In this document: piece after piece, positions 1-64,000 of the stretch
Position numbering within the stretch: the stretch's first letter is position 1
Layout: every line of letters starts with the position of its first letter
Assembly: GCA_017499595.2 (NCBI GenBank)
Contig: CM039003.1
Span: 2,914,001-2,978,000, forward strand
From: Psilocybe cubensis
Lineage: Eukaryota
Direction: 5' to 3'
Length of the DNA: 64,000 nt
The notes under the pieces: generated by a model
What the model was told of the DNA's origin: nothing
The model's input: the letters and a program-made list of their open reading frames with translations, nothing else
Database searches by the model: none
Program-made: the position numbers and the translations under genes

Positions 1-3000
1 AAAAAACACACAAAAAAAAGTAAGTACCCAAAGAAATAGAATGCAGGGTGAGACGTTGAAGTTTTGTAGTGCAAGCCCAGAAGATTTCCCCCGTTGCCCG
101 ACTCCAAGCTGAAGAAATTCTGGCGTTTCCCTTCGAAACGCAGGTCGTTCGTCAGACTCTGGAAAACATGTTGCCAGAGTCGCACCCACTCCGCGTAGGT
201 CTTAATTGGATTGCCATTTATGGTACTAATATCAAGTTTCTGTAGAGGATGGTGGATTTCCTCCGACGATATGAGGACTTCACCTTTTTGAATTACGATG
301 TTTCATCATCGAGCATGCGAGCGGCCATCAAGTATAGGCAAAGCTTGGCTGCCCTTCAGAACAGCATCGTAGAGACACCCTGCGTAACCTCGGCTACATG
401 GGAGCAGGCGGGTAGCTTATTTGCAGCATACCGTCTACTCAATCTCGTAGCGTTGTGGCCAGCAGCCTTTGGACCATCGTTGCCGGTGACCGTGCCCCTG
501 AATGAAATACAGGCCAGCACAGGAACTAAGGAAATATTTTCACGGTTCAAGGTATGCGATCATGAAGTCACTCAATGTTAATTCTTAATTTTCAAACAAT
601 TATTGTAGCTTGTAGATGACTTGAAGGACTGGCCGGCAATGCTCTGCTCTGCCAGGAAGCGCATCCTCAGAGCCGACTCTAAGTCGCACAGAAACATCAA
701 CACCCCTTCTATCAGTGACACGCCGTCATCCGCTTTCACCCAGGGCGGGCCCTCGGAATCAACGCTATTACTCTGTCTGGCGCGTAACCACTTCAAGGGT
801 GTTGTGGGGAAAATAATCGGGAATGTGTACTGCGCCTCGCTACACTACCAAATCTTGTCAGGAATGCGCGGTATGAAGGACGATGAACACGTTCTACCAG
901 ACATTCCAACGGACACGGCTACTCTTGCAAATCTCTAGTAAGTTTTCTTTCCTCTATTCATTGATACAATCTGCTCAACATACCCTAGTGCAAGCGGCCA
1001 TCCTGATGCTGCGTTGTTCCTCTCAGAGGTCACGCCATCTCATTTAAAAATTCCTCTGCATGTCGCCCTTTTCATATCCCCCATCCTTCTTTTTGTGAAT
1101 AAATCTTGGTATTCTAAGAAATGTGACCGGGAGCAGCTGCTTAAAGTAGGTGTATCCACATCCTCCCAGTTTAACTTGGATTAACGCACTCCTTTAGGCC
1201 TCAAAAGCGCTCGGTAATTGTCGCCCCCGTGTTCTGCGTGAAGTGGAGATGGAAATTTGGAAAATCATTGCAGCGCAAAATTGCGACATCCAGTCAGCCT
1301 TATATAAACTTGTTATCTCAGACTGCTGGATGGAATGCGAGCGGGTAATTGCACAAGATCCCGCGTTTCACTTTTTCATATGTGTGTTCTACGTACTGTA
1401 ACAAAATAACAATTTAAACTAATAATTGGCCAGCGTCAACGAGCAGCGCCGAGGTTACAGCAAATTCTAACCTAGCAAGGCGCAGCACTGAACCACACGG
1501 TAAGTTATAAGCAAAGTCTGCGTCAATTACATGATTTAAATCCGTTTAAAACAGCTCAACTTCAGACCGTTTCCCATCATGGTGAAAAAACCACCTGTGA
1601 AGGGTCCGACGCAGACGCGGAGGGTGACGATGATCACGAAGTGGACACGACGGAAATGGTCAGCATGGGTCAACGGGAGAACGGGGACAATACGGTCCCT
1701 ACCTCAAATATACAGCCTCCGGAAGACACGTCTTCAGTGGCTGGCAAGGATGTCAGCATGGGTCAACAGGAGAACGGGGACAATATGGTCCCTACCTCAG
1801 ATATACAGCCTCCGGAAGACACATCTTCGGTGGCTGGCAAGGATGTGCCCACGGACGAGCAACCTGGTTTGCCGCGGAGTGATGATATTGGATCTGGTCT
1901 ACTTCAGACTGAGAATACTGGGCCCTCATCTGCAGGGGATTGTGAGATGAACGTCGATCCGGAGCAAGCTGATGTCGACCATCAAATGGAGGATGGTCCA
2001 CATACCAATGGTCCAGAAAATTTGGGAGATGGCGGGGCTGGACAAGGAGCTGAAGGGTCTTCTGACGAGGCAAATCGTATGTCGGAAGTTCACGAGGGCG
2101 AAAAGCAGGGGCAAGACGGAGAACGACCCGACGAGGAGAACCGAATGTCAGAAGATGGTGAGGAGGAAAGGCCAGACGACAGTTCGTCGGACAATGAGAC
2201 CGAGAAGCAGGGGCAAGGGGATGTTCCACCAGTCCAGGAGGACAGAATGTCGGTCGATGGAGAGGGGGTAGGCCCAGAGCAAAACAATGATTCCTCAGAC
2301 ATGGAGAGGAATACATTGGAAGACAGCCAAGGCGAAAAGGAGGGGGAGAACGCACCTCCTGCTCCTCTTATTTTGAGGATTCCTCCTGTTTCCCAGATAA
2401 ACAGGAGCAAAAACACCACGGCTGACTCCTCTCAGAAAGGGAAAGGGAAGGGCCGGCAGGGCCTTTCCAAGCGGCCTCCCAAACGCAAGCCGACGCAGGC
2501 TACCGACACATTTGATTCGGACGACGACCTGTGTATTGATGTCGATCTGTACGACAGCAACACCACCCTTGATGTCGTCAGCACTCCGGAGAAGGTGTAT
2601 GGCACCAAAGTTTGGTCCACCTACAACGGTCGTGGCCAACTTAAAAGTTTCTGCGTTGTTGCCCATGTAAGTCATTCTCGATATTGATTTTTTCGTCATT
2701 TATTTATTCTCCAAACAAGAGTCAAGCCGACGTGGATCGTGTTGAAAGGGTTCTGGAATTGGTCGAGAGTGACTACGTCGATGGAGTTCCATTGCACATA
2801 GCACGTCCCGAAGAATCATGTTTTGCGGTATTCGACCGCAGCACCACGAAATCCATGTATCTGATGGAGTCTTTCTCTGAAAGGAACGTCGTCCTTATGT
2901 CTCCTTCTCAAGAGGAGTCTATTTCAACTTGCTCCGACGAGTTCTACAGCCAGGTACGTCGCCATATGGGTGATATGACGAGCACCAGGTCAATCCAAGG

Positions 3001-4731
3001 TGTGTTTCCTCTTCGATGTTTTGATTTTTCTTTCTGCGTCTCATGCTAATGGCCGTAACAGATATGTCGACCATGTCGTCTAACCCCATCGAGAGGATTA
3101 AGCGTGGGTCCCTCTCTCAGGTCATGGAAGCAGCGAGGATGAAAGGCAAAAGAGGAAAGATCCTCAATGCCCTCGACATCCCTTTACCTCATGCAGGCGC
3201 TCACTCTTTTGACTTGAGTACTGAGGCGGCTGCTCTTCGGGCTACATCTGGTAGCTGGAAGTATAGTACCCCCGTCCCATTTGGTGATATGTCATGGGGA
3301 CTCGTAGCTACAGAGGGGGCATTTTCAGATATCCATATCGATGCCAATGGTTTCTGTTCCTTCATCCAACCTCTTCATGGACTGAAGCTGTGGATTATCA
3401 TGTATCCCAGACGGTTGGATGTTGACCTTTCTTCTGACCGCCGTGTATTTCTGGGAGACAAGCTGGATTACGGGGAAACGCACCACCAAGACTGGATTTA
3501 CGAGGCGATTGTTCTCGATAACCAGTCAGAACTGTATGTGATTTTTGAATGTCCTACCCATTTGATTATATTGACGCTACTTTGAAAAACAGCTTCATGA
3601 GACCGAATACTCTACATATGGCGTATTCTATCTCCTCAGTGGTTTGCCGTGGCGGACATTTTTACTCCTCCACTTCCTTCGAAGAAACCCTGACAGGAAT
3701 CATTCACTGTTTTACCGCTGGATACAGGGCAACAAATACGAATCATTCAACGTCCCGATTTTTCCTGCAGCAAACCATACATTGGTTCTACAAGGTTTTG
3801 GTTGAAGGTGACAGCGACCCAGAAGGTATGAGGTTTTTTACCGTTTCCTACAAGATATCTGATTCTTTTCTTCTATTTTCTCTCAGATTTTTATGAAATG
3901 TACCATGTCCCATTCTACAGTACGCAGTCCGGATACTCGAGCTTGATAGCTCTGTGCGTGTGCATGATCTTGGCAAATGCGCTCGACTACGAGACCTATC
4001 GAAATCCCGATCAGATGTTCTCCACCAAGACTTCGGCACAGTTAGACGCATGGATGCGGTGGGATACCAACAGCCTGAGCGACGAAGAGCGCAAGGCGTG
4101 CATCTTTGCCCGTGGCGAAGCCTTGGCTATTCTAGAGTGGCTATGTTATCGCACGAAGTCCATCCACTACATGATTGAGACGGACAAAAACAAGGATGCA
4201 CAAAATATCATGGCGACAGAAAAGTTCCATGAAATGATACTTTGCCGCTATGCCCGTATGATTCTAGCCTACGACGCAGAAGCCAAACATAACAACATTG
4301 GTGGTGCCCCTTGCTGTACCGACACCAGTTTGCTTTTTGTCCAGCTTCAGGGCGTCTGCAGCGGAGAATTGAACAAGGTTATATGTCGCAGTATCGACCA
4401 GCTTCCTCGTTCCTCGGTCCCAAAGATGCTCAAGTTACCCGTAATCACTCTCATTGACTGTGATGCCTGTGCGGATTCCTCAACGCAATTGAGTAGGTGG
4501 ACCAGTGTCTGCCTTTGGATATTCACTAACCACGTCACAAACTAGGAACTCCCAAGGAGATTCTGGAACTTGGTACGAGTGTGAGGGATAAACTGTATCT
4601 GGATGGCATGAAAGTCAAGCTGGAGAGCACAAATCCGAGTACGTGTGTTCGATTATGCCTTTACGTCGCAAATGCTTATCTCTTCATCAGAATCAGAGTC
4701 TGTTCCGCCTTCTAAACGACGGCGACTTTGA
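1..4731 (+). CDS. Multi-exon JmjC-like 2OG/Fe(II) dioxygenase with long acidic low-complexity region; 5' end lies before the window
   Basis: Exons linked by GT-AG introns. JmjC-type motifs WGLVATEGAFSDIHIDANG (HxD), GLKLWII and FMRPNTLHMAYS..VCRGGHFY (distal His). C-terminal PPSKRRRL* (NLS-like), stop at 4729-4731. Confidence 0.75.
1659..1846 (+). repeat. 93-bp (31-codon) tandem duplication inside the JmjC gene
   Basis: gtcagcatgggtcaac...ggctggcaaggat at 1659 and 1752; peptide VSMGQ(R/Q)ENGDN(T/M)VPTS(N/D)IQPPEDTSSVAGKD occurs twice. Confidence 0.9.
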
Positions 4732-5202
4732 TATTGTACAACACATTGACACACATCTTGATTTACATACATGCCATGTTTTATTTAGTACTGAAAGGCG
4801 TGTATGTCCTGTAACATAATGACGATTGTTTTATTATCTGTAGTTGTGTGCTGCTCGTATCGCCAGACCAATACGCAAATTCTCGCTGGGATGAAAGCTT
4901 CTGGCTTTACTGTAACTGCTGTGCGTTTGAATTTATCATCAAGGTCAATGAAATCAACTAACTTACGTTTGTTGATGCTTCTTCCACCCACTTCAAAAAA
5001 TGTGTTAGTGTCTTTGTTCTGGTGCGTATATACAGTAAAGCTCTTCCGAAGCCCTCCTTGGATTGTACTACGGATTGGTTGAATACTAACCCATGTGAAA
5101 TTTGTTTGTATTAACGGAGACATAATCAGATAACATTTATAGACCCACTGCACGTTACTGAACATTACATTATCAGTTTTTTTTTCGTATCTTCGCTTTT
5201 GT

Positions 5203-8200
5203 ATGAGTCGTTGTTTCAACATGGGAAAGGGCAAGGGCAAGAGAACTCAGGAAATCTGTGTGCGTTGTCCTCGATGCAACAAGCCATTCGCTAAGCATGC
5301 AGATGTCCAAAATCACATCAATCAACCAAAATCGGCATGTCGTTTTCAATATGAGAACGTTATGCATTTTCAGTCCAATCGTTCAAGCTCTACATCTAGA
5401 TCAGCAACCCCCGTATCTCGAGACCCTTCTCCCGAAATTGGTAATTTTATGGAAGTGGACTATATCGACAATTTTCTTGGCGCGTCATCAGAGATGGAAG
5501 ATGACCCACCCCCCAAGGCATCAAAATACAACTATCCGTACGTGAAGGAGGATTATAACGGGGCTGGAAGAGCATTTGGAACAGGCCTTACATTCATGGA
5601 TCAGCTCAAACAGGATCAATTCGAACCCCAGCGGGCAGAAAATTTGTACTATCCTTTTGCCTCGAAAGATGAATGGGAGCTCTCCCTGTTCCTACTTCGC
5701 TCTGACATGAGCGTAGGAATGCTGAATGATTTTTTGAAACTTGAACTGGTAATTGAGCGTACATTCCCATCATTATTTATTTCAGCTGAGTCGATCCCGT
5801 ATAGATAAAAAAACTCAACTTGTCCTACAAGTCGGCAAAAGATCTACGCAACCGGGCAGAGATCCTTCCCTCTGGTCCGCAGTGGAAGAGTCAAACGATC
5901 ATACCAGAAATACCAAGCAAAAATCAGCTAACGCTTTTTTACCGCGATGGATTGGAATGTATCAAGGCGCTTCTCATCAGTCCCTTGCTCCAAGATAGCA
6001 TGCACTTTAGCCCATTCAAGCTCTTCGACAAGTGCAACGAGATGATGCGGGTATACACTGAGTGGTTTAGCGGTGACATTGCGCATTTTATGCAGGTTAG
6101 TAGCAATGCCTTTGTCCAAGTTTGACGACAGTATAACAAGGTTCCCAAGGACCAGCTCCCAAAAGGAGCAACACTTGTACCTCCTATTATTTCCACGGAT
6201 AAAACCAACATTTCCAACATGACCGGAGGCCGTGTCGCCTACCCTGGCCTTATCAGCATTGCCAACATAATGATGAACGTTAGAAACAAATCGTCAAATC
6301 ATTTATTCCTTCTTTTTGTTCTTCTTCCCATACCAAAGTTTCTTCATCGCTCCAAAGCTGTGAATGGGATGATGGCAGCACGGCTATATCACCAGTGCAT
6401 GGACATTGCTCTAGAATCGGTCAAACAAACTGCGAGGGTGGGAACCACCATGGCAGATGCATTGGGGAATAATCGTTTCTGCTTTACACCGCTTGCTGCC
6501 CTTATCGTTGATACTCCAGAATCTGCTCTGGCGGCTTGCGTCGCAGGATCCACATCCTCTGTGACGTTGGCACAATACGAGACGTTTGGGGATTCCTTTC
6601 GCCACCCTTCCCGAACTGCAGATCATACAATCAACACCATCATGGCCATCAACAATGTTAAGCCCCCTAATCATCTCGAACCATATCTAAAAGAAAGCAA
6701 AAAGCACCGTCTCAATGGGGTTCACCTACCGTTTTGGAGAGATTGGCCCTTGTCTGATCCTTCTGCATTCCTTACGCCTGAACCCCTTCATCACTGGCAC
6801 AAGATGTTCTGGGATCATGATGCAAAATGGTGCATTGCTGCAGTCGGAGGTTCCGAATTGGATTTTCGATTTTCGATTTTACAGCACCGCACTGGTTTCC
6901 GACACTTCAAGGAAGGGATTTCTTCCTTGAAACAAGTGACCGGTAGGGAACATCGGGACGTTCAGCGATACATTGTTGCTCTCATTGCAGACACAGTCAG
7001 TACACCCTTTATCTTAGCCATCCGGTCTCTGATGGACTTTCGGTATCTCGCACAATCTCAAACAATCTCCGAGGCAATGTGTCTCAGAATTGAGCAGGCA
7101 CTGCAAGATTTCCATGCCAATAAACAAGCCATCCTTGACGCGGGAGCACGTCGAGGTAAAAAAAACAACCCAATCGATAATTTCTATATTCCAAAACTCG
7201 AGTTTTTGCAAAGTGTAGTACACGCAATTAGACTAAATGGATGTGCAATCCAATGGTCTGCAGACACGACAGAGCATGCACATATCGAGGTGGTCAAAGC
7301 CCCTTCCAGTTCCAGCAATAATCAAAGATACGAGCCTCAAGTTTGTCGATACCTTGATCGTCGTGACAAATTGCGCAATTTCGATTTGTTTACAGCTATA
7401 CGAGAAATGAGGATTGATTTTCGGGCTATACACTCTGCAACAATTACGGATGAGGAGGAGCAGGAGGAGGGGGATGAGGGGGAGGAAAACGGCGAGGTTG
7501 TGATGGACACAACGTCAGAACTTCTTTCAACAATCATGCCGATGACAACCTTTCAATCAGCAAAGTCCAATCGCATTGTGGATTACTTCTACAAAGCTAG
7601 TCTCTATGAGCGTGGCGTATTGGAAGGCCCAGTCCCCTACAGAACATTTTCTTGCAGCAAAAACGTTGTTGCCCATTTATCTAGGGATGCTAGTTCCAAA
7701 AGATTGCATATCGACGAGGTTGCGAGCATTTTTAAAATTCCCGACCTACGACCAGCAATTGCCGATTATGTGTCACTCATCAATAAGGAATCAAATCCGA
7801 GACAGACCAATTCTCGAGGTTATCACATCAAGGGGATAACTGGCAGGCGTGTTTCTCCTCCCGGTTGTCCGTTGCCGTATTCAAAACTTGAGGTATGGCA
7901 TAAGGTCCGTATACAGTCGACTGCGTACCAATACCCTCATGAGATCCTGGAGGCAGTCACACTTAATGCATATCCGCCATCTAACAAACATCCTTTTGGA
8001 TACTTCGATTCAGCAATCATAAACGTGGATGAATCTGAGGAGTGGCCTCGCAGCGGGCTTCAAGGTAGTACTTCTTTGTGACTTTTTTCCGAACCCCGTT
8101 GACCAGCCAATATTGTAGGCCATTCTGTCGTCGACATTCGTATTATTTTTCGCATTGTCGGAGAGACACCCAGTACTGTGTCTCCCGATATTACTGGAAG

Positions 8201-8507
8201 ATTTCTCGCATACGTCCAACGTTTTGAGGTTTTAAATCAGCCACAGTCTCTAGGTTCTGCGATCCGTGGACCTTACCCAGAGCCAATAACCGGCATGTAT
8301 AAATTAAAACGAAGTCAACGTACAGATAACACCATTATGGGTGGAATTTTACCATTGAATCAAATACGCTCCCTGGTTGATCTGGTCCCTCAGATGGGCG
8401 AGAAGGCAAGGCGAAGCCTTACTACACATAACAGTCATTCCACTAGCACCGAGTTCCGATTAAACAAATATTTTGACAAAGAACTCTATTTGGCCCTGTC
8501 ATCATAA
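5203..8507 (+). CDS. Plavaka transposase with N-terminal C2H2-like Zn finger (4 exons: ~5203-5748, 5805-6095, 6150-8064, 8119-8507)
   Basis: CPRCNKPF..NHINQPKSAC; YYPFASKDEWEL; LFYRDGLECIKALL; RVYTEWFSGD; GATLVPPIISTDKTNIS.MTGGRVAYP; VDTPE; EPLHHWHKMFWDH; FYIPKLEFLQSV; QWSADTTEHAHI. Exons join in frame at canonical splice sites. Confidence 0.88.
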
Positions 8508-8654
8508 CATATCCACCTCAGGAAACCCACAAAGTTTTCAATCCCTAATGCACATTGCCACTCAAATTATCACCCAACACGCCGGCCTCGTTGTACACAA
8601 AGACGACTCGGATCAATATCAACAGCCGCTTCTCACCAGTCCCGCTTTCTCACA

Positions 8655-9066
8655 CTGTATCATCGTCACCTACTGCATATCCCTCCATCCATCTCATCTC
8701 TGCAGAATCAAGTCGTTCTCGCTCATCTTCCGCTCACCACCGCCCAAACTCCAAAGGATTCTTCCCAGAGTGCCTCTTCCTCTAAACAAAAATTCGCCTC
8801 CAGTCTTGTCGGTCCGTCCTGTCCTCAATTAGCGCCCATCTTGCCGGAGATACTCACTTTATTTTTTCAATTCCATTGCAGATTAAGCTGTCAGCACCTT
8901 ATCTGAGATCTGGCGCCCTCAAGACATTCCCTCCCTATTTCTACCCACTGAAGTCCTTTGAGGATTGAGGACATCTGGAAACATACTGCAGACAGCACTA
9001 TGTTATCTCGAAGCCATTCGTCCCAAGGTTCCCAAAATTTGCAAGAGGAAAGCATTGGCCTCTCTC
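8655..9066 (+). pseudogene. Deleted, frameshifted duplicate of the 5' half of the downstream cyclin gene
   Basis: 8660-8946 matches ~9090-9380, including the intron. 8968-9060 matches ~9616-9708. The intervening ~200 bp is missing, and GAT TAA GCT replaces GAT CAA GCT (stop codon). Confidence 0.8.
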
Positions 9067-9089
9067 CCACAATCCATACCTGCCATGCC

Positions 9090-10191
9090 TCTGTATCATT
9101 ACCTACTGAATACCCCTCCATCCGTCTCATTTCTGCAGAATCAAGTTGTTCTCACTCATCTATTCCACCCACCACTGCGCAAATTCCAAAGGATTCTTCC
9201 CAGAGCGCCTCTTCTTCTAAACAAAAATTTTTTTCAAGGCTTGCCGGTCCGTCCTGTCCTCAATTAGCGCCCACCTTGCCGGAGATACTCACTTTATTTT
9301 TTAAATTCCATTGCAGATCAAGCTGTCAGCACCTTGTCCGAGATCTGGCACCCTCAGGATATTCCTTCCGTGTTCCTACCCCCCGCCAAAGTAGGGGGTA
9401 GCTCTTTTCCTCCTACTCATTCCCGTCCAACTTCCAAGCAGATCTCTTCCGATTTGCAATCCATAGCGTCTCATACACATCCAATACATCCACACAACAG
9501 TCATCCCTCCGTATCCGGCCATAACCCTTCCCCGACCCTCTTGCTTGCCTCGGGCACCAAATCCGATCAGATATTACCCCTCAAGTCTTTTGTTTATAAA
9601 GTCCTTCGCCACTCAAGGACATCTAAAAACGTACTGCAGATAGCACTATGTTATCTAGAATCCATTCGTCCCAAGGTCCCACAGATTTTGCAAGAGGAAA
9701 ACATCGGCATTCGCTCTTATGCTCAGCCCAAAAGCAGTATTCAGAAAGCTACCCCAGAAGAGCTGGCGATGGATGCTGAGCTTACTGCTCTTGAGAACTC
9801 CGGCAAGATCAACATCATCAATAATTTCATTGACAATTCTATGCAAACATTCCGTGTTGCCGATTCTGGTTCACAAGATCTGGCTGAATCGTGCATCTAT
9901 CCACAAGACTCTCTGTCCAGCGTAGATGTGCAGGTCTCAACGGCTCCTCTTTCCACCACCCTTTCTTTGCCATCTCCCCTCCTGTGTCCCCGTAGAGCCT
10001 TTCTGGCATCCCTCATCCTGGCCTCCAAATTTTCACAAGAAAAGTGTTATTCTAACCGTGCTTGGGCAAGGTTATCTGGTCTCCCACCTCGTGAAATTGG
10101 TCGCTGCGAACGTGCCCTCGCACAAGCCTTGCAATGGCGACTCTGGGTCGGCAAATGCGCCTTTGGTGAGAGTGCTGCAACTGCCACATAG
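9090..10191 (+). CDS. Pho80/Pcl(Clg1-like)-family cyclin, probably captured from the host; start codon uncertain
   Basis: Cyclin box LPLKSFVYKVLRHSRTSKNVLQIALCYLESIRPK ... LLCPRRAFLASLILASKFSQEKCYSNRAWARLSGLPPREIGRCERALAQALQWRLW. Intron ~9247-9317 (gtccgt...tactcac...ttgcag) precedes DQAVSTLSEIW. Confidence 0.8.
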
Positions 10192-10435
10192 TCTCAATAA
10201 GTTTCAACTTTCACGACCGCGCCATGTAGTACGCATTCTCAATAATCACTCTTTTGCTTGCCACCACTACGCGCGCTCCTCCCGCATTCAGTTAGATAGG
10301 CATCTTCTTAGACTAGCCTAGAAAAATCTATAGAACTTTGTTTTACGTATACAGAACCCCTGAAGAATTTTTATACCCGCGAAGTTTGTTTTCAGCTTGA
10401 ATTCCAACTACGACAAAGTGAGCGTATCACACACC

Positions 10436-10986
10436 ATGCAAATCATCAGCTATGAGGAAATTTTACGAATCGAAGCAGAAGTATTGGCCCCTACTTTCCC
10501 AGATCTAATACATCCTACAACTTTCCCAGAGGCCGCCTCACTTGCTTCTCAAAGACAGCAATACGACTTGGAAATGGCTCAGTTAGTTGAGCAGACCCAA
10601 AAAATGGTCCTTTTGACCGAGAACAGGCTGATACTGGCCATCCTGGCCCTTTTCAACGAAATTAACTGGACCACCCTGGACCCAAGGTTACTATCGTTGG
10701 CTAAAGCCAAGATTACCGAGGGTGACCAGTGGCTCAAAGCACGAGCCGTGAGTTTTCTGTTTCTTCAAGTTTCAAGTTGATACTCTTGCTTAAGATAACT
10801 AGGAGGAGACACTTCGGGATGCAGACTCAGGCAGCCCCGAGCACATATTGACCCAAGGGATGTCCATTATAGCCAACGGCCAGATTCATATTCGAACGGT
10901 AGAGGTGAGTCACAGTGATAACTACTTTGTTTCTACACTTTCTTAGTAATGGGCAGGATCTCATACGAGAATGTCAGGATCATTAA
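10436..10986 (+). CDS. Small 3-exon hypothetical helical protein (element cargo)
   Basis: ATG at 10436; in-frame exons via gtgagt...ag introns (..KARA|EETLRD..RTVE|DLIRECQDH*). Confidence 0.55.
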
Positions 10987-11290
10987 TAGGGTCAAGATAC
11001 TACATTGTAAATAGACACTTAATTGCCTTTAAAAATGTACATTTTATTGCTTGATATGATTGAAGAGCTTTACTGAGACCAATCACATTGGACATCAAAC
11101 TCTCCTAAGTCTGGAATCGTACATAGAGATAGCTAGGAAAATCCAAAGCTCGCAGTAGTAATGTTGGAATGCTACAGAGCTCAACGGAGCATCCCGCCGA
11201 TGACACATGACGCTATACTGTCTACAGCCCACTTTGATGCTACATCCGGTTGGCAGGACAATACGTTGAGTTACCTCCGAAAATCCGGAT

Positions 11291-12852
11291 TTACTGATGT
11301 GCTATCTGTTTGCACATTGAGTCAGAAAAGAGGATGCACAAATATCAAGAAAGAACATTACCTCGCTTTGCTTTGAATCTTGCTGCGATACGTCTTTATG
11401 GTCATTTCCCAGAAGGACTGGGTCAATAGGAATATCGAATATAGCCAAATCTTTCATGAGCCGCATAGAATTTTCATCAGAGTTAGACTACAAAGTTATT
11501 GAGTTTATACCGTTTGAGATACAGATTGAAGCATTAGAATACATACCTCCATATCAATATCCATTAATCTTGGTCCATCATTTGTTCTCAAAGTACCTGC
11601 TGTTCTAGAAAGCATGTCGTCGGGCTTGAACAAGGTAGAAAGAGCTAGTGGAGATGCCGGTGACTTGCTTTGAGCAGTTAGAGATGTCTGAGGCATGCCA
11701 GTAGTCAGCATCGTGCCAACAGGTCCAGAAAGCGTCTTCATAGGCTTGAGCAAGGTAGTAGGCTCTGGAACGAATGCTGATGGCTCGCTATGAGTGGCTT
11801 GAGGTGTGTGAAGAGTAGAAAGCGCTGGTGTAGACTGTGGTGGCTCGCTATGAGTGGCTTGAGATGTTTGAAGGGTAAGAGGTGCTCGTGTGGACTCTGG
11901 TGGCTCACTATGAGCAGCTTGAGGTGTTTGAGGAGTAACGGGCGCTGGTGTAGACTCTGGTGGCTCGCTACGAGCGGCTTGAGGTGTCTGCAGAGTAGGA
12001 AGCGCTGGTGTAGACTCTGGTGGCTCGCTACGAGCGGCTTGAGGTGTCTGCAGAGTAAGAGGCGCTGGTGTAGACTCTGGTGGCTCGCTACGAGCGGCTT
12101 GAGGTGTCTGAAGCGTGGTGGTAGGTAGCATTGTGCCAGTGGCTTCTGTTGCGGATGCTAGTAGATTTCCATGCGCAATTTGGTTGTTCAACGCTTCTGG
12201 AACCATCTGAGGTGTTATGGGCGCGTTTTGAACCAATGGAAGGGTATTAAGCACATTCCGAACCGCCTGGACACCAAGTTTTGTGTTCACTACTAAAGAA
12301 GCACCTTTGGTTGTGAAAGATGTACTTAGAGGCTGCTGGGTAATAGCCGCTGACACAATATTCGTAGAAGTGCTTGGTGTAGACTTTGAATATTCAAATA
12401 CACGTCAAAAACAAGTGATTATAGGCGTAATTGACCTCTCGTACCTCAGTTTTTTCAACGTCAATGGGATGAGTTGAAGAAGCCTCTGATAATCCTGGTG
12501 GTACTACAATCCTTGATGCCGCGGTATCTGGAAGTTTGTCTAGTGATTCTTGCTTGATTTCCTTGCTATGGACATCTTAGAAGGTTATTATTCTGGTAAG
12601 CAAATGCGCAGTATAACAGTATATATTCTACATACCTTTGACGAGAGCTTGGAGAGCTTTTTTGGCGTCTTTGAACTCTTGATAAATGTCTTCCCAGTTT
12701 TGAGGCCGAAGCTCTTTCCGCTTCTTATGAATGGCGTGCCAGGCGATGGTGGCAGTATCTAATCTGTTACGAGCCACTTCAATCGCTGAAAATATTATTT
12801 AATCCCTCATACAATATGTATCTATGGAGTGCATACATTTTTCTGACTCCAT
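11291..12852 (-). CDS. Multi-exon hypothetical protein with Pro/Thr/Ser-rich 20-aa repeats (element cargo)
   Basis: MESEK|SIEVARNRLD..ALVK|DVHSKEIK..|STPSTST.. joins ORF 11505-12356 in frame; terminal exons end IAHQ* at 11291. Confidence 0.6.
11776..12115 (-). repeat. 60-bp coding tandem repeat, ~6 copies (TLQTPQAARSEPPESTPAPL)
   Basis: Consecutive 60-nt lines 11761-12061 align column by column (ggtgtagactctggtggctcgctacgagcggcttgaggtgtctg). Confidence 0.95.
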
Positions 12853-13327
12853 CAATCTGGCGGTGGGATGTAATGGCAAATTAACAAAGAAGATTCAATT
12901 TCTAGAGGTGCGACGTGAAGGCAGAGTACCAGAAAGTTTTGGCTGTGCGACGTAAATGCAAAGTAAATGAGGTAAGTCCGGCTGTGCGACGTAAAGGCAA
13001 AGTAAACCCAACAAAAACTGCGCTTAGAAAAAATTCAAGTATGTGGCCCTGCTGCTATAGGAATTCTTGTTTGATGCCGTGTGGCCTCCGAGTAAATATC
13101 TGTGCGACATATCGGACGCCATGCCTTTTCAGAAGTCCATCTGACCTCACGATGTATGGACATTTGTGTGTCCACTATGAATCCATCAGAAAACATATAT
13201 ATCATCCCCATTTGTAGAAATAATCGGCTGGAGGGACCAAACCACCGAATTAAAACATGTACCCTGGTAAGCCAAATAACCCATTCCAAACCCGTCCCCA
13301 CATTGCCTCTCCTTCATTTGTTCAACA

Positions 13328-14275
13328 TGTCCCAGGTTTCGAAAAGCAGTACGTGAATCTGTTGGCCGTTGACCGTTATGAAACCAATGTACTAATTAAA
13401 TTATTCTGGCATAGGATGTACTTGTTTTTCTCTCCCTGAGATGGAGAAACTTCTTTCACTCCTCAACTCTGGCAAGCACTTGTTACATGGTGCATTAGTT
13501 CTTTATACTAACTCTTATCTTTAGACTGTAAATGTGGTCCTGCAACGACTTGTTTTTGCCCTGGCCATTTTCTTCCACCTGAACCAGCACGATGGTATAG
13601 TGTTGTTGTAGGTCGCAGTCCTGGCGTCATTCAAGGACGGTATGTCATCACGTTTGTATCACTGTATAATGCTTAAACGTACGGATCTTAGTTCTGAGGC
13701 ACTTCAAAACTACACAGGAATATCTGGTGGCCATGGCCTTTTTTGTCCCTCGGAATCCATTGCAAAGGCCCATTTTTATTCCGCTTTGGAGCGTGGTGAG
13801 GTGGTAGAGGTTATTCCGCCTGTTCGCACAGTGCTGGGTCGTCAGGACTTATCTTTCTGTCCTGGATTTCGTCATAATGACCTTTGTATGTCTATTTTAC
13901 CCATGTTTTTCAATTTACTAAAATATTTTCTATTGCCAAAGCGACTCCAGAAGCGGGAGTTTGGACGTTGGTGATTGTAGGTCGTGAACCAGGCATATTT
14001 TCGTCGGCATAGTGAGTCTAGATGCCTTTGACTTTAATATATCTGTTGCTTACCGCTGGTTTAGTCGTCCCCAAGGTTCTATTGTGAATTTGAACATACA
14101 GGGAATTCGTGGGTCGCAAACACGGGTTATGGAGACTTGGGCCGATGCTGTAGACAAGTTTCTGCAGCTCTTGGATGCTGGTGAGGTAGTACAAGTGTCT
14201 GGTTCGCAGAATATATGCATTAAGCACACTCCTGAGACATATTTAGCTCAATGTAGATATTGCCAGAATGTGTAG
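13328..14275 (+). CDS. Multi-exon protein with two RNase H1 N-terminal / caulimovirus viroplasmin-like (hybrid-binding) domains
   Basis: Spliced translation gives RWYSVVVGRSPGVIQG..EALQNYTGISGG..IAKAHFYSALERGEV and GVWTLVIVGREPGIFSS..NIQGIRGS..ADAVDKFLQLLDAGEV. Both match the (W/Y)xVxxGRxPG(I/V)..G..A..F pattern. Confidence 0.65.
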
Positions 14276-14334
14276 ACTAGTTATTGACTACGTGTCTGCT
14301 CAAGTGCATAAATAATGAACCTAACTTGCATTTT

Positions 14335-15335
14335 CTAAACTGTATCCATAAGGGTGTGGTAAACTACCTGTAGATGTCCCCGCTTTCCTACAATTTCTCG
14401 AAGCTGGACAAATGTTTCAAACCATTCCGGAGTATTTGGAGGAGTTTCTTGCAATACATTAGAATTGAGTTCGTCGGCCTCTTGTAGTGCATCTTGAAGG
14501 AGCCTGCATTTTTCTTCCAACCGACTCCCTTTGAAGCGTCGTGAGTGGCTCCAGCCTGAATGGATAGTCCATCGCTGTTTGAGGGCCTGATAAAAATCAT
14601 CGTACTCGTCAATGACCTTTTCATAAGCCTTGTCGGCCTTCTTTGCACGATCCAGACGTTCCAGCGTCATGAGCTTCTCGTGCATCAAGTCTTCAAATTC
14701 TTGAGATAGATAATATTCTTGAGAGGTATAATAACTCTTGTCTTTGCTTTCGATATCTTTAGAGTTGTTAGGATTAATCCAATACACATTTTCCCAATGA
14801 GATTGACTTACTATTGTTGGTTTCAATAGACTTTTCTATCTGATTGTCAGTTTGTGTCGACCTTTCAGTAAACATTTCTATTTTGATAGTAAAATATTTA
14901 GTAGAGAACTGATACAGTTCTTAATTAAACAAACACTCACTAAGAACTTCTGCTTGTCTAGGCTGTTGAGCTAAAGCTTCAAATGACGGACTTGGATTTG
15001 GAACTAATGGCTCCAATAGCTGGTTCATAGTGTCGTCGATGCTGAGAGCCTTCTGTATCTCGGCCTCTTCTTGCTTCAAAATTTTCCTAAGGTAATAGTT
15101 AGTTTCTAGCTGTACATATTATATGTTTATATACTCTTTCTGCCGACAAATGCGATTTCTCATGGCATTTTTTTCATTTATTTTTTGACGGTTTCTCCAG
15201 AAAAAATGAACAAGCGAAGCGCAGAGATTCATAAATCTGTACTTACTTTTCTAAATATCTTTGTTGTTTTGTTAATCCATCTGGGCCTACTTTGCGGGAG
15301 ACATTTTTTGCAATAGAAAGAGCTGATGTATCCAT
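14335..15335 (-). CDS. Multi-exon hypothetical protein with basic N-terminus and helical C-terminus (element cargo)
   Basis: MDTSALSIAKNVSRKVGPDGLTKQQRYLE|..RQKINEKNAMRNRICRQK, then exons leading to ORF 14335-14826. Confidence 0.5.
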
Positions 15336-16089
15336 TTCAAAAGGTAGTTAGCTATGAATCAAGGTGAGATGAAGAAGCAAGATGTCAATTCTACCAAGAG
15401 TGTCCATTAAGCGCTCACGCGGAACTAGCCACATCCGACCAGTATGGTTCAATTACTTCAATTTGTGTTTACAATATCTATACTACGGGAGCAGCACTAA
15501 CCTATATCTATAGACATGTAGGTCATTCTACTAATAGATAATATGAGGCTAGTATTAGAGAAACAGCATTAACCTTACCATATGCGACATGAACTGCACA
15601 AGTATAACGGTGTATGTGACCACAAAGCTATCTGTATGCGACCAGGTAGGGTATTTTTTAAGTATGTGACCTTGTTTAGTACTGTAACTAGACGGACTTA
15701 CTCTGATACGTATGATGGTGAGTGCGTCAAATGTATGTGACCCTTAGTATACGACTTTGACTGCCAAGTTCTATTTCCGAGGCGCATGTTTGGGGAATGT
15801 TGGCCAGAGTGCACAGACCATGTGCTGATGTAAGTCAAATGTTCCAGCACATGCTGATATAAGCCAAATGGTCTAGACCTGACAGATCCCATCAATCGGC
15901 ACCACCGGGGAAATCCCGATAATTGCTGTTGATCCGAGCTAGCCGTGTGGCGCTAATAGTGGACTTTGTCAAAATGTGAGATTAGAACGTCTAGAATATT
16001 GGATAATATTAAGGTCAGTGTCCACAAGCTTGGTAGGCAACCACATGGCTAATTTATTCCGAAATACATAAAAAGATGCCTGACTAGCA

Positions 16090-16568
16090 TTGAGTATGTT
16101 CAAGACGCGTGCTGCCATGTCCTTCTATGAAAATCACATCTGTGGAAACCCCGAGTGCCCAAGAGACCACTGCCGGAGGATGCCATATATTAAGGCATAT
16201 ATCTATGCATCGGTAAGCCTGAAGCCTATGTAACCACGTCCAGTCTTTTGATATGATTATTTTCTTGGACATAGCAAACCCCCGATTTGCCCCTCATGTG
16301 GCACTTCCGAACAAATTCCATTCAGCATTTGCCAAGCTACATTCAAGACAGTCATATCTGCCATATGACCCGTGTACCGGAGATGGAGCTTTTGAGGGCC
16401 ATACGCGTGTCCGAAGATGAGCATAGATGGATTTATTTTGACCCCAGCATCCCTTTTACGCATCATGACCTTCAAGATGAGCTCATCATACTCAAATGTG
16501 TTGATATTGAGGACACCAAATGCTTTGGACTGGCGCAGTTTGTATCCAAGCTTGACATCATGTTGTAG
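16090..16568 (+). CDS. Possible small hypothetical gene (element cargo)
   Basis: ORF 16287-16568 reads like protein; upstream exon uncertain. Confidence 0.3.
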
Positions 16569-16829
16569 AATAATTTTGTACCTGAATATTGTTCTGATAA
16601 GAATGTTTTCGGTTAATTTCTATCTTCTGATAAGAATGATTTTGAGCAGCTAAGAATGGTTTTGGTTTTAGTATTCTAGCCGTGCATCAGATTTCTGATA
16701 AGAATGGCTTGGGTTTCTGTGTTCTCCGTGCCTCTGAGTACCAATTATTGACTTGGCTCACTTATGGGGCTCAAAATGAGTTAACAAGTTTATAAATTCA
16801 AGCAGAAACATATGTCGAAATCAATTGAA

Positions 16830-18070
16830 TTAGGAATCTAGATTGTATCTACTCTTGTATCGACGTAGCTCTCTATCCAACTCCTTCTGGGATTGATTGA
16901 CTGCCTGTAACTGTAGGGATATCTCTTCATTCTGTCGACGAGACTCATCTAGTTGGCGCTGAAGCTCAACATTTTCCTGTGTGCGAGCATTAATCAAATT
17001 TCGTGTGAGTGATGAGAATTGAGTTCCAATATTTCCAACCTGGGCTGCAGCATCCCTCCAAAGACGAGGAGAGGCATAACTAATGGCACCTCCGCGGGCA
17101 GTTGAATGCTGCGCCCCAATAAATAACCAGCAGGCCGTTTCACGGGAGATATCCTCACACTAGAAATACCAATACATTAGAAATATAAGACTGAATATAT
17201 GTTTGTGTGGACCATACCTTTTCAATGATGGAATTAATGGCATTTGTGAATTTTTTGACAGCACGAGTATTGTCGGATATTGGAGAGGGAAGACGATGCC
17301 CACAAACAATTTCTAGAACAAGTTAACTTGCAATTTAGTAGAATAAAGCAAACTGACATACGATAGACCTCGGTACCACGATAGGCACCATCCACATAGC
17401 CATTGTATGGATTCCTTGCGCTGGTACGATTTGGAGCAACCCGAGCTGAAGCTGACGAACCAGATTGTGAAGACGACATTGAACTTCCGGTCGATCTTAA
17501 AGACAGATGTGCAAGATCGTGACTGGTAAGAACAGTGACAGGACGAGGAGATGGTGTAGCTGGCGTTGAGGGAGTAGAAGTAGAAGTATCCCTAGGACAA
17601 TGATGCTCAGAGGCCGAGATCGATGTGAAGGGGTCAGACAAGGATGGTGAATGGTTTGAGGTTGACGGCAAAGGATTAGAAAGAGCCTTTAAAGCCATGG
17701 TGTAGATTAGCCTAGTAAGACAACTATACAAAAAGAGAAAGCGCACCAGTTCAGCAGCATGCTGGGCAATATACTCCTTTCCCTTACGTGTATGAGCACA
17801 TTGAGACCTGAGCGGCCTGCCCGGACACTTGGTGCACTTCTGGGGCTGGCGCTGCTGGTCACTGCGAGGCTAAATTGCAGATAGTTAGAGAGACACATTG
17901 AACGAATTAAAAATGTATCATACACTTTGCATAGCTGCAGATGACCGTGTCTGCACTCGATCACCGGTATTGCTCAAAGACTGCTTCTATATATCCGTGT
18001 ATAGCATAAGCATGTAGTTAATTTTAAAAACCTAAAGGCTTACCTTCTGAAGCTTTGAGCTTCGCGCCAT
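16830..18070 (-). CDS. Putative transcription factor: CxxC..C.H Zn motif + Ser/Pro linker + MADS-box-like domain + coiled coil (6 exons)
   Basis: Spliced: MARSSKLQK|KQSLSN..MQS|PRSDQQRQPQKCTKCPGRPLRSQCAH..|ALSNPLP..TEVY|QIVCGHRLPSPISDNTRAVKKFTNAINSIIEK|CEDISRETACWLFIGAQHSTARGGAISYASPRLW..ELQRQLDESRRQNEEISLQLQAVNQSQKELDRELRRYKSRYNLDS*. Confidence 0.65.
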
Positions 18071-18314
18071 TTTGATTGTGAGCGGGTATGATGGCAAAAG
18101 ACAAGAAGTAAACTGATGCTACGTGGCATTGAGCTTGGTTTATATACAAGATAATTATGGCCACAGAAAAATTAGGAATTTGGCAGAAAGCAGAATATTT
18201 GGAGCGCCTTCAGTTTCAGGCTTTAGGACAGATTCCATTCAGGCGCTAGGAAAAAATTTCTATGTCATGATCATGACATTTGTGTGCTGCACTCAATGAA
18301 TATTTGTTAAATCC

Positions 18315-21300
18315 ATGAGCGACTCACCCCCCCCCATTGTATATGCTGCCCCCCAAGATTCACCTCCACCAATTCAATATGCACCTATTGGAGAGACTGA
18401 TTCTCCTATTATTACTCCTCGGCGGAAAAAGCGAGTTGTCAAAAATCAAGTTGTGCAAGCCAAGCGACAGAAAAAACACACTCACAACAATGATACCACC
18501 TTTTTGAACGCACTGGCATCTCCTGACAGTATGGACCAAGTCAGGGATTCCATCCCAGCTAGTCCAACAAGCATCAATGTATTTGATTTACACAAGCCTC
18601 TTGAAATGGGTGATCAAGAACACATTCCAGACGAAGACTCGGATTATGCTACATTTTTAAATGCTGTATCGGCTGAAGAATGTGGCATGTTCCAATTGAC
18701 GGATTGTTTGTTTGTGGTGAATGGATGGAATGCCAAAAAATGCCAGCCTACAGTGAGTTATACAAATCATTGCATATTACATGACTACTCTACACAACTA
18801 ACCTATATGTTATACCAACAGAAAATGTGGTATCATGCACTATGCATGGAAATCAATGGCATTAAAAATGCCGTATGTCTGTGCCCAGGCACATATGGGC
18901 GGGCAACAGAGTGTTTCCATTCTCGGTTTCTCATTGGAAAATCGGCAAGCAGTGAATCTCAGACTCTCTTGTCGGATAGACAATTCAATGGTACGGTCAC
19001 CCAAATCTTTTCACATAGCATTCAGATGTTTCATTATTGATTATCTAGACAATGAAAACTTGACTTTTCTTTTCTCTCGGGGTGAAAGTATCATCGATGG
19101 ACACTTCTACAATATATTTTCAACTCCTTCTGGAACTCGGTATCCGACAATCAAGAACCGAGCTATTGTAGAGCATCTTGGAGAGGATTCTGGTACGGGT
19201 ACCTGGAAATGCAATCGTGATCTTGGTGCAGTATTGTGCACACATATTGCTTTGGCTCGTCATGCCCTCCAACAATATCTTCAAGGAGACTGTGAAGCAC
19301 GAGATGAAAGCATAAATAGTTCAAATGGTACAGTAGAATTTGGAGGTACGTACATTGATTTAATTATATTCTGTTTGGATACTTAATAATAATATCTAAG
19401 ATACACCTGTTCGTCAGTTAGCAGGGATCATATCATCAGTATCCTATATTTCGCTTCCACCACCTATATGGGCACGCATTGCATCTGATCGGAATGCACC
19501 TCCTCGGATAACTATGGATGTTCCTCCCTCATTGTTCCTGCTTGCTGAGAACGATTCATGCTCCTGTTCAAACCCACGAGAGAAGTTTAATCCATTTGAA
19601 TCCACATTTACACGCACATGCACTGTCTACACATTAACAAGTGCATTTACAGCAAGCATAATGTTGCAGAAATGCAGACAGTGCAAACATCGCTTTATTG
19701 GACCGGAATGCAGCAACTTGGGTGTGTTTAATTTCAACAATACAAGCCTCTTTACGCACGAGCTCCTAGACGACTATACCAGTGCATTTTCATCTTCTGA
19801 AACACCCTTTGTCTCTTGGGTTCAAACGGTATCCCGCAGATATCAAACACGCGGTTCAAAAATCCCTTTTTCCAATGAAAAATTGTTTCGTTCAGCATGG
19901 TTCTCTTATATCCGATTGGTGGAGTTCTCTAACGATATGATGTGTCCAGAGTGTGGCCCAAGTCCCGATGCAACAATCTGGGATGGCGTTTCTGTAGCCT
20001 TCAGTCGACGCAATCTACTTCCATCACTTCACCCACCAACAACTCTGGGAGAATTCTCCGTTACACGAAGCAATGTCAGGCCCATTTCCAACTTACAGCC
20101 AATTCCAAGCCGACACACCCGACTTCTTATTAGATTTGTCTTGATTGGACCGTCACTCAGCCTACTGTCGGGCGAAACCATCCCTGAAGGTACTCCGGAG
20201 TATGAGCGAAATAAAAAGTTGGTTGAAAGGATGGTAAAAATCCCGGATCTAGTGTCGCAGCTGACAGAGATAAATGTTGGTCTTGGTGGCCTATTCAATG
20301 TGCATCACGGATTAAAGGTGGTGTTATCAAAGCAAAATATGACCGAAGCATACTCCAAGTTTTTCATTCAGGTGCGAGTTTGTGCTCAAGTTTATAATTT
20401 AATTTCTGAGAAATCTACAACAGCTCTCATCAGATGAGAATATACTGCAACTTGTGGCTTACAATGTGTTGGATAACCTGCGTCGATTCATTCACAACCC
20501 TGTCCAACATAATCTCAGTCTTCTCAGGCACATTCCCTCGCTTCACCGTATGGCCAAACATGAACTCCATCTGGGAAGGTTATCAAATGACCTCTTGGAG
20601 ATCTGCAAATGGCTTTACATCAGATCTAGTACGGCATATTCACTCTTGAAAGTCCATGATCATCCGAACAAGCCAACCATGCCCTCAACAGTCAAAGAAG
20701 ACTGGATTTTGGTAAGCTGATTTGTGTTTCAAATGTTCAGAAATTAATATTTTGTAGACTGGATGCTGCTATTCTATGCCTCAGATTCGCGAACGACCTT
20801 CATATCCAAATCTGCCATACGAAATGGGAAATGACCTCGGAAGTGTTGATGTCATTGAAGATGATGTATGCCGAAAATATTATTCAACATATTCCAAGAA
20901 GCGACTTACGGGTGGCATTATGTGTGTATGGTGTACACATAGCATATGCTATGGGTTCCACTGCATCCGTGCTGCTGAAGGGAGAAACGATGTTTTTTCT
21001 GCAATTTATACCCGTTGGAACCAGGCGCCCAAAATTATAGTTTACGACTTTGCATGCGCACTACAGCCGTATTGCATGTCACGTGAGCCGGAGTTCTTCA
21101 AGGATACTCTGTTCACCATTGACATATTTCACTCCACAGAGCACAAATGCGGAGAAGCATGCTTCCTTTCATCGTATTGTGTTGAAAACCCCGAATTTCT
21201 AGCTCTGAACTCTAGTGCTGCCGAATGCGGAAACAGTGGCATTTCCAAAATTCGAAAGGCCGTCAGCTACATGACTCAAGAGAGAGCGGTAATGTATATG

Positions 21301-21369
21301 CGCGTGTATTTCTCGATTTGGAACAGGACCCAGATACAAAAGTTGGAATTAAAACTACATGATAGATAG
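18315..21369 (+). CDS. KDZ (Kyakuja-Dileera-Zisupton)-class transposase, HMGXB3/Zisupton-like, with SWIM-like fingers and CxC4-type cysteine cluster
   Basis: CLCPG..ECFH and WKCNRD..LCTHI (SWIM-like). C..CKHRFIGPECSNLGVFNFNNTSLFTHELLDDYTSAFSSSETPF (CxC4-like). CPECGPSPDATIWDGVS; LTGGIMCVWCTHSICYGFH..EGRNDVFS; IVYDFACAL; IDIFH..HKC; NSSAAECGNS. Exons stay open. Confidence 0.85.
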
Positions 21370-21494
21370 AACAATATACTGTTGACCACACCAGATAGCC
21401 ATGAAGTCTCAATTGTAAATCTCAAACTCTTTCAAATTAACCATGAACTACAACTGTAAGCCAGAATGCTCTATTCCCGTGATTCTCATTTTTT

Positions 21495-22230
21495 TGTCTG
21501 GCGGCCGGAATTTTGCATATGAACAAATTTCCGGCGCATGGCTGGAATATTCTTGTGTTCCAAACTTGTGTCCAGCGGCTAGACTATTGCATAAAGCGTC
21601 ATATCTGGCGCATGGCTAGAATATTTCTGTCTGGCGGCTGGAATTTTGCATATACACGAATTTCCGGCGCATGGCTGGAATATTCTTGTGTTCCAAACTT
21701 GTGTCCAGCGGCTAGACTATTGCATAAAGCGTCATATCTGGCGCATGGCTAGAATATTTCTGTCTTTCTCAATTTGTGTCTATTGGCCAGATTTCTATAT
21801 ATATTTCTGGCGCACGGCTGTATTACTCTTGTTTTTCTCAATTTCTGTCTAATGGCCAGAATCATGCATATAGCCTGATTTTATATGTCTGTGGTAAAAC
21901 TGCATCCAGCGGCTAGAATTTTTATGCATATGGCATTCTGCCGTTGCCACAATATTCTGGCCAGCAGCCAGAATATTGTGTCGTCCTTTAACTATAGGCA
22001 ATAGCCGTAATATTATTATGGCGCATGGATAAAATAGTCTTGTGCTCCCTATATATTTCTACTGGCTAGAATACTCCAATGACCGTCATATAGGACTATG
22101 TATTCAAATTATTTGTAGCACATGGCAGAAATATTCCATTGTCCCACCTCCTGACGACACAAAATATGGCTCTAGCCAATATTCCATTTACCCACAATTA
22201 TATTCCAGCTCCAAGCTAGAAATCCGGCCG
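21495..22230. repeat. Subterminal repeat block: 133-bp tandem duplication (21495-21765) plus dispersed GGC(T/C)(A/G)GAAT motifs in both orientations
   Basis: Copies start at 21495 and 21628. Motif recurs at e.g. 21540, 21613, 21854, 21911 and 22064, and inverted at ~21955 and ~22171. Confidence 0.85.
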
Positions 22231-22412
22231 CACAATAATTTGGTCCATGGCCTAAGTACAGTCCACTAACAACCTAAAATGGTAAGCACTAATGTATGGT
22301 ATACGTTTGAAAGGCATGTAAGGTGCAGCATTGGGTGGTATGTGGGGTGCGTTTTGTCTACATTTCTACCCAGCCGGTAACCCCCAATTAGAGAGGTTTT
22401 CTTTCTGTAGGG

Positions 22413-22969
22413 CCCTATTTTCACAAACAGGGATCAGAACCATTATCCGGACAATATCTGCAGGCTTTTTGACAAAGCTGATTCTCCGCTCATGCTATCA
22501 AGAGGATTCTTTCCAGCATGATTACCACTATAGATGGACAGAAGAACAAATGGATCCGTTTGACCTCAGTTGGTTGATTGTTAAGCATAACCCCGATTAC
22601 AATGGTTCTGCGGACCTCTTCCTTCCACACCTCGAAGAATTCGAAATATATGACACAATGGCATCCGATACCACGGCGCTAGAGTTTATAACGAGCCGCC
22701 TAAACCCTCTCTCCCATGTCGCCGTCTTAAAGTCTGTCCTTATCTATTTTAATCGAGCTAAAGGACCAGACAAAATTGAGATTCAAGAACTAGCAGAAGC
22801 TCACGCTGTGCATGCTGGTGTCTCATTAAAACTGCACCTGAAATATCTGCCTCCTACGCTTGAGCTGAGAAATCCATTTAATTTTGTCCCGCCCGCCGTA
22901 CACTTTCCCCTCAGTGAACCGTTTGGTAGCCCACTGGACGACTTCTCTCAGGAATATGCCAGTGGTTAG
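22413..22969 (+). pseudogene. 3' fragment of an agaric F-box/LRR-like gene, apparently interrupted by the transposon
   Basis: C-terminal pattern LFLPHLEEFEI..TALEFITSRL..VAVLKSVLIYFNR..GVSLKLHLKY is typical of expanded agaric F-box-type proteins. No N-terminus; reading frame runs into non-coding terminal repeat sequence upstream. Confidence 0.5.
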
Positions 22970-23136
22970 TGCTAGGCCAATTAAAATGTAATAAGGAAAT
23001 GCATGCCAGTTTCAATTGTTCCTAGGCACTGGACACATGGATCAAGTTCTAAGGATATATAATACATACATAAAATTCTTCCCGAATAACAAAAATATCA
23101 TGACGCGAACCTTCTCAAGGCCCCGAATCGAAAGAT

Positions 23137-24538
23137 TTAGCACATGTCCCACAAGGACCCCTGCCGATACACAACATAAAAATGAAAAAACCTTCGTTTT
23201 ATAATTCGTACACACTTACAAAATACACCCAACCAGCGAGCAACACCAAAACAACGGTGGCCAGAGCGCGCCACCGAGCCGTGGTGCTAATGTATAGTAT
23301 TCCAGGTGGACCCTGTGCGCCAGCAGCATCGATCGCAGCCACCTCTTCTGCAGTCAGGTCCTCTGCGAAATATTAAAATTGATAATGGTACATAGAGGCG
23401 ACGACTCACGAAGGTCTCCTACGGCTATGTACTCCTGCAGATGCTGCTTGCTTGAGCTCGTCCTGTGAAAGCGCAATGACTATCTGTGCATGAAGGGAAA
23501 AAATTAAATTGGCCTACGTGACAATTACTGCTCCCTTTGCTTTTACCCACAGAAACACAACTTGCGTTGGCGTTATTCCAAGGCGTGCCGCGGCCTTGTC
23601 GAGCGGCGCGTCGACGGGCCCTCCAGGGTACGTGGTGATGGGACTGCAACTTCAATCAATTACGCGACCTTTATTGAGAAGAAAGAGACGCACGCAAGGC
23701 TTCCATACGCCTCTGTGATAATCCCGTGTTTGGCGTGGTATTCGAGGAGCGAGGCGTGTTCGGACAGGTTGTATGGGTGCAGCCGTATCTTTTACTAATG
23801 TCAAGATGAATCGGTGCAGTAATTCACGACGTAACACAGACCTGATTAACGGCGGGTTTGATTTTGGCTATTTTCAACAGCTGTTGTAGGTGATGGACAG
23901 TAAAGTTGCTGACTCCAATGCTCCTATATCGCGTGTGAACATGCTTGCCTGCGACGAGGAGAAATAGGCGCACTTGGTTAAACCATCTTCCTTGAACTTC
24001 TCAAATTGTCTCCATACGACTTCATATCCACCAGCTGCCTCGACAGCATTAGGCGTGTGGATGAGGTACAGGTCGAGATATTTCAACCCCAGCTTTTTGT
24101 GCACATTAGAACAACAACGGTCGTAACGAGACCATACACAACACACCTTGCTCAAGCTCCCGTGAAACGCATCCTGCACGCTTCCAAAGCCATATTTCGA
24201 CGTAACATATAACTCATCCCTCGACAGCCCCGACTCTTTGATAGCAACGCCGACGTATTGTTCATTGTTGTAATCTAATGACCAGCGAGATAAGCATGAC
24301 TCGGATAAGCGTGGAACGAGACCCTGACATACACTGCGCTGTGTCTATGTGTGCAAAGCCGGTGTCTATGGCTTGTTCTACGTAGCTGTGGATATCTTTT
24401 CCCTTGTTCACGCTTCCCGAGCCAAATGCAATGGATGGGATCTGTGGTAGGGTAATTGGGGTTCATAAGCGTATGGCGCTCGTGGAAGGGGTAACGTACC
24501 TTGCTTCCATCGTTTAGCTGTTTATCAACGAACGGCAT
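23137..24538 (-). CDS. Aldo/keto reductase with hydrophobic C-terminal tail
   Basis: MPFVDKQLNDGSK|IPSIAFGSGS; GFAHIDTAQ; LGLKYLDLYLIHTP; SIGVSNF; AYSSL; LTAEEVAAIDAAG; many introns. Confidence 0.88.
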
Positions 24539-24791
24539 TGCTAAGCCAAATTGTTCCGACTACAGGTTGGATAGTGTGAGATATAGACGAAGTAGTGCAC
24601 ACTGTAGGGAGGTTGAATCTTGAATCAACCTATATTATAAACCAAAGCACGCTTGACGGCGGACGTGGGTGGCAGCAGACAAGCAAAAATAGAACGCCAC
24701 ATGGCGGAAAAGTCACGACATGGCACCTCATCAGCATATCGCACATTCCAAGCAGTACATTCCCGTCATATTGCCAGCAGAAAGGTTCGTC

Positions 24792-25395
24792 CACGAGATT
24801 TTTTTGCGCGGACTGTCTGGCGGACTGTCCGCCGGACACTGGGTATATGGTGGGTATTTGTGACCATAGTGTGACCTCCAGGCCACGTCGGGGGATTCAC
24901 TTGCATGGTCACTGCCCTAGACAGCGAGCTCATTTCCCAACAATGCCCCACCGTCTGATGCGCTACACAGCGCGCGCATTGTTGGTAGCACATTTAAACT
25001 GCTGCATAACGCGTGAGAATTTGTTTGGCACATTGCGGCTTTTTTTGAATATTGGCTGGCTCAACTTCAACGTCAAGCAAGCTGTTATTCGGGCGCTTCA
25101 TTTACTACACCAACGCAGTCATTGAGACAGAGACAGTATGTACTTCTATAGGAAAAAAATTGTAATATAAAGAGCAAAAATCTACAAAGCTGAAACAATG
25201 GTGACCATCCTCAAGGTCAGCTTGGAGGTGGAGGGTGGTAGTTGTTGGGGAGGGGCACTGCCAGTGGTCGCTGTGGAACACAGTGAGCACGGCTGTCACT
25301 AACCCAGGTCACGCTGGCTCACTGTAAGGCCTATAAGTCCGGCGGACAGTCCGGCAGACAGTCTGGCGGACAGTCCGCGCCTTTTTTTTTCGCAA
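24792..25395. mobile_element. ~600-bp MITE-like non-autonomous element with inverted terminal arrays of GGACTGTCCGCC
   Basis: Left gcgcggactgtctggcggactgtccgccggac (24806-24837) is the inverted counterpart of gtccggcggacagtccggcagacagtctggcggacagtccgcgc (25337-25380). Interior has no credible ORF; no clear TSD. Confidence 0.7.
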
Positions 25396-25995
25396 ACCAC
25401 CTGTCCTCATTGCCAGGGATTGTGACAAGTCTGACTTCTATCTTTAGATGTATATTGGGCGGCACGATACCGGCTTGCTATACCTGGCAAAGTATGTACT
25501 CCGACGCACTCCGACGCAAACTGCCATCTCGGCATGTGTCTCGAGGGTATGTGTTGTTACTATGCTACATATGTTATCCTTTTCCCAAATAAATTTCCGC
25601 CTTATTTTGTTGAAGATCTTCAGCCGTAGCGGGTCAAAATCTGGCCAACCCAACTTCAAAGTGTTGTCAATCTGTTCGAAACCTGCAAGGTCTAAATGTT
25701 AAATTAATTGTCAAAAAATCCCGTACTTGATGCTAACTTGCTGTATTTGTACACCCTCAAAGGCCGTGCCTGTCTACATCTTCCCAATATCCCTCGAAAT
25801 GTGCCCGTTTGGACATTGTATTCTTGCAGTGGTTTTTCTCAGAAATTTTTGACTCCGATTTCATTCTCCGCTGACCATAGATCTCCCACAAATCACCCCG
25901 TTTCACATTTTACAATTTTGTGCTGGTTTCGTTGGACAATCCCCCTTCCCCTTCTGCGAGGCCGAAGACTGGCCTGGTGGCCTGAACATCGTTAA

Positions 25996-27622
25996 ATGTC
26001 GGATGCTTCTTCAAAATCATCCTATTCAAACGGTGCAGCATCAACGTCAACTGCTACGAGCAGAACAAGCCAAGTTGCAGCTCAAACTCGACCACAAACC
26101 CATCGCAAGCGGGTGCGCAGCGACTCTGCCGATTCTCCGCGCGACACACATCGACCTCGAGAGAAGAACCAGAAGATGTTCAAGGCTCACGGTTTTGAAG
26201 ACACCGACACCGACACGGAGATGGACGCAATTATCGAGCCTGCGTCTGCTTCTACGTCGAACTTGGTGACGGAGGGAAAGGAAAAAGGAAAGGAAAGAGA
26301 GACAGCAAAGACATTTGTCAGAGACGAGCGATATTACTTTGAAGATGGAAGTTGTGTGCTGCTCGTGCAGGACACGTTGTTCAATGTATGTATGCCCATT
26401 ATTCATATAACTGAAAACGAATGCATTATACTACAGGTCCATCGTTCAATTCTAAGCAACGATTCATCTAGCTTTTCGACCATGTTCTCCCTCCCACAAG
26501 GCGGGCAAGATGTCGAAGGTAGATCAGATGCGAACCCCATAGTACTGATCGGTGACACTCCAGAAGAGTTTCGACACTTTATCTGGGCCCTCTACGCGCT
26601 GTAAGTACCCTCATCGAGAAATTAAACCATATGCTAAAATATCTAGACCACACGAGCTCAAAATTGTCACCTCCCCACACGCGAACCTGCTCCAACTAAT
26701 AGATATTGCGCGTGTGTCCAACAAATATTCATTCAAGTCTCTCGAGACGTGGGCACTGGATGCAATACAAGAGTACGTAAATCGCAAACCGTCCCCGATC
26801 CTCGGGGGCACCGAACAGGCACTCTCTTTCAACTCCAACTTGGCCACACCCAATGCCACTGCGAAATCGCCAGAAGATCCAGCTGCACAAAATGAAACAG
26901 CCGACCAGCTCACGCGCCTCATCCGCCTCGCACAGCTGTGCCAGCACGAGCGGCTGCTGAGCACGATGATCAACCTCCTGCGCCAGCTCATGTCCACCTC
27001 TGTGCGGTACGCTTACCTCGCCATGACACTTGCAGATGAGCTGGACCTGCGCACGCTTCGTGGCGCCGCATACCTCGAGGTCATGCAGAAGGCCGTGGTG
27101 GTGAAGAAGGTGCGCGTAGATGTGCTGAAGCCCGCCGCAGACACGGCGAGCCATAACAACAGCTCGTCAAGTCTTGTCGATTCCAGTGGGACCCCGCTGC
27201 CGCAGGAGGAGGGCTCCATCGATGCTTCGGGCAGGCTGATCGTCACGCGCGCGCAGCAGCTGCGTCTTTTGGCGGGATACTATCGCTTGACGTCTGTGTG
27301 GGACAAGCTGCGGCGTGAGCCCCTCCCGTTCGAGCATTCGCATGCGTGCGGTGCGACCTGGCATCAGCAGGGGTGCACGCAGTCGTGGCTTGAATTTTGG
27401 AAGGAGAAGACGCGGAGTGATGGAGTTATGAATCTCGGTATGGCGGATGTGCTGGGGAGGCTAAAACTTGTACAGAAGGAATATGACCGGTGGGGCAGCG
27501 CAACATACATGCACCACGATTGCAGGCTGGGTGCGAAGAGGGCGATTGGGGATGTTATCAAGAGGGTGGAAGAGGCGTTGCCGGATTATTTTGCGGAGCC
27601 AGGGGAATTTGAAGATGATTGA
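25996..27622 (+). CDS. BTB/POZ-domain protein (3 exons)
   Basis: RDERYYFEDGSCVLLVQDTLFN|VHRSILSNDSSSFSTMFSLPQ..EGRSDANPIVLIGDTPEEFRHFIWALY; C-terminal H.C...C..W..W region. Confidence 0.88.
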
Positions 27623-27865
27623 GTCATTCTTGCATGTACATAACACTTTAACATCCATAACTAAGTCATAATTGAACATATATTGTGAGGATCGAGCTTA
27701 CACTTAGGGATCAGAAACGTATTCCTTGGAGAGTGGGTGGATGTCTAAGAATGCGAGACCGTGCAAATTACTGAGTATCAAATCACACTAGCGTTATGCA
27801 GCACAAATAATTTGGTATGTTTCTGTTGAGCAACTTGAAGGCTTGGAATCTGACATGTGGCATGA

Positions 27866-29234
27866 TGAGACGCAATACATGATTACTACTCAAAACAGGC
27901 GATATTCAAGATGAATTTCATTCCAAAATTTTAATTAGCGACCATTGTACAAGTTGCATGAGAAAATTTAGGAGCAGCGATTGAAAACAACGTAGACAGG
28001 CTCTGAGTGGTTACCACAGGGTTTGTTGACTTGACGTTGTGAAGTCAAGTACTTGTCGGCAAGAACGAGGTGATACTTAGAATGGGATTGAGATTCGTAG
28101 TAGGCTACTTTTGAGTCATGTTGGACGGTTGTACCAAGCATGCGGATATGAAGTGGACGGGACCGTACGTTTGAAAGGATTTAGGTGGGTGAAAGAAAAT
28201 TAAAAATCATTCATGTAAGCTGGGAGAGGGCAAAGGGAAAAAATGCCGTAAGCCAGTATTGTTACCAGACCCAAATGGGAGGGCGAGCCAGAATTTCGAG
28301 ATCCTTCGTGAAAGTTTGAGGACGAATACAACGGCATCATCATTGGATTGGAACTTGCAGGGATGTTGTCATCGGCGTTGACTTGGAGAAAATAGATACA
28401 CACTGGGTTCCCTAAAGGATAAGAAACCTGGAGCAATTCCGACTCGAAATCTGCTTGTCTGCGGAGTTTGCTGCTTCAAGCACGGAAAGTGACAACAAAA
28501 TGCCCAGCACCAAATGTCTACCATGCTTCATAGTTTGCAACTGGTGCCATTTTTGCCCCGTTTTCCTGCCACTAAGGAAGCTATCAGGCGCTGAGACGCA
28601 GTACATGATTACGATTGAAAAACGGGCCCGATGCAAGATATGCAAGATGGATTTCATTCCAAAACGTTAATCGAGACGGTTTAATTAGCGGCCATTGTAA
28701 AAGTTGCATGAGAAAAGATGAGCAGAGATTGAACAGGATTGAACACAGCGGCTAAGTTGGAAAGACAAGGTCTGGCTAATTGCCACAGGGTGCGTCGACT
28801 TGACGTCGAGAAGTCGAGTGATCGGCAGCACGAACGAAGTGATATTATCGGGTTGAGGTTGGAATAGACTAGTTTTGAGTCGCGTTGGGCGTCTGGGGCA
28901 AGCATGCAGATACGAAGAAAAAGAGGGTGGATGGGAACGTACATGTGAGAGGATCTGGGTGTAGAACCAAATGGGAGGACAAACCAGAATTTCCAGGTCC
29001 TTTGTGAAAGTTTGAAGAGGGGTACAGCGGCCTGGAGCTTGAAGGGGTGTTGTCGGCGGCGAAACCACAAGCAATTCCGGGGAACCTGCTCTTCTGCGGA
29101 GTCTGCTGCTTCAAGCACGGAAAGTGACAACAAAATGCCCAGCACCAAATGTCTACTATGCTTCATAGTTTTCGACTGGTGCCATTTCTGCTCCGCTTTC
29201 CTGCTGTCGTGCCGCTAAGGAAGCTATCAGGCGC
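27866..29234. repeat. Diverged direct tandem duplication (copy A 27866-28591, copy B 28592-29234) covering the 3' end and downstream region of the adjacent gene
   Basis: Both copies start tgagacgca(a/g)tacatgattac and end ctaaggaagctatcaggcgc; shared gctgcttcaagcacggaaagtgacaacaaaatgcccagcaccaaatgtcta. Confidence 0.85.
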
Positions 29235-29939
29235 GGGGGTCGCAAGAGTCCCGCCAAAGTTGTTCCAGGGGCCATCAGTCATCACTGGGGCCACTCTTTG
29301 TGCTTGTGTTTGCCCCAATCCTAGGCTGCTGTCACTGATCCCTGTCGTCAGACCAAAACTTGGCCCCATCGCCATCATACTCCGCATGAGCAAATCCACA
29401 TTGTTGGTTGACGGTTGCTCTTCTAGCGCGGCTTTGGACCCGCGCCGGAGGATCTCTTCGAATTGTGAGTCTTCTTCCAACTTGGCGATTTCGGAGCGTA
29501 GTGATGAGAGGATTTTGTCGACGAGGACTTGAATTAAAAGGAAAATGAATGAATATATGCATTATAATAAACTTAAGGGCTAGGCACCTCTCTCTTCAGA
29601 AGGATCCAACTTTCTCTCCCCAAGCCTCACTGGTCGTCCTCCTACTGCGCCCCCGCCCATTGACATGGGCAACAACGCGTTCAAATCGACCAATGGATCT
29701 TTATCTGCACGCATCTCCTCCTTCCGCGGTAGGTGGAGCTCAATCTCCATCATATGCTTGCGTTCAAAGGCGGGTTGAGAGATCTGTGCTTCAGAGTCCG
29801 AGAAGGAGGTCTGGTCGGCGGGATAGGTTGTGCCCACGGATGAGGCAGGGGAAGGTGGGCGCACGACGGGGTCGGCATATGGTGTGTGATGTACATGGGT
29901 TGGATGAGGGCCTGAGGGAAGGGGGAGAGCGTTGGACAT
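29163..29939 (-). CDS. Hypothetical protein (2 exons)
   Basis: ORFs 29580-29939 and 29163-~29530, separated by an AT-rich intron-like gap. Confidence 0.6.
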
Positions 29940-30040
29940 CGTCGTGGTGGTGGTGTCGTTGAAGGACGTGCGCGATGATGAAGGTTGAAAGGCAAGTTGC
30001 TAATGCCGGTTGGATACCACAACGTAGGCAAGAAAGTCAA

Positions 30041-30161
30041 GGCGCTATAGTGTAGAGGTTATCACACGGGATTTTGAACGAACCCTGCAATTATGATCGC
30101 CTCTGGTGATCGCGGAATGTCGGATCTTCCCGTAACCCCGGTTCGAGTCCGGGTAGTGCCT
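30041..30161 (+). tRNA. tRNA-Gln (anticodon TTG) with 49-nt intron (30078-30126)
   Basis: Acceptor stem GGCGCTA/TAGTGCC; D-arm TAGTGTAGAGGTTATCAC; anticodon stem CGGGA/TCCCG with loop TT-TTG-A|intron|T; T-arm CCCGG-TTCGAGT-CCGGG; TTTTT Pol III terminator follows. Confidence 0.93.
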
Positions 30162-30404
30162 CTTTTTGATTCCTACGTCAATCCTGTTTTAGATGGCGCT
30201 GGTACAGAACAACGATTCTTCAACCTTCATTAAAGTCTCTAATTGATTGACTTATAGTTCACCATAAATTTTTATTCATATTCTCTCTGAAGTAGTGACA
30301 ATTTTTTTGCATGTATACATTGAACGGCTGCAATTTCAATACGTTCTTTCAGCCTCTCGTTCTTTGCCGAGACCAACTTTGACTAAAGTTACTCGGCGTG
30401 TGGC

Positions 30405-30647
30405 TCAGTAGCCTCTGTCGACAAGTGCCTCCTGGGTGGCAATTGGAACAGCAGGGTACGAGCGGCCCCCACCATTCAAGTCTACCTCAGCATTTGTGGG
30501 ACTTTTCAAGTCGACTTCGTCTACCTCGGCCTTTGTGGGAGTCAGGTCGACTTCGGCCACTTTGGGCGTTACAATGGCGACGTTCGGCATCGCGACAGCA
30601 AGGGTGAAAGACGCGATGAAAGTGAAGATGACGGTGAAGTATTTCAT
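30405..30647 (-). CDS. Small secreted peptide precursor with internal AEVDL repeats
   Basis: Signal-peptide-like MKYFTVIFTFIASFTLAVA; repeats TPKVAEVDL / TPTKAEVDEVDL / SPTNAEVDL; TATA-like element upstream (~30782). Confidence 0.65.
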   Translation of the reverse strand: MKYFTVIFTFIASFTLAVAMPNVAIVTPKVAEVDLTPTKAEVDEVDLKSPTNAEVDLNGGGRSYPAVPIATQEALVDRGY

Positions 30648-31727
30648 TGTTTGGTTGGTTTGAGGTTCAGTGATAACTGTGTGATTGTTTTGGTGAGTTA
30701 ATATATGTTTTGGAGGCTGGAATGATTGCTCACTGTATCCGTTGAAGACTGGGTTGAAAAATTTGGGAATTGCAGGGGTGCTTTTATAGGTTTATGTTGT
30801 GTGGATATATCACCGTTCGTGAAAATCTTTGGTTAATACCAGTTATTGTTGGAATCGGCTGATGACAGTAGTCCATTGAGCGTAGTAGCTTGTAGCGACG
30901 ATGTTGTAGAAAGAACTAACGTTATCGCTCCTTAGACTTCTAGGAAATGTAAGATTGGCTAGTAGACACATCTAGGTAGTTTTTTCATGGAGCGATTAGA
31001 TTCGGTGACCGTCAACGACCGTGAATTTCCAGGAAAATTGCTATTCCGGGTATATTTTAAACATGGTTTTCTTCACCTGTTATATTAAACGTCGACGGGG
31101 AGATTCTCGGAGGCGACACCAATAGTATTCAGGTTGTTGGCTATGCTCATGGTTGAGCGAAAAGAATAGACACCGGTTGGAGCGAAAAGACGTCATGCGT
31201 GTTTACTGCTGGTTCTGGCCTTTTTCTATTGCGTGTAGTTGCCAGTATTAAAACTAAGCCCTTCTGTCACACTTTGGATTAAAACGAAAGTCTATGCAGA
31301 TCAAGCCGAAAAAGCATTATATTTAGCATGGATAGCATGAATTACTAGCATATGCGTATTTTATATGCGAAATACTTTGGTGGTACCGATCAATTGGGCC
31401 AGGTTAAACAATTTTTAGCTTTCGTTAGAGACGATCATTTGCAGGGAGAAATAAAATTGGATTGCATTTTTCAAAGATCTTGAGCTATTCCTTTGGACCG
31501 TAAAAATGACCCAGAAGGCGCTCCAGAAGTCTCGACTAGTTTTGATATAAATGGATATGCACCACTTCCGGAAAGAAGGCGCACGAACGCGACGCGTCAC
31601 TAATATAATTACATAACGTGCACGCGCTATTTGTTTCTGTTTGGTGCCATGAAAACCAACCGCGTTCGTGTGCCACTCGATCACTTCTAATTCTTTGTCT
31701 TCGCCTTATCGCTCACATATCTTCCAC

Positions 31728-34700
31728 ATGCCTAAGCGACATAACTACGGCCAAAGCGACGACGAGGAAGAAGATACTCGGACGTCGAAACGCGTCAGGA
31801 CTGCCGGTAGCAGTGACGAGGAACAAGAGGCTTCACAGCCACCCCGGGCGCGTGCGAGTCGCACAGATAAAGGAAAGGGCAAAGCAAGGGCTTGGAATAA
31901 ACGAGATGTGAATGCACACGGAAGTATGAGTGAGGATGAGATAGACGAGGAAGCACATGAAGAGGAGTTCGACAGGATACATGGCCCGGCCCTTTTGAGA
32001 CGTCTCGCCAACAGACCGCAGAACAAGCTAGGGGTTCGTTTTTGTTTACTTCGATACTACCAATGAGATTAATGGGCTCGTGTAGTCGATTGCTGAGCAC
32101 GGTGTCATTGAATATGTCGAAATGACTCAATTTATGTGCCATAAATATCTGACATTTCATTTTGGTCCTCAAATCAACTTTATCATCGGTGAGCATACCA
32201 TCCTCTGTGACTCTTTGAAATACTAATGTTCTCTATAGGACACAACGGGAGTGCGTATCGTATCCTTGATACTACCCCTTTTCCACTGATCCGCCTGCAT
32301 AGGTGGGAAGAGTGCAGTCTTATCTGCTATTACGGTGGCTCTCGGAGGAAAGTCATCTTCGACTGGTCGTGGCAGTGGTCTTAAGTCATTTATTCGTGAA
32401 GGACAAAGGTTCGAATTTCCCTTTCATCTAATGAGAAAACCTAACCTGTCCATCAGCACCGCCGAAGTCACTATCCACATCAAGAATCAAGGCGAAGAAG
32501 CATACAAGCCCGAAATCTATGGTAAAACTATCTCGATCACTCGTAGATTCAACAAAGATGGTGGATCGAGCTGGAAGATCAAAGGGAAAGACGCTAAAAA
32601 GACCTACAGCACGAAGAAGGACGAACTTGATGCCATATGCGACCACATGAATATCCAGGTTGATAATCCCATGAACGTCCTCACTCAAGGTATGTGCATA
32701 TTTTACATCGCATCTCCTATACATATCAAATGCTTCGATGATAGACGCTGCGCGGCAATTTTTAAGCGCCTCAAAGCCTGAAGACAAATACAAAGTGCGT
32801 ATCATGTGCAACGTAACATATTTTTTGTTTTGTTTTTTAATCTAGCTAGTTAGTTCTTCTTACGAGGCACACAGCTCGAGCAACTGTCTCAGGAGTACGA
32901 ACTGTGCTGGGCGAACATCCATCAGACAGATAAATTATTGGAAACCAAGGGCGAAGCCATTCCCGAGCTTCTAGAGCGCAAAATAGCGGCTGAAGCCAGA
33001 TGGAAAGAAGCTGATCAGGCGCGTCAGCAACGAGTACTGATCGAGGAGCTGAACAAAGAACTTGCTTGGGCTCATGTTGCTGTGAAAGAAGCGGAGATGG
33101 TTCAGAAGCTCAATGAGCATGCAAAAGCTGAACGTCGATTACCTAAAATCGAAGAAGCGGTACAGGAAGCGAAGGTATGATTTACTACGGCAGTCTTTGA
33201 TATGTCGCTGCGACCTGACCTGACGATTTGTTTCAAGGCTGAGTTTGATAAGGCGTCTGAGAAAGTATCCATCCTAGAGGCACAGATGTCAACCTCTGAT
33301 ACGGAAAAGCAACTTAATGACAAGAAACTAGCCATTCATGAGGAGATGAAGGAAAATAAAGTCAAGTTGATGGATATTAACGTATCTCTTCTTCACCCTC
33401 CTCTCTCATGGTTCACGATCTAATGATACATAATTGCAGAAAGACCTCAAGCAGATGAACCAGACTGTGGAGGCATTGAACAAGACGATCGAAGGGATCG
33501 AGAAGGCCCAAAAGAATGAAGAGGCGAAGATGGCCATCAACACACAGGAGAAAAGGGAGCAAACTCAGGCTAAGATTGTTGAAACAAAAGCGGCCATCGC
33601 GGGATTCGAAGCGCGTCTCAACGAGCTATCTATCAAGAAGCGGGACATTGAATCAGAAGCGGAGAAAATCAAGAGCGAGGGGCTGCAGTGGGATGAGAAA
33701 ATGAAGGAGTACATGGGACTCGTGAAGGAGAACGAGGGGTATATCGAGGCAGCGAAGAAGCGCGAGCACGATGTCTATATTCCGTACGGCAAGAACATGA
33801 AGCAACTCCTGGATACAATTCGCAAGCACAAATGGCACGGCGATATGCCATTAGGCCCTTTGGGCTTGCACGTCAAGGCCAAAGATCCTAAGACATGGGG
33901 CGATATCCTTCGTGCCCAGCTTGGGCGTCTGCTCATTACCTTTGGTGTCACGGACCACAAAGACAGGCCTGCTTTGAAACGTATGCTTGTACAGTCTGGA
34001 AAGTGAGTCTTCGCGGTTATTGTTATATAAAATTCCCCTGATTGACATTCCACCTTAGCCCTTATCATGAGATCATCGTATTTCAAAAGGATTTGTTTGA
34101 CTATTCGACGGGGGAACCGCCTGAAAGATATCTCACTGTATTGAGAGCTCTCGAGGTTTGCCTCCAACCGTTCTAGGCCTCCGCTGATAGTAATTGACTT
34201 TTATCGTATTTGTCCTAGGTCGATGATCCTTATGTTCTTCGGCTTTTAATCAATCAGGCTCACATTGAAAGTTTGCTCCTTGCGCATACTCGTAAAGAAG
34301 GAGAAGAATTGTTGAAGACCCTTCGTGGCGGCATGGCGTGGACCAACGATAAAATGGTTGTCCGAGTGTTCCCGTAAGACCTGTTTTACTTTATTTACTC
34401 TCATCGAGGCTTATAGTGTATATTATCCCAGGGAGGGAGGGGTATCCAGTTCTCGGATTAATATGAAACCTATGAACGGCGCAATGAGCCAACTGTTGAC
34501 AGGACGAAATGCGGCGGAGGATATCCGGTGAGCACGTCCCGCATGATTTTTTTTTCTGCAATTACTCATAGCTGGTTAGATTCTACTTGGAGAAGAAAGA
34601 ACAAGCACAGCAAGACTACACTTCTGCTTCGACAACTGTGGATAACCTCAAAAAAGAGTACCACTCGAAGAAGCGTGAGATTGATGCGATTGAGGTATGT

Positions 34701-36336
34701 ATATTACCTCAGTTCTCGGCCCTTATCGTGATTTTCTTAAATATGTTACGTATCTAGCGTGAGGAGAAGACTACACAACACAATCTGAGGCAAGAACGTG
34801 CTAGACTCAACAGTCTTCATCAAGAGGCGAATGCAGAGCTTCCCGCTGGCCTGGCCGGATTTGCGGAAGCTAAACTTGTCAGTGTTTTGCTGTACTTTGT
34901 AGGACACAAAGCTAATGAAGCACGATGAATAGGAAGCGCAATCAGAGAAAGAATCCATGATGTTGCAAATCGAAGGTGTCATGAGAAATAAGATGGCAGT
35001 GGATACTGCGCAGAACAAACTCCAGCAAGAATTGAAGAATATCAGAACCACTATCGCCGAGTTCGATCAGCAAAGAGCAACTATCCAGGTATGTTTCCTG
35101 CCAATCAATCGACGCGATTACATGCTCAACCGCTCGTAACTGTGTAGAGAAAAATGGAAAGCGCTGTCGAGGTTCGCGTTAAAGCTCAGAACGCCATGCT
35201 TCATTACGAAAGTAAACTAGCTGAGGGGAAGAAAGCTGTAGAAACCGCTCTGGAAGCCGCTCAGGTTGTGGAAGAAGAATTCAAGGCAGGTGTAACATTC
35301 GGTTTGCCTATTTGATCTGGACGCTCAATTTTATTCTTTATTATTGCTATTATCTTAGTCGTGGACTAAGGAAGCAGAAACTGTCGCTCCCGAACGAATT
35401 GCGACGCCGCGTAAACCTGATGCCGTCAAGACGCATATTGCGTCTTTGAAGGCAGCTCTTGCGGAACGAGCCAAGAAGTAAATAATTTTATTTCTGAGTT
35501 GCTAAAGCGATGGCTGACCGCTGGTAAACTTGCAGAACTGGTGCTTCACTGGAGACATTGGCGAAACAGCTCACAGCCGCCGAAGAGTCTTTAAAAAAGG
35601 CCGAAGCAGAAATAAAAGCAATGAAGAACCTAAACGCGGTTCGTTAATGTTGATTGTTTCAATTACCAATATTTTTGTCTTACCACACATGTCAGGCTCT
35701 CACAGAGTCTATGTTAGTTCGTTCTCATCGTTGGGATGACTTCCGGATGCACGTTGCTCTACGATGCAAACATATCTTCCAACACCATCTTTCCAATCGG
35801 GGATACTACGGTAAACTTTACTTTAAGCATTTCTCCCATCAGCTGGACATCCGGGTACGTGCTTCGCTTTTTGTCAAACGGATGTGTTATTCAGACCGTT
35901 CCTTTCAGGTTATTACGGACGATCAAATGCAGACGCAAGGTGCTGCTCGCGACAAAGATCCAAAGTCACTTAGTGGAGGTGAAAAGTCGTTCTCAACTAT
36001 TTGTCTACTGCTTTCGCTTTGGGAATGCATTGGTTGTCCAATTCGCTGCCTTGGTAAATCCACGTTGTGTGCTACCGCTTATATCCATATCTGACACTGC
36101 TTTTTCTTTGTGCGTCAGACGAATTCGATGTGTTCATGGATGCTGTGAATCGCCGCATCAGTATGAAGATGATGATCGATACTGCAAACACTTCGGACAG
36201 GAAGCAGTACATTTTGATCACTCCTCAAGATATGGCGAACATCAAAATTACGCCGAGCGTCCGCGTACTGAGGATGTCGGATCCTGAACGCGGTACAAAT
36301 GGCACTCTTCCGTTTACTTCAGCCAACGGCGATTGA
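31728..36336 (+). CDS. SMC6: Structural maintenance of chromosomes protein 6
   Basis: FMCHKYL.F.FGPQINFIIG|HNG|SGKSAVLSAITVALGGKSSSTGRGSGLKSFIREG; NIQVDNPMNVLTQD; coiled coils; LSGGEKSFSTICLLLSLW; LDEFDVFMDAVNRRISMKMMID; QYILITPQDM. Confidence 0.93.
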
Positions 36337-37069
36337 AATTTTTTTGTCGTTTATCTCTTTTCCTTTCAATTGTACATTTGTATTCCTATTTCATCCCATA
36401 GCTCTCGTATTCTAACACTATCAATAATACCATTTTCTTGAGTTTGAACCATTTTTTTGGGATTTACCCTTCATATGTGTCCACAACGGGAAACAACGAA
36501 CTTTGCATTACTCAAGCCTTTACTTATATATTAACGATATGATCTGATTTCGTCGACGTCTATTTGATTTTCCATAATCAAAACAAGTCGGTCTAGTGAC
36601 TGAGCTTGGACATTCTGCTTTGGTAGAGTAACTTTTGTTTGTATAAGTTGAATATGCGAAAAGGCGGGCAAAAGCGAAGCGTTGCCGGGCATGTCACAGT
36701 TAAAACTCTCGTGTTAAGCTAGCTAGCTCACTGCGGGCGACGACTGCTGTAGGTTGAATAAACAGCTACTGTTTTACATGTTTTATGGAAGTTCAACTGT
36801 TTTTAACTTACACTGTACCACAGTCATCGCCTGCCAGTGCAGGCTCAGGGCCAAACGCGTCATCGCACGTGACACTAGACGCGACGAATTTCATTTTTGG
36901 AGGATATGCTGGGTGTATGACAACCAAACTCCACCGCCCTCTTTTTCCCTTTCTCTCCATCTCTTTTCTCGCCGCTTTGCTATATATTCCAACTGACCAC
37001 GACAAACCACCAGTCGGGCGCGTGTTGGCTACGTTACGAATTTGAACGACCTACCACCGCAGATAAGAA

Positions 37070-38225
37070 ATGGTTGCGTTACCCGCCCTTAAAAAGATCA
37101 GAATCGTTGCTCTCCCACTCACGCGCCCGAGCGGAACAATGCTCTCATCGGGTCAACTGGGCCGCTTGACGTACTACCAATTCCAAATCTCTGCGAAGCA
37201 GAAGCAGGCGTCAGCGTCGGAGAAGGGTCAGGTCGCTGTTGATGGCGAAGCTGAAGTGGAGAAGAAGGGGTGGTTGCCGGAGGAAGGAGTAACCAACTGG
37301 GTTTCGAAAAAGGCGGCGGATATTTGGGCTGGGTTCGGGAAAGCAAAAGGGGGCTGGAAGGTACGTGTATTTCCTCTGGACTTTTACCATCTCGTTGAAA
37401 GGCTTTCTGTGGGGTAGTTGAAGACTTTCCAGCTCGGAGAAAAGATGGTGGATAGACTTGAATTTGAAGAACTGGCTCTTAAGAGCTTCGATCCTTCTAT
37501 GGGCCCTTCGATTACACAGCTCAAGCGCAGTCCGGTCTTGGACAAGAAGAAGCCTACGATAGTGAGTTTAAAGCTTGTTTGTCTTCGCGTCCTTTTATCA
37601 AATACAGGTGTAGATCCCTCTCATATACCCTCCATCACAATTAACGCCTTCGGCAGCATTATCAGAGTTGAGCGCGTATACGGGGCATCGAATGCCGCGC
37701 CATCGACGTGGATTCTTCTTCTGGATGGCGGTCGCTCCCCTTACTGCGCCTTTCATGCTTATTCGTGAGTTCCTGATGATGTACATGGCATTTTGAAATT
37801 AACTGCTTCTATCTAGCCATTGTTCCCAATCTGCCGTTCTTCTTCTGTGTATGGCGATCATGGTCACATTATAGAGGTACGAATCCATCTGTTCAGCTTG
37901 ACAGAAATTTATTTATGTGTGGACAGCATACAAATCTTCCCAATACCTGCACTCCCTTCTAGAGCATAGACTAATTGTACCAGAAGCAAGCGACGAGCTG
38001 GATCAAGTATACCAAACACATTCAATACCCCCACCTCCGCTTCAGCCGTCATCCACTGCGTTTGATACAGATGTACCTCGGCACGCTCTTCTACTGGATC
38101 GAGACGCGGTGCCCGCTATCCTATCCTTGTTGTCGTTGAAAACCGAGTCGACTGCCGCGGCGGACCTGTATCGCGCGGTGGAACAGGCTCGGGTGAGGGT
38201 GTCGTCTGGCCGTGCACAGCTCTAG
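37070..38225 (+). CDS. Mitochondrial K+/H+ exchange-related protein (YDL183C-like family)
   Basis: RIVALPL..YYQF; KAADIWAGFGKAKGGWK; DRLEFEELALKS; APLTAPFMLIP.VPNLPFFFCVWRSWSHYRAYKSSQYL. Confidence 0.75.
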
Positions 38226-39026
38226 GTGAGGGAGGGAGGGTTATACTTGTTGATATTATTTGCGTAATGGTTATGGATATGTGTATATTTTGTGCTAGTT
38301 AGATTAGAACAAGGGCAAATCGCGATGTAGCTCTAATGTACATAATTGTAATACCTTTCTCATTCAACCTACAAAAAAGCCGTCTAAACAGTCCACTACC
38401 CCATTGTAGACCACATCGTCGCCGGGTTGATCGCTGATTACTTTGATATTCGTAGTATCACATTGTTAGCGCTGAAAAGTATGATATTCCAACAGAATCA
38501 TAATTTGATGCTGTGTACAACCGACAAAGATGGAAAGTGATGTGATGTTCCTCCGGGCCAAGCAGTGGAGAGGGTAATAAGTCTAGTCATGAGTCGATCC
38601 ACAGCGCAAGTTAGGGGTTTCTGTTGCGCAGAACGGTTTAATGGATAGCACGTGCTCGTCCAACCCGATGTCAACACGCCCCGCCATGCAGTTTGCTCTA
38701 AACTCAAACCTCCAGATCTGAAGGCTGAAGCTGGTCGCCGGCAATTTAACTCTGCTATAAATTTTACACTTGTCCAATGAAGAACCCATTAGGAACGATA
38801 CTCACCGGCAGCCACAGCACATGAGAAATTTCCGTAAAGATAGCCTCTCCAGGTGTGCAAGCTTTTTTTTACATGGGAGTCTCTCCAAGGTTGTACTAGG
38901 ATATCACCGCTCAAGAGACTGTCATCAAGAGACGAACTCTTGATAAAATATTCTGCCCGTTATGATTCATGTATAAAGCCATCTTGGGCCCCATCCTACC
39001 CACCATTTGCTCCCCCGAAGTCGGCG

Positions 39027-42000
39027 ATGGAGGATTTAGTGGTACAGTTTTCCAAGCATACATCATTCAATCCTTTAGGATCCCAAGAAGAAGTTGGATA
39101 TGCGTGAGTGTTCAGAATCTTGAGATAGATCTCCTGCTCTCCTAATCTTACAGAGACCGTTCAGAATCGAGCCTCGCTTCATACCGTTTCTTGTGGCATC
39201 CGCTGTTTTGACCTGGCAGACTGTCGATTGCACTGTCTATATTTTAAAGCCCTCTTCTGAAAATGGTCAAAACGAAGCGCCCATGTCTATCTGGGCACGT
39301 TTTCATCGCCTGGTTAAAGGGATCATGGAAGTCCAAGTGCTACAAGATGGATCTTACGCGCTATTTGCTTATTCGATGGCACGTTTGATTGGCACCTTTG
39401 CTCTGGTATATCTTTTCGTGGCGTCTGCAAGAACTGGGGAGTGCATTGAGTGGGTCAACCGGGCACCTTTCATATTCTGTCCGGAGGATTCGCTTACAAT
39501 CACATTTGTGCATTTTTTGTTGCTTCTTCATTCAACATCTGAACAAATTGTCCACAGGTATATTGTGTGCTCCTGGCAGCTGCGTCTTTGAGCCCGAACA
39601 CAAGATTGATGATTTCCCCTGTAAACTTGTACAATGCAATTGTACTCGCCGCATTAGGGGTATATTACTATCGTGATCTTTGGCCTTTAGCCACATACAA
39701 TTTACAACCTATCGACGCCGAACTCGAAGGAAACATGATTTGGTTTAAAATTGCCATTCTTACTACAGTTGGGGTAATTATTCCGTTTCTCCAACCTCAC
39801 CCATACATTCCTGTGGACCCAAAGGCGCCGTCATCAGAGCTTCACCCAGAGCAAACTGCTTCCTGGTCTTCTCTTTTTACGTATACATTCATGGATCCTA
39901 CTGTTCGACTTGCCAGCAAGGTTCCGCATTTAAGACACGATCAACTCCCTCAGCTTGCAGACTATGACCATGCGCAGTATCTCACGACGACAGCTGCAAA
40001 GGTATGATGTTTTTGAATCTGTTTCTGTGGAAAGCTGATATTTGATCAGTATATCGACACTTTCAGTGGAGCTAAAGATAGACATATCTTTTTTGGCTTG
40101 ATAGAGTACCTGTGTAAGTTTAGCATCCGTGTCCGAGAACCCCATCCGTCGTGCACAAGGGTGACCAAATTTTCGGACAGATAAAGAATACCTTGTTATT
40201 GCCCTCTGTTTATCACTCATGGCCGCCTCCAGCTTCGCCACGCCAATTGGCATAAATAAAACGCTCAAGTAAGTATCTCAGAATATTTGTTTACGTCATG
40301 ACTGAGCATAGATTTTTATTCGGCTTGTTAGCTATCTTGAAGGACGGCACCATGGCATTGAACCTTCTATCAAACCTTGGGTCTGGATCTCTCTCATGCT
40401 GCTTGGTCCGATTTCGAAATCTCTAGTCGAGAACTGGGGCTCTTATGTGTTGCAAACAAAGGTCAACATTCGTATTCAAGCGTTAATAAGACAACTGGTA
40501 TTCGAACATAGCCTGCGAATCAGGATGAACGCTGACACGGAAGAACTGGAATCAGTCGAGGATGATGCTGCACAAGCTCAAAGCGATGCTGGTACCATTG
40601 TATCTGTGGCAGCCAATACTGATGGAGCTGCTGACGATGGTGCTCAAACTACGGATGGTTCTGTCAAAGTTGATTCCTCCTTAGAATCTACGGAAGTCGA
40701 CTCTGATGATGAGCCGACACGGTCACAAAAGGAAACAGCTTCGGAACATTCTGTCCTTCCACCGTCAAAGAAACCTCCCGTTCAGGCTAAAAATCTTATT
40801 GGAAAACTGAATAACTTAGTGACGAGTGATCTCTTCAATATTGTGGAATGCGGTGACTTCCTAACAATCGGTGAGTGAGTTTCAAGTGATCGCACCGTGC
40901 TTTACTGATAACTAGGTAAAGGCTTTTACATTCCCATGCAAATAGTCTTTTCCATCATATTTCTGTATCAAATGTTCGGTTGGAGGTGAGCAAAGTAGCC
41001 TTTCTGACAACAGACAGAAGCCCACGTATCCTAGCTCCATTGTAGGCCTTGTTGTGAGCGGCGTACTAGGACCAGGCTTTGCACTTATTGGCAAGAAGGT
41101 TCAAAAGGTCCAGAAGATAAGAATACAATTCGTCAGTATGATAATTGATATATCTATACACATTATGACCAATTGTACAACCTTTCCAGACAGACGCCAG
41201 GATTCAAGCCATATCAGAAGGTGGGTATCTTGGATGTCACCGCGCTGTAACTTCGAGACCCATCCAGATTCTTTCTGACAGCTATGGGCGTCATACGGAT
41301 GATCAAAATGTTTGGCTGGGAAGATAAAATGGCGAAACGTCTTGCTCGTGGGCGAGAGATGGAGTTGAATTGGATATGGAAAGCAAAGGTCAGAATATTG
41401 TAGATTACTCAGGTTCGTAAACTATTGAACTTTATGTCTTTTACCTTCGATATCAGGTTCTTGAAATCATCAACAACATTGTCGCGTAAGTACATTGGCA
41501 ATGTGCTTTCCTTATGCTTAATCTCAAGTTGTTGCTGTTAGATCGTTGATACCGACGATTTCAATGTTTGTCACATTCGCAGTATACACTGGAGTTATGA
41601 AAGAAAGACTTACAGGTTCGAATCAGTTATTAAAGTTGAGGACTGACAATGGTTTCACATACTAACTACGTACCCTTTGCAACACAGCCTCTAAAATCTT
41701 CTCGAGCAGCATTGTCTTTGGTATATTCAGACAACAAATTTCAAACCTATCTCGGAAGCTCGTTTATATTATTCAAGGTGAATATGTTGCACCTTTGATC
41801 TACATTGGAGCACCCTTAACATCTCACACAGCAAAGGTTTCTCTGGACCGCGTCAACTCTTTCCTTCGAGAAACTGAGCTTCTTGACCGATTTACGGAAG
41901 GAACAAACTCGTCAGCAGCTGAAAACACAGGTGTCATTGGAAACGTGGCGGAGGTCGACATCGGGATTAGAAATGCTTCCTTTACATGGGGTGCAAAAGA

Positions 42001-45000
42001 CATTCAAGATGTCACACGACCATCACCGTCAAGGAATTTTAGGCTTAGAATCGTTGGCGACCTTATTTTCAAGCGTGGTTGTGTTAACCTCATCACTGGA
42101 CCTACGTGAGACAAACAAACTCCTTTAAAACTGCGTTTATTTAGCATTTTTGGCAGAGGATCTGGGAAGACCTCCATGCTGATGGCACTACTTGGTGAGG
42201 CGTGAATATTATTTGAGTCCTTCAATACTAATTCACAAATGATACAGGCGAAATGCATTTTATTGCCGACACCCAAACATCGTGGGTTAAACTACCCCGT
42301 CAGGGTGGAGTAGCATATGCTGCCCAGGAGTCTTGGGTTCAAAATGCAACGATTAAAGAGAATATACTCTTTGGATCGGCCTTTGACGAAGAGAGATATA
42401 AGAAAGGTGAGCTATCGTGATTTCTCTACCTATGCGGCGTTTACTTAGCTAGTACAGTGATACATCAATGTGCGCTGGAAAAAGATTTGGAACTATTTGA
42501 AGCCGGTGATAACACCGAGGTTGGGGAGCGGGGTTTGACCGTGAGGTGGGCATTGTCTTTTCAAGATTAAAATGGGCCTTACTAAGTGGCTTTACAGCGG
42601 TGGTCAGAAGGTTGAGATTTATTTATGAAAATCCACCTCTTTTTTGCTAAGTTGATGGTGTTAGGCGCGGTTGACTCTTGCCAGAGCGATTTACTCTTTG
42701 GCTGAAATCATTCTTTTGGACGATGTGCTTGCTGCTCTTGATGTGCATACGTAAGAGGTATATCTTTTTTTCAAAATGTCATGTTATATATCTATCATAT
42801 AGGTCGGTTTGGATCATAGAAAAGTGCTTTTGGGGGGACCTTGTGAAGGGCCGGACCGTTCTGCTAGTTGTGAGTTGTTGATGGTCCAGATTTCTTTTGG
42901 CGCCTAACCTTTGTCCAGACTCACAATATAACATTGGCCAAACCCATTGCAAGCTTAATTGTGAAGCTTGGACTTGACGGTAGTATTAATATAGTGCACA
43001 AGAACAGTAATGAAATGAATCCGGAAGATGTTTCTCACAGCGAGACGGGTCCTCTGTCTGTGTCCAAAGACAATGACGCTTCGACATCTCAACCCGTCGG
43101 CGATGGAAAACTTGTGATGGCCGAAGAAATTGTAGAAGGCCGTGTCACGTGGAGGTCGATATCACTGTTCCTCTCTGGACTGGGCGGTGACCACCCGATT
43201 TTCTTTGCACTACTCTGGATAGCGTCACTTGCGGCATCTCAAGGATTTTATCTCCTTCAACCATGGTATCTAGGTGTCTGGGGATCTCAATATGAGACTC
43301 ACGCACCGTCGGAAATCCACCTTTCGTAGTACGTGATTTACCGCAGTCTACGCCTTCTTTCTTGCAGTGTTGATCTTGTTTCTAACGTGTGCTATAATTG
43401 AATAGCTATCTGCTTGGGTTTTCAGCTATCATTATTTTGAGAGTTATTCTCAATTGTTTAACAGCGTGCATTCTTGGCATTCGCGCTATTAGAGCATCTC
43501 GAGTCATCCACTATAAACTCATTGACTCCGTCCTTGGAAGCACTTTACGGTACGCATAATCTTATACAAGAGCTCGTCAAGTTGCCTTCTCTGAAATCTT
43601 GCTTTCAAATAGATGGTTGGATGAGACACCGACCGGGCGTATAATATCCCGGTGTACTGGTGACATCGAAACCGTGGATTTTTGGATGATACAATCCGTG
43701 CAATACGTTGTGGATATGTCCGCCGGAATGCTTGCCACCTTGGCAACTATTGTTCTCTTTACACCTGTGTTCGTAATCCCTGGCATAATTGCTGCGTTCT
43801 TTGGGGTACTCTTGGGCAACCTGTATCTGAAAACTCAACTATCTATGAATCGGGAGATGAGGTTTGTCGCATGACTTCATCGATGCATTGTATTTTAATT
43901 TGCTTTCAAGTAATGCTCGTTCTCCCTTACTTGCCCATTTTAGTGCTGCCATGCAAGGCCTTGGTAAGTAGGATATCCTCCAACGCAACGATTACTAATC
44001 ATGTTAACAGTGTCGATTAGAGCGTATGGTGCCCAAAGGGCCTTTTCTGAAGAATCGCTGCGACGTATCGACTTTCACTCGCGTGCAGACAGGGCATCTA
44101 CGACGATGTACAAATGGATTAATGTGCGAGTAGATATCCTAGGAGCAGTCTTCACGTCATCCCTCGCATTCTACCTTGTTTACGTTGGTGACTTGGGTGC
44201 ATCTAACACAGGATTCTCTCTCAACTTGTCTTCCATGTTCTGTATCTATGTCTTTTATCTTATACGCTTCATCAACGCATTAGAAACCGACTCTAACAGG
44301 CAAGCCTTTTTCAGTCATTATATTTTGTTTGTTCTGTTTTCAACAGCTTGGAACGTATACAAGGCTATCTGGATATTGAACACGAATCAAAACCGACCCA
44401 AACTGGTGAGCCTCCAGCCGCCTGGCCAACAAGTGGCGAGATTCGCGTGGAGGGTTTAAGTGCTAAATACTCAAAGGTATGTTCTCAGCCTCATTTTTAT
44501 TATTTCCCACTTTGAATATTCTTCCTTAGTCTGGTCCAAATATTCTGCACGACCTATCCTTCCATATATTGTCTGGCCAGCGAGTGGGAGTTGGTGCGTG
44601 ATAAAATCAATTCTACAGACTATTAGCTGAACCTGAAGCAATAGTGGGCCGTACTGGTAGTGGAAAGGTATCGTAATTCGTGTACGGATAATTTGATCAC
44701 TCACGAGATTCGGACAGAGCTCTTTGACCCTCGCGCTATTGAGATGCATTCTCACAGAAGGAACCGTGCTCTATGACGGCCTTGATACGAGTACAATCAA
44801 TTTAGACGCATTGAGATCTAACATAACCATTATCCCGCAAGTGGTGAGCTTGACACGGTTACATTTTACATTACTGGCTTATGGGTTAATCGCTGTGCAG
44901 CCGGAACTACTGAGCGGTACGCATCTGAAGTTAATTTCTTTTTTTTCAACTCACCTACGCCGGTATTTAATTTTAGGCACACTGCGTCAAAATTTGGACC

Positions 45001-45763
45001 CATTCGATCAGCACGATGACAATGTGTTGAATGACGCTTTGCAATCATCTGGCCTGTTTTCAATTCAAGAAAGGTCGTCCGAGAATGTTCGGCTGAATTT
45101 GGAGACCCAAATTGCAGGAGGTGGAAGCAACCTCTCTGTTGGTCAAAGGCAGATCATAGCCCTTGCCCGCGCCATGGTGCGTAAGAGTAAGCTCCTGATC
45201 TTGGATGAAGGTTAGTCTTTATGAGGTTGATTTTAATATATCAGTTTTCCTAAGACATCGTTACATTTTTAGCGACGTCTGCAATCGGTCAGTGGATACT
45301 GAAGTTTGTAATAACCAAGAAGGCTGAATATTTGGTTAAAGACTACAACACCGACTCTCTCATTCAAAATACATTGCGAAGCAAGCTCGGATCTGATGTC
45401 ACTGTCATAATTGTTGCACATCGTTTGCAGACCATCATGGACGCAGACAAAATAGTAAGTGCATATTGACTCCATGATATCGATGTCTTGCTGAACAGTG
45501 AAAACCCCAAGATGGTTCTGGATAACGGTAAAATCGTGTGTGGTATCTCTCAATTCCTCTGATATTGACTAATTAATGCCTTGAAATGCTAGGCCGAGCT
45601 TGACACTCCTAAGACTTTGTTATCCAATAACACAGGGATGCTTCATGCATTGGTCGAGAGAAGCGCAGACAAAGAGATGTTGTATGAGCTGGCGGAAAAA
45701 AAATCCTATGTAGTTCCTCTACTGACAATTGACGCGTGTGCAAAATCTAATGCGCACAATTAA
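39027..45763 (+). CDS. ABCC (MRP/Ybt1-like) full-size ABC transporter, many introns
   Basis: [21 protein letters not shown]1 [42 protein letters not shown]2 [43 protein letters not shown]. Confidence 0.93.
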
Positions 45764-46692
45764 GATGTAAAATCAAAAAAACAATGAACTACTCTACGTT
45801 CTCTTTGATGCTTGAGGACTGAAAGTATCGTGATCTCACTCAACATAATATAGTCGAAATTTTAGGATTGGATCTATTTCCTTTCAGTCCACCTCGCATT
45901 CCTGGATCATCCTTCATCCCCTCTTCGCCATTCCCAGGCTCCCTCTCCATCGCGTCTAATATTTAAACTCATATGCCAGTATAGCAATATGGCTGCCATG
46001 AGAGCGCCCTTGGACACTTCAACAGAATCCAATTTGGTACGCGCTTGTTTTTCTATTACTTGATCTTTCGGTAGTTATCCCTACCATAGCATCTGACGAT
46101 GTGTCAGTAACGCCCTAGTTGGCTGTGCGTTAACACATGACCCAACATTGGCAGTTTCTAACAATTTTGCTTTCCTTGCTAATTGGATTTGGGTGCGCGG
46201 GTTGCAGAAGCTCGTTTTTTTTGTTTAAAAACAACCTAGCATATTCTCCCGTTGTGCCGGTATTTCCCGGCATCACGCGTCACGTACCTTACGTCGCACA
46301 ATTGCAAACACCGCAAGGAATGCTAGTTTACACCATCTTTCACTCCGTCTCAGGCCTTCCCTGGATTCTACGGTGCACGGATGATTCTTGGCTTGTACGT
46401 ATGCCATCCTCCTTTCATGACACTCACATCCCTTGATGCATCGCTTAACCTATTACTCAATTCTTCATGGACAGGCTTTCCTTGGATTTTCCACTCTTTT
46501 TCCACCCACAACAATGTCCGTCATCAATGGTATCTACACCTGGTGATTGCACATGACGGTGTGAGAGCACCTCAGTTGATTTGCTAGGTTATCCCTGAGA
46601 GGCTGTGTGCGGGCGCCCCTTTAAGCTGAATCCAAATCCGTGCAAGGGCGCAGCGCCCGAAGAATAAGCGCTTACACCGAGACAACAGTAGA

Positions 46693-49600
46693 ATGGATCG
46701 CTTGGGCTTGTTGGTTGATATTACTGGTGCGTTGGCTAACAAATAATTCTACAAAACAAACTTATAGAAATCCTTAGTGCATCGGGCTATTCAACTTCCA
46801 GATTTGAAGACTTGGGGAGGGGATAACAGGAAATTTTATGCGACAGTCATTCATTCAAACCAGAAGAAGGAGACGAAAGCCATTCGCAGCGATGGGACTA
46901 CTGTGGAATGGAACCAGAAATTTGCTTCTCTGTAAGAAAACCAGTACCCTTACCATTTGAGCGGCAGGTAACAGCGATGTCAGATCGGTGCACCTACCTG
47001 CTCAAATCTCTTTGTCCATTTATGCAAAGCATCGTATACATGCGGATCTTCTTATTGGAAGCATTGATGTCACGCTGGAAGCCGCAACCGGTAAGCTGTA
47101 CCAGTTTTCTTTATAGATTAAGCTTATAGAATTGAAGAGGCATCGTTCCAAATTATCACGCCCGGTCATAGTGAGCTAGCGCCAATCATAATCTTAACCA
47201 TTGATGTCAACGGAACTGGCCGTCCGACTGCGCACATGGACGTTAGCTCCTCATCTCATTCTAGCGTAACAAAATCCACAGAGAGCTCACCTGAGTTATC
47301 GATGCAACGGGCTCCAGAAGATGACACACTAGTGCATGCACGAAACGCTTTGAACAGTGCAGATGAAGCTGTAGAAGGAATGGAGGTGTTCAGAGAGTGG
47401 ACTGAGACTGTTGAAAATGTTCAGTGGATCATGGACGTTATGCAAGATGTTGCAGGAGTGAGTTCCAACTTACCTGATATTATGCTCCATCTAAAATGTT
47501 CAGATTCACCCCTATGCTAAAGCAGCCTGGGTTATGATCTCCGCAATACCTCAGGTATTTTTCTTTTGAATCCTACAACGACCATCTGCTTACCTGTACC
47601 GTTAGACATTTCTAGAACAATTTGAACGTGATCATAACATCGAAACACTGGTGAAAACTATGCGGGAGACATTCGACTTGACACAAGCTGAAGATATACT
47701 CAAGACCATCAACCCGAATTCACATCAAGCACTCATCCTCAAAGTGATGCTCAAGCACATCTTGATATGCAATGAGATCATTCAACGATACGCGAAGGAT
47801 ACAGATTTTTGTACGTTGCCCAAGTTTTTATTTCCCTGTTTGAGAATCAAAGTAATGTTTTCTTAGATGCACGATTGCTGAAAAATATCACGGGGAAAAT
47901 CAGTGAAGAGATTCAGCGCCTTTGCAACACGCTTATGAAGCTTCGGCGAGACTTACTCGACAACACCGTCATCAATATGCAAATTGCGGTTCATATGATA
48001 CAGAAAAGTATGACTATACTTTCAAATGAGTTGACAAATCTTGGTGTGCATCTTCCTCTATGTCCGGTCCGGTAAACTGATACCTTAGGTCAGACTTTGA
48101 GATCAAATTGAATGATTTACCATATAAATCTGGGTGGAACTCAACCGCTAACAAGGACGGTTGCCTTGAAGGCACCCGCGCTGACCTCCTAGAATATATT
48201 CTTGAATGGATCAAGAATCCAGAATCGGTGCAGGGTCTTATTCTTTTCGGTAAGGCAGGTACTGGAAAGTCCTCAATAGCGTTCGAAATCGCTTCGCGTT
48301 TCTGTTTCGAGGAATATCCCGGCTCCTATTTCATTTTTACCCGTGCCCAAAAATCGACACAGAAAGATTACCATCTCTTTACCACCATCATTCGCGACAT
48401 GTCTGATCATTACCGCTCGTTCAAGCGTGCATTGGGCGAATTAATCATTAATAACACACCACTTCGAACGTCCGATGACTTCAACCAGCTGTTCAATACC
48501 CTTCTCTTGGAACCACTTGAAGCTGTAGGCGCTACCAACGACCCGTATCTCATCGTCATTGATGGTCTGGACGAGAGTGCCGATCCAGAGAAGCTTGCTG
48601 CGTTCCTGAGTCGATCTCTTCAACGATTACCCCAAAATATCCGAGTCTTTATAACCTCGAGATCGGAAGGCGACATTGAAAGTTGTTTCCCTGCAGTGCA
48701 TGATTCTGCATACGAGATCCATCACATGGATGATCCTGAACTGGTAATTCGATTGGAGGACGATATCCGGCTTTACTTCCGAAAGCATCTCACAGCAGAC
48801 ATCTTCCAAAGGCACGGAGAGGAGCTTGTAAAGAGAGCAGAAGGTCTATTCCAGTGGGCGGCTGTTGCGTGTGGGTATCTCAATAAGCGTCCGGCGGGAT
48901 ATACTGAGAAGGACTGTCTACGGGGCCTTCTCGGCCAAGAAGAGAGTGATAAATTGTACACCTACGAACTTCAAAGCACAAAACTATACAAGCTGTACGA
49001 TGAAGTCTTGTCAGGCTATTTCACATCCAACATCACCCGTCCCCGATTTCGATCCGTTATGGGTCACATTTTATGTGCGTTTGAACCATTGTCTATCAAT
49101 ACGCTTTGGGCCCTGCGAAAGTTCATGCCCGGAAACGACAGCGATTTGGAATCAATTCTTGCAGTGGTGAAATTCATGGGGTCGCTTCTTTCCAATGTCA
49201 CCTCAGATGACCTTAATCTACCTGTGGTCCCTCTCCATACATCTTTCCGCGATTTTCTGACCGACAAGTCCAATCTCCACCCCTTTTCTCTCGATTTAGG
49301 TGTATCTCATCGGGACCTTACTCACGCATGTCTCAACCTGATGCTTGATGATCGTCACGGCCTCAAATTCAACATATGTGGACTGGAGTCATCACATAAG
49401 CGAAACGCCCAGGTCAGCGATTTGCAAGTGCGTGTGGAGAAATTTATATCAACACAATTACTCTATGCATGTCGATTCTGGGACGACCACCTAAAATTAG
49501 TTGACTTCGATGAAAACCTCGTTCGAAAGATCGAAAAATTTTTCTCGACAAAGTTCTTGTTTTGGTTGGAGGTGTTAAGTGTGACGAACACCATCCCGCT

Positions 49601-52166
49601 TGCCGTTCAAGCGATGGTGTTGCTCTCTAATTGGCTGCAGCTGTTTGACGAGGTAACCGCCATTTTGTCAATTTTTTGTGGTTACTGCTGACTACCCTGT
49701 TTAAAGTCCGCATTCGCAACGAGGCTGAAGGACCTTGCCAACATAGTCTCAGATGCGCTGACGTTTCTCCGTTCATTTGCCAATATCATTGCCACCAGCG
49801 CCCCACACATCTACGTGTCAGCTTTACCTTTTGCTCCTAAATCATCTCAAATTTACAAGATGTATTCTGCATGCTTTGCACCAACGTTATATTTCAAACT
49901 AGGCCAACTAGATGATTGGCCCGCGCTAGAGATGTTTATCACGACGCCCTCCCAAGTCAACTGCGTTGATTTCTCCCCTGATGGTGAATGGATTGTATCC
50001 GGGTTGGAAGACGGGACTGTATGCCTATGGAATGCGACTACTGGGATGATGGAAGGAGTCCCGTTTCGTGGCCACAGTGGCGCTGTCCTCTCGATCGCAT
50101 TCTCCTCAGACGGCCAAAAGATCGTATCTGGATCCAATGACTCTACTGTACGCCTTTGGAATTTTGCAACAGGGGCGATGGAAGGAGAACCATGGGTTGG
50201 ACATACCAGCCACGTATCCGCTGTTGTATTTACTCCCAAAGCCGACTATGCAGTGTCTGGCTCCTTCGATTCTACAATTCGGTTATGGAATGTAGGAAAG
50301 GGAGCAGTGGAAGGAGAACCTTTAACGGATCATCAGTATGCAATTTTTTCTGTTGCAGTGTCGAAGGACGGTGATAGGGTTGTTTCCGGCTCAATGGATC
50401 TCACAGTCCGTGTTTGGGACCTGTGCGTGCTAGATGGTGTGGCAGAGCTTACCCCTCTACTTAGCCTTCCCATTCCGAATACTGCTTTGAGCGTTGCAAT
50501 CTCACCCGATGGTAACCAAATTGCCGCAGGTTGTTGTGACAGGGCAATTTATTTGTGGGATAGCGTGACGGAATTGACACCAGCAACCCCATTACGTGGT
50601 CACAGGCTCACGGTAATAACAGTCAACTATTCTCCAGACGGAAAGCGCCTTGTTTCTGGATCAGACGATCAGCACCTTTTCCTATGGGACAAGACTTCAG
50701 AAGTGGTCGAACCTAACCCGCTGATTGGGCACACTAATATCATCCGCACAGCAGTATTCTCCATGGATGGTCTCCGGATTGCCTCCGGTGGTGATGACCG
50801 CAAAATTGGCATTTGGAACGCCATCTCCGCAGAGCGTCAATTGCGTGGAGACAAGGATAAAATAAAGTGCCATGACGGACTTGTCAACTCTGTCGCCTAT
50901 TCCCCCGACAGAAGTCGGCGCCTAATAGCTTCTGGCTCAGACGACGGGACTGTGTGTTTGTGGAATGCTGAAACAGGACAACTCATTGGCGCTCCTTTCC
51001 GTGGACATACCGCTCCAATTCATGCGATAGCCTTTTCAACAGATGGACGAAGAATTGTATCAGGATCTGCTGATCAAACTCTGCGCGTTTGGAGTGTGGA
51101 CGAGGGAACGATGGTAGGAAGCCCTTTTACTGGGCACACCTTTATGATATATGCCGTTGCATTCTCCGTTGACGGTAAAACAATTGTATCTGGTTCCCGG
51201 GATGGTGAAGTTCGAATATGGGACACGGAGACAGGAACAATGATGGGAAACCTCCCATACCGCTCCGCTTTGGTCTGGTCAGTAGCATTTAGTCCTGATG
51301 GACAAAAGGTGGTTTCTGGATCACATGATGGCGCTGTCTGGTTCAGGGAGCTTGGTAGCGAAGAGCAAAATGGCCGGCGATTAGATACCAGTGACAACTA
51401 TGGGAGCCGTCAGAAGGGTCTTGACACTCAGATTGATGAAAGCCTGGAATCCAATAGTATCGATGAGGAGAACGATAGTGAAGATGACGATGTCGACAAT
51501 GAGGAATTGGATGACACGAGTTTTGGTAGCGAAGACATCAGTGACAGCGACTCAGAGTCAGAGTGGCAATGCTCTGTTAGCTTTGTTACTTTTACTGAAG
51601 GAGGGGACAAAATTATGTCTTGCTCCGTCGATGGTACGATTCGTATTTGGAATTCAGGTACGGGAGAAAGAGATGGCCCTTCCTTCACTCTTCAAAATAG
51701 TGATGATTGGATGGCACCTTTTGCTCTATCTCCTGATGGTACTCGACTTGCTGCCGCTTCTTGCTATGACTACAGGATAGGCGTGTGGAACCTCGCCACC
51801 AGAGCCATGGAAAGCTCTTACCCACTCTTTGGGCATACGAACCTAGTTCGGTCACTTTCATTCTCTCCGGATGGCTGTCAACTGGTCTCCTGCTCTGAAG
51901 ATTCGACTATCCGCGTCTGGGACCTAAACACATCAACTATGACAAGCAAAGAGTTGGTCCCTAATACTAACTCGTATGCGATCAACGATGAAGGATGGAT
52001 ATGTGGAGAGGACGGCCAACTTTTCATATGGATTCCACAAATCCATAGACCGACACTTCGACGCCCAGATGCAACAATATCAATTATTGCCTCCCACCAA
52101 ACTGCCATTGATTTCTCCGACTTTCTTCACGGGGAGAACTGGGCTGCATCATATCGGCGTCGGTAG
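46693..52166 (+). CDS. Fungal NLR-like STAND protein: C2 domain + helical N-terminal domain + NACHT + WD40 repeats (HET-E-like)
   Basis: C2-like exons (LVHRAIQLP..KFYATV..KETKAI..VEWNQKF; SIYAKH..LLIGSIDV); IHPYAKAAW helical region; CLEGTRADLL; Walker A GKAGTGKSS; IVIDGLDES; more than a dozen GH...WD-type repeats. Confidence 0.88.
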
Positions 52167-52365
52167 AAATATAGCTAAGTCTAGCTAAGTCTAAATGTCT
52201 AATAGTAGTACTACAAATCTTTTTTTTTCTTTCACTCTTCAAGTAAATTCCAACTGGTTGGTGGCATATACAATGTATAAAATACAACAGATATTTATAT
52301 ACACTTTGTAAATGCATATTTAGGGGCAGACAATATGAAAATAATGAAGGCTGATGGAAGTTGTC

Positions 52366-54394
52366 TTAATATGCGAATCCTTCTCGATGAATACGCCCAA
52401 GGTCAGTGCCAATACGACCCAACGAATTCAAAACAGATTCCTCAAATGGCCCTGAGCCACACAAATATATTTCTGTCCCATCCGCGGTCAGGCAATCCTT
52501 TCTATCCTCGAAAAAGGTAGCGGGAATGCGTCCAGTGTGAACACAGAACTTCAACTCCGGGTGCAGATTAGCAATCTTGTCACTGGTAAAAATATGGATA
52601 GACAAGTAAGGAGGAAAGGAGTGCCCATTTATCGCCTTTGAAACTAGCGACAACATGACGTCCGGTTCCCGAGCAGAGATCATAAGAGTGATGTTGCAAA
52701 GCGGGTGATAGGTCATATCGGACAATGCAGCTAACATTGCGATGAAAGGAGTGATGCCAATGCCTCCTGCGATCCAAAAAATGTGTTTAATTTCTTTCGT
52801 GCCGATGACGACAGGGAGGTTGGGCTTGATTTGAGGAAGTACAAACTCCCCACTAATGCCTGTTATAGTGGCTCTCAAGTCTAGAGATCGTGAGTTATCG
52901 AGAATTTCGGCCTGACCCTTCGCAGACAACTTCCGAGCAAGGTCAAAAAGAGCACCTGTAACCTTTCCCCCAGGTTTTTCCCGCATAGTGAGTGAAAATA
53001 ATGGTGTTTCTGTCTCTGATGCGTTTGAAATCGTCCACGTCCTAATGAACTCTTCTTTAGAGTCTCCTTCTCCCTCAATTGACAAATGGGAGTTAACGAA
53101 GGATGGACTAAACACCAAGATAGCCGATTGGCCTGGCTTGTAATGAAGAGGGGACGACGCTTCCCACTCGAATGTGGCAAGAGTAGGAGTGTGGACAATG
53201 ATGCGAGTTAGCAATGCTGTGGGGCGTTCGAGTTCTTGCACAGATTGCCCTTCATGAACTTCCTCGGCCAAGAAGCGAGCGGCGGGACTGTAAGGACTGA
53301 TTTCAACCTTAACCGCCGGATCCTGACGCACTGGAAGAGCATCACGGACGAGTGTATAACCGGTGACATAAATTTCGGTTAATATCTCTTGAAGAGGCAT
53401 AATGGCTCGCGCTTCATCGCCATGCAGATTCCTAGCATTTCCCGTCAGATACAGAATGTCACCAGTGGCGAACGACACAAATGCCATTGCGGCAAATGGA
53501 GTCGCCTCGATATTCCCGAGGGAATTTAAATAATTTGCGCCTGCGAGAAGACCTCAAAGCACATTCTTGTGAACCGTGGAGATGAAACTTACCTTTGAAG
53601 TCAGGGAGAACCACGGTACGACCATCCGAAGGCTTTACACGGATGAAGCCTGGCCTTCCGCCACGGTGATTTAATCCAAGGTGAGACGGATACAGTGCCG
53701 ACTCTTCTTCCATCGCACTATACGTCGTTCCTAGAAACACAGTATCTGCTCCAAGAATAAAATCGATAGCATTTTGTGATAATTTGTCGTCCTGCAGTAG
53801 GCGAGGCCTATCTTCTTCGAGGAAGCACGACGTTTTTGGGTGGGGAAGGAGGTCTCGCAGGGTGATATACTTTGGACAATGTCTGCACATGATATTAGCA
53901 TGATTCAATCTTTCTATCACAATTAAGACGCACCCCACTGCCTGATTGGCTTCAAGTTCAATATGTATGTCGTCTTTATTTGTTTCGATCTTGGTCATAT
54001 GTCCGGCAAATTTATTCCTTTTGCGAGTGGAGACCTCAATGCCCAATCCTCCAATGAGATTGGATCTTCCCTTGCAATTCATATTGCTCAAATACCGATG
54101 AAAAGGATCGCCAGGCCATGGTTTAGCGTCGATAGTGAGAGTATTGTGTTTAGGGTACTTGACGAATCCAACCTCGCCATCCGTTGATGCGAGGATAGAG
54201 ACCCATGGTCGCTGAGCATCGTCAAGAATGCAAACTGGAAGGAACTGGATGCTTGAGCAGTAGAAGGCGGAATGTTGTTCGGGGACATCAGCGCGAATAT
54301 GAGTATAGAGTGTTGCAACAGATGCGATTTTGTCGACGCCAAACTTTCGTCGAGCTAGTTGTTCCCCTCGGTGCCACCCGTGAACTGCGGTCAT
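52366..54394 (-). CDS. Pyridoxamine-5'-phosphate oxidase-like / FNR-type FAD-NAD(P) oxidoreductase fusion
   Basis: GWHRGEQ; LDDAQRPWVSIL; STRKRNKFAG; CPKYI; HLGLNHRGGRPGFIRV; RTWTIS; WIAGGIGITPF; YLCGSGPF; HREGFAY*. Confidence 0.85.
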
Positions 54395-56165
54395 GATGTT
54401 TTGGTTTAGATGGACAATCAAAGGCATTTATATAGGAGAACGAGAAGTCACTGCCCTAAGTCAAGTCAGCGGACGTACAAGAACCTATATTAACTTCAGT
54501 TAGCTTCACATTCAATTATAACAATGTCAACTAGACGAATGAAACACTTACTTACCAGCCAATAGAATGAAAACATGCCCGATTATCTCGCGGAATCAAG
54601 AAGGCACCCCAAATGAGTTGTGGAGCTAAACTCTTTTTGGCCCTGAGGTGCGTCCATGACCTCTGAGTATCCTGGATGACCCGGCGCTGGAAGAATGAAA
54701 ATAGACAATTGGATTGGACTGTTTTGTGTCGGAAAATTAAGCAACAAGGTAGGATTATAAAGTGTGCCGAGGGCGTTGATTATGCACTGGCTTGCTTATA
54801 CCCAACCAGGAGGTAGTGACGCGATGTAGTGTCACTGTCAGCCTGTAGAAAGTAAAAGATTGGTCACCTGTTCTGGCAGCTTGTTCCCAGTTAAATGTTG
54901 ACACTAACAATGATTAGAAGAAGCCAAGTGAGTTGATTTAAACCCGAATGATGATTAAACCCTGCGGATGAACGCGGAAGACAGGAGTTCAGGGGTTAGT
55001 TGGCGAGCCCAAACGTCACATTGTTTTCAGCACTACGTACCATTCTCCTAAAAGGACTCCTAAGCAACGACCCGGTTCCACGACTGGACAGACCTCGAAA
55101 TGTTATACTTCTTGTCGATGCGAATCGCCATTGCCGTTGTTCGTCATTATAGTCCCCAACGTAGCCTGGCAGAGAAAATAACAAAGTTCGGCGACAATGC
55201 ACATTTAAGAGCTCAGACTATTGATGAGCATTTTCTGTACTTCGCATACCCTGTAGCAGAATCAGCCTCTACGATGTAGGCAAAACGCTACTCTGACCGA
55301 ACGTGGGTTATGGGCCCAGTAGGCAAAACGCTGGAAGTCGGACAAGTTACCTAGAGTGACTTTGTGAACATCCGACCGGGTGACTCCGACCGGGGTCGCC
55401 ATCGATTTGTCATTTTTTCTCACAGTGCCTCAGGGGCAAAGAGTCGGATTCATTCGGAACGTTGAAAGAAGTAAGTTTGTCATGGACGTTCAGCTTGATT
55501 CACCTATCCTGGTTTTCCGTTTGTCCAATATACCCATTTTCTGCCTGGTGCCCATGATTTTTTGTTATTATCACCTACTAATAGAACATAATTTACAAAC
55601 TAGGATTTAGAACACCAACATGTCCGGAGAGCACAATACGTGACTGAGTCCGATGCACTGAGATCAAGACAGGCCTATGAAGCGATTATCATCATCACTG
55701 CTAACGCCAGTACATCTCATTGGACGAAAAACTGCATTTTCATATTTGTGAATCAAAGCACAGACACTGCCGCTATCGGAACGAGGCCCGGACCGTCCTG
55801 AAGAAGACATGATACGAGGGCCGCAGCTTATTTCTGGCGTGTACTCTCCCCTTGATGCAGCTATTGATTCTGATTATCCGAAGAACCTCTACGTGTGTGT
55901 GGGGTTTCGAAAATCATCATATGACGAGTATTTCACGATAGGGTGAGAATTTTATCGCAGACTTCCACTTATCTATTCAAGAGTTGCGACGCCAGTGAGT
56001 AATTAATCACTCCTACCGTGTGCTCTAAGGCTGAGTGTTATCAGCTCTGGGCTCCAGACACTATGCTTCGCGTTGGAACTCATCTTTGAATTGTGCTTAT
56101 TTTTACTTTTTGTGGGGTATAAAAAACTGTATGATGAAGGCAGTTCTCGCATCTTTTCTACAATC

Positions 56166-57444
56166 ATGAAGCTCACAATTGCATCGTCACTGTGGCTGAG
56201 TCTTGCGCCTACTGTTTTGTCTCAGTCTGGCGTGTCCGATGACCCGAAGGTCTTTGGAAATGTCTTCAACTTTTGGACCAAGCTTTCGCCAGGTTGGGAC
56301 GTACGTTTATTCCCATTTCAATTAACATCTCAGAAGGACCGCATCTGATTGATATTTCTGATAGTTAACTCGCGGAAACAAAGCCAATGCAATCACGCTT
56401 CCTATGCCAAAGAATGGGCCCATTGTCATCCAACCAAATAAAACAGCTTTGGTCATCATCGATATGCAGAATTTCTTCCTGCACGAAAGCTTAGGAGGTG
56501 ACCCACTTGGAAGGGCTATCGTGCGTAAGTAAATTTCACCACATCAAGAATTTTGCGTTATATAAATGTGCATTAATATAGCAACAACCGTTGACATGAT
56601 CCACGCGTTCAGAAACGCCGGTATGCCTGTTCTCTGGACAAACTGGGGTCTGACGGAGTTTGATTGTGCGTGTATTTTCATCATTTTATATCATCCCTTT
56701 CGTCATATGAGTATTTTTATCAGTGATCAACATGCCTCCCTCGTTCATTAACGGATTCACAAGCGATGGAACGTCTGTGAAATCATTTGGCAGTGACATG
56801 GGTTCAATTGTCGTTCCTAAATCTGATCCTTCAATTCCTGCAACATCTAAGACTCAAGGGGGCAACCAGACAATTGCTGTAGGCAGGAAGCTCATGCGCG
56901 GCAGCTGGAATGCTCAGCCGTACGCATTTTTTCCTTTCACGTTTTTGGTTTTCTCAGTTCTAACTGTCGAATAGCTGGGGCGCTCTTCTGAATGAACAAG
57001 TTCAAGGTGTAGCAAAAGGGACCGACTTTTACTTCAATAAAAGTGAGATAATTATTCCAAGCCTGGGTACAATTACTCACGCTACTGTGATTGATAGATC
57101 GATTGTCCGGAATGTGGGGTGCAGGAACACCTATGCAGACATGGCTCCAGGATAACAGCATGACCACGCTCTTCTTCGGAGGGGTCAACATCGATCAATG
57201 TGTTTGGGGAACCCTGCTCGAGTGTGTATATCTCGAGAATGTTCCCTGATAATCTATTCTAACACCTGCTTACTCTAGCTCATTCTATAAAGGTTATGAT
57301 GTTATCCTCATGGACGATATCTCAGCGACGACCTCCCCGATCGGTGCAACCCAGATGGTGGACTTTAATGCGCAGCTCAATGGATGGAGAGCAAATTCGA
57401 CTGATATTTTGGGTGCTTTGAAAAAAGCTGCTAAGCAGAAATAG
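56166..57444 (+). CDS. Isochorismatase-like cysteine hydrolase with signal peptide (copy 1)
   Basis: TALVIIDMQNFFLH (Asp); FNK|NRLSG (Lys); TLFFGGVNIDQCV (Cys); N-terminal MKLTIASSLWLSLAPTVLSQ. Confidence 0.87.
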
Positions 57445-58512
57445 TGTATACTTTTGAATGTCTACTTTTCGGGCCGTGTATATATCAAATCTCTTGTGAA
57501 TTTAACATGCTATTCATCGTTGGAATAAGATATGGTACAGTATAGTATGTCTAGTATTATGAATGGTTATACAAATTGTTGACTCTGTAAACGGTGCTGA
57601 ACGCGCGTTGCCTTTATGAATCAATGGAACGAGCTTCGCGCGCCCAAGATATTGATTGAACTCCATACATCGACATCTCGGGACCTGGATCAGCTTAATT
57701 TTACCCCAACACCATGTGTAGATGTTTGCAAAACCGAGGATGCATCATTTACCAGTTACTGTATCTCATCCAAGTTGAGGTTTTTCTCAGACTTTGAGGC
57801 CAACAGTATGAGGACCCTCAACACTGCACCATTCTAAGTTTGGAGAGTTATACCACCAGTCTTGTTTGTGGCGGCTGTGTGGCTTCAATTGATGTGCAAA
57901 TCTGCTGCCTTATTTAGGTCCATTTTCTTAGTGTTATAATTCAAGTTGCAGCGCTGACATGTGCTCGGTATATGCAAACACAGTACCTACGACTTGTTCT
58001 CGTTTCTACCGTTGGATTGTTTATCGACCCTTTGGGCTGGGTAACTAAACACATTCAGTCCGAGAATCTGCCTGTCGGAAGAGAAAAAACCCCTGAAATT
58101 TCTTGCTAAATGAAGGTGGGAAGTTTTGGACAGGGTTCGTATGGCGTTATAAACAGATTTACCTTTTTCGGTGAGTCCAATACCAAATTAAACACTGTGA
58201 ATGCTTGTGAAACGTGATATACCTATACCATGATCATCCCTTGCGCCTTAGGTGCGTACTCTTTTCTTGATGCGCCCTTTGATTCTGATAATCTGAAATA
58301 CCTCGAGATATGATCATATTTTCGATATGGTGAGAGTAATCACTCTTACCGCTACTGTGGTCTAAGGGTGGGCGGTATCAGTGCTGAGTCTCAGCAGATG
58401 CTATGCTTCGTGTTTGAAATCATCATTGAAAAATACATTTCCTTAATCTTTGTAGGGTATAAAATGCGGGTAAATACAATGCGGTTCTAGCATCCTCAGC
58501 AGTTCTACAAAC

Positions 58513-59798
58513 ATGAAGTTCACAACCGCTTTCTCTCTCTCTCTCAGCCTTGCACCTGCTGTTTTATCTCAAACGGGAGTCTCCAACGACCGTATGGTCT
58601 TCGGGAACGTCCTCAACTCCTGGACTAAGCTTTCATCAGGCTGGGACGTACGTGCATTTTTATCGATGATCACCATAGAGGGTCCCAAGCTGACTGAAAT
58701 TCCCAATAGTTAACTCGAGGAAACAAGACAAACGCGATTACGCTGCCTATTCCAAAGAACGGGCCAATTATGATTCAACCAAATAAAACTGCTTTGGTTA
58801 TCATCGACATGCAAAATTTCTTCCTACACGAAAGCCTAGGAGGAAACCCACTAGGGAGGGATGTTGTTCGTAAGTGCATTCTACAACGTCAAACATTTCT
58901 TCCTTTTACTAACAAATATGGATTAATACAGCAACGACTGTTAACATGATTCACGCCTTCAGAAACGCTGGTATGCCTGTTCTCTGGACAAACTGGGGCC
59001 TGACGGAAAATGACTGTGCGTATACTCTCCTGAATGCTACATATCTCTTTCATCTTACGGGTATATTTTATCAGTGATCAACATGCCTCCGGCGCTCATC
59101 AACGGCTTCACGACTGACGGAACATCCGTTACATCATTCGGCAGCGACATGGGCTCAATTGTCGTTCCGAAGTCGGATCCGTCGATCCCTATGACGGACA
59201 AAATTCAGGGAGGAAACCAGACGATTGCAGTGGGCAGAAAGCTCATGCGTGGAAGCTGGAATGCTCAACCGTACGCCACTTTGCTTTTGACTTCTTGTCC
59301 TTCGGGTTTCTCACATCAAGCTGTTCGATAGTTGGGGTGCTCTTCTGAATGAACAACTTCAAGGTGTAGCTAACGGGACTGACTTGTATTTCAACAAGAG
59401 TGAGTGAATTTAGAGGTCATTGGGTCCATTCGCTCACGAATCTAGACAGATCGGCTGTCCGGAATGTGGGGTCCAGGAACGCCTATGCAGACATGGCTTG
59501 AGGACAACAGCATGACCACGCTCTTCTTTGGAGGAGTCAACATTGACCAATGCGTCTGGGGGACCTTGGTTGAGTGAGTCTACGAGGCAAAATTTTCCAT
59601 GGCAAACCTAATTTAACATATGTTTGATCTAGCTCGTACTACAAGGGTTATGATGTTATCCTTGTGGATGATATCGCAGCGACGACTTCTCCAATTGGTG
59701 CAACTCAGATGGTCGACTTTAATGCACAGGTTTTCGGATGGAGAGCCAATTCAACTGATATTCTCGATGCAGTGAAGAAGGCAGCAAGGAGAAGATGA
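58513..59798 (+). CDS. Isochorismatase-like cysteine hydrolase with signal peptide (copy 2, tandem paralog)
   Basis: Same motifs and intron positions as copy 1; N-terminus MKFTTAFSLSLSLAPAVLSQ. Confidence 0.87.
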
Positions 59799-59956
59799 TA
59801 CCTATTGTTTTACAGGCTGTATATTTATTACATTTTAAACACGGAATCGAATTATTATTTCACTACTATTACATATTTTGGGTATAAGATAACTGTTCAA
59901 TGCAAGGGTGGTTGTACAGATGGTGTAGACCGAGGTTAGCGAATGTTGTCGGTAGT

Positions 59957-60542
59957 TTATGAAATTGTGATTTTCTTTGGCGCCAGTTCAGGTGCAGACT
60001 TGGGGAAGGTAATGGTAAGAACGCCATTATTCATCGCCGCAGAGATCTCCCCGTCCTGAGTAACATAGTTAGCATTGTCTAACAAAATCTTTTCCAAGAG
60101 ATATTTACTGACCTTTACACCCTGAGGCAGCTGTAGAGTACGCGAGTACTTTCCGAATCGTCTCTCGCGCACTGCATAGCCGTTCTCGTCGTGATCGGTG
60201 GACTGCTTCGTCTCAGCCGAGACGGTAAGCTTGCCGTTATGCACTTCGATCTGTATGTCATCTTTCGTCGCTCCAGGGAATTCGAACGACGCTGTGACGA
60301 GATTCTTCTCGCTGTTTTCATGGAGGTCCATCCTGTGAAATAGAGAGAAGGTCAGAATCGAGCTTGCGATCCAACAGGTCGAGATTCAGAACATACCTTG
60401 GCTTGAGCGACCTCACAGCACCATCGATATTCCTCTGGTTCCCATTGTTGGAGTTTCGTCTTTGTTGACGAGGTCCAGAGAAAGCTTCCTCGAAGAAGCG
60501 GTCGATGTCGTAGTAAGGCTCGTAGAAGAAGACGCTCGACAT
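59957..60542 (-). CDS. Small heat-shock protein (HSP20/alpha-crystallin), 3 exons
   Basis: MSSVFFYEPYYDIDRFFEEAF..LKP|RMDLHE..VTASFEFPG..VRERRFGKYSRTLQLPQGVK|..MNNGVLTITFPK. Confidence 0.93.
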
Positions 60543-60744
60543 CTCGATGAGGTTGTTGAGTTAGAGATGGGTTTGAAGGCAAAGGACAAGAGTCGTTGAG
60601 ATATTAAGTGATTTTTTGTTTTGATCTGAGGAATTGGGTCCTGGATGAGTCCTGTATTTATACCTCTCAGAGGGGGCTTGCGTGGACACGACTTGCGCAT
60701 GTCATCTTAGATCAATGAAGTCCTCGCAGCCTTCGGCAAATGCC

Positions 60745-61007
60745 AGAAAATTCGAGAAACGACGCTTTCCAAAAAAGGAAACGGCGCACAGGTACTCAGG
60801 TATCGTCAGAGTCTGGGAACGATGAGATTTATCATCGTGCTCAGAAACTGCCAACTGGTGGATCCATACTTTGTCTCGTAATACATTTATTTTCTCTGAG
60901 ATTCTCTAGCAACAATTCTCTCGCACCCTTGAATGAGGAAGACAAAGAGCCGTCGCGGTAGTCGCGCGCCTACAGCTTCCCGATTTGGAATCATTCTCGA
61001 ACCTTCT
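60745..61007. promoter_or_regulatory. Heat-shock elements in the bidirectional HSP20 promoter
   Basis: aGAAaaTTCgaGAAa at 60745-60759 and aTTCtcGAAccTTCt at 60993-61007 (perfect nGAAn triplets); TATA-like boxes at ~60655 (minus strand) and ~61100 (plus strand). Confidence 0.8.
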
Positions 61008-61192
61008 ATGACTCGCGAGTACAAGCCCGGAGCATCTGAGCGTCTAAAACATTTGTAGAACATTGTAGATCCAAGGTCACAAGGGACAGATGAACAGGTA
61101 TAAGAGGGGGGTCAGGTTCACAGTCCTCTCTCCAAAAAACACAAACACACAAACATTCTTCCTGCTCTCGAATCACAGTCAAACATATCAAT

Positions 61193-61770
61193 ATGTCAAA
61201 CGTCTTCTTCTACGAGCCCTACTACGACATTGACCGCTTCTTCGAAGAAGCTTTCTCCGGCCCGCGTCAATCGAGGAGAAACCACCAAGACCAACGCGAG
61301 GTCGATGGCGCCGTAAGGTCCTTTAAACCAAGGTACAGTGCTTCGCCACATATTATAACTAAATGATACTGACCATCGCCTCTCAATAGAATGGACCTCC
61401 ACGAAGATAAAGACAAAAACCTCGTCACGGCCTCATTCGAGTTCCCCGGCGTGACGAAGGAGGACATCCAAATCGAGGTGCACAACGGCAAACTCACCGT
61501 CTCAGCGGAGACGAAGCAGTCATCCGAGCACGACGAAAACGGCTACGCCGTCAGGGAGCGCCGGTTCGGAAAGTATTCGAGGACTTTGCAGTTACCTCAG
61601 GGTGTCAAGGTATGTTGAGCTTTATTTGGCTTGGTTGGGTGTAGTTTCTGACATTATTGGTTGGGTTTTAGGACGAAGAAATCACTGCGTCTGTTAGTAA
61701 CGGTGTTTTGACTGTCACTTTCCCCAAGTCGGCACCCGAGCTAGCGCCCAAGAAGATCACCATTTCGTAA
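61193..61770 (+). CDS. Small heat-shock protein (HSP20), divergent paralog, 3 exons
   Basis: MSNVFFYEPYYDIDRFFEEAF; alpha-crystallin core nearly identical to the minus-strand copy; ends APKKITIS*. Confidence 0.93.
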
Positions 61771-62650
61771 ACCAGTTCTCTTTCTTTTCGGATTTGGCAC
61801 TATGTACTATACCCATATAATCGGAACGCTGTAATATTTAGTACTGTAGTTGGTTTCAATTGAATTTCATAAATTAGCTTTACAAAACGCTTCAGAGCTA
61901 ACGTATTACATTCCTTGAACGATACCTGAAACGCGAGGCGTTCGCGTTATGCACCAAGTACCTTGGCTACATTTCAATGCACTCACAGGTTAATGTTATT
62001 TGACGTCATAGAATGTTGTACACATGGATCTAGTTCACTGCGTCATAAAATTGATTGCGGAGAAGGTTTGCATTCCGATTTGACCGCACGATGAGCAAAT
62101 GACCATTATATGCAAACTTAACGAATAGCTGTAACAACGCGAGAAATTGGTCTCTCTGGTATTTAAATTGAAATCTCCAGGGAAGTAGAAATCCTATACA
62201 AGATACCTGGAAAAAGCTGGCTGGAAAAAGCAAAAAAAACGAAGTGAAATGAGGTTCATTCCGGATCATGTGCACTATCCGGCCGGAACGAATCAACTCC
62301 GCTCCGGGCCGTTCCAAAAGAGGCGGGACCATTCTTGCGGCTCTACGCTTAAAATGTAATGGCATCCTTTTCCAAACCTTTTCCTCCTTTTCTCGTTTTC
62401 CGGTCGTTTTGTGGGACTCTGGATACTCGAGTAGACGCTTAAAGGGTAGACGAGCGTTTTCCACCACGTTTAGGGACGTTGAACCTCGAGGCTGTTGAGG
62501 GCTAGTTTTGGTACGTCAACGCACGTTCAATGCAGCGAGCGAATGGGAAATTTGCGACTAACTTGGAAACTAATAGGTTGTTTATCGTGTATCTATCATA
62601 TATAGGTACTTAGTGCTCAAGGACGCATTGTGCACGTCCTTGACTGCAAC

Positions 62651-64000
62651 ATGGGTATCCTGCGCAAAGTTTTTTCTCGCCGCACGCTTGCATACGCCAC
62701 GGGTGGTACAGCGTTGTTTTTCGGAGGCGGTCTCGTATACCTGAATTCTGGTCCACCATATCCTGTTCCTTCGAAGGAGACTCGCCGACCACCTCCGCCA
62801 TGGACACCACCATCGAGAGCTGAAATGTTGGCGAAGCTCAAAGCATCTGGTGCGATCACCACACTTACCAAGGGTGGTCAAGATGCACAGAGCGAGGAAT
62901 TCGATTTGCTAATCATTGGAGGAGGCGCTACGGGTGCTGGTTGTGCTGTAGATGCGGCCAGTCGCGGGTTGAAAGTTGCGCTGGTGGAAAGAGACGATTT
63001 CAGTGCTGGTGCGTCGGTGTAGTCCAACTCCGCGGCGATTTCTAACGTTCGAGCAGGAACTTCTTCCAAATCAACCAAGCTCGTCCATGGAGGTGTCAGA
63101 TACCTACAAAAAGCTGTATTCGAACTCGATTATGACCAATACAAACTAGTTCGCGAGGCTCTCCATGAACGACGCACGTTCCTCCACATCGCCCCGTATC
63201 TCTCTGAAATGTTACCTATCATGCTTCCCATTTACAAGTACTGGCAAGTCCCTTACTACTGGGCTGGTTGCAAGATGTACGACGTTCTGGCTGGAAAGGA
63301 AAACATGGAAAGTTCGTATCTCATGAGCAAAGGAAAGGCATTGGAGACTTTCCCCATGCTTAAGAGCGACGGTCTGGTTGGGGCACTGGTTTATTATGAT
63401 GGTATATCTTCCCTTGGTTTATATGGTGAAATAATTAACGTAATTGATAGGACAACATAACGACTCGCGCATGAACATCGCTCTCATCATGAGCGCTGTC
63501 AAGGCCGGTGCTGTTGTGGCCAACTATTGCGAAGTCACACAACTGCACAAGGACGCGAACGGAAAACTAAACGGAGCAAAGGTCAAGGACACCCTCACTG
63601 GAGAACAGTGGAACGTTCGCGCCAAAGTGAGTATCTACCTCGTGTCAGTCGTACTGCAGACTAAATCTCTCAATTGTAGGGTATTATTAACGCGACAGGC
63701 CCTTTCGCTGATTCAGTCTTGGCTCTCGACAACCCTTCACATGAAACGATCGTCCAGCCATCCTCCGGCGTGCACATCACGCTCCCCAACTATTATTCCC
63801 CTCGCACGATGGGTCTTCTAGATCCCTCCACCTCCGACGGGCGCGTTATCTTTTTCCTCCCCTGGCAAGGCAACACCATCGCTGGCACAACTGATACCCC
63901 CGCACGCGTCTCTCGCGATCCCGAGGCATCCGAAGAGGATATCCGATGGATCCTCGAGGAGGTCCGCAGCTATCTCTCCCCGGATATCAAGGTCCGCCGC
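62651..64000 (+). CDS. GUT2: Mitochondrial FAD-dependent glycerol-3-phosphate dehydrogenase (partial, runs off window)
   Basis: [85 protein letters not shown]. Confidence 0.93.

Follow-up and report, generated by a model that had tools for sequence, protein, structure and literature searches.

Does the 22-kb block at the start of the window (the whole 64,000-nucleotide stretch of Psilocybe cubensis DNA analysed here) move as one giant transposon, or have separate elements come to lie side by side? The block contains about nine sets of ORFs with introns and no housekeeping gene, close to the ten or so intron-containing, non-housekeeping genes of the original prediction, which had assigned them all to a single mobile unit of more than 22 kb. 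We instead consider it probable, at roughly 0.8, that the block represents two nested cut-and-paste DNA transposons, with a Plavaka element inserted within a separate, large KDZ element. The two transposases are associated with independent ends and copy numbers, which argues for a nest of one element in the other rather than one evolved unit. The left ends of both elements fall outside the window. Both transposons are of known kinds; the accessory gene set of the Plavaka element appears to be new.

Read depth provides the clearest indication that the block is not uniform, with an approximately 12-fold downward step at position 11299 in all four runs. In runs X13 and X14, depth (given as the sum of both mate columns) is about 540-580 over 4501-11170 and about 40-50 over 11838-24500, while word depth for the Plavaka part versus the right-hand side is about 204 versus 16 in X1 and about 330 versus 25 in X5. 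Together with loose read ends and annotated near-identical copies, these data identify positions 1-11299 (forward strand) as part of a PlavakaB-type DNA transposon, namely its right-hand 11.3 kb. The element is at least 11.3 kb long, with its left end past the window start, and each genome has about 12-14 nearly identical copies of it, against one for the KDZ part. Its right terminus, TGATG (11295-11299, forward strand), coincides with the loose ends as well as with the step in depth, and is the PlavakaB terminus motif given in PMC12730594. Loose-end reads behind 11299, 11300 and 11301 number 219, 121 and 66 in X13 and 237, 157 and 80 in X14, and their low consensus agreement (0.41-0.53) indicates many different flanks.

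The annotated proteins of P. cubensis give a consistent picture. Exon 3064-3534 matches them with 99-100% identity, and annotated near-identical copies align to window positions 168-10904 at 98-100% per exon. The 90% cluster of protein P0001 has 39 members, and all 15 of those listed are from P. cubensis; adding P0002 and P0021 to these brings the number of loci to at least 12, spread over 8 contigs, and the Plavaka accessory genes co-occur in them. Five models called ‘G1/S-specific cyclin pas1’ consist of the transposase fused to a cyclin-like gene, two of the five (2523 and 2556 aa) additionally including accessory gene A, and a 2670-aa ‘hypothetical’ model covers gene A, the transposase, the cyclin-like gene and a small ORF.

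Comparison between strains separates the two parts directly. An identical 30-nt sequence lies immediately before the 11299/11300 junction in 23 X13 reads, 25 X14 reads and one X5 contig (agreement 1), and is not found in X1. These three other strains therefore carry the KDZ block without Plavaka at this point, and empty-site alleles, which the original prediction had proposed to look for, do exist for the Plavaka insertion. Furthermore, the A at 5637 that is private to the window was seen once among 540 reads in X13 and once among 497 in X14, against about one read in 13 expected had the window copy been present. The Plavaka copy at 11299 is an insertion specific to the strain. X13 and X14 come from a single study and share their variants, and so are not independent. 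Reads before 11299 (23-25) are fewer than the 38 at 22383, and Plavaka could sit on one haplotype. As the same left neighbour adjoins 11300 in three strains with different right flanks, we infer that the block to the left of this point continues the KDZ element.

These results bear directly on the possibility of a composite giant transposon, in which the whole segment of at least 22.4 kb is mobile as a unit with two transposases and a common regulatory toolkit. Both parts are physically contiguous in the source strain, where X1 contigs span 11274-11970 and 21736-24500, and the KDZ transposase and right end look intact, so that the KDZ element could in principle now carry the nested Plavaka along. 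We nonetheless regard a composite as very improbable, given the depth fall, the terminus and many right flanks that belong to the multi-copy part alone, and the KDZ block without Plavaka in three strains. Cluster sizes at 90% point the same way, with 2 members for the KDZ transposase homologue versus 39 for Plavaka. On the annotated contig that carries the KDZ gene, the closest protein of the Plavaka cluster is 30 accession numbers away, a rough proxy for distance. Independent ends for Plavaka and KDZ had been named in the original prediction itself as evidence against a single unit, and this is what was found: Plavaka ends at TGATG, and KDZ is contiguous without it. The description as cargo-carrying survives to the extent that both are large DNA transposons with accessory genes, but these genes divide between the Plavaka and KDZ parts and form no shared toolkit.

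Within the Plavaka part, accessory gene A (51-4650, forward strand, about 9 exons) comprises a conserved N-terminal region, an acidic repeat region with a 93-bp tandem duplication (1659-1846, x2), a JmjC-type oxygenase-like core and a helical C-terminal region. Its exons are 98-100% identical to proteins P0008, P0010 and P0016 by tblastn, and the tblastn alignment of a diverged paralogue, P0004, extends to window position 51. The core (3064-3824, forward strand) carries S-x-x-H-x-D, G-L-K and a downstream H. A profile built from 82 members of its family matches PDB structures of the JmjC demethylases KDM7, PHF2, PHF8 and KDM2A (E=4e-7 to 1e-3; best match 3n9l, E=4.2e-7), in alignments that span the HxD...H. 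The histone-demethylase-like assignment therefore holds at the level of profile matches to JmjC structures, although Pfam detected no JmjC family in the gene A protein. Judged on its sequence, gene A probably encodes a large protein with a putative JmjC-type Fe(II)/2-oxoglutarate oxygenase core, in which the residues for metal and co-substrate are preserved.

The Plavaka DDE transposase gene (5221-8450, forward strand; exon map from P0019 and P0010) is open, as predicted, with ORF 6126-8081 matching the Plavaka domain PF18759 (E=6e-64) and DUF6830 (E=3.8e-45). Beyond a partial internal duplication (8662-8946 and 9095-9381) lies a candidate Pho80-like cyclin-fold accessory gene (9301-10188, forward strand). 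Here an atlas score of 0.93 to PF08613 clusters and the source annotation weakly suggest the cyclin of the original prediction, but the Pfam match to PF08613 (17.7 bits) is under the cut-off of 21 and a PDB sequence search returned no match. A small accessory ORF (10394-10904, forward strand), inside the multi-copy unit, matches the C-terminus of P0016 at 99-100% and has no Pfam family.

Whether these accessory genes serve the element is a separate matter. They may be passengers with no function for it, either captured copies of host genes or read-through models comparable to Pack-type elements; we consider this possible, if somewhat doubtful. The Plavaka copies, at about 99% identity, are too alike to be informative on whether the accessory genes are under selection. 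Agaricales have a very large JmjC-like family (787 representatives at E<=1e-3), and none of five long relatives from other species contains the Plavaka domain, so that the linkage may be lineage-specific. In addition, R-I-S replaces H-I-D in the diverged P. cubensis paralogue family of P0004 (64% identity in the core exon), indicating that catalytic loss is tolerated. Conversely, gene A, the small ORF and the cyclin-like gene are open in every exon, both in the window and in six or more long annotated copies, and the H-x-D...H triad and aligned Ser/Lys positions are retained in the gene A family. Moreover, 2OG oxygenase accessories are described as recurrent and conserved in fungal Plavaka (TET/JBP) in PMC12730594, and red-algal Plavaka likewise have one (PAG3) according to 10.1101/2025.02.11.637652. 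The JmjC-type enzyme of gene A may counteract repressive chromatin marks on the Plavaka element, an anti-silencing role for which the TET/JBP genes that other Plavaka and KDZ elements of fungi carry would be a parallel. The cyclin-like protein, for its part, may link Plavaka with a Pho85-type kinase of the host.

To the right of the Plavaka terminus, positions 11300-22383 (forward strand) form a single-copy block delimited by depth, an X5 contig and strain-variable loose ends. We read it as a separate, large (at least 11.1 kb), low-copy mobile element that hosts the Plavaka insertion, the window containing its right-hand 11.1 kb. Its depth is at the single-copy or flank level in four of four runs, though in X13 and X14 it exceeds the three flank bins by a factor of about 1.3-1.4. 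A single 9475-nt X5 contig spans 12081-21555 with 29 differences, and the block is thus contiguous in a strain that lacks the Plavaka here.

Between 11.3 and 18.3 kb, none of the ORFs belongs to a known Pfam family. They include a reverse-strand ORF with 20-aa repeats (11302-12404; 60-bp unit x5.6 at 11777-12113), a 166-aa reverse-strand ORF with chance-level Pfam matches only (14335-14835), and a manually spliced three-exon reverse-strand model (16830-17698) with a Ser/Thr-rich N-terminus, a coiled-coil-like C-terminus and only weak, coiled-coil-type Pfam matches. The translations of forward-strand ORFs at 13512-14275 resemble RNase H1 N-terminal (hybrid-binding) domains by eye; as single exons they match nothing in Pfam or PDB, and the RNA:DNA-hybrid-binding domains of the original prediction go no further than this resemblance. 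Its MADS-like factor was not recovered, either as a Pfam match among the scanned ORFs or as MADS motifs in six frames. The predicted open KDZ/Zisupton-like transposase is present (18315-21369, forward strand; about 920 aa, 5-6 exons), with ORF 19400-20437 matching CxC4 (PF18717, E=7.9e-46; cluster at about 19532-19909, forward strand) and all exons open relative to a 917-aa homologue. By tblastn, P0025 is 96-98% identical per exon, and 87% in a first HSP that spans an intron. Pfam detects CxC4 alone, with no match to the KDZ transposase domain (PF18758) in the window gene or in homologues close to it at thresholds up to E<=1. The last exon shares 60% identity with the PF18758-bearing part of P0042.

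Directly 3’ of the transposase gene lies a one-sided field of subterminal repeats (21480-22100, forward strand), as predicted, with a 133-bp tandem unit (x2.1, 21491-21765), a short motif with 9 of its 12 forward-strand window matches inside 21503-22064, and a 19-mer with 5 occurrences against 0.04 expected. No inverted partner of these repeats was found in the whole window. Reads place the right break at 22383, inside an ORF whose 3’ part continues at 22384-22969 (forward strand; reads and contig). A terminus that cuts a host ORF had been correctly foreseen, but 29 bp to the right, at 22412, and family searches gave the ORF no identity, F-box included. From 22384 onward, 38 X13 reads and one X5 contig join the ORF to the same, different upstream sequence, which keeps the frame open (read by hand). 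The sequences behind the KDZ end differ among X13 (39 reads), X14 (36 reads) and X5 (one contig, at 22388), with consensus agreement at 22383 of just 0.59 in X13 and 0.73 in X14. Probably, then, the KDZ block sits at different genomic positions in different strains.

The same block could also be a variable stretch of the host genome in which a KDZ gene is resident or domesticated, the break at 22383 reflecting a rearrangement or an assembly-level structural difference. This would accommodate a block that is single-copy in every run, with no TIR or target-site duplication visible in the window (the left end lying outside it), a transposase core that Pfam does not recognise and ORFs of no known family. 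We judge it unlikely: the dense, one-sided repeats just downstream of the transposase gene resemble DNA-transposon subterminal regions, and the KDZ end meets three different sequences while the right-hand locus has one shared alternative upstream. The junction at 22383 is also covered by a contig from the run that is probably the source, and so is no artefact of the window. Large, low-copy KDZ elements (6.4-10.9 kb) with extra ORFs and sometimes no TIR are, furthermore, reported for Cryptococcus in 10.1101/2024.08.15.608186. On the favoured reading, the block is a mobile KDZ element that carries an intact Zisupton-like transposase (CxC4) at its right end, followed by the subterminal repeats. 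As parts of separate elements, the Plavaka and KDZ transposases act on different ends, their adjacency being a product of nesting.

Like ascomycete Starships, the elements described here are large and carry non-transposase genes. Unlike them, they have no tyrosine-recombinase ‘captain’ among the scanned ORFs, and both are DDE-type or KDZ-type. Most Starships are about an order of magnitude larger than these Plavaka and KDZ elements. The Plavaka part more closely resembles PlavakaB of Agaricomycetes (Kojima 2025, PMC12730594, as far as its accessible text extends), which makes a 2-3 bp duplication and among which are TET/JBP-carrying families from Agaricus bisporus and from Gymnopus confluens. 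Shared features are the Plavaka transposase domain, the TGATG right terminus, multiple copies and a 2OG/Fe(II) oxygenase-type accessory gene adjoining the transposase. The enzyme differs, being JmjC-like with H-x-D and neither TET/JBP nor of the PE type (H-x-E), and a cyclin-like gene and small ORF are additional here, in a comparison of termini made on the right one alone. The giant red-algal Plavaka of Bostrychia (17.4-19.1 kb, with a PAG1-3 accessory cassette; preprint 10.1101/2025.02.11.637652) are likewise large, against at least 11.3 kb here, and have several accessory genes, among which are a putative 2OG-dependent oxygenase and functions of the chromatin type. Their accessory genes are otherwise different, with no SET/DNA-methylase PAG2 seen in the part of the element within the window, and they make up a third of the genome, mostly as degenerate copies, versus about 13 near-identical copies here. 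For the KDZ block, the closest counterparts are Cryptococcus KDZ1-3 and KDZx1, low-copy elements of 6.4-10.9 kb that are mobile between strains and make an 8-bp duplication (accessible part of 10.1101/2024.08.15.608186). The element here is larger, at least 11.1 kb with its left end outside the window, its mobility is deduced from strain differences, and the Pfam KDZ model has no direct match to the window protein. It shares with them a low copy number, a CxC-cluster transposase and extra ORFs without known domains; KDZx1 in particular has CxC4 and no detectable TIR.

The sequence features that led the original prediction to propose one giant cargo transposon across 1-22412, with two transposases and a regulatory toolkit, are largely real; the single mobile unit itself is refuted by the alternative which that prediction had named, a nest of separate insertions. 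We put the probability that two large DNA transposons, both from known superfamilies, form a nest here at roughly 0.8. These are a Plavaka element (1-11299) and a KDZ block (11300-22383), both of which have apparently been active recently. Four sequencing runs of P. cubensis were aligned to positions 4501-24500: X13 and X14, raw Illumina reads under the same species label; X1, contigs from the likely source; and X5, contigs from another study. In all four, depth over 4501-11170 was ~12 times that over 11838-24500 (~544 versus ~46 in X13 with both mate columns summed, and word depths of ~204 versus 16 in X1 and ~330 versus 25 in X5).

The right end of the Plavaka element, TGATG at 11295-11299, lies exactly at this depth step. 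TGATG is the right terminus of PlavakaB, and the families make 2-3 bp duplications, according to section 3.2.2 of PMC12730594. Reads with loose ends pile up behind 11299, 11300 and 11301 (219, 121 and 66 respectively in X13; 237, 157 and 80 in X14), and the consensus agreement of these ends is just 0.41-0.53, so that many different flanks must lie behind 11299-11301. The empty-site alleles that had been sought in other strains were also recovered. One identical 30-nt sequence precedes 11299/11300 in X13 (23 reads), X14 (25 reads) and X5 (1 contig), and is not present in X1. A private A at position 5637 of the window copy is carried by 1 of 540 X13 reads and 1 of 497 X14 reads, a rarity that agrees with the uninterrupted-site reads in these two runs. 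Plavaka is present in several copies that share a common boundary, have varied flanks and are polymorphic for insertion, and its boundary and copy number are almost certainly as drawn. Within the window, no CATCA-led inverted partner of the right end exceeded chance, nor did any CATCA-, TGT-, CACTA- or CA-led terminal pair, nor any inverted repeat in 1-24000. Variant Plavaka copies were also seen, one with a 1374-bp deletion in the transposase gene (joint 5483 to 6858; 27 reads in X13, 22 in X14), and others with tandem duplications of 108 bp near the cyclin-like gene (10066-10173) and of 398 bp near the right end (10902-11299).

The open Plavaka transposase of the original prediction is upheld by Pfam matches of ORF 6126-8081 to PF18759 (Plavaka, E=6e-64) and DUF6830 (E=3.8e-45). 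The same pair is found in P0016, a 2670-aa model named hypothetical that takes in all three genes (JmjC-like, transposase and cyclin-like) and the small ORF after the cyclin. In the protein search, exon 3064-3534 matched P. cubensis proteins at 99-100% identity. The best match, P0001 (1973 aa), is a gene model in which the JmjC-like gene and the Plavaka transposase are fused. Clustering at 90% identity places it in a group of 39 members, and all 15 of those listed come from P. cubensis. At least 12 loci on 8 contigs lie behind the listed proteins (this cluster plus the database proteins P0002 and P0021). Five models bear the name ‘G1/S-specific cyclin pas1’, and in each the transposase and the cyclin-like gene are fused; two of them (2523 and 2556 aa) include the JmjC-like gene too. 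By tblastn, the long fused-model copies map onto window positions 168-10904 at 98-100% identity per exon, and P0004, a diverged paralogue, extends the match to position 51. The genes thus recur together as one repeated unit, whose left end lies beyond the first base of the window.

The accessory gene at ~51-4650, here termed gene A, can be divided into four: a conserved N-terminal region, a region of acidic repeats, a core and a helical C-terminal region. At E<=1e-3 its family comprises 787 representatives, of which 268 remain at E<=1e-10, and the nine relatives that were looked up come from eight Agaricales species (in Psilocybe, Galerina, Agrocybe, Panaeolus, Infundibulicybe and Marasmius). 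‘JmjC domain-containing’ is the source name for three of these nine relative clusters and for the two Galerina matches of the exon search. When a profile built from 82 family members was searched against solved structures, the best match was 3n9l, a KDM7 homologue (E=4.2e-7), followed by PHF2, PHF8 and KDM2A down to E=1e-3, with an alignment that spans H-x-D and the downstream H. Both H-I-D and the downstream H occur in the window's exons and in the homologue P0007, aligned to the 3n9l triad. A Ser and a Lys aligned to the JmjC structures are also kept in the window's protein, at what we take to be the 2OG-binding positions (Thr/Ser, Lys) of PHF8/KDM7 structures. The histone-demethylase-like enzyme that had been claimed thus stands in part: the profile and the H-x-D...H residues support it, while Pfam named no family in gene A across the window's ORFs and exons or in P0016. 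From its sequence and kept residues, the core appears to be JmjC-type Fe(II)/2OG oxygenase-like. We rejected an assignment of gene A to the PE-type TET/JBP enzymes of Agaricus Plavaka, because the PE type carries H-x-E whereas gene A carries H-x-D and matches JmjC demethylases.

P. cubensis also contains a second family of this large protein, the gene A paralogues P0004, P0023 and P0024. In P0004 (64% identity in the core exon), R-I-S replaces the iron-binding H-I-D, a change that would probably leave this family catalytically dead. Additionally, one of five long relatives, the Marasmius protein P0180, contains a Ulp1 protease domain (PF02902, E=6e-14), which plant CACTA and Mutator elements frequently capture.

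The cyclin claimed by the original prediction (9301-10188) fared unevenly. In its favour, the gene is closest to PF08613 clusters in the Atlas, with a score of 0.93 and 199 shared features. Against it, the Pfam scores fall under the cut-offs (17.7 bits versus 21 for PF08613; 17.6 versus 23 for PF00134), the fused model P0016 shows neither family, and a PDB sequence search with the ORF gave no match. A partial internal duplication (8662-8946 versus 9095-9381, 88% identity; 8951-9040 versus 9599-9688, 81%) sits upstream of and inside this gene. Since the duplicated region, 8662-9688, is at full multi-copy depth, it is a feature of the Plavaka family.

In the KDZ block, the open KDZ-type transposase that had been proposed is borne out. 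ORF 19400-20437 contains a CxC4 cluster (PF18717, E=7.9e-46) that is also found in the 917-aa homologue P0025 and in the database proteins P0026 and P0194, and the gene is open in all exons relative to the 917-aa homologue, whose 90% cluster has two members. The KDZ transposase family itself, PF18758, has no match in the window's exons, P0025, P0026 or P0194 at E<=1; in a further homologue, P0042, it lies at residues 808-898 (E=8.3e-7), inside a stretch with 60% identity to window 20734-21342. The source names of KDZ relatives include ‘SWIM-type’ and ‘HMG domain-containing’, and together with CxC4 these fit the Zisupton-type domain structure outlined in the Cryptococcus study. Subterminal repeats, likewise predicted, are present at the right end of the block as a 133-bp unit repeated 2.1 times (21491-21765) and a field of short motifs, in which one 19-mer occurs five times against 0.04 expected and nine of the twelve forward-strand window hits of a shorter motif fall inside 21503-22064. 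Neither inverted copies of these motifs nor a convincing terminal inverted repeat occurs anywhere in the window, and no inverted partner of the KDZ right end rises above chance there. The 7-8 bp after 22383 (the KDZ duplication being 8 bp for Zisupton and 7 bp for Kyakuja) have no copy at a plausible left end in the window.

Over 11300-22383 the depth matches the host flank in X1 and X5, and is ~1.3-1.4 times that of three flank bins in X13 and X14. A 9475-nt X5 contig covers 12081-21555 with 29 differences, so a strain without Plavaka at this site has the KDZ gene in one stretch with the ORFs on its left. On the host side of the right boundary (22384 onward), one different upstream sequence is found, the same in X13 (38 reads, agreement 1) and X5 (1 contig). 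On the element side at 22383 there are three different followers, in X13 (39 reads, agreement 0.59), X14 (36 reads, 0.73) and X5 (1 contig, at 22388). As the broken reads approach full local depth, the window's junction seems to be absent from X13, and because a contig from the likely-source run spans it, the junction is not an artefact of the window. As weak evidence, a reading by hand of the 30 nt that lie upstream in the other strains extends ORF 22322-22969 by another ten in-frame codons. The KDZ block appears to be mobile, its right end standing next to different sequences in X13, X14 and X5, where the window's junction is not found (agreement 0.59-0.73 in the two read sets), and we consider it likely to be a transposon. 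Three strains with differing right flanks share an identical left neighbour of 11300, from which we infer that the mobile block extends further left, past Plavaka, and hence that Plavaka is nested inside the KDZ block. The intact KDZ element might now be able to carry the nested Plavaka along in a composite of >22 kb.

The window's KDZ block differs from X5, X13 and X14 almost solely by transitions, with T/A in the window where the others have C/G, and 25 of 32 such listed sites are CpG-to-TpG/CpA in context. The CpG observed/expected ratio is 0.70 in the block versus 0.93-0.95 in the host flank. Base composition and context of this kind suggest methylation-driven deamination of the KDZ element in the source lineage.

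Beyond 22.4 kb the DNA has the look of ordinary host sequence and contains an aldo-keto reductase, a NACHT-WD40 gene, an ABC transporter, an SMC-type ATPase fragment, HSP20 genes and a tRNA. The tRNA gene at 30041-30161 apparently contains an intron (Rfam 51.4 bits; no call by ARAGORN in bacterial mode). A 2.35-kb tandem duplication of ~80% identity occupies 56318-59785, and two inverted copies of an HSP20-type gene lie at 59957-61611 (arms 60111-60334 and 61388-61611, 79%).

Other parts of the proposed toolkit gained no support. RNA:DNA-hybrid-binding domains look plausible by eye at 13512-14275, split by an intron; however, the hybrid-binding-like ORFs drew no Pfam support, and PDB matches for two ORFs were at chance level (E 0.15-1.1). 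For the supposed MADS-like factor, a six-frame scan for MADS-box motifs gave no match. The host ORF said to be cut by the terminus has no homologue among longer proteins and falls in unnamed Atlas clusters only, with LRR leads below 0.9.

More generally, transposases that neighbour each other in a mushroom genome may belong to nested elements, which read depth and loose ends can tell apart cleanly. A young family of ~13 copies with a JmjC-type enzyme and a cyclin-like gene offers a tractable case for studying transposon escape from chromatin silencing. Any functional role of the accessory genes is proposed tentatively, at less than even odds. A more specific scenario, in which the Psilocybe Plavaka is autonomous and currently active, with a JmjC-type oxygenase and a Pho80-like cyclin that work as an anti-silencing, cell-cycle-coupling module replacing TET/JBP, we regard as rather unlikely; if true, the Plavaka lineage would have taken up different 2OG oxygenases on repeated, independent occasions (TET/JBP, red-algal PAG3 and, here, JmjC). 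For a cultivated species, the apparent recent activity of both elements bears on strain stability and strain typing.

The Plavaka accessory gene set seems not to have been described before. Among the papers listed from the open literature, covered largely through titles and abstracts and exclusive of supplements, no JmjC or cyclin genes tied to Plavaka/EnSpm elements were found; neither term appears in PMC12730594; and, by title and abstract, literature on P. cubensis transposable elements contains nothing on these two elements. Starships carry a captain gene at one end, whereas no tyrosine-recombinase captain family was detected by Pfam among 26 ORFs and exons of 1-22969, a scan that took in few ORFs below 100 aa. 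Closer parallels exist within the two superfamilies. TET/JBP genes are reported from Agaricus and Gymnopus Plavaka families in PMC12730594, and 10.1101/2025.02.11.637652 describes red-algal Plavaka elements of 17-19 kb with three accessory genes and gives TET/JBP as the sole accessory find in basidiomycete Plavaka. A Plavaka with a 2OG oxygenase accessory gene is therefore already known, and what is found here is the set of a JmjC-type and a cyclin-like gene. Within the literature searched, TET/JBP genes are the sole accessory genes on record for fungal Plavaka elements. Cryptococcus contains low-copy ‘gigantic’ KDZ elements of 6.4-10.9 kb with extra ORFs, as described in 10.1101/2024.08.15.608186, and the KDZ element of P. 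cubensis, single-copy, at least 11 kb long and variable in position, extends these elements to the Agaricales.
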